Assembly (NCBI RefSeq): GCF_964355755.1
Contig: NC_092670.1
Location: 34,398,388-34,462,387, forward strand
Reading direction: 5' to 3'
DNA: 64,000 bases
Origin: Antedon mediterranea
Taxonomy: Eukaryota > Animalia > Echinodermata
The notes below the pieces were generated by a model that saw nothing but the letters and a program-made list of their open reading frames with translations, ran no database searches and was not told the origin of the DNA. Below, piece by piece: positions 1-64,000 of this stretch. Numbering within the stretch: the stretch's first letter is position 1; each line of letters begins with the position of its first letter. A program made the translations under genes and the position numbers.

Positions 1-3000
1 CAGAGAGGGTATGTCCATCGTTATCGTCAAGAGCTCGAAATATTTCCATCTGTATACATAAAGAAGCAAATATATCTTGGTAAAAGACATTCCATTTAAA
101 GCAATGTAATCAAGATATAGACATGTCGGTATTTTCGATTTTCAAATAGATGTTCTCTTTATTAAAAAAGCTTGGCTGCTTGCTACCTTAAGCCACATTC
201 ACATTAGCCCTAATTGTTACGTTTTCTATTATTTAACAAACGTATTCAGGTGAATATAACTTTAGTTCGACGTAAAAAATTTGCCCGGGTCCTCGCTAGC
301 CTAGCTAAGCCCAAGGCTTTTTAATTATAGTTGATGATTGTCATTTATTATTTCATTAGACATAGAAAATGTCTAAATAGAATAGGCTATTGGCGTTTTC
401 TACTTTGTCGATAGTCCAAGGAGATTCAAACGGTGAACAGACTTACCTGTTCTGATGAAAGTACAATGGATTTCTCAAAGACAGTCCATATTACAGCTTC
501 GTTACACGAAGGCGTAGTTAGCGACCCATCGTATCGGTAGAAGTGGTCGGTGGAATCGGGTAGAAGATGCGACAAGATAATTGTACTGTTGAGCGTAGCC
601 ACTTCTGCAAAAACGACAATTAAATGCTTATTATTACTAATTGCTGCGTGGCAGCTACATTCTCCATTCCCGCTTAAAGGCTTCCGAACTCCATCTTTAA
701 AATATGTAACGTTTTTGCAAATAACTTACCGTTGTCTTTAAGCTGCTGAACGGCAGCCAATATCGGCACGAAATCCTCATTATCAACATCTCCTACCTGA
801 CAATCAAACAAAAATGAATGAGTAATATTATGTCTCATTGATAATTGATGTAATCGGTAATCGGTGCATGCGTTGCAATTGCGGTAATCATTCGCGCCGT
901 AAGCTTGGTTCTCACTAGGATGCAACGTAAGGACGTAGGCCGCACGTCAACGAATTAACCCATCACAAGCAACAGATGGAATAAGCCTAGCTTTCGATTG
1001 GCCAATTCGCTTGCGTTGCGGCTTACGTCTTGCGTTACGTTCTAGTGGGAACCAAGCTTTAAGCGTGGTTCTCACTAGAGCCGCAACGTAACGCAATCTA
1101 CGCAACGCAAGAAAATGCCCTTCCAATAATTGTGTTTGCCCCCGCCTGCGTGAAATCAAACCTGTGATGTTTGCAGCATTGTCGCGTCGTCGGTTCCCGG
1201 TTGTGATAACGCAATACAGCACTTTGCGTCGATACGTCGCTGCGTTACGCTACGTTGCGTTCTAGTGGGAACCACGCTTTACTGAGCAAATGTATTCAAC
1301 TCACCTCAATATGAACGCCAAGAACGGCAAGACCAATCGGATCATTAACAGCATCAGCAAGTTCCATACCATCTTTCACGTGCACAATGTGCATCTGTTT
1401 AGAAAAATAATACTTCTTTATAAACGTTTACTATGCGATTGTTTTTTTAATTACTATTTTTTGGTCGGTCTATTGTAGAATATCGAAAAATCGAGATCAG
1501 TAGCCTATACACTATAGGATGTGTGCAAACTTCAAGTTAGCAAACTACTTTACTTGTGTTGACTTATATAAACTTGTTTTCTGCACTTTGCCGAAGTTAG
1601 TCAACAGCTGAACAAAGTTAGCTCAAGTTTGCAAACAATCGTTACAGGCTATGCTATAATACTGATAAAATCAAGTCACATCATCAGATGATTTCGACTA
1701 ATTCGACCATCAGATGATTTCGACCATATGATTTCGAAAACCTTTTAGTTTAGTTGTGTAGGGGTTGTAACCTAATATTATTGCAAATGGCAGCGGCCTA
1801 TACTACACTTGAGCAAGTCAACGGAAATCTTTTGGTGTCTCTACCAAATCATCATAATCTTATCTGGACTTACCTCAGCCGGATAATGTTGTCCATCAAC
1901 TGTGTGCTCAGAGCCTTGACTATCAATCGAGCCCCAATGAAAGTGAATTTGAGCTGCGTGGTACGCATCCGGTAGGCCACCACCACTGATATTATAGTCG
2001 CCTTCGAAAGCCAGTTGGACTGAAGTAGGTTTTTAATAATAGAAACAAAAAAGAAGAATAGGTATTATTAGTAACTATATCCAGAACATGAAGATTATTC
2101 GGTTACTATTGCACAATTGAAAGACACCATTCCACATACTAATTTCATTATTTCAAGAGGATTTAGTGAATATAAGATTCTATGAATATAAAGTATCTTT
2201 AGGCCTACATACGTAAGACTTTCCTTCGATGACAGTGTTTATAAAGTGTCATTCAAACCTCCTTCCGGAGTGGTACTTCAAGATGTTATTATAGGCCTAG
2301 TATGCACTAATTTACAATTTACTCTGATAAGCTGTCAGTTCTGTTTATCTTTTTTTACTATTCGTGGTACTAGACGACCATTTATATATACAGTATATAT
2401 TATACAGTATTTCTTTTACAAGAATATTTCTATAAGTATAATAAATCATAATGAACGGAAAACGTAGCCTATTTGATACAAAACCGGTTTGCAATGAGCC
2501 GAAGCTCTTAAACACATTACCCTATAATACCGTATCTAATTAGCAAATAAAACAATAAAAGTACAAATAAAAAGTAACAAAAGTGAACCCTACATGAGTG
2601 ATTATTTATTTATTAATAGTTGTATTTCCTTTTTAAAATTTCCAATTTTAGTTTCACACTTTTTGTTTTCAAGCAAACGGTTCCAAATATTTGCCCCTCT
2701 TTTTAGAGCAATACGGAAATCACTCTTCTTCCTCGTACCATACACGTATACAAATTCCATTTTTGTAAAATGGAACTGGTAAATTGCCCATACGGAATTG
2801 AAACATAAATACAGCAGTGTACTGATAAAAAAGTCAAAAATAGGTTTTTGTTATAAAATAAATTTGCTGATGTATGCTGATAATGCACTTTACATATAAT
2901 TCTGATCGCTCATTTTGAAGTATGTATATTCGCTGTAACTTCGTTTCCCCCGAAACGCCCCAAATAGGTATTGCAAATATTATAAGGTAAAATTAACGAG

Positions 3001-6000
3001 TTGTACATTATTAACAGAACATGTGAATATATTTAGGCTTGTGCAATACACCAATGACCCTTGCAGTTTTCATAGTAATGGTATCTATAGGGGTCCGGGA
3101 CCGCGACAGAATGACAACGGATGGGGACCCTCCAAAGAAATTGCATTTTATTTGCCAGGAATTTGTATGATTTATTTCTTTTTTATTTTTAAATGCGCCT
3201 TGAGCACTCTGGAGTGGTATGTGCGCTATAAAAATCTTATTATTATTATTATTATTATTATATGATCATGGAATGTTATAAACTCATCAATAATGACACC
3301 TATAAGAACTTGAGTTTACTAACTCCGACTTTCAATTTCAACATCATTAATGAATAAAGTATAGTTATTGGTATCTTTTTTCTTATACATGCTTCTAAAT
3401 CCAACACAACTTGGTGTCTTCTTTGTATTCAGACTCAATTTTTTTGCAGTAAACCAATCACTTAATTTACTTAATTCTATATTTAAAGTGTTAATTAAAA
3501 GATTTATATCAGCAAAAATGACAAATTCTAAATATTTACTACTTTCAAAAATGTCATTTTGTACAGATTATAAATAGTAACGGCCCAAGAATTGAGCCCT
3601 GTGGTACTCGACCATATTCAATCAGTTTTAATTCTGATTTACAGTTTCCCATGTGAACATATTGTTGTCTTATATATAAGTAGCTCTTAAACCTTTCAAG
3701 AACAATGCCCCAAATACCATAAAATTTGAGTTTTTGTAAGACTCTCACGATCTATCGTTAAGGATCGGTAAGCAGTATTTCAAAGAAGAAGAAGAAATGC
3801 CTTAAAAAGGGTTTAGGAAGACGTCGATACTTGTGTGTTCATCTATTGCTGAAGTAATTTTTTGTATTGTTTGTGAAAGTGTATGGCTCGTAGAGTGGTG
3901 TTTTTTGCGAAAACCAAACCGTGATTTATTAGGCCTAATGAGGTTAAGTTTGTCAAGTTATTGAGTCGTTCGATCATACACAACCCTTTCATAAATGTTT
4001 AAAAGGTACACTACAGGTATGTCATTTTTATCGCAATCGTTAATTCATCTTAAGGGTGAATTCCCCTTGCACATGGCCTAGCAAAACTTAGGACGTGTCG
4101 GCATCACGTTTTAGGTTATGTAAAGGGAGTGCTATATATGGAGGGTCTTGCCACTGTGGCTGATCAGGTTTCAAGATCTAGCCACCACTCTTTTAACAGG
4201 ACACGCACTCATTCTATTTACTACTACATCATAGATTCTCCTAACGCACGTAACCACCCCCCCCCCCCCCCCCCCCTCATCAGCCAGTTTTCCCCACCCT
4301 TCTCGTGACTTACCTGTGTGACCATTGTTAACCAAGGTTTGTGCAACAGATTCATCATCGTATCCAGCTATAACAAACTCGTCAAATGCTTTATACTCTG
4401 CTTCGTCAGATTCGACATCAATGGGAGATTGCCGTGAGCCAGCACAGCTTTCCGGAAATAATGTCGGCCACTCATTAACTAAAATGTAAAAAAAATATAC
4501 ATATCCGATTAACCTACGTCAATACTGAACAAGATTATAGTCTAATGGTCGGGTGAAAAATCATATATTGGAAGATAAAGTCGTTCACTATTCAGGATAT
4601 CATACATTGTGCGATTGAAAAACACAGCTCGGTGTTTTCTCCGGCGGCCATCGGACAGAATTTAAGCTCAATGGGAACTTTTTACTGGGGAGGATGTACA
4701 GCTTTTTTACTGTGGTAAAAGTATATCAAGTAAAAGACTTACCGTTATCATATGTGTATACAGCTGTGAAATATAAAAGAGAAAAGAAGAAAATTAAACA
4801 AATTTAAGTAGACTACATTTATTGTTATGTTTGTATTTTTTCTTTGGATAAACCATAAAAATATACTGATTTTTAATTTTTGCTACGTTTCCGCTACTAG
4901 CATCCTTGTTTACGCGAGAAAAGTCTGTCTACACTATATCAAACTAGTTTGACAAAAAAAAATGTGAAAATACATACATAAAGGTTGATAGTATAGACAA
5001 GGCTTTGTGTTGATGTATTTTCACACACACAAACATATTTGAAACCAGATGAATTGTTCGAGTATTTTATTGTCCGTCAGTATAAAGAATACATATCTAT
5101 CTATCTATTTGGTCGATTAAACGACGAGGCGTACAGTCGTCAGGAGAGGCCAAATTGTAGGCGTATCACTGATATCAACCTTAGGCCTACTTGTAGGCGT
5201 TGTTAATCACTGGTATCAACCTTAATCATTTGCTTTAAAAATAAATATAAAGTAATTTAATCCGAGATTATAATTGGATTTGATGTATTTTACGTGTTTT
5301 TTGTGACCGGGAAGTAATGAATTCAGTTAACCATATCCAGATTACTGTATTGCCTATTGTGTACGAATTTTGTCCTTTCTATTATTGTACTTTCACATTT
5401 ACGCTCTGTAGGTGAAGCCTGCAGGTTATTAGGATAGGGGTGCCGCTAACCGTAGTCATAAGGTTCAAGGCCCTCCTTGACCACTGATGATGCCGGTGGT
5501 CCAGTGTATTTTATAAAGAACCCATGTGTATCCTTCGTAATGGCATAGACCTATTTATAGGTCCTTAGTAAGAGCAGGGGATATTGTGAATAAGAATTAG
5601 TTCTAGTAAAGAATATAAACATCTATCTAGTTATTGGAACTTGTAAGAAAAATTTAAATAATGAGGGAGTATGTAGAGGTCATTTAAAAATAGTTTGTAT
5701 TCTTTTATATCGTGTCAAAATACAATTATTCTATTTTTCATCGGTCTAGCAGCCACCGACAGCAAAGATTCCATAAACGGTACTGTATTTATTAACTCGT
5801 GCATTGCTTAATTGTATCTTGTACTTGTACTTTTTCTTGCATTGTTCTGGTGGAATTTGATTTTGACAATGAAAGAAAGAATATACATCTCGAAAAAAAA
5901 CCCACCTACTTAAAAATTGTATTTTTGTCACAAATATGGCAGGTAATGTTTAAAAAAAATTTAAGTAATCTTGCCCATCTCGAAAAGAAACTCATCTTCA

Positions 6001-9000
6001 AAAGAAGCCCACCCAAGAATACTAAATACTAAAAAAAGAAGCTCATGGGCTTCTTTTCTAGGCTTACGGTATGCCTATTATAGTATCTTCCTTACAGTAC
6101 CGTATAATATACGGCCTACCATTCTTTCAGTTTTGATATCGTTATGACAAATACTAATAGAATAATAAGCTCTTTATCTTTATCTCTTTATCAAAACGAT
6201 AACTTTTCTCATCAAATTATGCATCTCAATTTCATAATCTGCCAGTCTGCCAGTATAAATAAAATATTTTATTTCATATTTCATTTCACATTTTTACCGT
6301 CCGACTGTAAAAAACAAAGTGGCCAAACTTGGTCATCCTTTTCCATTTTTAAACTACAGTACTTTCTTTTAGCTTTTGTTGTGAAACATTCATTATAATT
6401 TCTTACCAGCTGTTTTAAACTAGTCTTTCAATATTAATTCCTTTTAATTTTAGATTAAAAACATATTCTATCGCAAATTGTTATAATGTAATGTATTTTG
6501 TATATGTATATTTTATTTTGTATTTAAATTAGTTAATAGATGTTTATATTTATCATTTTATAGAGATCAGCTGGCGCGGCCTGCGTTATTGATAGGCCTA
6601 AACCAGTTACTTAACCAGCGCTCTCTTGCTAATTCTCAACTTCATTATCAACCAGGAAGCCACTAGTGTCTTTACACTAGCAGGTCTGAAAATAACACTA
6701 AAGTGGTCCAGAATTGGAACCGTGGCCCGGATTCCTCCAATGGAGTGGTCCTAACAAACAAACAAACCTCCTTACATACCTCTTCGGTGGAGGTAAATTA
6801 ATCAGTATAGTACTGTATTAAAACATAATTTATCCTCACAACATATTAGTCCTATAAGACAAAAACCTTTGATTTTTTTATTCCATGAAAGACAAATGAA
6901 TTGAATAGAAGAATAGGTTTACTAAAATTAGCATAATACAATTGGTGGTTGAAGTCGGTGGAGACGTTTTGTTAATACTGTACCACAATGGGAATTAGAT
7001 TACAAACCAGAGTTTTAAAAAAAGACCATTGAAACGTTATATCACTGTTCCGCCGGCCATGATACAAGAAAAGAGTATGGATTAATTGTTATTTATTCAG
7101 GTAAAATCTTAATTATGTAGATAAGGAATAATTGATCTTTCGCTTGACGAGTTGTTTCGAATACTGTAATATGCATTAGGTCTCCCAGACTATTTAGCCT
7201 ACTTTGTATCATCGGTAGGCCTAGCATTAGACCTAATTATAGTGAATCTAAATCTAATTTAGTAAAACTAAACTCAAAACTCATCTCTTCAGAGAAGCAT
7301 AATCACACGCTACTACTTGCACAGATCTTGGAAAACACAGCGCTTTGAAACCTTTGTCTCTTGCGCTTTATAAATGTTATTTATTATTATTATTATTTAT
7401 TATTTAAATAAAAGGGTTAGAATTTAATTATGTAATGAACCTTTATAAACTCTTTCTTTGTATGAACCCGGATGTACTTGATCTATCGTGGTTATTTGAC
7501 AAAACCATAATGGTTTTGATTGATTTATGACATTTATTACAATTCAGTGGGAGGCTTAGGTTAATTTTTCAGCAGACAAGGTGTAATCGTCGGTGCAGAC
7601 AGGGGTTGTTAACTTATTTTATACTATTATATTGTTATTTAAAATTGGTGACAAGGTTAAAATACATCATAATTCATTATTAACGTTTAACGCACTGCTA
7701 ATTTTGTTCCGGTTGACTTAATGAACATGTGGAGTCTGGTCCTACTTATTTTAACATGAAATCCCCAACGACTGTCTTTTCATGATCGGTCTATACCTAC
7801 TCAGACACTGAATTTGATGGATACCGCAGGCCTAGGCTACTATACTTCTGAAACTCATGCACATTAGATAGACCAAATGTTATTCACCTCCTCGAATTTT
7901 TAAGCCGCAGATTTCAGTTACCATTTTTGTAGTCGAACGACGGTCATAAGTGTCAAAAATCAAATAAAACAAAATCGATAAATTGTCAAGCTTTCGTGAT
8001 CATCAAGGTAAACCGCCATGACATGATCATATAATTCCTCACGAAAAACAAATTTCAAAATGTTTGGCTAATTTAAAGATGTATTGTCCCTTTGAGTAAT
8101 TCCGCCCCCCCCCCCCCCAATTTTTTTTTAATATTTCGAAAAAAAGTGTCTCATTTTGAAGTATCATGATAGTTATTAACTTTCACCAAAAATTTGTTGA
8201 AAACAAAATAATTTAACCGAAATACTGACGACGTTTTTTTGTTCAAACTTTGACTTCCAGTCAAAGTTTTTGATCAAAACATATTCATAATGCAATGCGC
8301 TTGTTTGGCTATACTCTGTATGCATAATCATAAAACTTTCTCGCGATCTGTGTGAAAACACCTTCTCAACCGCGACGAGTTGTAAACAATCCTAATTAGC
8401 ATCATGCATAATGCATACTCGTGGTTTGAAATCTTTGTTTACTTTCGCTCGTGACGATTTTCCAGATGAAATGTAATCAAATTTATTTACCTATTAATTA
8501 CGCAAACTTGTTGTTTTTGCCTCGAATTTTCGACTTAAAGTGAATAACTTTAATATTACTTTGATATGGCCAATTTAAATTTAGAATAATTTTTTTTCCA
8601 TTTTTTGTGTTTCAAGGGACAATACATCTTTAATTGATATAGGCTACTCATTTGCGCTTCTTTTTTAAAATGATACGTTGTTCTTTCTCCTACATAGTAC
8701 GCTCTTTGGAATGCGAAACCAGATGTCGATATAAATGTTGCGGTACACCACGTATATTAGTTTTGAGGCGGATCAAAGCACATTGATCGAAACGTCAAGA
8801 ATCTCAACAGTTCTTCTCAGAACCAATATACGTGGTGTACCGCAAAATTCATATCAAATTATAGTAATCTTTCTGTTGATCGAGTTTGTTCCGTAATAGA
8901 CCGTAAATATATAGAGTTATATAGCTCACTTGCCAGCCCACCCTACCGAAATGAGTCCTCCTATTTGCATAACAACGCATGGCTTACCAATCTGTGTCGT

Positions 9001-10234
9001 ACACAACTACGATGATATATACATTCTCTAAACACGTAACGAAGAGAATTATCAAATCTCATCTAAGTCCCCAAACCCCATACAACAACAAACGAAAACA
9101 AAATATTTGTTTTAAATATTTATCATGTTTATCTTGGACGGTGGCCCGGCAGCGATTTTTGTTTTCGTACATAAGTTGGGGACCCCCTCATGAAACGTCA
9201 CAAAATAAACATGAATAATTCATCAGTTAAATTTTCTTGTTCCGTGTGCACCCAAGCGTATAGCAACAAGAAGTGATTACACGAACAACTGCGATACGAT
9301 TCTTTCTACAGTAGGCCTAGGATTCTAGGTCAATTCACGTGATTGCCTTCGCGCACTATTCTTCACACAAAATGTGTCGAGTCGAGGCTAATCGACAGCT
9401 AGGCAAGACATTAAACTAAGTAGTAATTCATTGGACATAGCCCAAAAATAAAGAATGTGTATAATTTGTGTACTGTATTTTTTTAATTCTGCTATTTTAT
9501 TATCAAACAATATGCATGAACTCAAAGGAACTTTAAAAATGCGCGTATATGAACACATGAGATGGGAAGATTAGACCCACGAGAATAAAACATGTATTTT
9601 TGTGTAATGTTTAATTTTGCTGACTTATTACTCGGATTGTGTCATACCTAACACACACACGTCACACACATACACACCGTACCCACACAGCTACTACTAG
9701 AATAGACATGGGTTTAGAGACTAAAATTAGGCCTATAGTATTAATAGAAACTATAATTTTAACACGTAATTCTTTAGTAATAAATTATATTAAAAACACC
9801 ATAAACAAAGGCTGATTATTTCGACAATCCACACAAAACGCCGCTATTCTTCTATGAAATCGCACGCCGCAACAACAGCGGAGATAGGCCTAGAATCGTA
9901 CCGCACTAATTGTGTAATCACTTCTTGTTGGTATACGCTTGGGTGCACACGGAACAAGAAAATTTAACTGATGAATTATTCATGTTTATTTTGTGACGTT
10001 TCATGAGGGGGTCCCCAACTTATGTACGAAAAAAAAAATCGCGGCCCGGCAACACACGCCCGACGCTTCGGAGGTAGTTTTGTTCGTCGGGCGTGTTTTG
10101 TTCGACGGTTCGTCGGGCATCGTCGTACAACGCTATCCGAGTTGATAAAATACATTAAAAAAATACTCACAACTGCCGGCAAACACACTGTTGAAAAGAA
10201 GGCACACAGTGACTAAATTTAAATACAGCTTCAT
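1..10234 (-). CDS. Secreted alpha-carbonic anhydrase, spliced; 3' end runs off the window
   Basis: GT-AG exons with consistent phases: 10234-10171 ([21 protein letters not shown], signal peptide), 4763-4743 (21-nt micro-exon), 4478-4314 ([17 protein letters not shown]), 2019-1874 ([19 protein letters not shown]), 1394-1305 (MHIVH..GLAVLG), 796-730, 604-447 ([19 protein letters not shown]), 49-1 (MEIFRAL..). Zn-ligand His residues, the proton-shuttle His, gatekeeper Thr and the extracellular-CA Cys pair are present. Confidence 0.93.
902..1278. mobile_element. Two tandem palindromic MITEs (902-1058, 1062-1278), PIF/Harbinger-like
   Basis: Shared TIR AGC(T/G)TGGTTC(T/C)CACTAG; the second copy is flanked by TTA (1059-1061, 1279-1281). 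Confidence 0.7.
3265..4010 (-). mobile_element. Decayed non-LTR (CR1/L2-type) reverse transcriptase fragment
   Basis: Minus-strand translation gives [31 protein letters not shown], with frameshifts and stops. Confidence 0.75.
8077..8629. mobile_element. Non-autonomous DNA transposon with TTAA target site (Kolobok-like)
   Basis: TTAA|AGATGTATTGTCCC...GGGACAATACATCT|TTAA; related termini near 41745-41763 and 50730-51042. Confidence 0.7.
9152..10042. mobile_element. Mutator/MULE-like non-autonomous element
   Basis: Near-perfect TIRs of over 130 bp (GCGATTTTT.. / ..AAAAATCGC) and a 9-bp TSD GGCCCGGCA (9143-9151, 10043-10051). Confidence 0.85.
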
Positions 10235-10345
10235 TTTATCTGTATGTGTTTGCAAGTTTCCTTCTTAGAGAGTACAGAAAGCCTTTCTGATTCTACCGCT
10301 GTACTTCAATGAAGGAATGAATTGTGCTAAACGGTGAACGATGTG

Positions 10346-10391
10346 CTTATATATATGCAAATTGAAAGCGTTTCAAAAACCGCTGATTGGT
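10346..10391 (-). promoter_or_regulatory. Probable core promoter of the carbonic anhydrase gene (TATA + CCAAT)
   Basis: Minus-strand TATATATAAG at about 10346-10355 and CCAATCAG at about 10383-10390, 110-155 nt upstream of the ATG. Confidence 0.5.
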
Positions 10392-10605
10392 TAATAGTTG
10401 TTTCTTATCTCGTTCCCTTTTTTTGTATTGAACGATGTAACAATAAACCATTCACAGCCTTATATATGGCAATGCGGTGCGGTTACTATACAATGATACA
10501 CAATTCAAGAAATTTCTTAAAATCTTTATGACATATAGATCAGAAAAAAAAGTACGTTGTTTATTGATCGCATTCGTAAAGGTTACTGAAAGTGAAATGT
10601 TTACC

Positions 10606-10713
<108 letters not shown>

Positions 10714-12093
10714 GTGACATTACTGTAATTTGTTTTATATTTAAGTTACGTATATCCAGTAACTAATTTACTTTAATATTTATTATAATTATAAATCAAT
10801 CTAAGAACGAGATATAAAAGCTCATTTGAACTTTGAAGCATTGTGGTACAGGAGAAAAACAAGACTATAGATAAAGATCCATATCTCATCATACTGTGAA
10901 GGGTTCACAGTATAGTGATAATTATATTATCTGTAAAAATTTCGAGGAAGCGATATCGAGCTTTGTAATATCGATAGAGGGCGATTTTTTTTAGTCACCG
11001 AATTGCACCGAGCTACGTAAACATCCAAAAAACAAGGCACTTTTTTGTAGTAGGCCTAAGTCTATGCCCAGTGTTTTTAGATTGTTTTATGTGAATTTTG
11101 GGTTAATAGCATGGTGAATCAAGAAAGATAATTTTAAGGTAACTTCCTTTGTGTTTTAATTGTACTGCTTCTATTGAATTGGAGATAAGATCGCATTTTC
11201 TGGCTGCAGTGTAGTGTTGTTCGTGTGGTGTGGTTTAGCTAGGCCTGCCCATTCTATTCATCGGTTTTCTTTACTGGTGGTAGAACGCGCGCGCACGAGG
11301 TATCCACCTTTCAGCGGGTCTAGGCCTTGGCCTACTGTATGTGTCGTCGCCTAGTGCAGGTAATACAGTGAATATGATAGAGGTTTAGGCCTAATCAGGT
11401 ATACGAAAAAGCTCTGATTTTAATATTATCTCATCATACTTAATTAATTGTAGGGCCTAGAGGCCTAATATATGATGATACAATTTGTGGTGTCTGTGTG
11501 TGACACTTCTTTACAGTTATTAATTTGAAACAATATTAATATTAATAAATAGTGTATAAAATAAGGCCTAGAATATGAAATGAATTTACAGTATTGATTA
11601 GCCCTAGCCTAGTACTACTACTAGGCCTAGTAGACCTAGCCTACTCTAAGTTATTATATAATATAGAGACTAAATGCATGTCAATTGTATGACCCACTAT
11701 ATGACCACCGGGAAAGGTGAGACATTTCCAAATAATTGTTGGGTGCATAAAAAAACTCACTACAGTAGACTAGACATTGCTCCGGTTGCCTAATAAATAA
11801 CCCATCTTCAACTCTCAATTGCTAATCTATAGCTAAAAATTTCTCTACATACCATGTCACACAGCCTACACTTCCATTACTTTGAAATAAAATATTAATT
11901 CAATTCAATATTCATGGAATCTGTTCCATGGAAAATATATATTATATACTTATAATAATATTACCTTTAAATTAATACAAATTTAAAAGAAAGTATGAGA
12001 CTGAGTGTATTTATTATTGTATTGTATGGTTTTTATTTTGATTATAATGGAATAAAAATGTCGATTATTGAAGCAAACATGCTCTCATCTCAG

Positions 12094-12132
12094 ATGCTAT
12101 TCCATATGGAGAGCATCTTTGACTCATATAAG
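12094..12132 (+). CDS. Candidate upstream in-frame coding exon of the DIDO1-like gene
   Basis: ctcag|ATGCTATTC...TATAAG|gtaatt, 39 nt; splicing to the acceptor at 13040 gives in-frame MLFHMESIFDSYK-KMEENK. Confidence 0.45.
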
Positions 12133-12859
12133 GTAATTGTCAATCAACTATACATTATATATATATACAGTATATTATAATGTAAATTTTTCGTTTTTTT
12201 TAAATAAAAGTACAATTGTATTTTCCAAAATTGTGTATATATTTTAAGATTCTTAATATTTTAAATTTTAGTGAATAATTGTGAAATTTTGTAATTGTAT
12301 ATTCCGAATTTATTTTTGTAGTTTTTATAGATTTCATTTCAATATTTTTTATTGTAATACAAACGTTATTAGCTATGTGCTATTGTTTTTGTAATTTTAT
12401 ATACTGTATACCGTAATAAATAAATAAATAAATAAATAAATAAATATTATCAATGGTATACAGTACAAACAAAAATATGCTAATATAAAATGAAAAAATA
12501 CCGGTAATTAAACTCGATGTAAAACATGCGCAGTCGATCATGTGACGACAAGCAATAGCTTAGCGCTTCATGTACGTGGTACGCGGTAAAGTGTTTGCTG
12601 GAGAAATACAGACAACTTAACCGGCGGTAAAGACGTGTCTGGAAATACAGACACTCTATCGAATACGGCGCCTAAACAAGGGGGGAAGGCCAACTCAGAC
12701 AGCGTCGTACGACGCTGACTCAGACAGCGTCGTACGACGCTGTCTGAGTTGGCCTCATCATGAAAGCGTTAAGTTCTGGTGTCCATCGTTCAACTAGCCC
12801 AAGCCACAACAGAGAGTCTTAAATCAGTCTTTAGAACGTCAAATAAGGCAAATTTTGGA

Positions 12860-12960
12860 TCCTGACCGGGGGCCCTTGGCGGCCCCCTGGCCCCCAGCCA
12901 TTGTTGCTCGCTTTGCTCGCACCCCCCCCCCCCCCATTATAAATGCTGCATACGGGCCTG
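12860..12960. mobile_element. hAT-family terminal remnant
   Basis: GC-rich 12870-12920 is nearly the reverse complement of the hAT subterminal at 60352-60405; ends in ..GCTGCATACGGGCCTG. Confidence 0.55.
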
Positions 12961-13042
12961 ATGCTAGAGTATAAACGTAACTATGAAATGATGAATATAA
13001 GTATGCTTTATTGTAATATCGAGAATTGTTTAATCACAGAAA

Positions 13043-16000
13043 ATGGAAGAAAACAAAGAAATAGCACCAGATGGAGAGGCAGACTCTGCTGCCATTGCAG
13101 AGGTTGTCATCAGCGAATCAAAAAATGTTGTTGTACAGCGCTTGAGTATTGGCACCCCTATTTGGAATCTAACCGGAAGTTCAAGTGAAAGCTTAATCGA
13201 GGTAGGGAATGAAAAAGCTGTTATCATCGATACATCTGGATGGCCTTGGGTTTGTGACCTTATGTCCTTATCTAAAACTGTTCAAAATCTTTCACTTTTT
13301 TCATTTTAAAGTTTAGTTTTTATAAACTGTCTTTTAACATTTCAAATTTGTACAGTATTCTTTTCGAAATCAAATTTTCGTTTTTCGTGAAGGTGAAAAT
13401 AAACGTTGAAACTTACCAACGTTTCGTGTGTTAGCATCGCACTTTTTCAAGGTAGTGGTAAGTTTCAACGTTTATTTTCACCTTCATGAAAAACAAAAAT
13501 TTGATTTCAAAAATATTTTGGGAAGGAAATGAATTTTTTCAATAGTATTCTTTTCTTTTTGCTAATTCATACTAAATAGTAGACGAGACTAAATAACAGA
13601 GTTAAGAAAATTGTTGTAAATTAATTGAATGGCCTACTCTGGTACAGGTTAGTTAGTACTTTTCGAGTCCATTGGATACTATGATTTTGGTGTTAGAACA
13701 AGTATAAGGACTTAAAATTAAAAACATCTGGCTTGTGTGTAAAGATCCTAGTGCATCTTTCGGAAGAGTAGGGAGTTTTCCGATGTACCGGTCCATTCCA
13801 GCCCCCTCTCATTGTCAACAGACAAATCAGCACTTGACACAACATTCTTCTATGAGTTGAATATTCCTTCTGATGTTTGTTACAAGTTTTAAAAATGGAT
13901 CATAACAAGATTAAAACAATTTATACTTTTCCTTACGTTTTATGTTTGTTTTTTGTTCTATTTATTGAATTTAATTATTTTAAAATAAATTTTCAGTATC
14001 ATGACATTTAAAGGTCACTTTTTTTATTACTAATTGTTTAGTTCAAATGTGTTTTTTTATTGCCATAAATAAGTAGTGGAAAAAATAATTGATTCATGCA
14101 ATCGGATTTCAACACCAGATTCCCATGAAACAGGAATTTGATTTAATCATTTGTAATGTAAGACAAATTTATTTCATATTCTCACTCTTAATAAGTGTAC
14201 AGTAATTTCTCAACCAAAAAAAAACAAAAACAAATAATTTTTTTTTTGATGAAATAGTTTAATGGCATGTAAATTATTAAATGAATTTTGAAAAACAAAT
14301 TTTAGATTAGAATAGTTACAGTAACTTCTATTTATCTTTTTTCTTATACCGGTATTAATTGAATAGCTAATATTTTTAATTTATTCTTTGTGTTTATAAT
14401 TCTTTTTAAACCTGTTTATTATTTGCAAATTCTTTTTTGTTGTTTGTGTTTTTTTAATTAAAATAAAGTACAGTAACTTTTTTTGTGATATTTTTAGGAA
14501 GGAGTTGCTAATATGAGTGCTCTCGGTAGCCAAACTCTTTTATCAGACGCTCAGCTAGAAGCTATCGGTAAAGCTATGTCATCTGATGAAATGGACCAAG
14601 TGTTGATTGTGCAAGCACCCTACCAATCACAATCAATTACATCAGAAGGAGAAGAGTTCTGCCTTGGTGATGATCTCTACATTGATGGAAAACCCATGAC
14701 TTTGGAAACGGATCCTTTCATAAACACATCAGCTACAGTTGAAGTCAGCTCTACAGATGAGTCTGCTAACCTTTCAAATGCTCTTAGTGGTGAGAGCAGG
14801 ATACCTCATTCAGCAAGCAGCCAGCTTGTACCAACCAGTGATGATGCTGATGTGTCGAACAATGAAAGCAAGGACCCTAAGCAGCTTGGAAGAAAACACA
14901 TGGCAAGACGCTCATCTCGTTTAGCAAGGAACCTTAGCCTAAAGTCAGAAGATTCCACTGAATCAGAGAAAGATGAAAGATCTTCTAAAGAAAAAAAAGA
15001 TGTAAAGAAGGATGTTGTTAATAAAAAGCATAAAGAAAAACATGATGCTGCTGAAATACAAAAGATGTTTAAGAGTATTTACAATGAGAAAGCTGCAGGT
15101 ATTAAGAAAGAGGAATCTGATCCAGAAGAAGGAGTGAAGAAGCATAAGTTGAAGAAGGAAGAGCAGGATGAGATCAGACGACAGATTCTGCAACATGGTT
15201 TACGAAAAGTCAGAGAATCAACCAAAACTAACTCTCCATTACCAAATCTAAAAGAAAAAGCTTTAGTTAACAAACCAAAGCCTGAAAAAGCACAGAAGTC
15301 ATATAAAAGAGAGTCTTCAGAAGAGGTTGTGCAGCAGTACATCGTCACTGTAAGGAAAGATGCTAAAGGCCAGACCAAAAAGGTCAAGGTTGATGTTGAA
15401 AAATTTTATGCAGCTCAGTTATTAGATTCCAAAGTACAGGCATCTAAGAAATTAAAATCTGAGCACATAGAGGAAGGTACTCAGAAACTTGGCAAAGAGA
15501 AGTTAATGGCAGATATAAAGAAAGAAAAACAAAGAGAACGCTTAGACCGGGTTAAACAATGGAAACAGAGTATTAACAATAATGAACAAAAGGTGGACTT
15601 AACCAGCTTAAAAGACAAACAGAAATCTGAAGGAGAATTGAAAGAGCTGTCTGAAAAGATGGAAATTGGGGAACAAAGAGAAAAAAGAGTTCGTAAAGAG
15701 AGAAAATTTTCCACTAATAGCGAAGGTTTGTTTGTTTCAATAACACTTTGATTAACATTTACGTTTAAGATGATCATGGTTTTTCTTTTACAAAATAACA
15801 AATCTTCATTTGATCGCAAATTTTAGAATTTAGTGACCAATCGGACGATCTAATAGAGGATGAAGATGATAACATCAGCTGGACAAGCAGTGATGACCCG
15901 GACCGCCTCTGGTGTATCTGTCAGAAACCCCATGGCAACAGGTTTGTATTAAAGTTGATTGGGTTTCTCTATATTTTCTTTTCTGGTATCTGAAAGGTTA

Positions 16001-19000
16001 CTTCTAGGGAACTACACTTTATAGTCAGTGTGCAGATTTAGTATGGTCTCTTCAAAGACATTTCTACAAGACTCCTCTAAATTCAATAATACTTAATGAT
16101 GTTATACTAACTGCCAGTGACTGATATGACTGAACAGCTTTGTGTGAACAATTGGACAAATCTTTCTTTTTCGAGAAGATTGCAGTTTTGGCATTTTTAA
16201 AAAACCTTGTCAAATTACTCAACATTGAAAAAAATCGTTAATTGGTCAATTCAATGGAGATGGTATCAGTAGTGTGTACAGTAGTTTGTTTCTTTCATTA
16301 AAAATGTTATTTATAAAAGCTCTGTCAAAATGTATGTCAGATATATGTATTGCAGATGTAGAACAGCATAATCTTTCCTCAGATGTCTTGTATCTTTCTA
16401 TAAGGAACACTTTCTATGTTTAAAGATAGCACAACAACTATGCAGCTCTGACAAAAAAAAAGAAAAAGTGCAATTTAATACATGATCAAAATATTTGTAC
16501 AACTTTCATATCAAAGTAGTTTGGTGGAGTTTGAGTTGCACTAACCAAACATCGCGGTAAATGATGTACGACTGAAGACTTCTGCATTTCGATTTTTTTT
16601 AAACGGTCTTGCCTATTTTATTGTTTTTATGGTACTTTTTTTTAAAGTCCATAATATAGTGCAATTAACGGCAATAAACATCGTCTACCTTCTACTTTGG
16701 ACAAATAGTATTTAAACGGAATTTAAAGTAGGGGCCTACAATTAATATACAGTACTTGCTTTTTTTAAACCTGGACATTTATCATCTACTTCGATGATCT
16801 TTCTATTGATGATTTGTTTATGATGATTGGTAAATCGCAAACGGAAATAGTAGGCTACTACAAAAGTGAAAAGGTAATTAAAAAGTTAGGCTACTGTCAA
16901 TCAAGATACCTAACAATGGCAAGTTCCCTCATAACTATTCTGGTCTGGTAGAATAGTATTTATAAATGATTTTTTTTCATCGAGATTAATCGAAAACAAG
17001 TATTCAAAACGTACTCTGACATTATATTATAGAAGGGCAGCTGAGGGTTGCTTCCTACCAATAGTAATTTGTTTTTAAACTTTTATAGCCTCATGCCTCA
17101 TACTGAGTGGATTAACTTTTAGGTGGAGTTGTTGTCATTAGAGAGGTTTCGCAATCTTACGAATACGAAAACGGATACGTCACGCACACGTATTCGTTTT
17201 CGTAAGCCAATAGGGAGGTTTCGCAACCTTACGAAAACGGATAAAGTAATTTACTAAAATGCCAGGTCAATTTTGATAAATAGCAGTTTTTAAAGTCCTC
17301 ACTCGCTTTATGTTACGCTAGGCCTAGGCAGCCAAGCACCAAGCAACACGTACCTGCGCTTCACTCAAATTTACCGCATAACGTTTAACGTCATATTTAG
17401 GACGCGCCTCAATATTTCGTTGCCATGCGATTGCGAAACAGATTTTTACTGGATTGCGAAAAACGAATACGTGTGCGCGACGTATCCGTTTTCGTTATCG
17501 TATTCGTAAGATTGCGAAACTTCTCTATAAAAAAATCTGTCATGACAACGAAATGTCGAGGCGCGTCTAAAATATGACTGCGGTAAATTTGAGCGAAGCG
17601 CAGGTACGTGTTGCTTGGTGCTTGGCCAGCTGCCTAGGCCTAGCGTAACATAAAAGCGAGTGAGGACTTTAATAACTGCTATTTATCTAAATTGACCTGG
17701 CATTTTAGTAAATTACTTTAGTATTACTTTCAATAAATCTATAATTATATTATAATCATGAATCATTCCTAATTCAAATGCAAAATAGATCAAAAACTAT
17801 ACTCGTTTTGTAGTTACGAATATGACTGGTGATATTCGTCAACACGAATACGCTTTACGAATATGAAATGGGGATCAGCTCAAAAGTTTCGCAAATGTGT
17901 GACGTATCCGTTTTCGTTATCGTATTCGTATGGTTGCGAAACCTCCATAATAATGCATGACTACGCATGGAATAGCTAATAATTAATTTTCTAAACTAAT
18001 AAAATTGATCACGTCTTTTTATGGGCCTACATCGCCATAAGGACATGCCACGTGGTGGTACAGTACCTGGCCTACAGTACTTACTGGTAGGCCTACGGAC
18101 TATATAGTCTCTGTCTATAAATTATTAATTAAATCAATGTATAAGGAATACATGCGTTTCTATTAGTTTGTAAGCAAAAGATTGAGTTATTGGTACAATT
18201 CTAATATCGGTTTTTTTTTAAAAAGTGATACAATCTGTAGGCCTAATTTGCATGTGGTTGACTATATAGAGGGCGGGCTGTAAGTAAATAAAATAAATCC
18301 CCAGCACAGTAAGTTCGTGAGAGCTGAGCACGTACCAGAACAATAACAATCTGTGCAAAGATTGCTGCTAGAAAATCAAACTTTCCGATTAATAATGGTA
18401 AGAATATTGTCTTGGTTTAGCATTTAGTTTAGGTAGTCATACATTTCAACTTTCACGTGATTCTATCATAGTAGGAGCTATATAGTGCACTTCTTGCTTC
18501 ACAGATAGGATTATGCCTAACCATACCATGCTCGGAGGGTCACACAGTCAACAATGAATGGGGCTTATAATTGCCGATTTATTCTGTTGTTTATGCTGTA
18601 TATGTATACAAATTGTTTAATAGACTAGAGTAATTCATCTCAATTTAAATATTACAATATACGAAATCAAAATAGACCAGTTTACTCTGAATTACAATAA
18701 AATTTAAAATACTTGCCTCTTTCATAAAAATACTATTGTACTAGTTGTGGTGTTGAAAAACGTGTGCGAGTTACAGGTTCATGTCCTATTGAAAGTCTAC
18801 ATGATATAGATTTCGTATTGAAAGTTAGTGGTTCAGATTTACGACTACTCTAAATTGGGCGTGTCAGTACAAAATGCCCTTATATATATATGCCCAATAG
18901 GCCTATGTCTATATTATTGTACGTCAATGATATATGCCTAGATTAGTATGATGCACATTTATTAGATATGTTATATATTTTATTTGTTTTCTCCAACAAA

Positions 19001-22000
19001 TTGGAGAAGGGGTGGCTATTACCATATAGTAGTAGGAGGTGCGGGTGGCGGCATATATAAAACAGTAATTTCATGCACACAGAATTGTTTTTGGATGCTG
19101 CTAGCTGTCTTATAATTAGACTGAAAATATTAAAGGTTGTGTCATCGTCCACCCTCGCCACAATTACATTCATGTTATCGTGTTGAATTGTGAATGATGT
19201 CAGTCGAAATATGCATGAATTGCGGTGGCATTCTGTGGTATTTGCTCTTTTTACTTACAGTATTTTGATTTTTTCAGGTTTATGATAAGCTGTGATACAT
19301 GTAGCGATTGGTTTCATGGGACCTGTGTAGGCGTTACGAAAAAGGAAAGTGAATCGCTTGAGACCTGGTTTTGTCCTCCTTGTTCAGGTAACAATATTAG
19401 AACACGCAATCACTGCTTACAATTGAACTTACCTATTTTAAAATCTTATCTTTAAAATGCTGTTGTGGTAAAGCTAAAATGTACCGTGCCCAAGTATTGT
19501 AGTGATATGCTTAAATATCATAGTGGTATGCTTAAATATGGTAGTGATATGCTTTTTTTTAACCATATTTTAATGAGCGTTATCCATCCAGAAATTGCTG
19601 ATCATTAGGGACCCTCAGAGGTTCACAAGACAAACATATACACAAGATGCTCTACATAAACAAAGTCTTATTACATTACAAGTCTTTGGGAGTGGAGTTG
19701 TAATTTTGTAAATCCTGGCATGTGACGGGACTTGAACCAAGGACCCTTGGAGTGGTAGCCAAGCATCATAACCACCAAGCCACAACTCCACTCCATGCTT
19801 AAATATGGTAGTGATATGACATCATCATGTTCATTTATGAGCACATCATATTTTGTTGTCACATAAAGTTTGATAGTGTAGACATAGCTTAAGTGAAGGC
19901 AGGGTTCTGAGGTTTGCCTGTGCCATTCCTTGTGAGTGGATTTATTTTGTCCACACCTAAACCCCCTAAATAATCTATTCAACACAACAGAATTGTTTTA
20001 CGAGTTGTAGACAATGGATAACAGTTGAGGACAAAATTTACTACAGGTATTTGCCAAAGAATAAGTGTATACTTGTTATGCTGCCGTGGACCACGCCTAC
20101 CAAAATCTTACTGTTTTTCTAGACTAACTGTAATATGTGTTATGATTAAGATTCGATTATGATTTTGTTTTATTCAGAAAACGAGAAGAACGGAGTTAGT
20201 AAGAGTCAAAGTGAAAAGGAGGAAAAGGTCGCAAACAGTAGGGTTGTTGCACGGGAGAAAATGGCAGAGTTTATAAAGGTTAGTTAGTTACAGGTGCAGC
20301 TCATTGAAAAATTACTATAATCGGATAATTTCAAATCATTTGGAATATTCATTTCGACATCGTCATAGTTTGAATGTATTTTATTTTTATTTTTGTACTA
20401 AGATAATACAGATAAATACACCATTTTCTAGTTCAGAATATTTACCATACTTTCACTGCTGATCTGTAGTATGATACGGACAAAAAAGGGATGGGGTTCG
20501 TTTGTTCGTTCCTGGCTATGGGCTCGTATTGAAGATGAGGGCCTCGGTACACTGTGTGTAAAAACCGTTTTCTGGAGAAATAAAGACAAAATATTTAGAA
20601 TTCTATAAGTCTGTATTTCATTACTAGCATATATACGCCACTTTTAAACAAAATTGTATGGAATTTTTTTTTCCTCTTTGGTGAGTTTGTACATTTATTC
20701 TTTTCATAAAATACATAAAGTTCTTAGTACACAATTTGTGACCTGACCTGACCATTGCCTTTACCTGTTCCGATCTCTCCCGATAAAATGTAAGGTCATT
20801 TTGGTTTTACAGGGAATGAGAAAGAGAAAGGACAGCAAGTCGGAAGCTCCGACAAGCCCAACTAAGAAGACTTACACTACAGTCAAAGTAAAACCTACTG
20901 ACAAAAAGTGTTGCCAAAGTTTTCTGTTAATTAACATTAATCACCAAAATAATCCTATTTAATGCACATTTTTCCTTTTAATATCGAATGCATAATTGTT
21001 TTTAAAAAATGTCACAATTCAACTGAATCTGGAATCGATTTCTTTGTTACCTTCTCTTAAAATGTATCGTGAAAATTAAACCGATCTCAGTTTTATTGGG
21101 TTGCCAATGGTACTTGGTTGGTTGTTGTATAAAACACCAACATTGGAAAATTGCGTAAAGAAAATTATGATTCATTTGTTAAGTATTTTACTACCATAAG
21201 AGTATTTTGGCAGCATGTGATGAATGATTGTTTGTATTCTAGCATGGGTTGTTGTTTAATGCATATTATGGCATGTAACACGTGTACCATATGGTAAACT
21301 ATTTGTATTGTAGCTGTATTCCATTCAATAACACAATTATCATTTTGAAATGTTCCAACTCTATCTTGACCCACCTCCGCTCTACTCTGTCTTACTTCCT
21401 CCCTAGTCTGTGTGTCCTACTTCCACTTTACCCTGTCCTACTTCCACCTTGCTCTGTCCTACTTCCATTTTACTCTGCCCTACTTCCACCTCACTCTATC
21501 CTACTTCCACATTCCTCGGTCCTACTTCCACCTTACTCTGTCCTACTTCCACCTTGCTCTGTCCTACTTTCACCTTAATCTGTCCTACTTCTACCTTAAT
21601 CTGTCCTACTTCTACCTTAATCTGTCTTACTTCCACTTTACTCTGTCCTACTTCCACCTTGCTCAAACCTACTTCCACCTTGCTCTGTCCTACTTCCACC
21701 TTACTCTGTCCTACTTCCACCTTAATCTGTCCTACTTTCACCTTAATCTGCCCTACTTCCACCTTAATCTGTCCTACTTCCAGCTTACACTTGTCCTACG
21801 TCCACCCAACTCTGTCCTTCTTACACCTTGCTCTGTCCTACTTTCACCTTAATCTATCCTACTTCCACCTTACTCTGTCCTACTTCCACCTTACTCTGTC
21901 CTACTTCCACCCTACTCTGTCCTACGTCCATCTTAATCTGTCCTACTTCCAGCTTACTCTGTCCTTCATCCACTTTACTCTGCCCTACTTCCTCCACAAT

Positions 22001-25000
22001 CTGCCCTACGCCCACTTTACTCAGATATCCTTCCACCCTCTGTCCTATGTTCAGCTTAATCTGTCCTACTTTCCAACCTACTCTGCCCTATTTCCACCCT
22101 CCTAACTGTCCTACTTTCTCCCTAGTCTGTCCTACTTCCACCCTTCTCTGTCTGTCCTACTTCCACCCTACTCTGTCCTATTTCCACCTACCACTGGCCT
22201 ACCAGCTGCACCCTCATCTTTATTGAACCAGCTTTAAACCTACATCCCGTAATTGTCCAAACAAATAATGATGTTTGCATTCCGTAATTCATCACATTGT
22301 ATGATTATTTACTTTTTATTAAACATCTATATTATTAATGCATTTATTAGTTATTTTAGTTTTCCATAAATTGTATCATTTTTATATTATTGGAGTGGAT
22401 TTTGTCTTTCTGTCATACTATCCTTATTCTTCACTTTTTATTAAAGTATGTAATATTCAGGTGTTTATGCAAATAAGTTTGCATATATTCAAATTATAAA
22501 TGTATGTATATCTCACAAAGTAGTGTTTGTATCCCGTATGCAAATTACTAAGTACACATATAATCATTTCTTATGGAATCTATTGCTTAAATTCGGCAGG
22601 TGCTCAAATATAGTATGTAGATATTGTATGCAAATTAATAACAGTCAAATGTAGCATGCAAATTGGTATTGCTCGTCTGTATGCATAGTAACTGTTGTAA
22701 ATATTGGAATAAATAGTAATGTAGATATTATTTTTGCTCATATATTTTTGGATACTTTTCTACTAGTGTAGTTTAATATTCAGTTAAAATATTAATGTCA
22801 TTGCATAAACCACGTCAATTTTTAATAATTCTTAATCTTTTTAATTTTCATATTGTTAGCTACCACCACCACCCAAACAAGCCTGCGTAAACTCAACGTG
22901 TGACAGAACAGCAAAACCTGGTACAGTTTACTGCAGTAACGAATGCATCGTTGAACACGCAAAAGAATCTATGCGTCTAATACGCCATGAACGTAATCGT
23001 GCAGGGTTAAAGGTCAAATCAGAATCTCCAGGTTCTTCAAAATCATCAGTGAGTTTATTTTCTAAATGATAATTATGTTTACAGACCTGTTGTATATAAT
23101 GCACTGGTATTTTAAAGTTAAAAATCACTACTAATTCTGTTGATTGTTTTTTTTATTTTTTTATTCGACTTCTCACTAACTCAGTTAGTGAAGGATCTGG
23201 ACCAACAGGTGGTAAACACCTCTAAAACGGTCCAGTCCCAATTTGCACAGTGGCTGTGTGTGACAGTGGCTGTGTTTGTGTGGACTAGTACACCGGGGCA
23301 ACCCCCTACTCGTCTCGAAAGATGTACTAGGTTCTTTAAAGTGCGCATGAGCTATGTGTACACTGGACCTACGGTTTATAGTCCTTATCCGAGAAGACTC
23401 GTTTACCACCAGAACCATGGAGCGAGTGAGCCACGAACCCTTGCCGATGTTATGGCTACGTAATTATGGTTCCACTGTCTTGATGATATATGTATACTGA
23501 TTTGTGTTTGTGAAATTGGTCTATTTTACATACTGGATTGATGTTAAGTTGGGATATAAGACAATACATTTTGGCTAAGAAATGGTTTCACCCAGACGTA
23601 GGGAGGTAAATTAGTAAATATATAATTGAGTCCAAGGTTTATTTGTTAAGCTCTGTCTACACTATCACTTTATGTGACAAATAAATGATGTGCCGATATA
23701 TGGACATTATGATTTCATATCACTACCATGGGCACATCACACTATTTTTCATTATGTGTCAATTGTTTTGTGTACATTTCAGCACGACTCGGAAGATTCT
23801 AGCTCTAAGGATCGCATTCCAGTTATTGAAAAGCACACTGGTAGAATAAGGAAGGGTGAGACTGCACCAAATAACAACAACCTGTTGGAATGGCTCACCA
23901 AACATCCAACATATGAGGTGATCAAACCAAAGGTCAGAAGTCATTCATCAGGCTCATTTTACAAGAAGTCCCTTGAAGGTAAGGAGTGATTACAACACTA
24001 CTTATGTCACACGCATTAATAATTAGAATAATAACAATAGTAGTCTATAGCGATAAGATTTTCTAATATAACCAAAAAAAAAAGAGGAATGGCAGAAGAA
24101 CCATTTACACCGCTCCATTCTCCAGCACTTTGAAGCTCCCATATGAGAACTCGCCTCAACAGTATTCACAGGAGCTCGAGTGAAAAAGGCATCTGTCTAT
24201 CCTATCCTACCAGAGTCATGGCATGAAATACTGCAACCCACTGAGGTCTAACCCAATCATCTTCATTTTTTCCTGGTTGACTAGTTTAAATGTAATTGGA
24301 TAACCTATTCAAATTACCAGAAGATTCTGTTTGACTAGAATAGTTTAAACTCAATTACATGGTGATATTACAGTACAAGAATTTCATTGATAGTAATTTT
24401 GTAAATGTAAATTTTTGATGTGTGATTTCGACTAAATTGAGCTCAGAGTATGCTATCTTCCAAAATCATTCTGTTAACCATAGTGCTTTTCTTTCTACAG
24501 AAATGACTAAAGAGACAGCTAAGATAGTCCCTAAAGAGGCACCAAAACCAACACCAAAACCAACACCAAAACCAACCCCAAAAGATCAGAAGCAGCCGGT
24601 CAAGAAGGGACCACCAAAACCGAGTGAAGATGAACTAAGACTAAGTGTCCGCAAAGCTTTACTCGATGCATTTCTTACAAGGTAATTTTCTCTCTTCTAA
24701 TTCTGTTATTCTTTTTTTTTCTCTCTTTCAATTCTCTAATTTGTTCTTTCTTTCAATTCTCTAATTTTCTCTAATTTGTTCTCTCTTTTAATTCTCTAAT
24801 TTGTTCTTTCAACGTTATTCAAACCGTTAAATTATTTGGATGTATACAGATCCAATTGGGAGGGGATCTTTTAATGATTGGTCATAGGGTCACAAAATAG
24901 AAAGCTACCTATTATTTACTGTCAATATGATTCACATTCACAAACCTCTCAAAACTCCCAGAAAATTCCCAAACCAGATTATTTCTTTTTCTTAACACTT

Positions 25001-28000
25001 TCACCGCCAAAGACGGAAATCTCCGTCTTCCGATGCCCAGCGCCAGACCGCCAAAGACGGAAATTTCCGTCTTTGGCTTTTTATTGCAGAATTTGTTAGA
25101 TCAGGTATATATGGACCGCATGTAGAAATTTCAACATCCAAATCGATCTGGACCGCAAATATTTTGATACTTTATTAACCCCGTCTTTGGCTTTTTATTG
25201 CAGAATTTGTTAGATCAGGTATATATGGACCGCATGTAGAAATTTCAACATCCAAATCGATCTGGACCGCAAATATTTTGATACTTTATTAACCCCTAGT
25301 GCCATTGACCCAGCTGGTCTACATCGTGTCCTATCTGTAAACAACATAAAGTGCTTACTGCGGACGAAGCAATTGCAGAAATATTTGCCAACTCTGACTC
25401 TGAAAATGAGTATTTATTATCCCCAGATGATGAAGGTATATTTGTACCTAAATCTGGTTTATAAAATGTAATAAATAATTGGAGATAATTTAGCTAGCCT
25501 GGCCTAGGCTAGTTTGTAGAATAGGTTGAGAATCGTGACACTGACAGACGGTGCAGCCAGGCTAAAAACCTCATTATCTCTGCTTTGTTCTCCGATTGAG
25601 CCTAAAGTACATTGAGTAATGTGGTATTACAGTTTTATTTCAATAAAGTGTTTGGTACCATTGGAAAGTTTATTTCTATCTCATTATTTGAGTGTATATT
25701 GCATGTTATTCTGATTACAAACACCTTTGCTATGAGCTTTGAAAAACAGGTAAATTTATCTAAAATGGCTGGCGGTGAGGGGTACTTCCTTTATTGAATG
25801 CCTGGCGGTGAAAGTGTTAATAATGTCAATTGAGATTAATTTTAAATTGTTAAGAAATGTACCAAATAAATAATATAATATTTAATGATCCATTTGCCTA
25901 TCTTCCAAATTTAACTTAATGTTTTTTGGGGGTTTTTTTTCAGGTTGGCTGAAGCTAAAGATCTTCCATATGATAAATCATATGTGAAGAAAACGTGTGT
26001 AAAGATTGAGGAAAACTTATTCAAAGTACACAGAGATGTAAGCACAAAGTATAAAACCAAATACCGCACATTGGTGTTCAACATCAAAGACTCCAAAAAC
26101 CAGGTATGTTCTAACCCTTATTTGAACTGAAAAGACAACTACTTTTTCCTTTATAGTTCAATAATTCATTGGTACAATTACTTATGTTGTTATATAAATT
26201 TTGCGGTACACCACATATATTTAGTTCTGCAAAGAACTGTTGAGGTTCTTGACGTTTCGATCAATATGCTTTGAAGAGTGAGAATTTAGAAAGTCCAGCC
26301 AACTGGGAATATAATTTATATTGTTTGAAGGTTTTGCATGGCGAAATCAAATGTTGATATAAAGTTTGTGGTTTTGAAAAGTTTCTCTCTTGGTGTATCC
26401 AAATTTTTTATCAATAATTAAAATTGTTGAAATTGGGAGTGTGAAAGCTAAAACAATAGCAAGGTTCACAGTGGGAGGGATTGAAACTAGCTATAGAAGA
26501 GCATTGTTTCTCATGAACAATGGTGAATGGAAACTAGCATAGAATAGCATTGTTTCTGGGAGGTGTGAACAGCCAAGTGAGACAAGCTAAATAGCCTACT
26601 GTAGGTATAGTTTATTTAAACCTTGGTGTCTTTTTTTCTGTAGGGACTGTTTCGTAGGATTCTCAACAAAGACTTGACCGCTAAGAAGCTAGTGACAATG
26701 ACGTCAGAAGAGTTAGCCTCGAAAGAATTGTTGGAATGGAGGGAACGAGAAAGTAAACATGTAAGCAATGTATTGAGGGTAATTTCTGGATTGTGGATGA
26801 ATAAATTTGACCTTTCACCTTTACCAAATGAATTGTTCTTTTTCTTCCTCAGACATTGGATATGATAAAGCAAGAAGAAGAATCAAGAAAGTCTGCTCCA
26901 CAGTTGACCAAGAAAACACACAAAGGAGAGGTAGAGATAGAGGATGAGAATTACACTGCACTGGAGGTGAGTTTAATGACCTTAGAGACCAATTTTTAGG
27001 TTGAAAAGGATCATCGCAATTTTTTTCTAATACATTCTGTATATAGCAGTACATTTACTCATGTCATGTACAGTAAACTAATATGAATCCTCTTGTTTTT
27101 CCATCCTAAATGTAAATTATCAAACTTCATGTGACAACAAAAATGTGATGTGCCCATATATGGATATATTTGGGCACATCACACTTCTTTTGTCAAACTA
27201 GTTGATAGTATAGACAGAGCTTTACATAACCTTTACCTAATTGTCACTTTTATTTTTATATCTTACTGTCTATCTGTCTTATTGTAACAAATGTGAATTA
27301 CAAATTAAATGGGTTTGCTTTTCTAAATTTTTTCTCTGTATAACAATACTCAGTAAGCATGTGTTGTTATACTGACAAAAAATATGTAACATGTTAATTT
27401 TTTTTTAAGTCAACAATTGAAAAATCATCACCAAAAACCAAAAAAGAAACCATCGTTAAAGAAACAGAGACGTTTGACCCCCTATCTACTTTACTCGACG
27501 ACACAACATCGCAGCACAGGGCCCATCTGTTTGATTCTAACTGTAAGATATGTACCGGTAAAATGGCGCCCCCTAAAGAAGAAGTGTCGCCTGTGAAAAA
27601 GACTAAAGTTGTACATCGAAAGAGCTCCGAGGACAGGCAGCATACGGTGCAGAGTGATAGTTCATACGATGAAGAAATTCTGGAGAAACTGGCTGAAAGA
27701 ACGAACAAGTCAAAAGAGAAAGAAAAAGAAGAGATGATGGAAGATGAGGAATATGATCCGACAGAAACAAGGTATATGCAATAAATGGCTCTGAAACCAG
27801 CCGATGGATTAAAATCACACTTTGTTCATTTTGTTTCCATTCTTAAGGCCCTTTTTTTGTTCACCATAACTACCCCTGTGAGATGTTATTTATTTCATAT
27901 TCATTAATCAAATTAATCAAATTAAACCTTCAGTGAGTCTATTGAATCAATGTCCAGTTGCTCTACTAAAAAATTGTTTTGGTTCCAATTGTTTAATTTA

Positions 28001-31000
28001 ACTCAACAAACATTTATTTCTTCCAATACCATAATAATTCAGAGCATAAATCCTTGTCTATACTATCAAGCTTTATGTGACAAAAAAAATGTGATATGCC
28101 CATATATGGACATAATGATGTCATATCACTATTATTATTATTATTTATTGCCAAAAACCAGTTACAAACAAAAACACAGAAACTAAGGGAGTAGGCAGGA
28201 ACCTAAAAGTGAACCTAATCACTATAACAAGAGTTCAGGTTCCGTACTCCCAAAGTAACAACAATGATATATAATAAACTATATAAAAATATTTAAATAA
28301 CAAATAGACGAATCAACAGTGTCAATATAAAATAAACGGATAAATACCATATTTGGGCATATCACCACCATATTTGTGCACATCACACTTTTTTTGTCAA
28401 ACTAGTTTTATAGTGTAAACAGCTTTGAATGAGGACCAACCTCAAGGTAAACTTGTCTCAGTTGGCCCTTCAACATGGATGCAAAATATGAAGTAATAAT
28501 ACATAATAAGAAATTGATAAAAATGTTTGATTTCTTTTATAATAATAGGAAGCTTGTTCCATTGTTGTAATAATATGAAAGAATAATCTGTATTAATAAC
28601 AACTGTATTCAAATCTTTTAGTAGTTTTTCACCTTCAACCAGTAAAGTCCCTGACCCAGTTAGTGCTGCACCAGCACCTGTACCAAAACCAACGCATGTT
28701 TGGAAGGGTAGTGTCTTTATGCCAGATGTTGCAAAGTTCAACTCTGCTGCCTTCCAGGTTTCAGGAAACACCAAACATTTATCAGGCGTAAGATGTTGGT
28801 TTATTATATTTTAGATGGCTTTAGCATGAGTGGCCGAGCGGTTAAGACAATGGAACCGTAATTACATAGCCATAACATTGGCAAGGGTCCGAGGCTCACT
28901 CGCTCCATGGTTCTGGTGGTAGAATGAATCTTCTCGGATAAGGACTATAAACAGTACGTCCAGTGTACATCAAAACAACATTTATGCAACATCAACAGAT
29001 AGTTTACATAATTTATGGTCAAGACACACAGAAATCAAAGTGGCTTGTCTTTGTAGTCCCTGAGCATAAAACATAAATCATAGACGGACGCATTACTATT
29101 ACAAATAATGAAAAAAAAAAAATATGTATATACAAAGTAAGATCAAGCTTAATAGAAATATAAAGCATAGCTCATGTGCACTTAAGAACCTAGTACATCT
29201 TTCGAGACGAGTAGGGGGGTTACCCTGGTGTACTAGAACATCGCAGCCACTGATCACAACTGGGCTCTCTGGGAGAGACCAGTTTTTGACTGAAGAGGTC
29301 ACCCAGTATAAATAATACTGAAATGCTTTATTTGTCCATCATCATCATAAAATAAAAACATAAATTCTTCTTGAAGATTGACAATTATTAGTACAATAAT
29401 AAATAGATATACAACATAATATATTATATACACACACATAATTGCACAAAAAATATAAGTTATGAAACACGGTGTAAAAATGACTAGGTATTAATATTGA
29501 ATAGGATTCAGGAGATTAAAATAGTTTAAAACAGCTTTAAAAGGATTAAAAACAGCTTTAAAAGGATTCAAACCATTAGAATGTTCCTAAAACCTTTACA
29601 ATTTATAAGTTGCTAAAATTTCAAATAGATAGAAATAAATAATAACAAACAATAATACATATTTTTTTAAGATGATTTGATTTAATACATTTACACATTT
29701 AATCGGAGAGCTTATTGTTAGGATTGAAATTGCAAACCATCTATTTTCTTTACAGAGTCTTGGAAATCAAATTCACATTTGTGGTCGGATACCAAAAGAA
29801 GCAGTTTGGGATTATTTCAAGAAACTGAGTATGGCCAGCACGACAGAACTTATCGTCATACGATTACACGTCGCTGATGACAATGACAAATCCGGGTACA
29901 TAGCCTTATACCAGTACTTTCAGACTCGTAACCGTATCGGCGTGGTTGGTAGTGCAAAATCACCGGTTAAGGATATGTATATTTTACCGTTGCCATCGAC
30001 GGAGGAGTTGCACTCATCGATTGGGAAACTATCTTCACCTGGTGAGTATAAAAAGATGAGCTGATAACTGATCAATCGAGAAAAAGTACTATTAAACGAC
30101 CACTTTTTTAAATAACTCTAAACATTTTGTTTTGTAGGTTTGGAGAAAATAAGGCCACATCTTCTTCTAGGACTTGTAGTACGTTACAGAGAATCACCAC
30201 AATGGGGCCCAAGTTCTTCATCTTCTGGCAAAGTCCGTCCTAGTCGTCAAACAATGTCGTCATCTCAGCGCCGTTCAATAGACGGTTACCAAGGTAGCGT
30301 GTCGAGGAAAGAGCGCAGATCTGTTAAGGAAGGACCAGAAGAAAAAAAAGCCAAAAGGTCGATGTCGTTACCAGATTCAGATTATTTTATACAGGGCAAG
30401 CAAATGGAAGATCCCATCGTGGCAGAATATACCTGCGCTGATCGGTCCAAACTTCTTGAGGATGTCATGGAAGCTTATTCACCGTCGCAAGAGGAACGAG
30501 AGGCACCGTACGATCCTTCAGACGTACTTGATGACATTCCTCAACCGGTTTCTAAAACCGTTCCTGAAGCATCGACAAGTGGAAAGGTCGATGCAGGTAA
30601 GCTGACCTCGCTCCTTCAGAACGTTTCGCAAACCATACCACAAATTGGCACTGTAGATGATGTGCCATCGGAAGTGAAATCAAATTTATTAAAGACATTT
30701 GACTCTGATTCTACAATGACTGAACAACAGCAACTTTTAATAATGTTAACTAAACAGGTTGAGGACGCAAAGAAAGCTCTTCTGGATAAGCAGATCGAGT
30801 CTTTACAATCAAAGATAAATAATACGGTGTCTGAAGCTACCGAAGACGAGGCGTATGATCCTACGGCAGTTACTCCTTCACATATGACTCCGTCTTCTAG
30901 TGATGCCAAGACGGTAATGCAGGCATCCCCAGATTCCACTGTTACTCAACCCAAGTACAGTTACACGCCAGAGTATCAAGTTGGTAAAGGACCATACAAA

Positions 31001-31327
31001 GATCGTAATCTAGAATATGTTGAAAACACGCACAAGTACACGCCATCTCCGGTGTCTTCCCCAAGACCGCCAGCCCAGAGGTCATCTCCAGCCCAATCGA
31101 ACCAAGATCCAAGAGATGCTAATAGATATACACAGGGTAACTACACAGAAAATGCTCCCTATCAACCTTCTCACCAAAGGTACCCGGACCACCATCCTTC
31201 TTCGCACCGACGTCAGTTCAGGGAGGAACCATATGCGAGAGATCGTGATTACAGACGAGATCAGTGGCAAGATTCATACAGAGGACAGGGTTATAGGGGT
31301 CAGCGAGGTCGTCCGCAATACAAATGA
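13043..31327 (+). CDS. DIDO1: Death-inducer obliterator 1 / PHF3 (pps) family protein: PHD, Cys/His finger, BRK, TFIIS central domain, SPOC
   Basis: Phase-consistent GT-AG exons: 13040-13201 (or 13249), 14498-15725, 15827-15941 (DPDRLWCICQKPHGNR), 19278-19387 (FMISCDTCSDWFHGTCVG..CPPC), 20178-20278, 20813-20887, 22860-23048 (YCSNECIVEHA), 23783-23978 (BRK-like), 24501-24681, 25944-26103 (KYKTKYRTLVFNIKD), 26644-26760, 26853-26966 (KKTHKGEVEI), 27410-27771 (DTTSQHRAHLFDSNCKICTG), 28622-28787 (VWKG, SPOC start), 29756-30041, 30138-31327. Confidence 0.93.
13362..13512. repeat. Short foldback element with ~55-bp arms
   Basis: GAAATCAAATTTT..GAAACTTACCA and its reverse complement around a ~35-nt spacer. 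Confidence 0.7.
17140..17948. mobile_element. Nested palindromic MITE composite
   Basis: Termini GAGGTTTCGCAA(T/C)CTTACGAA at about 17143 and 17215, with complements at about 17503-17527 and 17925-17947; internal inverted arms 17241-17430 vs 17540-17720. Confidence 0.7.
19713..19789 (-). pseudogene. tRNA-derived sequence (SINE head or tRNA pseudogene)
   Basis: Minus strand has an A-box TGGCTTGGTGG and a B-box GGTTCAAGTCC at tRNA spacing; the acceptor stem does not pair well. Confidence 0.55.
21362..22200. repeat. 21-bp intronic minisatellite (TGTCCTACTTCCACCTTACTC)n, about 40 units
   Basis: Visible tandem repeat; explains the spurious periodic ORFs CPTSTLL/SYFHLTL. Confidence 0.95.
23172..23483 (-). 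mobile_element. tRNA-derived SINE copy
   Basis: Reverse complement of the copy at 28823-29310 (CTTCTCGGATAAGGACTATAAAC..CTAGTACATCTTTCGAGACGAGTAGGGG). Confidence 0.8.
23649..23755. mobile_element. MITE family with terminus AGCTCTGTCTACACTATCA
   Basis: Related copies or remnants at about 4921-5006, 19800-19890, 27113-27222 and 28052-28425. Confidence 0.65.
24996..25816 (+). mobile_element. Non-autonomous piggyBac-like element with an internal 114-bp tandem duplication
   Basis: TTAA|CACTTTCACCGCCA...TGGCGGTGAAAGTG|TTAA; duplication 25067-25180 / 25181-25294; acidic remnant LTADEAIAEIFANSDSENE near 25355. Confidence 0.85.
28823..29310 (+). mobile_element. tRNA-derived SINE copy with a ~195-bp internal insertion
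   Basis: A-box TGGCCGAGCGG head; body matches the 23172-23483 copy, interrupted at about 28971-29166. Confidence 0.8.
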
Positions 31328-31574
31328 GCAATCGTATCTTCATATAGAACCATTCAGTAATTTTTAACTTTTTTTTAAAATCATGACCATGCCTACATTT
31401 GCTGTTACAATAAAACCCCTCCATTTGGTCCCCTCTATTTGGGGACACCCCTATTAAGACACCCCTATTAAGACACTTTCCCATGAAATGGGAATATAGG
31501 TTTTAACACAATGACTAACTGTAATTCAGGGACACCATGATATGGACTAGGGACACTACAACAAACTTCTAATC

Positions 31575-31865
31575 CTGGAGCACCCTATTAAAATGGGGGT
31601 GGCAGAAACACCCTATTAAAATGGGGAGAAACACCCTATTAAAATTGGGGAGGGAGAAACAGCCTATTAAAATGGGAGAAGGAGAAACACCCTATTAAAA
31701 TGGAGGAGGGAGAAACATCCTATTAAAATAGGGGAGGGAGAAACACCCTATTAAAATAGGGGAGGGAGAAACACCCTATTAAAATAGGGGAGGGAGAAAC
31801 ACCCTATTAAAATGGGGGAGGGAGAAACACCCTATTAAAATGGGGGAGGGAGAAACACTCTATTG
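31575..31865. repeat. ~29-bp minisatellite (GGGAGAAACACCCTATTAAAATGGGGGA) downstream of the DIDO1 stop, inside a MITE-like remnant (about 31407-31875)
   Basis: About 10 visible tandem units. Confidence 0.85.
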
Positions 31866-32859
31866 TGTTCTACTGTTTTGGTATAAGTGTCTGTGTATAT
31901 TAGTACCACAAATGATCAGAGAAGTATGTAGGCAATAACAGTGTTATGGACATTGTTTTTTTATATAGCACTGCAACACAAATCTAGTCATTTATGGTAA
32001 ATCAATATTGTGCTGAGATACTTTTAAACCGAATGTGACTTATTTCATTATTGTAATGGTTCTATTTTCTGTTTATTTATATATGAAGTATATATATAAA
32101 ATTTGAAATTAAAGTATATATATATTGGGGCGACTTTTTCTCATTCTCACAGATTTCCTCATCTTTATCGTTTCAAATTAATTAATTAAATTTCAGTATA
32201 TCACCGGGCGGTTTAGAATTAATGTTCATTGCCTGATGTGTTTATATATATGTATATATTCTGTACTTACAAACTGAACATAGATGTATGGAATTAACTT
32301 GCTTTTCGCATGCTTGTTCTATTATATGAATTTAAATGGTTTTATTTAAGGTTTAATATACATTTTTTTGCATTGTTTTAGAAATGCATGCATGTCATAT
32401 CCAGTGAGTCAATCATTTTAAATATTCAGTGTGTTAAGAACTAGTGCCGTTCCACTGTACGACATTGAAAGATCCATTTAGTAGCAAACTCAGTTTTAAC
32501 TAATATAAATTATGTTGTCAGTATAATTCCTATAAAACAATAGTCGCTTGCCTGAAATGACTGCTTGTCTCAGAATGTAACCATTTAAAAAGAAAAACAA
32601 TTCTGATTTTGTAAGAGCTTTCAACATTCTGGGGAGTTTTCAGATTAGTAGAAATCAGGGTTTCACTCCTTGTTAGGCCTAGCAACGATCGTTTTATGAT
32701 TTTAGTCCGTAAGAGTACAGTTTGTGTATCTTATCTCCAAATGATATTTTAATTTATTTTACATGAAAATGACAAATTAAATGTTGTGTTTAACATTAAA
32801 ATATTTTTTATGTAATGTATATTACTAATTGTATGATGTACTGTAATATTGCGTTTTTG

Positions 32860-35800
32860 TTATGCTATTCTGCACATGTCACATGATTATAATATAGTAA
32901 TGACACTTGGCTATTTCTCGTAAATTCCTTGTACTATAGTACAGGAATTTTTTTTCGAAAAATTACCGAAATATTTCCTTTTTAAGATATGTTGAGGTAC
33001 CGTAAATCTTCTAATTGTAACCGTGGGTTATTATTCTTTGATTGTTTTTTAGGGTGGGTTACTATTAGAGTAGTTGGTTTTATTACTAATCTTAAATTAG
33101 GCACCTGAAAATAGTAACCCACCGCAACTTTTCCGGTCAGAAAATCATAGCAAAATAATAAAACAGTTTAAGAAAACACTCAATCCTCCCCACTCCTGAG
33201 ATCAACATGCATTATCTCCTTCTTTTCAAAATACATCATAAACGACCAATCTTCATAAATGTCATTTTGTCAATAGTTTTTGTGACTCTAATATTAACCC
33301 CCATGGGTTATTACTGTATTATAGATTATCATTGACTTATAAGGTGGTTACTATTAGAAGGAGGGGGAGTTAATATTAGAAGGGGAGTTAATATTAGAAG
33401 GGGAGTTACTATTAGAAGGGGGAGTTACTATTAGAAGGGGGAGTTACTATTAGAAGGGGGAGTTACTATTAGAAGGGGGAGTTACTATTAGAGGGGGAGT
33501 TACTATTAGAGGGGGGAGTTACTATTTGAAGGGTGGGGGATTACTATTAGAAGGGGATGGTTACTATTAGAAGGGGGTGGTTACTATTAGAAGGGGGAGT
33601 TACTATTAGAAGGGGAGTTACTATTAGAAGGGGAGTTACTATTAGAAGGGGGGGGGGGGGGTTACTATTAGAAGGGGGGGGGGGGTTACTATTAGAAGGG
33701 GTGGTTACTATTAGAAGGGGGTGGTTACTATTAGAAGGGGGTTACTATTAGAAGGCGGGGGGGGGGGGTTACTATTAGAAGGGGTGGTTACTATTAGAAG
33801 GGGGTTACTATTAGAAGGGTGGGTGGTTACTATTAGAAGGGGGTGGTTACTATTAGAAGGAGGGGGAGTTACTATTAGAAGGGGGTTACTATTAGAAGGG
33901 GGTTACTATTAGAAGGGGGTTATTATTAGAAGGGGTTACTATTAGAAGGGGGTGGTTACTATTAGAAGGGGGGGGGGTGTTACTATTAGAAGGGGGGGGG
34001 TTACTATTAGAAGGGGGAGTGGTTACTATTAGAAGGGGGAGTGGTTACTATTAGAAGGGGGAGTGGTTACTATTAGAAGGGGTTTACTATTAGAAGAGGG
34101 GGGGGGGTACTATTAGAAGGGTTTACTATTAGAAGGGTGGGTGGTTACTATTAGAAGGGGGTGGTTACTATTAGAAGGGGGTTTACTATTAGAAGGTGGT
34201 GGGGGTGACTATTAGAAGGGAGGTGGGGGGTTACTATTAGAGTGTGGGTTAATATTAGAAGATTTACGGTAACATGCCCAGACCACATTATGTGGTTCTG
34301 CGCATGACATTATATCAAAAAAGGGTCGAAAAATGGCCAAAATATCCACTTTTTAAAATAAGTTGAGGTAACATGCGCAGACGACATTATGTGTGATTCT
34401 GCGCATTCCAGTAAGTAAATAAACAAAAGGGTCGAAATTTGGATATTTATCGTTAATTGCCCAAGTTTCCAAGTTCCCAAAATAATTAATTAATTTCCCT
34501 GTACTATGGTACTGTACAGGGATTTTTTCTAAAAGTTGACAAAATATCGACTTTCTAAAATAAGTTAGGGTAACATTCTCAGACAAAATTATGTGATTCT
34601 GCGCATTCCAGTAAGTCAATAATCAAAATGGTCCAAATTTGGATATTTATCGTTAATTGCCCAAGTTTCCAAGTTCCCAAAATAATTAATTAATTTTCCT
34701 GTACTATGGTACAGAGTTTTTTTTTTTATAAAAATTACCAAAATATCTACTTTTAGAAATAATAGGAGGTAACATGCGCAGACGACATTATGTGTAATTC
34801 TGCGCATTCCAGTAAGTAAATAAACAAAATGGTCAACATTTGGCTAAATTTTCCTGTACAGGAACTTTTTCGAAAAATGGCCAAAATATCCACTTTTTAA
34901 AATAAGTTAAGGTAACATGCGGAGACAACACTATGTGATTCTGCGCATTCCAGTAAGTCAATAAACAAAGGAGGTCGAAATTTGGCTATTTTTCGTAATT
35001 TCCCTGTACTATAATAGTACAGGGATTTTTTCTAAAAGTTGCCAAAATATTGATAGTCCATGGGCTGGAGGGGGTTACCGTGCACCCCCCCCCCCCCCCT
35101 CCACAGTTAAACTTCTTTGGTATCATTTTCTTCCCACGGACAATAAATATAGGGATGCATTGTATGTACTTGCGTCATTTGTAATGATCATCAGTGTTTT
35201 ATCTTCAAATATTTTTTGGGGTAGGGGGTAACATTTATCCTAATAACCCAAGAATTCAACATCTAATTAGTATTATCTTAGTAACATTGTGTAGCATACA
35301 TCTTTTAAAATCTTTTAAAATTTAAATAAAATTAATCGGAAGATTATTAAGGTCAGTAGAGGTCAAAAGGTCATTGACCTTTGGCAAAATGCAAATTTTT
35401 CCCAAAATATAGATAAATTTCAATATCGTATCTACAATTTTCAATATTTTGTATCTTAATTGTGTTTTACTTGTGCTTACTGACAAATTGAATAAGAAAA
35501 TATATGTTAACAAGATAAAAATTGCAGTTCATTATATACAAATTGTTATTTTTTATTGTTAAAAATTGTAATAAAAATACATTTTTTGGGGTAGGGGGTA
35601 ATAATAATAGCAATAACCCAAGAATCAAACATCTAATTAGTATGGTCTTGGTGTCGTTGTGTAGTATTCGTGTTTTTTAATCATATGGAATTTTAATACA
35701 ATTAATTGAACCATTTTTAAGGTCAGTAGAGGTCAAATAGGTCACTGACCTTTTGCAAAATTGAAAATATTTGCCATAATGAGATACATTTCAATATCAA

Positions 35801-37130
35801 ATCTCTAATTTTTTCAATACTTTTCATTTTAATTGTGTTTTACTTGTGTTTACTGACATTGAATAACAAAATATGTGTTAACATGAAAAAAATTGCAGTG
35901 CATTAATACCATTGTCATGTAATTTTATTATTCTTCAAAATTGCAATAAAAAGACATTTTTGGGGTAGCGGGATTTTTTCTAAAAATTGCCAAAATATCA
36001 TTTTAATAATAGGAGGTAACATGCGCAGACCACATTATGTGATTCTGCGCATTCCAGTAAGTCAATAAACAAAAGGGTCGAAATTTTGCTATTTTTGTTA
36101 ATTTCCCTGTACTATGGTACAGGGATTTTTTTCTAAAAATTGCCAAAATATCTACTTTTTAAAATAAGTTAAGGTAATATGCTCAGACGTAAAATAAGTC
36201 AATAATCAAAAGGGTCAAAATTTGGATATTTATCGTTAATTTATAGTACAGGGATTTTTTTTCTAAAAGTTGCCAAAATATCGACTTTTAAAAATAAGTT
36301 GAGGTAACATGCGAAGACCACATTATGTGATTCTGCGCATTCCAGTAAAGTCAGTAAACAATAGGGTCGAAATTTGGCTATATTTCGTTAATTTCCAAAA
36401 TATCGACTTTTAAAAATAAGTTGAGGTAACATGCGCAGACCACATTATGTAATTCTGCGCATGCGATTATGTAAACAAATATGGGTTGAAAAAAAATCCA
36501 AAATCGTATATTTAATGTGAATCTTGAAGGCAATGTTATGTTCAAAATGTCTTTATTTATCAATGTAAAACTATTACATTTTTATCACAGTATTTAGATA
36601 AACCACAATCTTATAATACAATATATCATTTTATCATAGGCCTACCTAATATCAATTTTTAATGCAAAATGTTAATCTTTATACCGTTTTAGGCTCTGTA
36701 ATATATATTTTCTCTGTATACTTAATTGTTTTATCATATTTATATTTTAACATATTTTATATAATCTATTATGTATTGAAGTAACATGCGCAGACCGCAT
36801 TATGTTATTCTGCGCATATCATGTGTTTTATATAACACCTAAATAAATTCCTGTCATTTGATTAGACGATTGTGGGTCATATGGCGTGCAATAGTATACA
36901 AATAATGAATGTTTATGAGTGTAATGGTACAAATAATGGCATGAGGTGAATGATAAGAGGTTATATTAACCAATTATGTCAAAAAACAACAACAAAGTTG
37001 AAATGTGAATTGTGATAATTTCCCACTACTGTACAGGGATTTTTTTCGAAAAAATTCCAAAATATTTTTACTGTAATTAGATAAATTGTGCAGACCATAT
37101 AATGTGATTCTACGCATGTCACATCATGAT
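32860..37130. repeat. Degenerate satellite (about 125-200-bp units) with core GTAACATGCGCAGACCACATTATGTGATTCTGCGCAT
   Basis: Core recurs at about 34270, 34368, 34570, 34769, 34912, 36016, 36304, 36426 and 36781; interrupted by an unrelated ~370-bp tandem duplication (35210-35970). Confidence 0.8.
33000..34269. mobile_element. Tc1/mariner-type MITE with an expanded G-rich minisatellite
   Basis: TA|CCGTAAATCTTCTAAT...ATTAGAAGATTTACGG|TA; internal (GTTACTATTAGAAGGGGG)n at 33344-34250. Removing it restores the satellite monomer GTTGAGGTA-ACATGC. Confidence 0.85.
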
Positions 37131-37344
37131 ATGGTAACCAGTTATGTAAACAGATATTTATTAATTTTATTTCTAATAAAATTGCCAATTTTTTGACAAT
37201 ATATTATATTATATTATATATAATGCGCATATAAATTAGATGCAAGAATTATAATGATAAAGAAATTATAACGAAATAAAATTATCGAAATTTGCTATTT
37301 TTTTACAAAATCTCAATATACAGTAATCCATAGAATCATAATTG

Positions 37345-37932
37345 TTAATCATGGTTACTTACATACTCATAAACATTATTATTGTCATTTGCAGGTCTAC
37401 TATATATTCTATTACTATCTATCATCTGCGGTGGTCCGATGGGCTGAATATAGTCCGACTTCTTTTCATTTTGTTCGGATTCATTGGTCAAATTGAAGCT
37501 ACTGTAGCAATCATTTGTAAATAGCTCAATATGTTCCGTTTTATTTGTATGCATACTATCTAGGCCTACATTTTGTGAGAGAGGTTTCTTATCTGCTTTC
37601 TTTGCTCCCAATGCCTCTATTTGTATTCTTGTGGAAGGCTGATCTTCATCTTTAATGCCGTCTTTTCGTTGTTTGTCTGTTTTGTCATTTTTCATTTCAG
37701 TTTTTGACTTATAAACGTGGAATCTTGTCAGTACATACAGCAATACAATAATAACAACTAGCAACAGGATTCCAAGTGTTATGATGCTTAAATCTTTAAA
37801 ATCTTGATTGTAGTTAAGGTTCAGCTGTTGAGATACATCGTTTGATGAAATACATTTTGTTGGTCCAGTATATGTTCGATAATTGCTGGTTACCGTTTTC
37901 TGTGTTGACATACGAAGCTCGGCAGAGCTCAT
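37345..37932 (-). CDS. Array member A: ectodomain-less TM + tyrosine-tail protein (about 195 aa from ATG 37932)
   Basis: TM LSIITLGILLLVVIIVLLYVL; tail ELFTNDCY, SDYIQP, NRIY, VYEYV, homologous to neighbours. Decayed ectodomain remnants lie upstream (HTSDLVTFQV at about 37953-37982). Confidence 0.6.
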   Translation of the reverse strand: MSSAELRMSTQKTVTSNYRTYTGPTKCISSNDVSQQLNLNYNQDFKDLSIITLGILLLVVIIVLLYVLTRFHVYKSKTEMKNDKTDKQRKDGIKDEDQPSTRIQIEALGAKKADKKPLSQNVGLDSMHTNKTEHIELFTNDCYSSFNLTNESEQNEKKSDYIQPIGPPQMIDSNRIYSRPANDNNNVYEYVSNHD

Positions 37933-38285
37933 TTTTGTTGGCACTTAGACCTACTTGAAATGTTACTAAATCGGAAGTATGCTAATTTCTTTTACTTAAC
38001 CAACCACTTGGATGCTACAATTAGTGTATCTTACTGTAAAAACTCACAATGTTTCTTTTCCAATTAACATCCAATAAGTCTTGATCAACTCCAACGAAAC
38101 ACACAATAATTATGTTAAACTCATGATTACATTGGATCATATCTATCAAATTGTTATGCAGAGTCACAGTCCACAGCCGATGTACATGAGCTTGCATTCA
38201 GTTTTAAATTCCTCTTCTAAATTCTCTACACATACTATCCCAATCAAGGTACTGTATGTAACACAATATTCTTCTTCCGTATATG

Positions 38286-41005
38286 TGTAACAGGGTAACA
38301 GGTATGCTTATACCCAAATACTTGAATGATTTATCTGCTGAATCTGACTTGAATCTGAGAAACCTTGTGGGACCCATTAAAGTAAAAGCTGGAATGATAA
38401 GTGACCATGCTATAAATAGATGAGTCACCTCATCCAAGTGGCGGGAAAATGGTCATGAATATTTAGTGTATAATGTTTCAGTATGGGTCAGTTCATAAAT
38501 GGACAAGGGATTTTGTTAATTGATTTGCATTTTTAATAGTTTCTTTTTTTGTATAACCGAACTTTAAATTGATAATTACATGTGTATGACTCGAGTTACA
38601 ATACAATCGTTCTGTAAACTATGAAATAACGTTATGGTAAATGTATGTACCATCGGTTAAAAATTGTCATAGTACCCAACTGGGAATGGATGACACTTAC
38701 TAGTGCCTAGCCCAAAGTGAAGGTTTTCATCTCCTTCCGACTGGTTACTAGGTAAGCATCTATATTTTTATCTCTCTTAATTTTAGAATTGTTTTACTAT
38801 AGTTAATATAGTTGATTAGTTATTTGATGTTATACTATAGTTAATATAGTTGATTAGTTAATTGATTGTTACACTAGACACAACGCAATAGTAGCCTATA
38901 CTGTCGTTAATGATACGATCACTGATGTTATCTTAAATAGTAACACTGTTTTTGTTATATCTCCTTCCGACTGGTTACTAGCTTCAATAAAAGAATTTAA
39001 CTTTTCCAAACCAAGAACTGTCTCTGTGGATGATTTTATTGTGTTTGTGCCAGTGCTGCAGCTCCTGAAAATACTACGCGATAAAGCTACGACGCTAGTA
39101 GTACGAACCTGTTACATTTGGTGCCGTGACCAGGATTTGCTGTTCAGCCAGGAAGGGATCACTCTCAAGAAAGACTACGATAAGTGCTGATTAGTCTTTT
39201 CTTGAGTTTTAACCAGCCATTTGGAAAGATGTGGATCTTACTCAACCTTACGTCCCTGAAGCTGCAGTACCAGAATCTGCTAATACAATATCCATAGAAC
39301 AATAAGAAACACCATCTATCAACCCTGCTTCTGCCCAGGCATCTGTGGAACCGTCAGAAACTTCTCCTTCAACTGAGCATGATATCACTCCCGTCGCAGT
39401 CGTCATGGATCATACTGATGATGATAACTCCTCAGGAGAAACACGTTCAGAACCAACCTTAAGTCTCCGACGTTCGAAACGTGTAATTAAACCGCCAGAC
39501 CGATACGGCTTTATTTCTAAGTGGCTCTGGGGAACCCCTGCACTAACATTCCATGTGGGTTGTTTAGATGTTTGATTGTTTAAACTGTATTAATTTTGCT
39601 TGACACTTAACTTGTTTTTTTATATAATTATGTCTGAGAGAAGACAATTTTACTTGATTTTAATTTTAATCTCAATAGTTTAATTTGTTACCTTTATTGT
39701 ATACTGTATCTTTTGTATGATCATGTTTTTTTAACATACTTGTTTGCCATGTGTATGGCTTGTGTTATGTTGGTACATCACCTTGTGTTGGGTGGGATTG
39801 AACCTTCGAGTAGTAATCGCAGGATTTCGAGAAACTTGTGAAGTGTAAACGGGCACTTCTGTACACCGACTATTGTGGGGATGGCCATCCTTCAATAGTT
39901 TATCCATTTGGATAAATTTTTATTGGTTGTTTCTAATAATTCTGCATAACTTCTCTCATTGGTTCAATCAGGTACAGGTATGCTGTTGTGATACAACAGT
40001 TTGGTTTTTTTTATAAATGCCATTTAGTTAAGTTTTTTTATTTTTAGTTTTTTTATGTAATTCCCTATGATGTCATTTTCATTGTATAAATCGTGACTAA
40101 TGTACCAAGGTATTTAGGTTTAGGTTAATGAATTTGTATATCACTGAGATTTAGCAGATAAATGGGGGGTGAGTGTAACAGGGTAACAGGTATGCTTATA
40201 CCCAAATACTTGAATGATTTATCTGCTGAATCTGACTTGAATCTGAGAAACCTTGTGGGACCCATTAAAGTAAAAGCTGGAATGATAAGTGACCATGCTA
40301 TAAATAGATGAGTCACCTCATCCAAGTGGCGGGAAAATGGTCATGAATATTTAGTGTATAATGTTTCAGTATGGGTCAGTTCATAAATGGACAAGGGATT
40401 TTGTTAATTGATTTGCATTTTTAATAGTTTCTTTTTTTTGTATAACCGAACTTTAAATTGATAATTACATGTGTATGACTCGAGTTACAATACAATCGTT
40501 CTGTAAACTATGAAATAACGTTATGGTAAATGTATGTACCATCGGTTAAAAATTGTCATAGTACCCAACTGGGAATGGATGACACTTACTAGTGCCTAGC
40601 CCAAAGTGAAGGTTTTCATCTCCTTCCGACTGGTTACTAGGTAAGCATCTATATTTTTATCTCTCTTAATTTTAGAATTGTTTTACTATAGTTAATATAG
40701 TTGATTAGTTATTTGATGTTATACTATAGTTAATATAGTTGATTAGTTAATTGATTGTTACACTAGACACAACGCAATAGTAGCCTATACTGTCGTTAAT
40801 GATACGATCACTGATGTTATCTTAAATAGTAACACTGTTTTTGTTATATCTCCTTCCGACTGGTTACTAGCTTCAATAAAAGAATTTAACTTTTCCAAAC
40901 CAAGAACTGTCTCTGTGGATGATTTTATTGTGTTTGTGCCAGTGCTGCAGCTCCTGAAAATACTACGCGATAAAGCTACGACGCTAGTAGTACGAACCTG
41001 TTACA
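38286..41005 (+). mobile_element. Young non-autonomous LTR retrotransposon (Gypsy-derived, TRIM/LARD-like)
   Basis: LTRs 38286-39116 and 40174-41005 (TGTAACAGG...CCTGTTACA), apparently identical except one T; TSD TATG; PBS TGGTGCCGTGACCAGGAT 39119-39136 (tRNA-His type); PPT about 40156-40173; integrase-tail remnant LRRSKRVIKPPDRY. Confidence 0.95.
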
Positions 41006-43294
41006 TATGACACCACATAAAATCATAAGTGGTAATTAAAATAAAATTAGCTTTTCCTTCCTATTGTTCTTATAAGATAACTTTCTACTTTTGGGGGTTT
41101 TTGTATTCAGAAACATACTTCTTTGTATCTGTTGTTGCACTGGTTCTCGGGTTTTTTTCTAAGAGATGTTGCAACACTTTTCCAGCATTCGTCTTAAGTG
41201 CATCTCCTCCATCCATTTTTTATCTTCTTTTTTTAAAAATTGTATTGTATTGTGTAATGGTATTGGTGCGGAGCTAACAGCATTTATATCTTAAAACTGT
41301 GTACGTTATATTATAGATGATATATTATGTACTACATTGCTGCTCACAGGTGATCATACGTAAAACACGTCATACTATTTGTAGAATCATTAATATTTAT
41401 TTCTTAATAGCTTTTAAAATAAATTTGCTGTTGTTAAGAAAACATTAATTTAGCAATACATAGTAATTCCTTGGCTCCATAGTATCAGAAATAGTACATA
41501 TAGAAAAGTTTTGTTTTTACAGAATTAGTTATGATTTTAAAAGTCATTTGTAGAGGCATTACTATTTCTTTTAGTAGTTTTAAAAACTAAACTTATGACA
41601 AACAAAATCATACACTACTTACTTTTAACCATTTATTATGTTATTTTAAAAGTGAAAACATTATTTTTTTTCGGTTTTTCCCCTATGGCAATGAATAACC
41701 TATTCAAAATCTGATTTAATCAATCTTCATTTTCCATGTTTTTGGGGGACAATACATCTTTAAGACAAGCTGTTCTAAAATTCACTGTGTTCATCAACGT
41801 CATAAGTATTTAAAACAAGTATAGAAAAATGGGTAGCTTTAAGAAATACTATTATGCTAATATAATTTCTAATTTGATACGATTTATCAGAAAAGGAATT
41901 ACTGTGATACGAGTTACAGGTGGTACTGATCTATTATGATTTTTATTTCGTTTTATCTTGTATATAAATACATTGTATAATTCGAGTTGTAAAATGAAAA
42001 CAAACAAATGAAAATGAAAATCTCACAAATCCTTTACATATAAATATTTTAAAACGAGATAGATGATAATGATGATCATTGTCAAGTGTATAGAAAAATA
42101 TAAGAAAATTAATGAAAAAAGAAGGTGACACGGAATTCATAAATGTAAAAATGTTACTGATGAATTATAATGACATTTAGAATTAACAAAAATGTGTTAA
42201 ATTATATTATTTTATGTAATGACATGAGATAATATGAATGTGAATAAAAGTGGTGTTTGCGCCACAAAAAAGAGAAAAAAAAAGTATTAAAATAAAACAG
42301 TTTCAAAAAGTGGAGAGTGGAGTATTAAAACATTTATATAATAAAGATGACATTTTATAGCTTAGAGGTCTTTTTTATGTCTCCAAATATTAATACTTCA
42401 TTTGGGTTATTGACAATTTTATAATTATCTAAGGAAACCTAATTTGGCTACCTAAATTAAATACATTGTTACATGCAGTTTATAATTCAGAAACTATTTT
42501 TAGTTTGTTATGTAACCCAATATGTTCTTCCGTATATGACAAATAAAGCACTCATATGTACGAAAGCAGGCCTACTAGAAATCATAAACGTTAATTACCA
42601 TCATCCATTTCCGTCATTATTTTCATTGTAACATAACTCTAGATTTTTGTGTTTGTGTAAAGTTTTATTCAGAAATAATTTCCTTGGATAATTGTATTAA
42701 AATCATATTTTAGTCAATAATACTACTAATAATTAGTTTATTGATTTATTATATACATTACCGTTTTGTAATATGCGTTTTTCAATAATTGAAAATATAT
42801 TGAATAAGTTCAAATTCAAATTCAAATTCAAAAAGACATTTATTTTCCTCCATAGCAATACAATACAAAATAATAAACAGAAATGGTAAGGTATATTAAA
42901 AATGAAATAGATGATTGTTGGATATACAAAAGAAAAGTGAATTTAGATCCATTGATTTGTTAAAAGTCCTATTTTCAACAGTTTATAGACTTGTCCCAAG
43001 TCTGTATTTAATTTGTCTTTTTTATATTAGTTCACCAGTCGATGTTTCGATTTTTGTCTGAAAAATATACAGCTCGGGTATTATCGTATGAAACGCCATG
43101 TGGGTCAAAATATTTATCTTTTTTCTAATTTTATATTAAAATACAGTCTAGAAACTATACTGGGGATAAAGTACGGTACTAATTAAAGGATTCTGGTTCA
43201 GAATAGAAACGAACTAGGAATGCCTAGGTAGGCAGGCCTACAAGACGCATTTCTACATTCTAGCTATGAGTTTATTATCATTATGTTATAATAT

Positions 43295-46200
43295 ATCGGT
43301 ATATCTTTATTCAAATGACACAAATAGCCAATGGCTGAAACCGTAGTCGTACAATATTAAAAACAATCATGATAAAAACAGGTAAAAAAAAATAAAAATA
43401 AAGCAGATAATCAAAATAACATTACAAAACATTATTTAACAGTCTAGCCATAGTAGGAACAGGTGATTTCTTAAATCGCTCAGTTCTGCCAAACGGAATA
43501 CGAAGGAGGGGGCGAGACCGAAGGCCGACACCGAAGGCCGACATCATATTCGCGACAATGAGGGAACATATTCCGAAATATGTCAGCAGAGGCAAGAAGT
43601 TTCTCACCAAAAGACAACACCAGACCCACCCTCCTCGTCACAAGCGATGGGAGACCGACGATCTCGCACGCCTCTTCATACATGTGATCAGTCCCTAGTA
43701 TAATTCGAAGAGCTCGTTTCTGGATTCTCTCAATAGCACGAGACTTCTCCCCAGTTAGGTAACCATGCCACACAGGACAAGCATATTCTAACAAAGGTCT
43801 AATATAAGCTAAGTAAACATTAATAAGGTCATTCATTGGTGCATTGGCCTTTTTTAGAATGCATAATGTGAACAATTTTCTTGAAGCCCTACGTACGATA
43901 TCATTAACATGGAGATTCCATCTTAAGTCATTACTAATAGTAACACCTAGGAGTTTCATATGACCAACCACCTCAAGATCAACACCATTGATGGAGAAAT
44001 TGGGAGGAGGAACATCACGACGAAGGAAACTAATTTGCATAGAATTGCACTTAGGTAACATGTTATTATTGTTACTCCATTCGTTAAAGTCATCTAGTAA
44101 AGACTGCATATTTGAATTATCACCAATTCTATTCATCTCACTTAAAGTTAAATCATCCACTTATTTCCACCGTCTGCAGCTTTCTAAACAAGCATCATTA
44201 ATCAGGACTAGATGCCCTCTATTTTATTGGTTTACATAGCGACGATCTTAAGAATCATTTTAATTGACTAGATGGTTCTCGAATACATAATAATTTCAGC
44301 GTTAAAAAAACTGGCGATTTCAAATGTACGTACCGCAGGACAATAATACATGTCGTTTACAGGAACGAATAAATAGACAGTGATTTATGTACTCAACTAA
44401 AATTAGCACCCTGGGAATTACTTTCGAAAGAGAAACTTGTCACAAAATGAGACCAATTGTTTAAGTCAAATTTAAACAAACTTAATTTGTGTTTTGTATG
44501 TAATATTAGGGTTGAGGGATGGGGAAGAGGATGGGTGCAAAGAGGAACAATTTTTAAATATATTCTTTATCCATTTAGTAACGAAATATTAATTGTTTTC
44601 ATGTTTTACAAATAATATACCACTAAACACAGTAAAACATTGCGATGTAATACTTTGTTGAAACTATCACCGTCCAAGTCGATTGAAATAGTACAGTACA
44701 TGTAACGATACATCACTACGACGTGTATATGTTTATATAATGTAAAACAATTTGTGAAAACCACCTCTATTCGGGGAAAATCATAAATTCGATTTAATCG
44801 TCAATAAATATTAAATTATCTAACTCAACTTAATTAGTAGGCCTAATGGTTTTCAATTGTTTCTTAGAGCCAATTCATACTTAAGTTGGTTCCTACCCTA
44901 CCCACCAAAGTTGTTCTGCGTTTAGGGCATGTGATGTACCGTAGGCCTATTCTCTACTGGTTTTACAACCTTGAGGGAAGGGTGATGATGTGGGTGGTTT
45001 AACTGCAATAATAAAGATTTGTACATAATATACGGCGAGTGAAAACGCTAACTCATTATTCGTTTAAAAAAAATTATATCCAACCTCTGCAGCACAGATT
45101 GAAAACAAAAATTGATCGAATTTCGAGTATACAGTACTGTACTTGCCTTTACGACGCCTGAGGGAATAGACACTTGTGGAACAGAGATTGGAATGTTCCA
45201 TTCATCGCAAATCAATAAATTTGTATAAACGTATATTAAATCTATCAAAATAGTATTTTTTAAAGAAAATCGGCCTGTCTTCAACATTATGATGCTGTAC
45301 TCGAGCTGTTCAACCGGTTTTCAGCCATTAAAAACAATTATCGTAGGAGGAGATAGGAAAATGCGAAGCATCCTCGTATATTGTCTGCGGGTATTTTTCA
45401 AGACGGACATCCATTAGACAGTGTATACCACGATCGAAAAACACCCCTATTTGGGGCAAATCGTTGAACCTAAATTCGTTTTAATCGTCAATAACTAATT
45501 ATCTAACTTAATTTAATTAGTAAACAGGGTTACCATCAGGTGGTTAAAATCAGTACCGAAAGTAGGAACCAACTTTATATACCATCGAGTACAAATTCTA
45601 GAAGTAAGGCGCGATTTACCGAATTTTGCCCTTACGTAAATTTATATATAGATGAGGAAAAGAATAGGGCCTAATTTAGTTCCTTGAGGGACGCCGCAAG
45701 TAATTTGGGCAATAGAAGAAACTGAATTGTCGTGCTTGGTGTTGATAGTACGGTTAGTAAGAAAGCTGCAGACGGTGGGAATAATGGATCGTCTAACACC
45801 AATATCTATCATTTTACGAATAAGTACAGAATGATCTACATGATCGAAAGCCTTAGTGAAGTCGATGGTGCAAAGATTAACATACTTATTGCCCCCTCAA
45901 GGTCTTTAACAATCGAGTCAATCATGCTGACCAAGTAGTGGGTCGTTGATGCACCTTTTCTACTTCCAAACTGTTTTGAATCCAGTTTACCACTGGTATC
46001 TTCAACGATCCATTTCACAAGAAACGATTCGAAAACGCGTGCAAAAATGGGGGTCAATGAGATAGGTCTTAAATTATTACAACTACTAGCAGATTTAGTC
46101 TTAGGTAAAGGGATAATCGTCGCAGTCTTCCATGGGTCTGGGAATAATCCTTCTTTCAAAGCGAAATTAAATACACTGGTTAAAGGTGGAGCAATCTCAA

Positions 46201-48046
46201 ATGCAAACTGTTTGATGAGCCTCAACGGTAAGTCATCTGGGTGTCCTGACTTACTAACAATCAACTTGTTGAGTTCTGCTTGCACTTGACCAACATAAAT
46301 AATTGAAGGTTCGGCTGATGGTAAATATGCAGGTAGAGTTTTCCTGTCAAGGGATGAAAGTTGACGACAAACACTGGCAAAGTGAGCGTTGATTTCCTCC
46401 ACTGTATCACGTGGTCCAAGACCAGGTATCTTAAATTGTGGTTTAGGTTTAAGATTACATAATTTCTGGATTGCACGATGCCAGCCAGACGGGTTATTAC
46501 TTTTCAGGTTAGCAATCGAGCTCTCATAAAAATTAACTTTCGAACTTGTAGGCCTAATTGCTCTTTGTGCAGCATTGCGAAGTGGTATCCATTCATCATT
46601 TTTTCCATACTTAATAAATACTTCTTGACGCTTGTCCAGGACGTTCTTAACACTCTGTGTTGTTAACCACGACGGTTCAGATACTCTCCTGCGCTTAGTA
46701 GAGGTCGGGAACGCTTTCGAAAATTCACCTTTAAGTATGGAGTGAAGTTCGTCGGCTTTACTAGAACAATCATCCGCATTATACACTTGGAGCCAATCAT
46801 ACTGTGTGATCCATTCACCAAACTTCCTAACAGACGATTCTTTAAAGGGTCTCGTGGTAATTTTGTAATGCGTTTTTTGTGGCAAACAAATCCGAGGTTC
46901 TAATAAAACAGAATCGTGGTCACTACGTCCCAGAGGCGGTAAACGCTTAGGCTCGTGGAACAAATCAAGGTAATTCACAAACACTTTATCCAATATAGCA
47001 TCATCGCGTGTAGCAAAATTGACGACTTGGGTCATTCCCAGTAAAATGGTAAAATCCTCAGTTTGTAAATCATTAAAATCTCCAAGTACCAATATAGGCG
47101 CAGTAGGCTTAATAGTGCGTATTGAGTCAATAGTATCAACTATGTGAGCTAAAAGATCACCACTGCCTGCAGCGGAAGGTGGGTAGTAAATAGCCCCAAC
47201 ATAGAGTACCGGATATTTACATACACAAGGCATTGTAATCCTTGTCCACAAACATTCAAAACAACACGGTCTATGCTTGATTGGCACTTGCGTTGTGAGA
47301 TGCTCATTTACATAAATCGCGACACCTCCGCCTCGTCTATCAGTTCTGTTCTTAGCAATACATGTAAATCTGGGAATCTGTGCTATGCATTCATTGATCT
47401 CATTAAGCCACGATTCAGTTATCACAGCTATGTCAACACGATGTTTTAAAATTGTAGCTTGAAATTCATTAATTTTATTAACAATTGACCGAGCATTACT
47501 GAGAAAAAATTTAGGAAGTCCCGTGCTACTATAATATTGCACCGAGTACTTGTATTTATCAAGTTATCAGCGTTAATCCCGCGTCCAATTGAAACACCAT
47601 TAGTGTTCCTGTGCCTACTGCTAATACGTACAGAAATATTCCTTCTAAGTTTCTTGCCCGCTCGTTTACCACGGCGTCTTTTTTTTACTTTAAAGTTATC
47701 AATACAGCACGGCTGATTACAATTTAAATCATACTCACTAAGACATGTAAAATATGCCTTCGTTGTATCATAATCGACCATACGTGGTTGGGTCAATCGC
47801 GGGTAGAACCCTGGATCTCATCGCGAGCACCGAGTCACAATCGATCCAAAACGGCCTACGATTATGTTCAATCAAAAAGACATCAAAACACCTCAGAAAC
47901 ACAAAAGTTATCAAAATTCCACTAAACATGTATACAAACAGCAGAACAGTTCCCCAAAAAAAGCACAAAACTGAACAAAATCCGGTAAAATCAGCAATTA
48001 AGCGGGACAAATCCGCGAGGTCCAGCAGGTGTACGTCTGCGCCTCC
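43295..48046 (-). mobile_element. Near-full-length non-LTR retrotransposon (APE endonuclease + RT, CR1/L2/Rex-Babar group), disabled
   Basis: NARSI, ITESWL, RRGGGVAIY, LGDFN, SDH (APE); LRPISLT, QFG, GVPQGTKLGP, WK*VDD, LLGVTI, RPLLEYA (RT). Frameshifts near 47545, 45895 and 43530; AATAAA tail near 43306; possible TSD TAATAT (43289-43294, 48047-48052). Confidence 0.92.
44208..45652 (-). mobile_element. Non-autonomous Helitron-like insertion inside the LINE RT
   Basis: Minus strand A|TCTATATATAAAT....GGGCATCTAG|T with no TSD. Excision restores TTC CTC ATC CTG ATT AAT GAT (FLILIND) in frame. No clear 3' hairpin. Confidence 0.8.
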
Positions 48047-48120
48047 TAATATGTTCTGCATGTTACTTTATTTCTAAGCAACCATATCCAATGTCAGCGG
48101 TACTCTGTATTACACTGCTA

Positions 48121-49356
48121 TTATACGTGCGCTTTAGTAATAGGCTGGAGATAGTCGTCCACTCTATCGTCCGATATTACATTCAAGCTACGGCCATAAC
48201 ATTCATTTGAAAATAGTTCAACATGTTCCATTTTAGTTATAGGCTTATTAGGTTTCTTATCTTGGTTTGCCCTTACTGTTGCACCGTGCCTACTTGTGGA
48301 AGGTTGGGCACAATAATCTTCAATGTCATGGTATACATGTTCAACTTGTTGCATGTTTGTACTCTTCTTCATAGATTGTGACAAGTTATTATCAGTTTGT
48401 TTGGCTCTCTCTACTTTCGTCTGTCTACCCGTAGGTGGTTTTACAAGTGTATTTTTCTTGCAAGATTCATCTGCTGACTTTGGTTTCACTGACTCTGGTT
48501 GTTTTTTTGTTGAATGTTGATCTGCATCATTGATAGACTGTTTTCTTTTAAGTTCATACAACAACAAAAGAAGAACAAATAGCAGCAGGATTCCAGTTGT
48601 AGTTGCAAGGATTATAATGACCAAATGTGATGTGTTCCATTTCGTTGGTAGATCATCCTTTAAAATTATTGCAGAACATATTTTTTCTGAAAGATTGGAA
48701 TCATATGTGGGATATAAAAAACAATAAAAGAATATACCATCTCCTGATTGAAAGCCTATAAAACTTTGATTAAAACTCATTGTGACCGAGGAATTAGGCA
48801 AATAGTAAGAACGTGTAATGTTATGTGATCCTTGAATCCATCCAATTGTGATTTCAGTTGCAAAGTTGTTGTCGTCCACACGATTTGAACTATAATATTG
48901 CAGCTTACATGGGATTGTTATTTTTTGTCCCTCTATAATGTTATCAACAAAGTCTTCACAGAGAAAATCCCATCCACTGTGAACCGTGTGTGTTCCATAC
49001 ACGCTACCTGAAGTAATCATGAAGTGTTGATTATCCTCGTCCTGACATGTGAATATTCCTGAATCATTGTTATTATTGAAAGATAGAAAGTATTGACAGT
49101 CTGCTTGAAAGTTTTGTACATAAACTGTTTTGTAGAAATATGATAGACCTACTGTAGAGCTTTCGGCGATGTTTCTTAAAACATTTAAGCTGTACGTTTT
49201 ATGTGATTCTATGATGTATATTGGTTGTCTGTCTCTCACAAAGTCCGTAAAGAAAAAATCAAACTCAACAAACTGTTCTTTTGCAGTTACATACCTGATA
49301 CACATCAAACTGATCACAATAAGACACAGATTAAAACACGGCATAGTGCGAACCAT
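48121..49356 (-). CDS. Array member B: intronless type I membrane protein, 2 Ig-like domains, Tyr-motif tail (411 aa)
   Basis: Signal peptide; CQYFLSF..DSGIFTCQ; IIEGQKITIPCKL..GWIQ..GDGIFFYC; TM; EHVYHDI, ELFSNECYG, DDYLQP. Confidence 0.85.
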   Translation of the reverse strand: MVRTMPCFNLCLIVISLMCIRYVTAKEQFVEFDFFFTDFVRDRQPIYIIESHKTYSLNVLRNIAESSTVGLSYFYKTVYVQNFQADCQYFLSFNNNNDSGIFTCQDEDNQHFMITSGSVYGTHTVHSGWDFLCEDFVDNIIEGQKITIPCKLQYYSSNRVDDNNFATEITIGWIQGSHNITRSYYLPNSSVTMSFNQSFIGFQSGDGIFFYCFLYPTYDSNLSEKICSAIILKDDLPTKWNTSHLVIIILATTTGILLLFVLLLLLYELKRKQSINDADQHSTKKQPESVKPKSADESCKKNTLVKPPTGRQTKVERAKQTDNNLSQSMKKSTNMQQVEHVYHDIEDYCAQPSTSRHGATVRANQDKKPNKPITKMEHVELFSNECYGRSLNVISDDRVDDYLQPITKAHV

Positions 49357-49479
49357 TACACTTCTGAGCAGTATCTGAAAAACTTATAAAATGAGACCTA
49401 CATACGTAATTGTTACGAAAGCTGGTAATAAATCAAACAACAGGCTCTCCCGATAGAATGAAGTGTGAAAACAGTAAGA

Positions 49480-49815
49480 TTGTAATTTTACATTGGATCT
49501 ATCCAATTGTTATGCACAGTCACAGTCCACAGCCGATGTACATGAGCTTGCGTTCAGTTTTAAATTCTCTACACATACTATCCCAATCAAGGTACTATAT
49601 GTAACACAATATTCTTCTTCCGTATGACACCACATAAAATCATAAGTGCTAATTAAAATAAAATTAGCCTTTCCTTCCCTTCCTATTGTTTTTATAAGAT
49701 AACTTTCTATTTTGGGGGGTTTTGTATTCCGAAACTTGCTTCTTTGTATCTGTTGTTTATTGTAAAAGATGTTGCAACACTTCTTCAGCATTCGCCTTAA
49801 GTGCATCTCCTCCAT
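49480..49815 (-). pseudogene. Decayed ectodomain fragment of the array family; a paralogous copy is split by the LTR (38000-38285 + 41006-41220), and another remnant lies at about 42500-42650
   Basis: Frameshifted similarity: IVCVEN..CKLMY..CITIG*IQCKIT vs ..CKLQY..EITIGWIQGSHKIT; DNA duplication of 49480-51040 with 38107-38285 / 41006-41760. Confidence 0.5.
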
Positions 49816-51617
49816 TCATTTTCTGTTTAATTTTTTAAAATTTTATTGTATTGTGTAATGGTATTAGTGCGGAGCTAACAGCATGTATATCTTAAAACTG
49901 TGTACGTTGTATTATAAATGGTATATTATGTAATACATTGCTGTTCACGCGTGATCATACACACATTAAAACACGTCATACTATTTGTAGAATCATTAAT
50001 ATTTATTTCTTAACAGCTTTTAAAATAAATTTGCTGTTGTTAAGAAAACATTCATTAAGCAATATATAGTAATTCCCTGGTATCTGAAAAAGTACGTATA
50101 AAAGTTTTGTTTTTACAGAATTAGTTATTATTTTAGAACTATATTGTTTGTAGAGACATTACTATTTCTTTTAGTAGTTTTTAAAACTAAACTTATGATA
50201 ACAAAATCATACACTACGTACTGTCATTACAAAAGTTTGTAATAATACATAATACTTTCTTGGCTCCAGTCTATCAGAAAAACGAAGTGTAGAAGTTTTG
50301 TTTTTACAAATTTAGTTTAGTGATTTTAAACGGTACATATTGTTTGTAGAAGCACTGTTACAAATCTAGTTAATTTTTTTTTTTTACATTTCCATTATAC
50401 AATACAAACTATTATTACATTCGTTCTATACATTAGATTGATTATTAAACAGGAATAGAAACATATTTTCACTAAATTATCAGAAAGAGATAATATTAAT
50501 TATCAGAAAGTGGTAACATTATCAAATATCAAATCAATATTTTAAAACATATTAGTGGACGATCAAGTCCAACAACAAACACGTTGTACACCATACAATA
50601 ACACGTACACAACAAATAAAAATACACAATTTGTGTTACATGTATTTGCAAAAACCTAAATAGAATAAATATATTATTTTAAGTAATACTAATACATGTT
50701 ATATATTATATTGCCATAAGTTAACTTAGCTATATTGTCCCCCTTAAAAAATGTTTTCTTACATTTTTTTTAATGTCACATAATAGTCATTCACTTTGAC
50801 CAAAAATTGGATCGAACAAAAAAGTTCTTAAAAAAAACCTGTAATTTAAAGCAAAAAAATAGTTTAATTGCCAATGGGTTTTTGGTTAATTTTAACCATT
50901 TATTTTATCATTTTATAAGTGAAAAAATTAATAATTTCCATTTTTTTCTTATGGAAGTGATTAAAACTACAAAATAATCTATTCAAAGTCTGATTTTATT
51001 AATCTTTATTTTTCATGTTTTTGGGGGACAATACATCTTTAATAGTTCGGATGTGCTTGCAAATCTTTTAAACGTTTAAACATTATGACATTATGACATT
51101 TGTTTGAATTGTCTTATACAATATCCAATTTTGTATTCGATTTTAATTAATCTAGTCAATATTTCTTGTACTGTATCCATGAACACTTTTCTTTTCAGTG
51201 TAGATATTAAGTATCAATGACATATAAGTTTTAAGTTTCATATCAGATCGTAAACATACTTTTAAGTATGTTTACAAATTTTGTTTTAAACAAGTTAATT
51301 TTGATTGATTTAATATAATAATAATGGCATTAGAAGAAATATAATTTGGCATATGTCACTGTACAGTATATGATTCATGCGAATATTAAGGGTTGTTTTT
51401 TTATTGTTTTTTTTAATGCTTTTGGGTCATTTTCTTTTATTTACCAAGATTATATGATTGCAGCTCTAACGATACAAGCATATTTTGTCTGTTTACATTT
51501 ATTAAATTATGCATTTTAAATTTCCAATGCAATCACTATTTTTAAGATATTATTTCTAAGTAACCATCGTCATTTTCATCGGCACTGTATATTTTATTGC
51601 TGTGCAACTGTGTTGTT

Positions 51618-53348
51618 TTAATGGGCTGAAGGCAGTCGTCCACTGTCGGATTTCTTTTTTTCATTGGTCATGTTGTTAAAGTTATAGCCATAACATTCAT
51701 TTGTAAAAAGCTCCTTTATATTTGTAGGCCTAATATTTACCTTTTGTGGTTCCGTATCTGCTTGCTTCGCTCTAACAACTACTTTCCCTTGTCTACTTGT
51801 TTCAAGTTGTTTTACTGTTGTGTTCCATTTCGTAAATTTAGACAATTCTTCGTCTGGACTCACAGCTGCTACCTGTCTTCTCCTGGGACGATGATCATGA
51901 TCCAGTTTAATACTATAATATATATCCTCAGGTTGTTCCACTTTTGTATCTTTCTTTGTAGATTTGGAGGATTCATTTTCTGCTGACTTTAGCTTCATAT
52001 TCTCAGTCTGTCTACTCCGGGGTCTACTCACAGAAGGTTGATCGTCGTTAATGCTGTAATATATGTCTTCAAATTGTGTTACTTTTGTATTTTTCTTCGT
52101 AGATTTGAATGGTTCATTATCTGCTGACTTTTCTCTCATTTCTTCTACCTTTCTACTTGTTGAAGGTTGGTCATCTTTAATGTCATGTACGTCAGGTGTT
52201 TTCTCATTTTGAATTACAGTGTTTGACATTTTTGACCTTTTATGTATGTAAAGTAATAAAAATGCAGCAAACAGAAAGAGAATTCCAGTTGTAGTTGCAA
52301 GAATTTGAATGATTACATCTTTATCGTAGTTGACTTGGTTGTAATTTCTCGGTACAGCATCTGTTTGGTCGTTGAAAATGACTGTTTTATCCAGTGGCAC
52401 ATCATTTACTGTGAATTCTACAGACTCTGAGGTATGTTGATTGTCACTACTCACCAGACATTGCACAGTGTAATGACCAGCGGACAATCCTTTAAAGCAC
52501 ATCTCAGTGCCAGTAGCATCCATGTTACCCTTTCCATTCAATTTCCAGTTGTAAGTCTTTTTACCAACTCCAACCGTAGCTAAACAATAAAAACAGTGTT
52601 CGTCATCAGTATCATTGTTCAAAGTCTTGATTTTTGCCATTAATTGTGGGTAAACCTTTAGAATTATAGCACTGCACTCATTTCTATAATACCACATTCC
52701 CACTCGAAAAATACAATAAAAGAAAATACCATCTCCCGATTGGAAGCCTTCTAATGTGTAGTTTAACCTTACGGTCTCTGAGGCATTGTATACATAATAA
52801 TACTGTGTAATTTTGTGTGATCCTTGGATCCATCCACTTGTTATTTCATGTGCGTTGTCGTCGTACGACCACGACCACGTACGTATCAGCGTACACGCAG
52901 TTATTACTTCTTCGCCCTCTATAATATACGGTTTTAAATCTTCACAGGCAATTTCCCAGTTGAGAAATTCTTGAGATGTACCTCCATATTTGTCACTTGA
53001 AGTAATCATAAAGTGTTGATTATCCTTATTTTGACATGTGTATATTCCTTCATCATTTTTCTTATTGAAAGATAGAAAGTACTGACAGTTTACTGTCAAG
53101 TTTTGTTCGTGAAATAGTTTGTAGTAATATGCTGATGTATAGCTACTAACGATGTAATTTAAAACGTGTCCAGTTAAGTTGTACGTTATTTGTGATGGTA
53201 TTATATTTAGTACATGTTGCGGATGACTATAAGATGAAATGTAAAAATCAAACTTAATAATCTCTTCTTCTGCAGTTACATATTTCAATATTAGCATACA
53301 GATCGCAGGAAGACACAGATTAAAACACGACATAGTTTGGACAACCAT
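51618..53348 (-). CDS. Array member C: intronless type I membrane protein, 3 Ig-like domains, Tyr-motif tail (576 aa)
   Basis: Signal peptide; DEGIYTC; IEGEEVITAC..W..GDGIFFYC; CFYC..YNWKLNG..GHYTVQC; TM; EDIYYSI x2; ELFTNECYG. Confidence 0.88.
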   Translation of the reverse strand: MVVQTMSCFNLCLPAICMLILKYVTAEEEIIKFDFYISSYSHPQHVLNIIPSQITYNLTGHVLNYIVSSYTSAYYYKLFHEQNLTVNCQYFLSFNKKNDEGIYTCQNKDNQHFMITSSDKYGGTSQEFLNWEIACEDLKPYIIEGEEVITACTLIRTWSWSYDDNAHEITSGWIQGSHKITQYYYVYNASETVRLNYTLEGFQSGDGIFFYCIFRVGMWYYRNECSAIILKVYPQLMAKIKTLNNDTDDEHCFYCLATVGVGKKTYNWKLNGKGNMDATGTEMCFKGLSAGHYTVQCLVSSDNQHTSESVEFTVNDVPLDKTVIFNDQTDAVPRNYNQVNYDKDVIIQILATTTGILFLFAAFLLLYIHKRSKMSNTVIQNEKTPDVHDIKDDQPSTSRKVEEMREKSADNEPFKSTKKNTKVTQFEDIYYSINDDQPSVSRPRSRQTENMKLKSAENESSKSTKKDTKVEQPEDIYYSIKLDHDHRPRRRQVAAVSPDEELSKFTKWNTTVKQLETSRQGKVVVRAKQADTEPQKVNIRPTNIKELFTNECYGYNFNNMTNEKKKSDSGRLPSAH

Positions 53349-54092
53349 TACAACTTATAAGTAGAAACTAAACTTGTGAAAAACATACGTACTGTTGTTA
53401 CGAAAGCTTGTTTTGGCTCCATGGTGTCAGAAAAAGAAAAAGAAAGTAAATAAGTTTTGTTTTTAGGCTACACATTCAGTTTTGAATTTTGATTTTTTTT
53501 CAACTTCTATAATCAATGCCGTCACTCACAGCCAATCAGACTGGTTGTTAAACAAGTAGGCTCATTGTATAAGCTTATACATTTTACTCTTGGATTAATA
53601 TAGTAATGGGTATAAGAAAAACAGCCACTATTGACCAAATATCTTTTTAAAGAAGTTTTCTTTTAAGTACATTTGTCAGTTATTAGAGTAAGATACATCT
53701 TATTACTCGAACTGATTACAAAAAATCAGTAATGCATATATATATATATATATATAGTCTTACTATAGCACCACATTTTTCTAAATATCAATGCGTCGAA
53801 ATTTATATTTTAAAAAGCGCAACAATATTCTTATATTTTTTCACATAATGTAACATATGAAATGCAATGGGGACTTCATCAATATTCAGGGTATGTAATT
53901 TGAATCAAGCTTTAAAAATGCCAACTCACCCACCGAGATACGGTAGTTTGCTCAAAACAAACTTTTGGGTGATAACACAAATTTAATTATGATTCCTTCC
54001 AACTCATACGCACAAATATTTATTTAAAAAAAGAAAAATAACAATGCTACTAACCATACATTATAGTGACCAATGCAATTGTCATCGGCACT

Positions 54093-55920
54093 TTATATCT
54101 TATTGCAATATAATCGTGTTGCTTTGATGGGCTGGAGATAATCATCCACTTCTGATTTTTCATCTTCTGATATTATTTCTAAGTAACCATCATAATTGTC
54201 ATTAGCTTTATATATTTTATCGCTATATAGCTGTACTGTTTTGATATGCTGGAGGTAATCATCCACCTTATCTTCTAGTTTCTCTGTTCCATGTGTTTGG
54301 GATTCATTGATCACATTGAAGCTACACCCATAGCATTCATTTGTAAACATCTCACTGTGCTGTGTGTTATTTGTATGCCTATCATATACTGTGGATATGT
54401 GATGTTCGTTTTGTAGGCCTACTTGCTTTGCTCTCACTATTCTCATAAGTCTCCTGGTTAAAGGTTTATTCACATCGTCTTCAATGCTATGATATACGTC
54501 TTCCGGTTGTCCAACGTTTGCAATTTTCTTCGTAGACTGAAATGGTTTTGTATCTGTTTGCTTAGACCTCACCACTTCCATTTGTATACTTGTTGATGCT
54601 TTTCCATTTTTCTTTTCAAATTTGCATGGTTCATCTCTTGTCTTAGTAGGTCTCACGTCCTCTCCATCTCTAATTGTTGAACGTTGATCATCTGTAATTT
54701 CATGTACATTTACTGTTCTTTCATTTTTCATTACAGTTTTTGACAGTTTACCTCTGATTGTTTTCAGTATATAAAACAATAAAAGTAAAACAAATATCAG
54801 CATCATTCCAGTTGTAGTTGCAAGTATCATAATGATTAAATCTTTATCGTGGTTGGCTTTTTTGAACTTCTGAGATGTATCCAGTGTTGAATTTGTTGGT
54901 ACAGCATCTATTCGATCGTTTTCCGTTGTCGCTTCGTCTGTTGTTGGTATACCGTTATCACAGGAACTCGTGTTTGTCTCTGTTGGAATGATAACATGTA
55001 CTTCAAATTCTACAGAATCTGAGGTATGTTGATTGTCACTACTCACCAGACATTGCACAGTGTAATTACCAGCGGACAATCCATTAAAGCACATCTCAGT
55101 CCCAGTATCATCCATGTTGCTTTTCCCATTCAGTGTTCCAGTTGTAAGTCTTTTTACCAACTCCAACTGTAGCTACACAATAAAAACATTGTTGTTCTCC
55201 ACCAGTATCTTTTTTCGAAGTCTTGAGTGTTGCTTTTAATTTTGGATAAACCTTCAAAATGATTGTATAGCACTCACTTTTAATTGAACTAGGATATTCA
55301 ATATCGGCAAAACAATAAATGAATATACCATCTCTTGGTTGAAAACCTTTAAAAGTTTGTTTATGATACATTGTTGTCACAGTGGTATTGAGATTATAAG
55401 ACTGTGTGATCTTGTGTGACCCTTGGATCCATCCAAATGTTATTTCATATGAAGAGTCGTCAAAGGAATACCTACGTTTCAGTTTGCATGTAGTTATGTT
55501 TTCATCTCCCTCTATAATGTACTCTGCTAAATTTTCACAACCAATTTCTATATTGTTAGTTAAATAATTGGGTGTAATTACATGTATATCACCTGAAGTA
55601 ATCATAAAATGTTGATTATCCTTATCTTGACATGTGTATATTCCTTCATCATTGTTGTTATTGAAAGATAGAAAGTAATGACAGTCTACGGCTTTTTGAT
55701 CGGAAATTCGTTTGTAGTAATATGATAATGTTTGGGTATTAACGATATAGCTTAAAACTTGTCCAGTTAGGCTGCAAGTTTTGTTTGATAGTATGATATT
55801 TAGAGGTTGATCCCCAGAATCCCAAAAATGTAAATCAAACACAACAAGATTTTCTTCAGTAATAAAATTTCTGACAATCAGCAAACTGATAATCACAAGA
55901 TAAAGATTCAAACACAACAT
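54093..55920 (-). pseudogene. Array member D: single +1 frameshift splits an ~608-aa receptor
   Basis: TGG-A-ACA-CTG-AAT-GGG at about 55136; deleting one A joins ORFs 55108-55920 and 54093-55166 colinearly with member C. A sequencing error is possible. Confidence 0.75.
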
Positions 55921-56118
55921 CGTGTTCGTAGAACAATTACAACGTATGAGCAGTTTATATTTTAAAAACTTGGATAAACATACGTACTGTTACGAAAGCT
56001 TTTAATATACAATAATTTCTTGGCTTCATGGTATCAGAAATAGAAAGTACAGCAGTTTTGTTTTTACAAATTTGGTTATTATTTTACACATAAAGCCTGT
56101 TTGCTTGGGTCTCACTAC

Positions 56119-56234
56119 TATTACGGCCATAACTGCGTTGAAACATCGGTTCTCGTAAAAGCACCGAAGTTAAGCTTGGACCCGGTTGCGTTCTGGATGG
56201 GAGACCGTCTGGGAATCGCGGCGGGTGCTGTATA
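56119..56234 (+). pseudogene. Degenerate 5S rRNA-derived sequence (pseudogene or SINE3 head)
   Basis: TACGGCCATA..TCTCGT..CGAAGTTAAGC..TGGATGGGAGACCGTCTGGGAAT..GGGTGCTGTA matches the 5S layout with many substitutions; no poly-T terminator. Confidence 0.75.
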
Positions 56235-56551
56235 TACCACAGAGTTATGGTATAATGATAATATCGGACAAGCATACCAAAACTATCAATATGCCTATAA
56301 TCCGAAATTCCTCAGTTTCCAGTTAAGCTTGAGGACCAGAATAAACACATTTTTTTTAACTACTTTCGTCAGTATACTTTCATTAATACTGGTATATACA
56401 TCTTCAGTCTGTTCTATATTAAGTTCTATCGGAAATTATGACTTTGGTGTAACAGCTTTTGCCTTTTTATTTGTTAAAGGTTGTCACAGATGTTTTTTTA
56501 TGGTTAGTTAATTTTGTATATTCTATCGCATATGGTACACTACTGGTCAGT

Positions 56552-58822
56552 TTATACTCTCGTCTCGTATATTTTATTGCTATAAAGCATTGTTGTTTTG
56601 ATGGGCTGGATGTAGTCATCCACTCTACAGTCGGATTTCTCATGTTCGCATAATTGAGATTCATTTGTTATATTGCCACAGCCATGAAATTCACTTTTAA
56701 GTAGCTCATGTTTCCGGATTTTATTTTTACTAGTTACTTTTTGCAGGTTAGGTCGCTCATCTGATACCGTAGCCACTTTGCAACATGGTTGATCATCTTC
56801 ATATTTAATGCTGTAATTGTATACGTGTTCAAGTTGTTCTACTTTTATATTTTTCTTCGTATATTTAGACGATTCAATATTTGCTAGGTCGTCCATTACC
56901 ACTTCCGTCTGCCTACTTGTTGAACATTCATAACTCTCGTCCTCGTCTTCAGATTCTATGTTTGTATTTATCTTGTGAAATGTGGATGATTTGTTAATTG
57001 GCTTCAGCCTCACAGTCTGTCTAAATTTTGAATTTTCATCATCTTCAATGCTGTAATAGATTTCTTCGTGTTCTACTACTTTCAAATTTTTCTTCGTAGA
57101 TTTAGACGAATCATTATTCGCTTGTTTTGGTTTTACAACCTCTCCTTGTCTAATTGATGATGTCTGATTATCATCATCTTTAATGCTATAATATATATCT
57201 TCACATTCTTCTATTTTAGTATTTTCCGTCGTAGACTCATTATCTGATGAGCTTAGCCTCATATCCAGTCTACTCGATGAATGTTCATTATCTGTTTGAT
57301 TAGTTCTCACGAATTTCGCTTGTCTATTTGTTGAACGATGATGATCATCATCATCTTTAATGGCATGTAGTACGTTTGTGTGTTGATTTACCTTTGTTTT
57401 GTCATTTTGCATTACAGCGATTGACTTTTCCTCATGAAATCGTTTCAGTACAAAAAGTAATACACACAAAACAGATAGCAACAAGATTCCAAGAATTATG
57501 ATGCTTAAATCTTTTAAATAGTGATCACAATTGACTTCGCTGAAATGCCGAGATGTATCCGTTCGATGGTTAACAGTTATCGTTTTGTCTGTTGCCATAC
57601 CGTCATCTCCAGAGCTCGTTTGTGTCTTTGTTGTATCCCTTACTTCATCTTCCACAGTATTTGATGTACGGTGGTTGCCAGTTTCGGTTTTTGTTGTTGC
57701 TATACCGTAATTCCTAAAGCTCGTTGGTTTTCTTGTTATATCATTTACTCGAACTTCCACAGTATTCGTTGTGTGCGAATTTGAAGTACGATGCTTGTCT
57801 GTTGCTGTTTCCTCTGTTGCCATTGCATAATCCCATGAAGTAGTTGTTCTCTCTGTTTGTATAATATTATTGGTTACTTTAAATTCTACAAACTCAGATG
57901 TATGATGATTTGCAGTAATCGCAAGACATGTAACAATGTAATTACCAGGAGACAGTCCATTAAAGCACATTTTGGTGCCAGTATTATCCACTATGCCCTT
58001 TCCATTTAAAGTCCAGATATACGTTGGTCTATTTTGGCCAACTCTAACCGTTGCTACACACGAAAAGCATTGTTCGTCGCCGGTGTCCAAAGACTTGATA
58101 TTTACGACTAATTGTGGGTAAACCTTTAAAATTATTGCATAGCACTTTTTACTTGTACGGTACTTGGATGAAGGATAACAATAAAAGAATATACCATCTC
58201 CAGATCGAAAGCCTATAAAACTTTGATTAAAACTCACTGTGACCGAGGTATTATGCAAATAGTAAGAACGTGTAATGTTATGTGATCCTTGAATCCATCC
58301 AATTGTGATTTCAGTTGCAAGGTTGTTGTCGTTCACACGATATGAACTATAATATTGCAGCTTACATGTGATTGTTATTTTTTGTCCCTCTATAATGTTA
58401 TCAACAAAGTCTTCACAGAGAATTTCCCATTCATTGTGAATCAAATTTATTGTTCCATACACGTTACCTAAAGTAATCATAAAGTGTTGATTATCCTCAT
58501 TCTGACATGTGTATATTCCTTTATCATTGTTATTATTGAAAGATATAAAGTATTGACAGTCTACAGCTTGAAAGTTTTCTTCATAAAATGTTTTGTAGAA
58601 ATATAATAGGCCTTCTGTATAACTTTTAACGATATAGCTTAAAACTTGTCCATTTAAGCTGTACGTTTTATGTGATTGTATGATATTTATTCGTCTGTCT
58701 ATTCCAGAGTTCATAAAATGCAAATCAAACTTAACAAGCTGTTCTTTGGAAGTTACATACTCGATACACATTAAACTGATCACAAGAAGACACAAATTAA
58801 AATACGACATGGTTCGAATCAT
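56552..58822 (-). CDS. Array member E: intronless type I membrane protein, 3 Ig-like domains, repeated Thr-rich stalk, long Tyr-motif tail (756 aa)
   Basis: Signal peptide; the same three Cys/Trp-patterned domains; 3 stalk repeats; TM; EDIYYSI, EEIYYSI, EHVYNYSI, DDYIQP, NKIY. Confidence 0.88.
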   Translation of the reverse strand: MIRTMSYFNLCLLVISLMCIEYVTSKEQLVKFDLHFMNSGIDRRINIIQSHKTYSLNGQVLSYIVKSYTEGLLYFYKTFYEENFQAVDCQYFISFNNNNDKGIYTCQNEDNQHFMITLGNVYGTINLIHNEWEILCEDFVDNIIEGQKITITCKLQYYSSYRVNDNNLATEITIGWIQGSHNITRSYYLHNTSVTVSFNQSFIGFRSGDGIFFYCYPSSKYRTSKKCYAIILKVYPQLVVNIKSLDTGDEQCFSCVATVRVGQNRPTYIWTLNGKGIVDNTGTKMCFNGLSPGNYIVTCLAITANHHTSEFVEFKVTNNIIQTERTTTSWDYAMATEETATDKHRTSNSHTTNTVEVRVNDITRKPTSFRNYGIATTKTETGNHRTSNTVEDEVRDTTKTQTSSGDDGMATDKTITVNHRTDTSRHFSEVNCDHYLKDLSIIILGILLLSVLCVLLFVLKRFHEEKSIAVMQNDKTKVNQHTNVLHAIKDDDDHHRSTNRQAKFVRTNQTDNEHSSSRLDMRLSSSDNESTTENTKIEECEDIYYSIKDDDNQTSSIRQGEVVKPKQANNDSSKSTKKNLKVVEHEEIYYSIEDDENSKFRQTVRLKPINKSSTFHKINTNIESEDEDESYECSTSRQTEVVMDDLANIESSKYTKKNIKVEQLEHVYNYSIKYEDDQPCCKVATVSDERPNLQKVTSKNKIRKHELLKSEFHGCGNITNESQLCEHEKSDCRVDDYIQPIKTTMLYSNKIYETRV

Positions 58823-59869
58823 TATAACTCGTTAGCCGTTCCAAAAAATTGTTACCAAAGCTTACGTGATGATTCCTTTTCGTGTTCATCGTTAGATATG
58901 AAAGTACGCTTCTAAACTACTTTAACTATATTGGCTTAAATTTCACATGATAAGCAATCAGAAATAGAAAGTAGTCATGTTTACAGATCTTTTATCTTTA
59001 TTCATATACTGTTATTGTCTTAAATCAAAATAAAAAATCTACTAAATTATACAGTATTATCATATGTATATAGATAACTGTACAGGTGGCGCTATATTGT
59101 GTTCAAAATAGAGAAACAATCTGTAGAGAGAAATTCGGATTTGTCCAAACTGTAAAAAATTCTGTCCAGGATGCCATAGTAAACTTAAACAGTCATGTAA
59201 ATACAAAAGGATCGATATTTGCAAATTCTTTTGACAAAATCACTGGCCAAAACATTACTTTTTTAAAATTCGATTATTATCGTCAAAAAGAATAAGTTCG
59301 AAGTGTGTCCATTTTTTGACAAAATATTGATTGTTATGCGCTAACATTGCATCATCAATTTATGATGCCATAGTAACTAATTGCTATAACCTAGAAGGTG
59401 GGATAAGGTGTGTAGTTCAGATAGATTATACTGTACATGATTACTAAATATCCAGAGAGGTTTAGGACAATTCTTAGGGGAGGGGGAAATAGCAATTGTA
59501 TACACATGCCTGGATGATGGTAATCAGCACTTATTAACATTCAGTGTTACATACGGTACATGATTACTAAATATCCAGAGAAGTTTAGGAACATTCTTAG
59601 GGGAGGAGGAAATAGCAATTGTATACAAACCGTAGAATGTAAGAGTTTGTGTACCATACTGGTGAATCATTCTAAAGGTTTACCAACAATTTGAAACTTT
59701 GAAAAGACACTGATGGTAGCGAACATTGCAGTGTGGCGGTTAGAGAATTTGATAAAAGACGTCTAATTTGAATGGAAATGGAAATGAAAAGATACGTTAT
59801 AGTGTCTGATGAATTTGTACAACTTTTAATAAACTTAATTTCTTTCGAATTTTAAAAGTAAAAACAACA

Positions 59870-61784
59870 ATGAACTCTAGTGATGTTGGCGTGTCAACAG
59901 AGAACATGGTGACCGGCACTTATCGAACAAAATGTAACTCGTCAAACGATATATTGAGCATATTCAATTACGATGAATATTTAAAAGATGTTGTCATTAT
60001 AATACTTGGAATCCTGTTGCTGGTTGTTATTATTGTATTGCTTGGTGTACTGAAAATATTCTACAATAATAAATCAAAAATGGGAATCAAGAACAAAACA
60101 AAAGTCAAACACCGAAGAGACGGCTTTACAGCAGATGATGAAGATCAACCTTCTCTAAGGAAACATAGGCCTACAGAAGCATTGCGATTAAAGCAAACAA
60201 ATAAGAAACCTCTCTCACAGAAAGTAGGCCTAAATAGTAGGCATATAAATCAAACAGAACAAGTTGAGCTATTTACAAATGATTGTTACGGCCACAGAGG
60301 CGCAGCCAGCAAAGAATTAAAGGGGGGGTCAACCAAATATGTGAGTATTTTGCGAGCGAAGCGAGCAACCATGGGCTGGGGGCCAGGGGGCCGCCAAGGG
60401 CCCCCGGTCGGGGTCCAGGGTCCAAGCTTTGGCGGTCTAGCGCAATCTAGATCATTTGAATCGGTTTACGCACACACAAATATGACAATGTTAACACTAA
60501 TAAACTGAAACAAAGAAAACAAAAAACAACTCTCATTTTCATTACAGAAAATTTTTATATTCCAGGCTGCCACAGACAAACACTTTTTTTCTTGCTTGTT
60601 TGTTGATTTGTGTAGAGAGGCTGTAAACTCAGAGGAGGAATTATTTGAATTCCTCCCTTTTCACCATACAAAAGTTGCATGAAATGAACGTAGAGTTACA
60701 AAAGTTTGAAAAAATAAATTAGAATGATAGCATGGAGTGATATTATTAAATGAGAACCGTAAGTTTAGAGTTCATACACTGTGCAAGTCCAAGAAGCTAT
60801 CTTGGCTCCGTGTGTATGTGAGACGCTTATCATACCCAGTACATACAATATTTTGTTTAAAAATATACCTATTTTGTTCGAATGTATAGTATAGGTGATA
60901 GCTTATACATAATTGTAATAACTAACTTCTAAATTATTATCATACATTTTACGTTAGTTACTATAACGGCGCTCTAGACATCGCGTGATGCATCTTTAAA
61001 CACATAAGTTTGGAACATTCTTCTTGGCTTGGAGACAGAATTCGCGAATGACATTCTCTGTATTAATGTTCATGTTAAAGTGTATGTTCATGAGGCACAG
61101 TCCCGAAAGCTGCTCATAAGACATGTGATTTCGCAAACAGGTTTTCGTTCTCCACAACGTCGAAAAACTCCACTCAGCTTCAGCAGACGTTACGGGCATA
61201 GGCCTACGCGATTAGAAGAAGTGCACGCACATTCGGGAACACATCTGGATCCGCTAATTTTACACAGTCGCTTCCATCACTGAAGCTCGGAATGAAGATG
61301 TTCGTGTCTTGGCAGATCATCGTACCAAATTCAAGTTCCTTGAAGACTTCTTCAACATTACACTTCACGATAGACTCGGGTGCTACGCCAAATATTTTAA
61401 AGCATGGCCTGTTATCGGCAGAAAAACGGGTTTTTAACTCGGTTTGTAAATGATCAAGAAGTTGATTTGGTAATACTGCTCGGTAGTAATCTTCCACAGT
61501 ATCTCCAGGATGATTTGATCTGTATTGTTGTCTCATGTTTTTATTTATTTTTTTCTTTAAAAAAAGGGAGGGTCAGGACCCCGTGACCCCCCCCCCCCCT
61601 CCCCCCACTTGCTGCGCCCCTGGGCCACACTAGTTTCAATGTAACCAATGAATCTCAAATAAATGAAAAGGAGTCGGACTACATGCAACACATTGAAAGA
61701 ACGCAGAGAAATAACAATATAATATATAGTACAGATGACAACAACGATGATGATTATGATTATGTAAATATAAATATGGCCTAA
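59870..61784 (+). pseudogene. Array member F: ectodomain-less TM + tail ORF interrupted by a hAT element
   Basis: ORF runs to ELFTNDCYGH, then resumes in frame after 61622 as TSFNVTNES..SDYMQH..IIY..DYDYV..* (stop 61782-61784). Decayed ectodomain upstream (IVYTCLDDGNQH about 59495; IILKVY about 59666). Confidence 0.7.
60295..61622 (-). mobile_element. Internally deleted hAT DNA transposon
   Basis: TIR CAG(A/G)GGCGCAGC; dimerisation-domain remnant PVTSAEAEWSFSTL..KT.LR..M...LSGL.L..IH on the minus strand; flanking duplication GGCCA. Confidence 0.85.
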
Positions 61785-62082
61785 TCATGATTATGGTATG
61801 CAGTCTATCTATTATATTTGAAAGTGAATTAGCACATCTTTTAAGAGTAGGCATCGGCGAAGATAATTCTCGCAAGTGCAAGAAAAATAGTAGATTCAAT
61901 TGTATACTTTCACATTAAACTAAACAATACAACAATTTGTGAAGTTCTTTAATTAATCGCTATATAAACCATTCTCAATTTTGACGCAAGAAATCGTTTA
62001 AAATATATAATATAAATAATATTACGTCAGTATTATTTTGATACATATTACATTTTTATATTTCATACAGTAAACGTAAACA

Positions 62083-62247
62083 ATGAAGATTGTGTTTTTA
62101 GCTTTAACAATAGCTGTATTGTCTATTGGTACTGAGTCATATCCAGTAGGTTTATGTCCCCCATTCTGGACTCATTTTCAAAGCAGTTGCTATCGAATCT
62201 TCGGGACCAAGCTAACATGGTCTGAAGCAGACAAAAGCTGTAACACT
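62083..62247 (+). pseudogene. N-terminal part of a secreted C-type lectin, truncated in this window
   Basis: Signal peptide, then CPPFWTHFQSSCYRIF...LTWSEADKSC, the long-form CTLD start; no downstream CTLD exon seen. Confidence 0.75.
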
Positions 62248-63266
62248 AGTAGTAATATATACAGGTACAGCCCCCGTAGAGGGCGTTTGAGGGGATGACA
62301 TTAGTTAATCCTATTATAATTAATACAATGGTAAACAATGGTAAGGAAGTAAAACAATGGAGATGTTATTTAATTTGAAAAAGACAATGGTTAACGATGC
62401 TAAGGAAGTAAGACAATAGAGTTGTTTGGTTTTGGAAGTTAATCAATGACAACAATAAAAAGACAAGAATATAATGAAGTGATATTTAAGTATGTCTTGA
62501 TTGAACTATACCAACATGTACTTAATTTCTTCCGGAATTTTAACAATGGAGCTTCGCAATGAAAGATTGGTGTAACGTGAAGCAAGATGTTAAGTTTCAC
62601 TATTTTTCAAAAAATGCAACAATAATAATAATAATAATAATAACACTAATAATAATAATAATAATAAGCTTTATTTAATCACCGATACTTAACTCAACTA
62701 AAAGTTGTTTTTCAGTAAGACCGTGCTCAAAGGAAAACACCAACAATAATAAATGTAAAAAGCAGATATCAAATCAAATAATAAAACAATTACAGAAGCA
62801 AAAAACAAAAGCAGATAATAAAACAATTACAATGAAATAAAATGAAACAAGGATATGACAATGACAATTGGCTGAAAAAAATTGAGTAAATGCCGAATGT
62901 AATCCTTTGACTGTATATAACTCTCGAATATTTTGTCATCTTTACCTCATTCCACAACGCTACAGCCTGACAGACTTAGCATATTCAACCAAAAACCAAC
63001 AACTAGTTACTATGGGTTCCGTGATTGATCTTACTATGGACTGTGTGGGGAAGCTACTTAATGAAACAAAAGATACACGGCGCTTCGACACAATGTTCCG
63101 ACAGGAAATACAACAATGACAATTGGCTGAAACAAATTCAGTAAATGCCGAATGTAATCCTTTGACTGTATATAACTCTCGAATATTTTGTCATCTTTAC
63201 CTCATTCCACAACGCTACAGCCTGACAGACTTAGCATATTCAACCAAAAACCAACAACTAGTTACT

Positions 63267-63719
63267 ATGGGTTCCGTGATTGAAATCATTGATCTTACTA
63301 TGGACTCTGATGTCGAAGAAGAAGTTATAGATATAACCAATGATTCAGAATCTGAAGACGAAGACATACCAGCTATGACTGGTGCCTATTTTACAGCAGA
63401 GGAGGAGGAAGAGATGGAGGATATGACGTGTTTACTGACGATTCAACCCCCACCTCCAATGAACGTTGATTTAAATAATGTATCTATTATGTATACTGAA
63501 GAAGACGATCATTATAGATCGAGAATAATTTCTGACGAGGAGAGGATTGTATATGGTGACACGTCATCGGTAGGTGACTACCACCTATTTTTGGCAAGAA
63601 AAGCAGATGTAAAAGATGAGGTAGAAGATGAGGTGTTTAAGGAAGAGTACCTGAACCCTGTGCTGGAGGCGGAAATTAAGAAAGAAACTATACTACCGAA
63701 CTTAAGTACAAAGAAATAA
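63267..63719 (+). CDS. Acidic protein with tandem SUMO-interacting-like motifs (about 150 aa)
   Basis: ATG 63267 downstream of TATATAA (about 63169); VIEIIDLT and EEEVIDIT followed by acidic runs. Confidence 0.5.
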   Translation: MGSVIEIIDLTMDSDVEEEVIDITNDSESEDEDIPAMTGAYFTAEEEEEMEDMTCLLTIQPPPPMNVDLNNVSIMYTEEDDHYRSRIISDEERIVYGDTSSVGDYHLFLARKADVKDEVEDEVFKEEYLNPVLEAEIKKETILPNLSTKK

Positions 63720-63991
63720 TGAGAACAATTGAGGTTTTCATAGAAGAATTAATATTCATTCTGAATGACATGGTTGAATGTTATAACTTTCACGGCTCAA
63801 GATATGAGCAACTCCTAACATTTTTTCGACCAATTCTGGCATTGAAACTTGTGGACAATAGCGCTACCCATTTTGAATTGGCGCTAAACTACTTTCATTT
63901 ACGTTGTATCAATGTTGATGCGTTCGATAAAGCCATAAAGTTGATTACAAATGATTCAGAACTGTTTAATAAGATTCTTAACCAATTGTAA
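63719..63991 (+). CDS. Hypothetical 90-aa protein overlapping the previous stop codon
   Basis: TAATG overlap at 63717-63721; no recognised homology. Confidence 0.4.
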   Translation: MRTIEVFIEELIFILNDMVECYNFHGSRYEQLLTFFRPILALKLVDNSATHFELALNYFHLRCINVDAFDKAIKLITNDSELFNKILNQL

Positions 63992-64000
63992 TTTGTACAA

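Follow-up and report, generated by a model that had tools for sequence, protein, structure and literature searches.

Clusters of lineage-specific immunoglobulin (Ig) receptors are already known in several invertebrates, so that a further cluster is not new in kind. One exon per domain is the rule among Ig receptors, in which an intron-free coding region is unusual, and the genes of vertebrate three-Ig receptors are multi-exon, with the inhibitory receptors using ITIMs. In the Hydractinia Alr family (Alr1-Alr38), which forms the allorecognition complex, each domain is described as lying on its own exon in the accessible part of the published account (PMC9546547). Among echinoderms, the sea urchin TLRs comprise 253 sequences, 26% of them pseudogenes, with positive selection in the ectodomain, as given in the part of that study available here (PMC3367398). 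The window analysed here, a whole stretch of 64,000 nucleotides, holds a cluster that belongs to an unnamed crinoid family of Ig superfamily (IgSF) receptors, in which gain, loss and part-swapping of genes are ongoing.

Layout of the cluster

Six paralogous loci (A to F; Table 1) lie within 37345-61784 of the window and resemble each other far above chance (tBLASTn E 1e-52 to 1e-107, 46-72% identity). An earlier note had read this region as a tandem array of four full-length paralogues (B to E), two truncated ones (A and F) and fragments; the cluster exists, but it is decayed beyond that description. The array stands as six paralogous loci, except that F is inverted relative to the rest and has a transposon inserted in it. 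In B, C, D and E the ectodomains are recognisable and the coding part is without an intron, and, as had been proposed, each of these copies shows a hydrophobic, signal-like segment at its N-terminus, conservation of the Cys/Trp pattern and a single strong membrane helix. However, just one of the six copies, E, is both unbroken and full-length, while frameshifts break C close to its end and D within D3, and B lacks D3, with its D2 joining the juxtamembrane region directly. In both C and E, the signal, D1-D3, membrane helix and tail are all in one frame; the stalk of E is Ser/Thr-rich (115 aa, 32% S+T) and is followed beyond the helix by a tail of 297 aa, and the frameshift in C, near 51645, places the final ~33 family tail residues in another frame (51542-51643). 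The 5' frame of D (55108-55920) encodes a 270-aa product without a membrane helix, and its 3' frame (54093-55135) holds the remainder of D3, the stalk, the membrane helix and the tail.

The truncated copies A and F keep stalk, helix and tail, and F matches A at 77% nucleotide identity over 137 codons. A has neither a signal peptide nor an Ig domain, and a DNA transposon (~60295-61621) sits inside the tail of F. Decayed ectodomain remnants lie directly upstream of both, that of A aligning with D3 of D (local score 69; shuffle maximum 40 in 300 shuffles) and that of F with D3 of C (local score 82; shuffle maximum 48 in 300 shuffles). A young LTR element (38286-41005) interrupts the region upstream of A, and a short block of this region (41455-41539) recurs upstream of D. 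The additional fragments were not recovered, since profile searches of the window found no further coding fragments besides the 3' piece of F. A retrocopy hallmark was sought at the copies, where no clear poly-A remnant was found. Beside the cluster there is a host PHF3/DIDO1 gene, along with ordinary transposons.

Table 1. Receptor copies and associated regions, in positions of the window.
Feature	Position	Strand	Description
Copy E	56552..58810	-	752 aa; only unbroken three-domain copy: signal-like segment, D1-D3, stalk, membrane helix, tail
Copy D	54093..55920	-	One extra base near 55136, inside D3, splits the gene into two frames
Copy C	51542..53333	-	571 aa, stop at 51618; signal-like segment, D1-D3, membrane helix, tail
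Copy B	48121..49344	-	407 aa from Met at 49344; signal-like segment, D1, D2, membrane helix, shortened tail
Region upstream of A	38127..41763	-	Blocks 77-86% identical to the region upstream of B
Decayed D3 remnant directly upstream of A	37945..38127	-	Stops and frameshifts
Copy A	37345..37932	-	195-aa open frame from Met: short N-terminal piece, membrane helix, complete tail
Decayed D2-end/D3 remnant directly upstream of F	59640..59860	+	Nucleotide alignment
Copy F	59870..61784	+	Inverted, A-like: Met, membrane helix, transposon-split tail; 3' piece 61626-61784

Ectodomain architecture and predicted fold

An IgSF architecture of the ectodomain is supported, with the fold predicted at moderate confidence for D3 and at low confidence for D2, and with D1 assigned by sequence alignment only. 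The Ig signatures that had been claimed are present in D2 and D3, where both Cys and Trp are found. D2 has the Ig core Cys-Trp-Cys, with 58-62 residues between the cysteines, and we take its D-G-x-x-Y/F-x-C spacing to resemble the CD80-like C2 pattern, while D3 has a Cys and Trp core with the cysteines 42-45 apart and the F-strand Cys shifted to Y-x-V-x-C. D1 does have the F-strand motif DxGIYTC, yet the other Cys of the domain precedes it by just 17 residues, and the family alignment shows no conserved B-strand Cys or C-strand Trp in this domain. In D1-D2, every Cys and Trp position of the family is retained at dS up to 0.8. After D3 there follows only a variable Ser/Thr-rich stalk of 0-115 residues, without a shared cysteine pattern.

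A 7-sequence profile matched Ig1-3 of NCAM2 in one collinear stretch (E 4.3e-4, among 177,635 PDB sequences), which pairs the D1 F-strand Cys, the D2 Cys-Trp-Cys and the D3 Cys and Trp; weaker matches of this profile among PDB sequences were CEA (E 0.025) and Dpr2 (E 0.29), and the C-terminal strands of D1 align with NCAM2 Ig1 and CEA. The model of D3 (pLDDT 58-85) matches CD22 d3 (Z 10.1, rmsd 2.6, 89 residues), Dscam1 (Z 9.9) and a bacterial Ig domain (Z 10.2), and this model and the NCAM2 match together bear out the Ig-like architecture proposed earlier. The D2 model is a beta-sandwich of low confidence (pLDDT about 50), with Z up to 9 against Ig-like sandwiches, and D1 did not reach a fold in the two predictions (pLDDT 22-40), the second of which covered D1-D2 alone at a mean pLDDT of 38; Foldseek on the D1-D2 model found nothing at E 0.001 or better. 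Both predictions were built from four sequences, and nectin-1, CD155, CD22 and Siglec-5 are fold matches of a model that is confident in D3 only. Pfam Ig_3 matched D3 of E at E 1.7e-4, below the curated cut-off, and on whole ORFs the sole Pfam match was Ig_3 for E (E 0.025). In the atlas, Ig clusters make up nine of ten among the matches listed for the E ectodomain (0.90-0.92), scores that are weak because the recognition value (1866) is below the guide of 2300; the neighbours of D1, whose own model has pLDDT 22-40, are Ig or V-set (0.88-0.90). Comparison of the D1, D2 and D3 profiles with each other revealed no internal repeat (probability under 1%).

Tyrosine tails and a candidate recognition receptor

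None of the seven tails (A-F and an Antedon homologue) has a canonical ITIM or ITAM, defined as [ILVS]xYxx[ILV] or Yxx[LI]x6-12Yxx[LI]. The single ITSM-like match, in F, was dismissed as transposon read-through. What recurs in the tails are FxNxxY, acidic-IY and DY motifs, and the long tails have up to 12 tyrosines, in repeated motifs. The tail of C has two EDIYYSI repeats and FTNECY, that of E has three acidic-IY repeats and has lost FxNxxY, and that of A has FTNDCY, DYIQP, NRIY and VYEYV. The tails had been called acidic, which does not fit their composition (D+E 12-19%, K+R 14-22%); they are not net acidic, and the acidic residues gather around the tyrosines. None of the six membrane helices has a charge in its hydrophobic core, and so they are without the charged residue of activating partners.

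We read these genes as a crinoid family, intron-less in its coding part, of single-pass surface receptors with two or three predicted Ig domains, which likely recognise variable ligands and signal through tyrosine motifs, and we put the probability of this at roughly 0.55. The outermost domain would likely recognise a variable outside ligand, and signalling would proceed through the tyrosine motifs of an enzyme-less tail. On clustering, the E-[DE]-I-Y and D-D-Y sites might become substrates of a Src-type kinase and then docking sites for SH2 proteins, and a PTB protein or the endocytic machinery may bind FxNxxY, these being partners that we presume from general knowledge of such motifs. Tail repeats of ~45 residues would vary the number of sites, and A, as well as F prior to its insertion, may be ectodomain-less signalling partners. 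The ligand could be non-self, whether a microbe, a parasite or a different individual, and the turnover would then be explained.

It is also conceivable, if unlikely, that these are non-immune receptors for cell-to-cell recognition or adhesion, which would bind homophilically, in the manner of NCAM, nectins, Dscam and Alr, or to a gamete partner, with divergence keeping identities apart. The nearest matches are indeed adhesion-type IgSF proteins (NCAM2, CEA, Dpr2, nectin-1, CD155, CD22, Siglec-5 and Dscam1), although they are generic Ig matches at 11-25% identity. A fast outermost domain would also fit variant-specific homophilic binding, as described for Alr1/Alr2 in the accessible part of that account (PMC9546547), whereas the long tyrosine-repeat tails and the frequent gene loss better fit signalling receptors under turnover than structural adhesion. 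Crinoids are solitary, and this weakens the case for allorecognition of the colony type.

Selection, part-swapping and decay

The dN/dS of D1 is about twice that of D2, with 1.11 for D1, which is not different from 1, and 0.49 for D2 (p=0.0008 against 1; range 0.37-0.49 across analyses); for D3 it is 0.33 (C-E). D2 is under purifying selection, while positive selection on D1 is suggested but not robust. In site models of D1 and D2, which used four sequences, one of them frameshifted, M2a was better than M1a for D1 at all three trims (p=1e-5; with the surroundings of gaps trimmed, 0.0014 and 0.02). In two of these three, however, positive selection fits less well than neutral evolution with a fast class, and the D2 signal is gone on trimming (p=0.92). 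The diversifying selection that had been proposed is not established, as D1 does not depart from 1 and neutral rate variation matches the site-model signal. The most variable columns adjoin indels in predicted loops, which agrees with the conserved framework and divergent loops noted earlier.

Copies B and E have a dS of 0.16 in the ectodomain and 0.93 in the tail, and informative sites join B with E in D1 (25:3:2) and D2 (30:0:1) and not in the tail (13:12:18), showing that the ectodomain has been swapped against the tail. Birth-and-death turnover, which the earlier note had also proposed, is supported by the tandem copies, frameshifts, insertions and part-swapping.

Alternatively, the copies could mostly be decaying spares of one retroposed or intron-less ancestor, with relaxed constraint raising dN/dS and with at most one or two copies working, an account that we find doubtful. 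Five of the six copies are frameshifted, shortened or interrupted, D1 dN/dS is 1 within error, and the A-F dN/dS is 0.82 (95% interval 0.51-1.44). The 3' part of D likewise looks neutral against a second species, organism B, with 16 replacement and 4 silent codons plus a stop codon among 23 of the 29 differences listed, and a ratio of 1.1, the expectation without selection. Such decay is opposed by the purifying selection on D2 and by the retention of all Cys and Trp of D1-D2, as well as by E, which is open over 752 codons and has an orthologue in organism B (56315-58304; 80 different letters in 1,998, ~96% identical). Moreover, when neutral evolution is simulated, the 195-codon frame of A escapes stops in only 2% of cases at 0.156 substitutions per site, and in 0.07% at 0.25.

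Two D2-D3 junctions in run X1 are unmatched in the window within 3 mismatches, which indicates that further copies exist elsewhere in the genome. Over conserved ectodomain bins, the summed contig depth is about ten times the single-copy level, which is not a copy number, and dips in cover were not taken as absence. Among the runs registered as RNA, none was found to contain this stretch. Run X8, presumed to be RNA, covers E with short contigs at depth 2.5-5 but covers non-coding DNA as well, making the run uninformative on expression. As there are no coding introns, the family could be amplified and typed from genomic DNA, so that polymorphism, copy number and selection would be cheap to test.

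Relatives and origin

A profile search of 1.84 billion representatives gave 125 hits. Three matched D1, of which two are uncharacterised proteins of Antedon mediterranea and the third is an unnamed fragment. The two proteins, XP_071950092.1 (499 aa, E 6e-57) and XP_071957072.1 (249 aa, E 3e-41), are true homologues of the cluster genes and share the D1-D2-D3 cysteine pattern and the GIYTCQ, GWIQG and GIFFYC motifs, although they are only 35-40% identical to the cluster, lie on two different large contigs and are unnamed. XP_071950092.1 also has a signal segment, a membrane helix, FTNECY and DDYV, and thus keeps the cluster layout and FTNECY at ~35% identity. Pfam called no Ig family on either protein, and the ectodomain tree with these homologues is without a starred branch.

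A word-index protein search with residues 1-330 of C gave 718 candidates, none of them a family member, and a 4-sequence profile against 7,708 longer proteins gave one multi-repeat Ig/PKD protein and no family member. The profile found nothing in metagenome contigs (0/479 stretches) or viral contigs (0/203), both weak blanks. No Alr was named among the 10 of the 125 hits whose names were looked up, and the literature searched, with most subscription papers outside its reach, contained no paper on this family. Confinement to crinoids in the data searched, with no named family, is supported, in keeping with the lineage-specific family first proposed.

A viral or prokaryotic origin of the intron-less genes, followed by domestication in crinoids, is highly improbable. 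In its favour, other proteins make up 122 of the 125 representative hits, and in 121 it is D3 that the best stretch overlaps; Cys is under 1% in 103/125, there is a prokaryote-type G-G-x-x-P-Y-x-Y-x-W motif in 80/125, one hit has relatives that are mostly Bathyarchaeia, and a phage decoration protein matches D3 (E 0.038), but the hits sum many repeats (best single domain 30 bits, not significant for that library), none of the 122 matches D1, fold matches to viral proteins are generic, none exceeding a TM-score of 0.31 by query length, it is an animal IgSF protein that the three domains match collinearly, and the neighbours are a host gene and ordinary transposons. A horizontal origin of D3 was rejected on per-domain scores.

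Comparison with known systems

In the accessible part of its description, the Alr family resembles this cluster in that its single-pass receptors are clustered, carry one to three Ig domains of atypical form with extra disulfides and have tyrosines in their tails, with many pseudogenes among the genes, and is unlike it in that its domains are without the core Cys pair and many of its tails have an ITAM or ITIM (PMC9546547). The same partial account gives Alr a Fn3-like spacer with six invariant cysteines after the Ig domains, whereas the cluster has no shared spacer domain; the cluster also has no coding introns, keeps Cys and Trp in D2 and D3, and has no ITAM or ITIM. The analogy to Alr and paired receptors drawn earlier is functional only, because canonical ITAMs and ITIMs are absent from the tails. 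Among vertebrate proteins, nectins/CD155, CD22, Siglec-5, CEACAM and Ig1-3 of NCAM2 are the best sequence and fold matches, but the identity of vertebrate three-Ig receptors to the cluster is 11-25%, with no orthology signal.

Copies A and F presumably resemble the transmembrane adaptors LAT, PAG/Cbp and NTAL in layout, with a short N-terminal piece ahead of a lone membrane helix, basic residues C-terminal to that helix, and tyrosine motifs in the tail; unlike these adaptors, they are derived from full receptors by ectodomain decay. A bolder and much more tentative extension of our reading is that crinoids have their own immune receptors from an intron-less Ig gene, with variable three-domain receptors in which ectodomains are reshuffled relative to tails, a non-ITAM, non-ITIM tyrosine code (FxNxxY and repeated acidic-IY) and ectodomain-less paralogues selected as transmembrane adaptors, forming a receptor-plus-adaptor set from one family. 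Should A function as an adaptor and the tails signal with neither ITAM nor ITIM, receptor-adaptor tyrosine signalling would have been reached here by a separate path within deuterostomes.

The sea urchin TLR family is comparable as an echinoderm receptor expansion with a simple exon structure and, in the TLRs, ectodomain-focused selection, as far as the accessible part of that study goes (PMC3367398). With their LRR ectodomain and TIR tail, the TLRs are unrelated to the cluster in sequence, and it is in the mode of evolution alone that the two are alike.

Organization and state of the copies

Six paralogous loci (A to F) lie between 37345 and 61784, one of which, copy E, is unbroken at full length, so that the four full-length members claimed in the earlier note are not borne out. 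Copy E encodes, in order, a signal-like segment, three domains (D1 to D3, outermost first), a Ser/Thr-rich stalk of 115 residues, a single membrane helix, and a tail of 297 residues, 12 of them tyrosines. C (571 aa) has the domain order of E with a short stalk, and a frameshift near 51645 places its last ~33 family residues in a different frame. In D, one extra base near 55136, within D3, causes the first frame to end ahead of the membrane helix; about half of the contig depth at this break lacks the extra base, and these contigs may represent paralogues or the other allele. D3 is missing from B (407 aa), and A and F consist of a short N-terminal piece, helix and tail, with F inverted and interrupted by a DNA transposon. 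This layout is observed directly, as is the turnover of the copies. The coding regions of B, C, D and E have no introns, as had been claimed, and an intron in their 5' untranslated part is possible. In sequencing run X1, a single contig of depth 154, the level of one haplotype, spans the tail and stalk of E over 56380-58280, where several bins have no second similar contig; E may be present on one haplotype only.

Features of the window and their positions
Feature	Position	Strand	Description
PHF3/DIDO1-type gene exons, directly before the cluster	14498-31327	+	SPOC domain at 29681-30064
Long degenerate minisatellite arrays	21365-22226; 33337-36479
Very young non-autonomous LTR element	38286-41005		two ~831-bp LTRs, 99.8% identical
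Broken LINE between A and B	43480-47563	-	endonuclease and reverse transcriptase frames
Conserved non-coding block	53335-53465; 55924-56086; 50078-50350; 41372-41541		100-150 bp
Segment between E and D	56119-56350		5S rRNA match, 43.9 bits (Rfam), joined to a further repeated segment
Copy E	56552-58810	-	single 752-codon frame
DNA transposon in the tail of F	60295-61621		short inverted ends, duplicated target
Two overlapping frames	63120-63991	+	199 aa, acidic; 103 aa, helical-looking

Relatives and range

An exhaustive scan of 1.84 billion representatives yielded 125 matches at E 0.001 or better, three of which cover D1: Antedon mediterranea XP_071950092.1 (499 aa, full layout, ~35% identity), XP_071957072.1 (249 aa) and an unnamed fragment (133 aa). 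These three were originally found by a four-sequence profile and form part of the profile scored later. Most of the remaining 122 are long proteins built of repeats, and in 121 the best stretch falls on D3; Cys content is below 1% in 103 of the 125, and no non-family match has a single-domain score above 30 bits. A horizontal origin of D3 was rejected, since the D3 bias and low single-domain scores of these matches are read as generic Ig likeness. No named family appeared among the 10 of 125 matches whose names were looked up, and a literature search of incomplete coverage found no paper on the family, in agreement with the earlier note, which did not recognise it as a named one. Contigs of a second organism differ at 80 of 1,998 letters over E and at 29 of about 980 over the 3' part of D, and two D2-D3 junctions in run X1 are unmatched in the window within three mismatches, which indicates that the family extends outside it. 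Our verdict is a probable Ig receptor family that appears confined to crinoids, unnamed and without coding introns.

Predicted fold of the ectodomain

A profile of seven ectodomains aligned in a single stretch to Ig1-3 of NCAM2 (E 4.3e-4 among 177,635 PDB sequences), pairing DxGIYTC of D1 with the F strand of Ig1, the Cys, Trp and Cys of D2 with Ig2, and the Cys and Trp of D3 with Ig3. The next matches were CEA (E 0.025), a phage decoration protein (0.038) and Dpr2 (0.29); the same search with the four-sequence profile gave E 0.17. Ig folds are predicted. The AlphaFold2 model of D3 (pLDDT 58-85) has tied structural matches to a bacterial Ig domain (Z 10.2), CD22 d3 (10.1) and Dscam1 (9.9), that of D2 (pLDDT about 50) matches assorted beta-sandwiches with Z up to 9, and that of D1 has pLDDT <=40 in both prediction jobs. 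A language-model atlas placed the whole ectodomain with Ig clusters at 0.90-0.92, scores that count as weak under the tool's own guidance, and D1 alone at 0.88-0.90. The Ig-type Cys/Trp signatures noted previously hold for D2 and D3, but D1 has the F-strand motif without the B-strand Cys and C-strand Trp, its second invariant Cys lying 17 residues upstream of the F Cys. A further conserved Cys pair in D2, and likewise in D3, likely forms an extra disulfide.

Tails and proposed mechanism

Canonical ITIM and ITAM motifs are absent from all seven tails (A to F and the Antedon protein). No tail is markedly acidic over its whole length, contrary to the description of acidic tails; the tyrosine motifs are upheld, and three recur. 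FxNxxY occurs in six of the seven and is lost in E; the acidic unit E-[DEH]-[IV]-Y-[YH]-x-I is present in B, C, D and E, recurring every 45-47 residues in C and E; and D-Y-[LIMV] lies close to the tail end. For comparison, Src kinases favour EEIY as a substrate, SH2 domains dock on pY-x-x-I, and FxNxxY is similar to FxNPxY, a signal for PTB binding and endocytosis.

We favour, at a probability of roughly 0.55, a role of the copies as recognition receptors. In this reading, D1 at the outer end would recognise a non-self ligand that varies, receptors that cluster would recruit a Src-type kinase to the tyrosines in their acidic motifs, and SH2 and PTB proteins would then pass the signal on or take the cargo into the cell; the ligand, the kinase and the tissue are those that we infer. 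Self-binding or gamete recognition, in place of non-self recognition, is a doubtful reading of the same copies. The tandem array of Ig-like receptors described in the earlier note is confirmed in part, and its interpretation as an immune or recognition family is partly supported.

Evolution of the copies

By codon likelihood over B, C, D and E, dN/dS is 1.11 in D1 (p=0.66 against 1) and 0.49 in D2 (p=0.0008 against 1), and it is 0.33 in D3 (C-E). The diversifying selection proposed previously is suggested for D1: its dN/dS is not distinct from 1, and a positive-selection class improves the fit (p=1e-5; 0.0014 and 0.02 after dropping 3 or 5 codons around gaps), yet a faster-rate neutral class does better for two of the three trims, and in D2 the signal vanishes. 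B and E are recent relatives in the ectodomain (dS 0.16) and not in the tail (dS 0.93), with informative sites for B+E of 25:3:2 in D1, 30:0:1 in D2 and 13:12:18 in the tail. The copies have traded parts. Largely neutral decay, an unlikely account of the cluster, finds support in the 3' part of D, where comparison with the second organism yields 16 replacement against 4 silent codons, plus a changed stop codon, among the 23 of 29 differences listed, a ratio of 1.1 as under neutrality.

Decayed D3 DNA lies directly upstream of A (score 69 vs a shuffle maximum of 40) and of F (82 vs 48; 300 shuffles each). These remnants are rich in frameshifts, share about 52% identity with intact D3 and cannot be aligned to one another; in both copies a Met follows at the same position right after the remnant, with an A at -3 and then an open frame. 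The frame of copy A has 195 codons and the normal family end, and stays stop-free in 2% of neutral simulations at 0.156 substitutions/site and 0.07% at 0.25, indels ignored. Speaking against a maintained frame are the A vs F dN/dS of 0.82 (0.51-1.44), the lack of alignment between the two remnants, the present interruption of F and the young LTR element close upstream of A. Copy A may be an adaptor without an ectodomain, a last exon joined by splicing, or a copy that was lost recently.

Host, neighbourhood and repeats

The window is eukaryotic DNA with a G+C of 34%. A viral or prokaryotic origin of the cluster is highly improbable. The gene preceding it encodes a SPOC domain (Pfam, E 9e-21) and shares 74% identity with PHD finger protein 3-like from Anneissia japonica, a feather star; together with the Antedon homologues, this match assigns the host to the crinoids. 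Sampled words of 51500-59000 were found at 95-97% in four runs of one sample, from which the window probably derives, and at 26% in three second-organism runs.

The LTR element has TGTAACA...TGTTACA ends, a TATG target duplication, a tRNA primer-binding site (presumably tRNA-His) behind the first LTR, a purine tract ahead of the second, and an interior of about 1,050 bp without a long frame. The transposon in F contains a broken frame, which we take to resemble the hAT C-terminal region, a likeness not confirmed by Pfam. The segment between E and D, where contig depth adds up to several hundred times that of single-copy DNA in two organisms, is a candidate 5S-derived SINE. The conserved non-coding block, present two times upstream of B and also upstream of A, C and D, is a candidate family promoter or 5' untranslated exon. 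The two overlapping frames have no Pfam match and the second has no relative in viral contigs; the first has a partial duplicate at 62858-63045 (94% identical), and both are possibly part of a mobile element. The first minisatellite array yields spurious repetitive open frames.

Comparison with known systems

The cluster belongs neither to Hydractinia Alr nor to the vertebrate multigene Ig receptors. It differs from both in having no ITAM or ITIM, and no charged residue occurs in its membrane helices; from Alr it differs further in having no exon per domain and no Fn3-like spacer (PMC9546547). What it shares with Alr (PMC9546547) and with the vertebrate receptors is layout and turnover.
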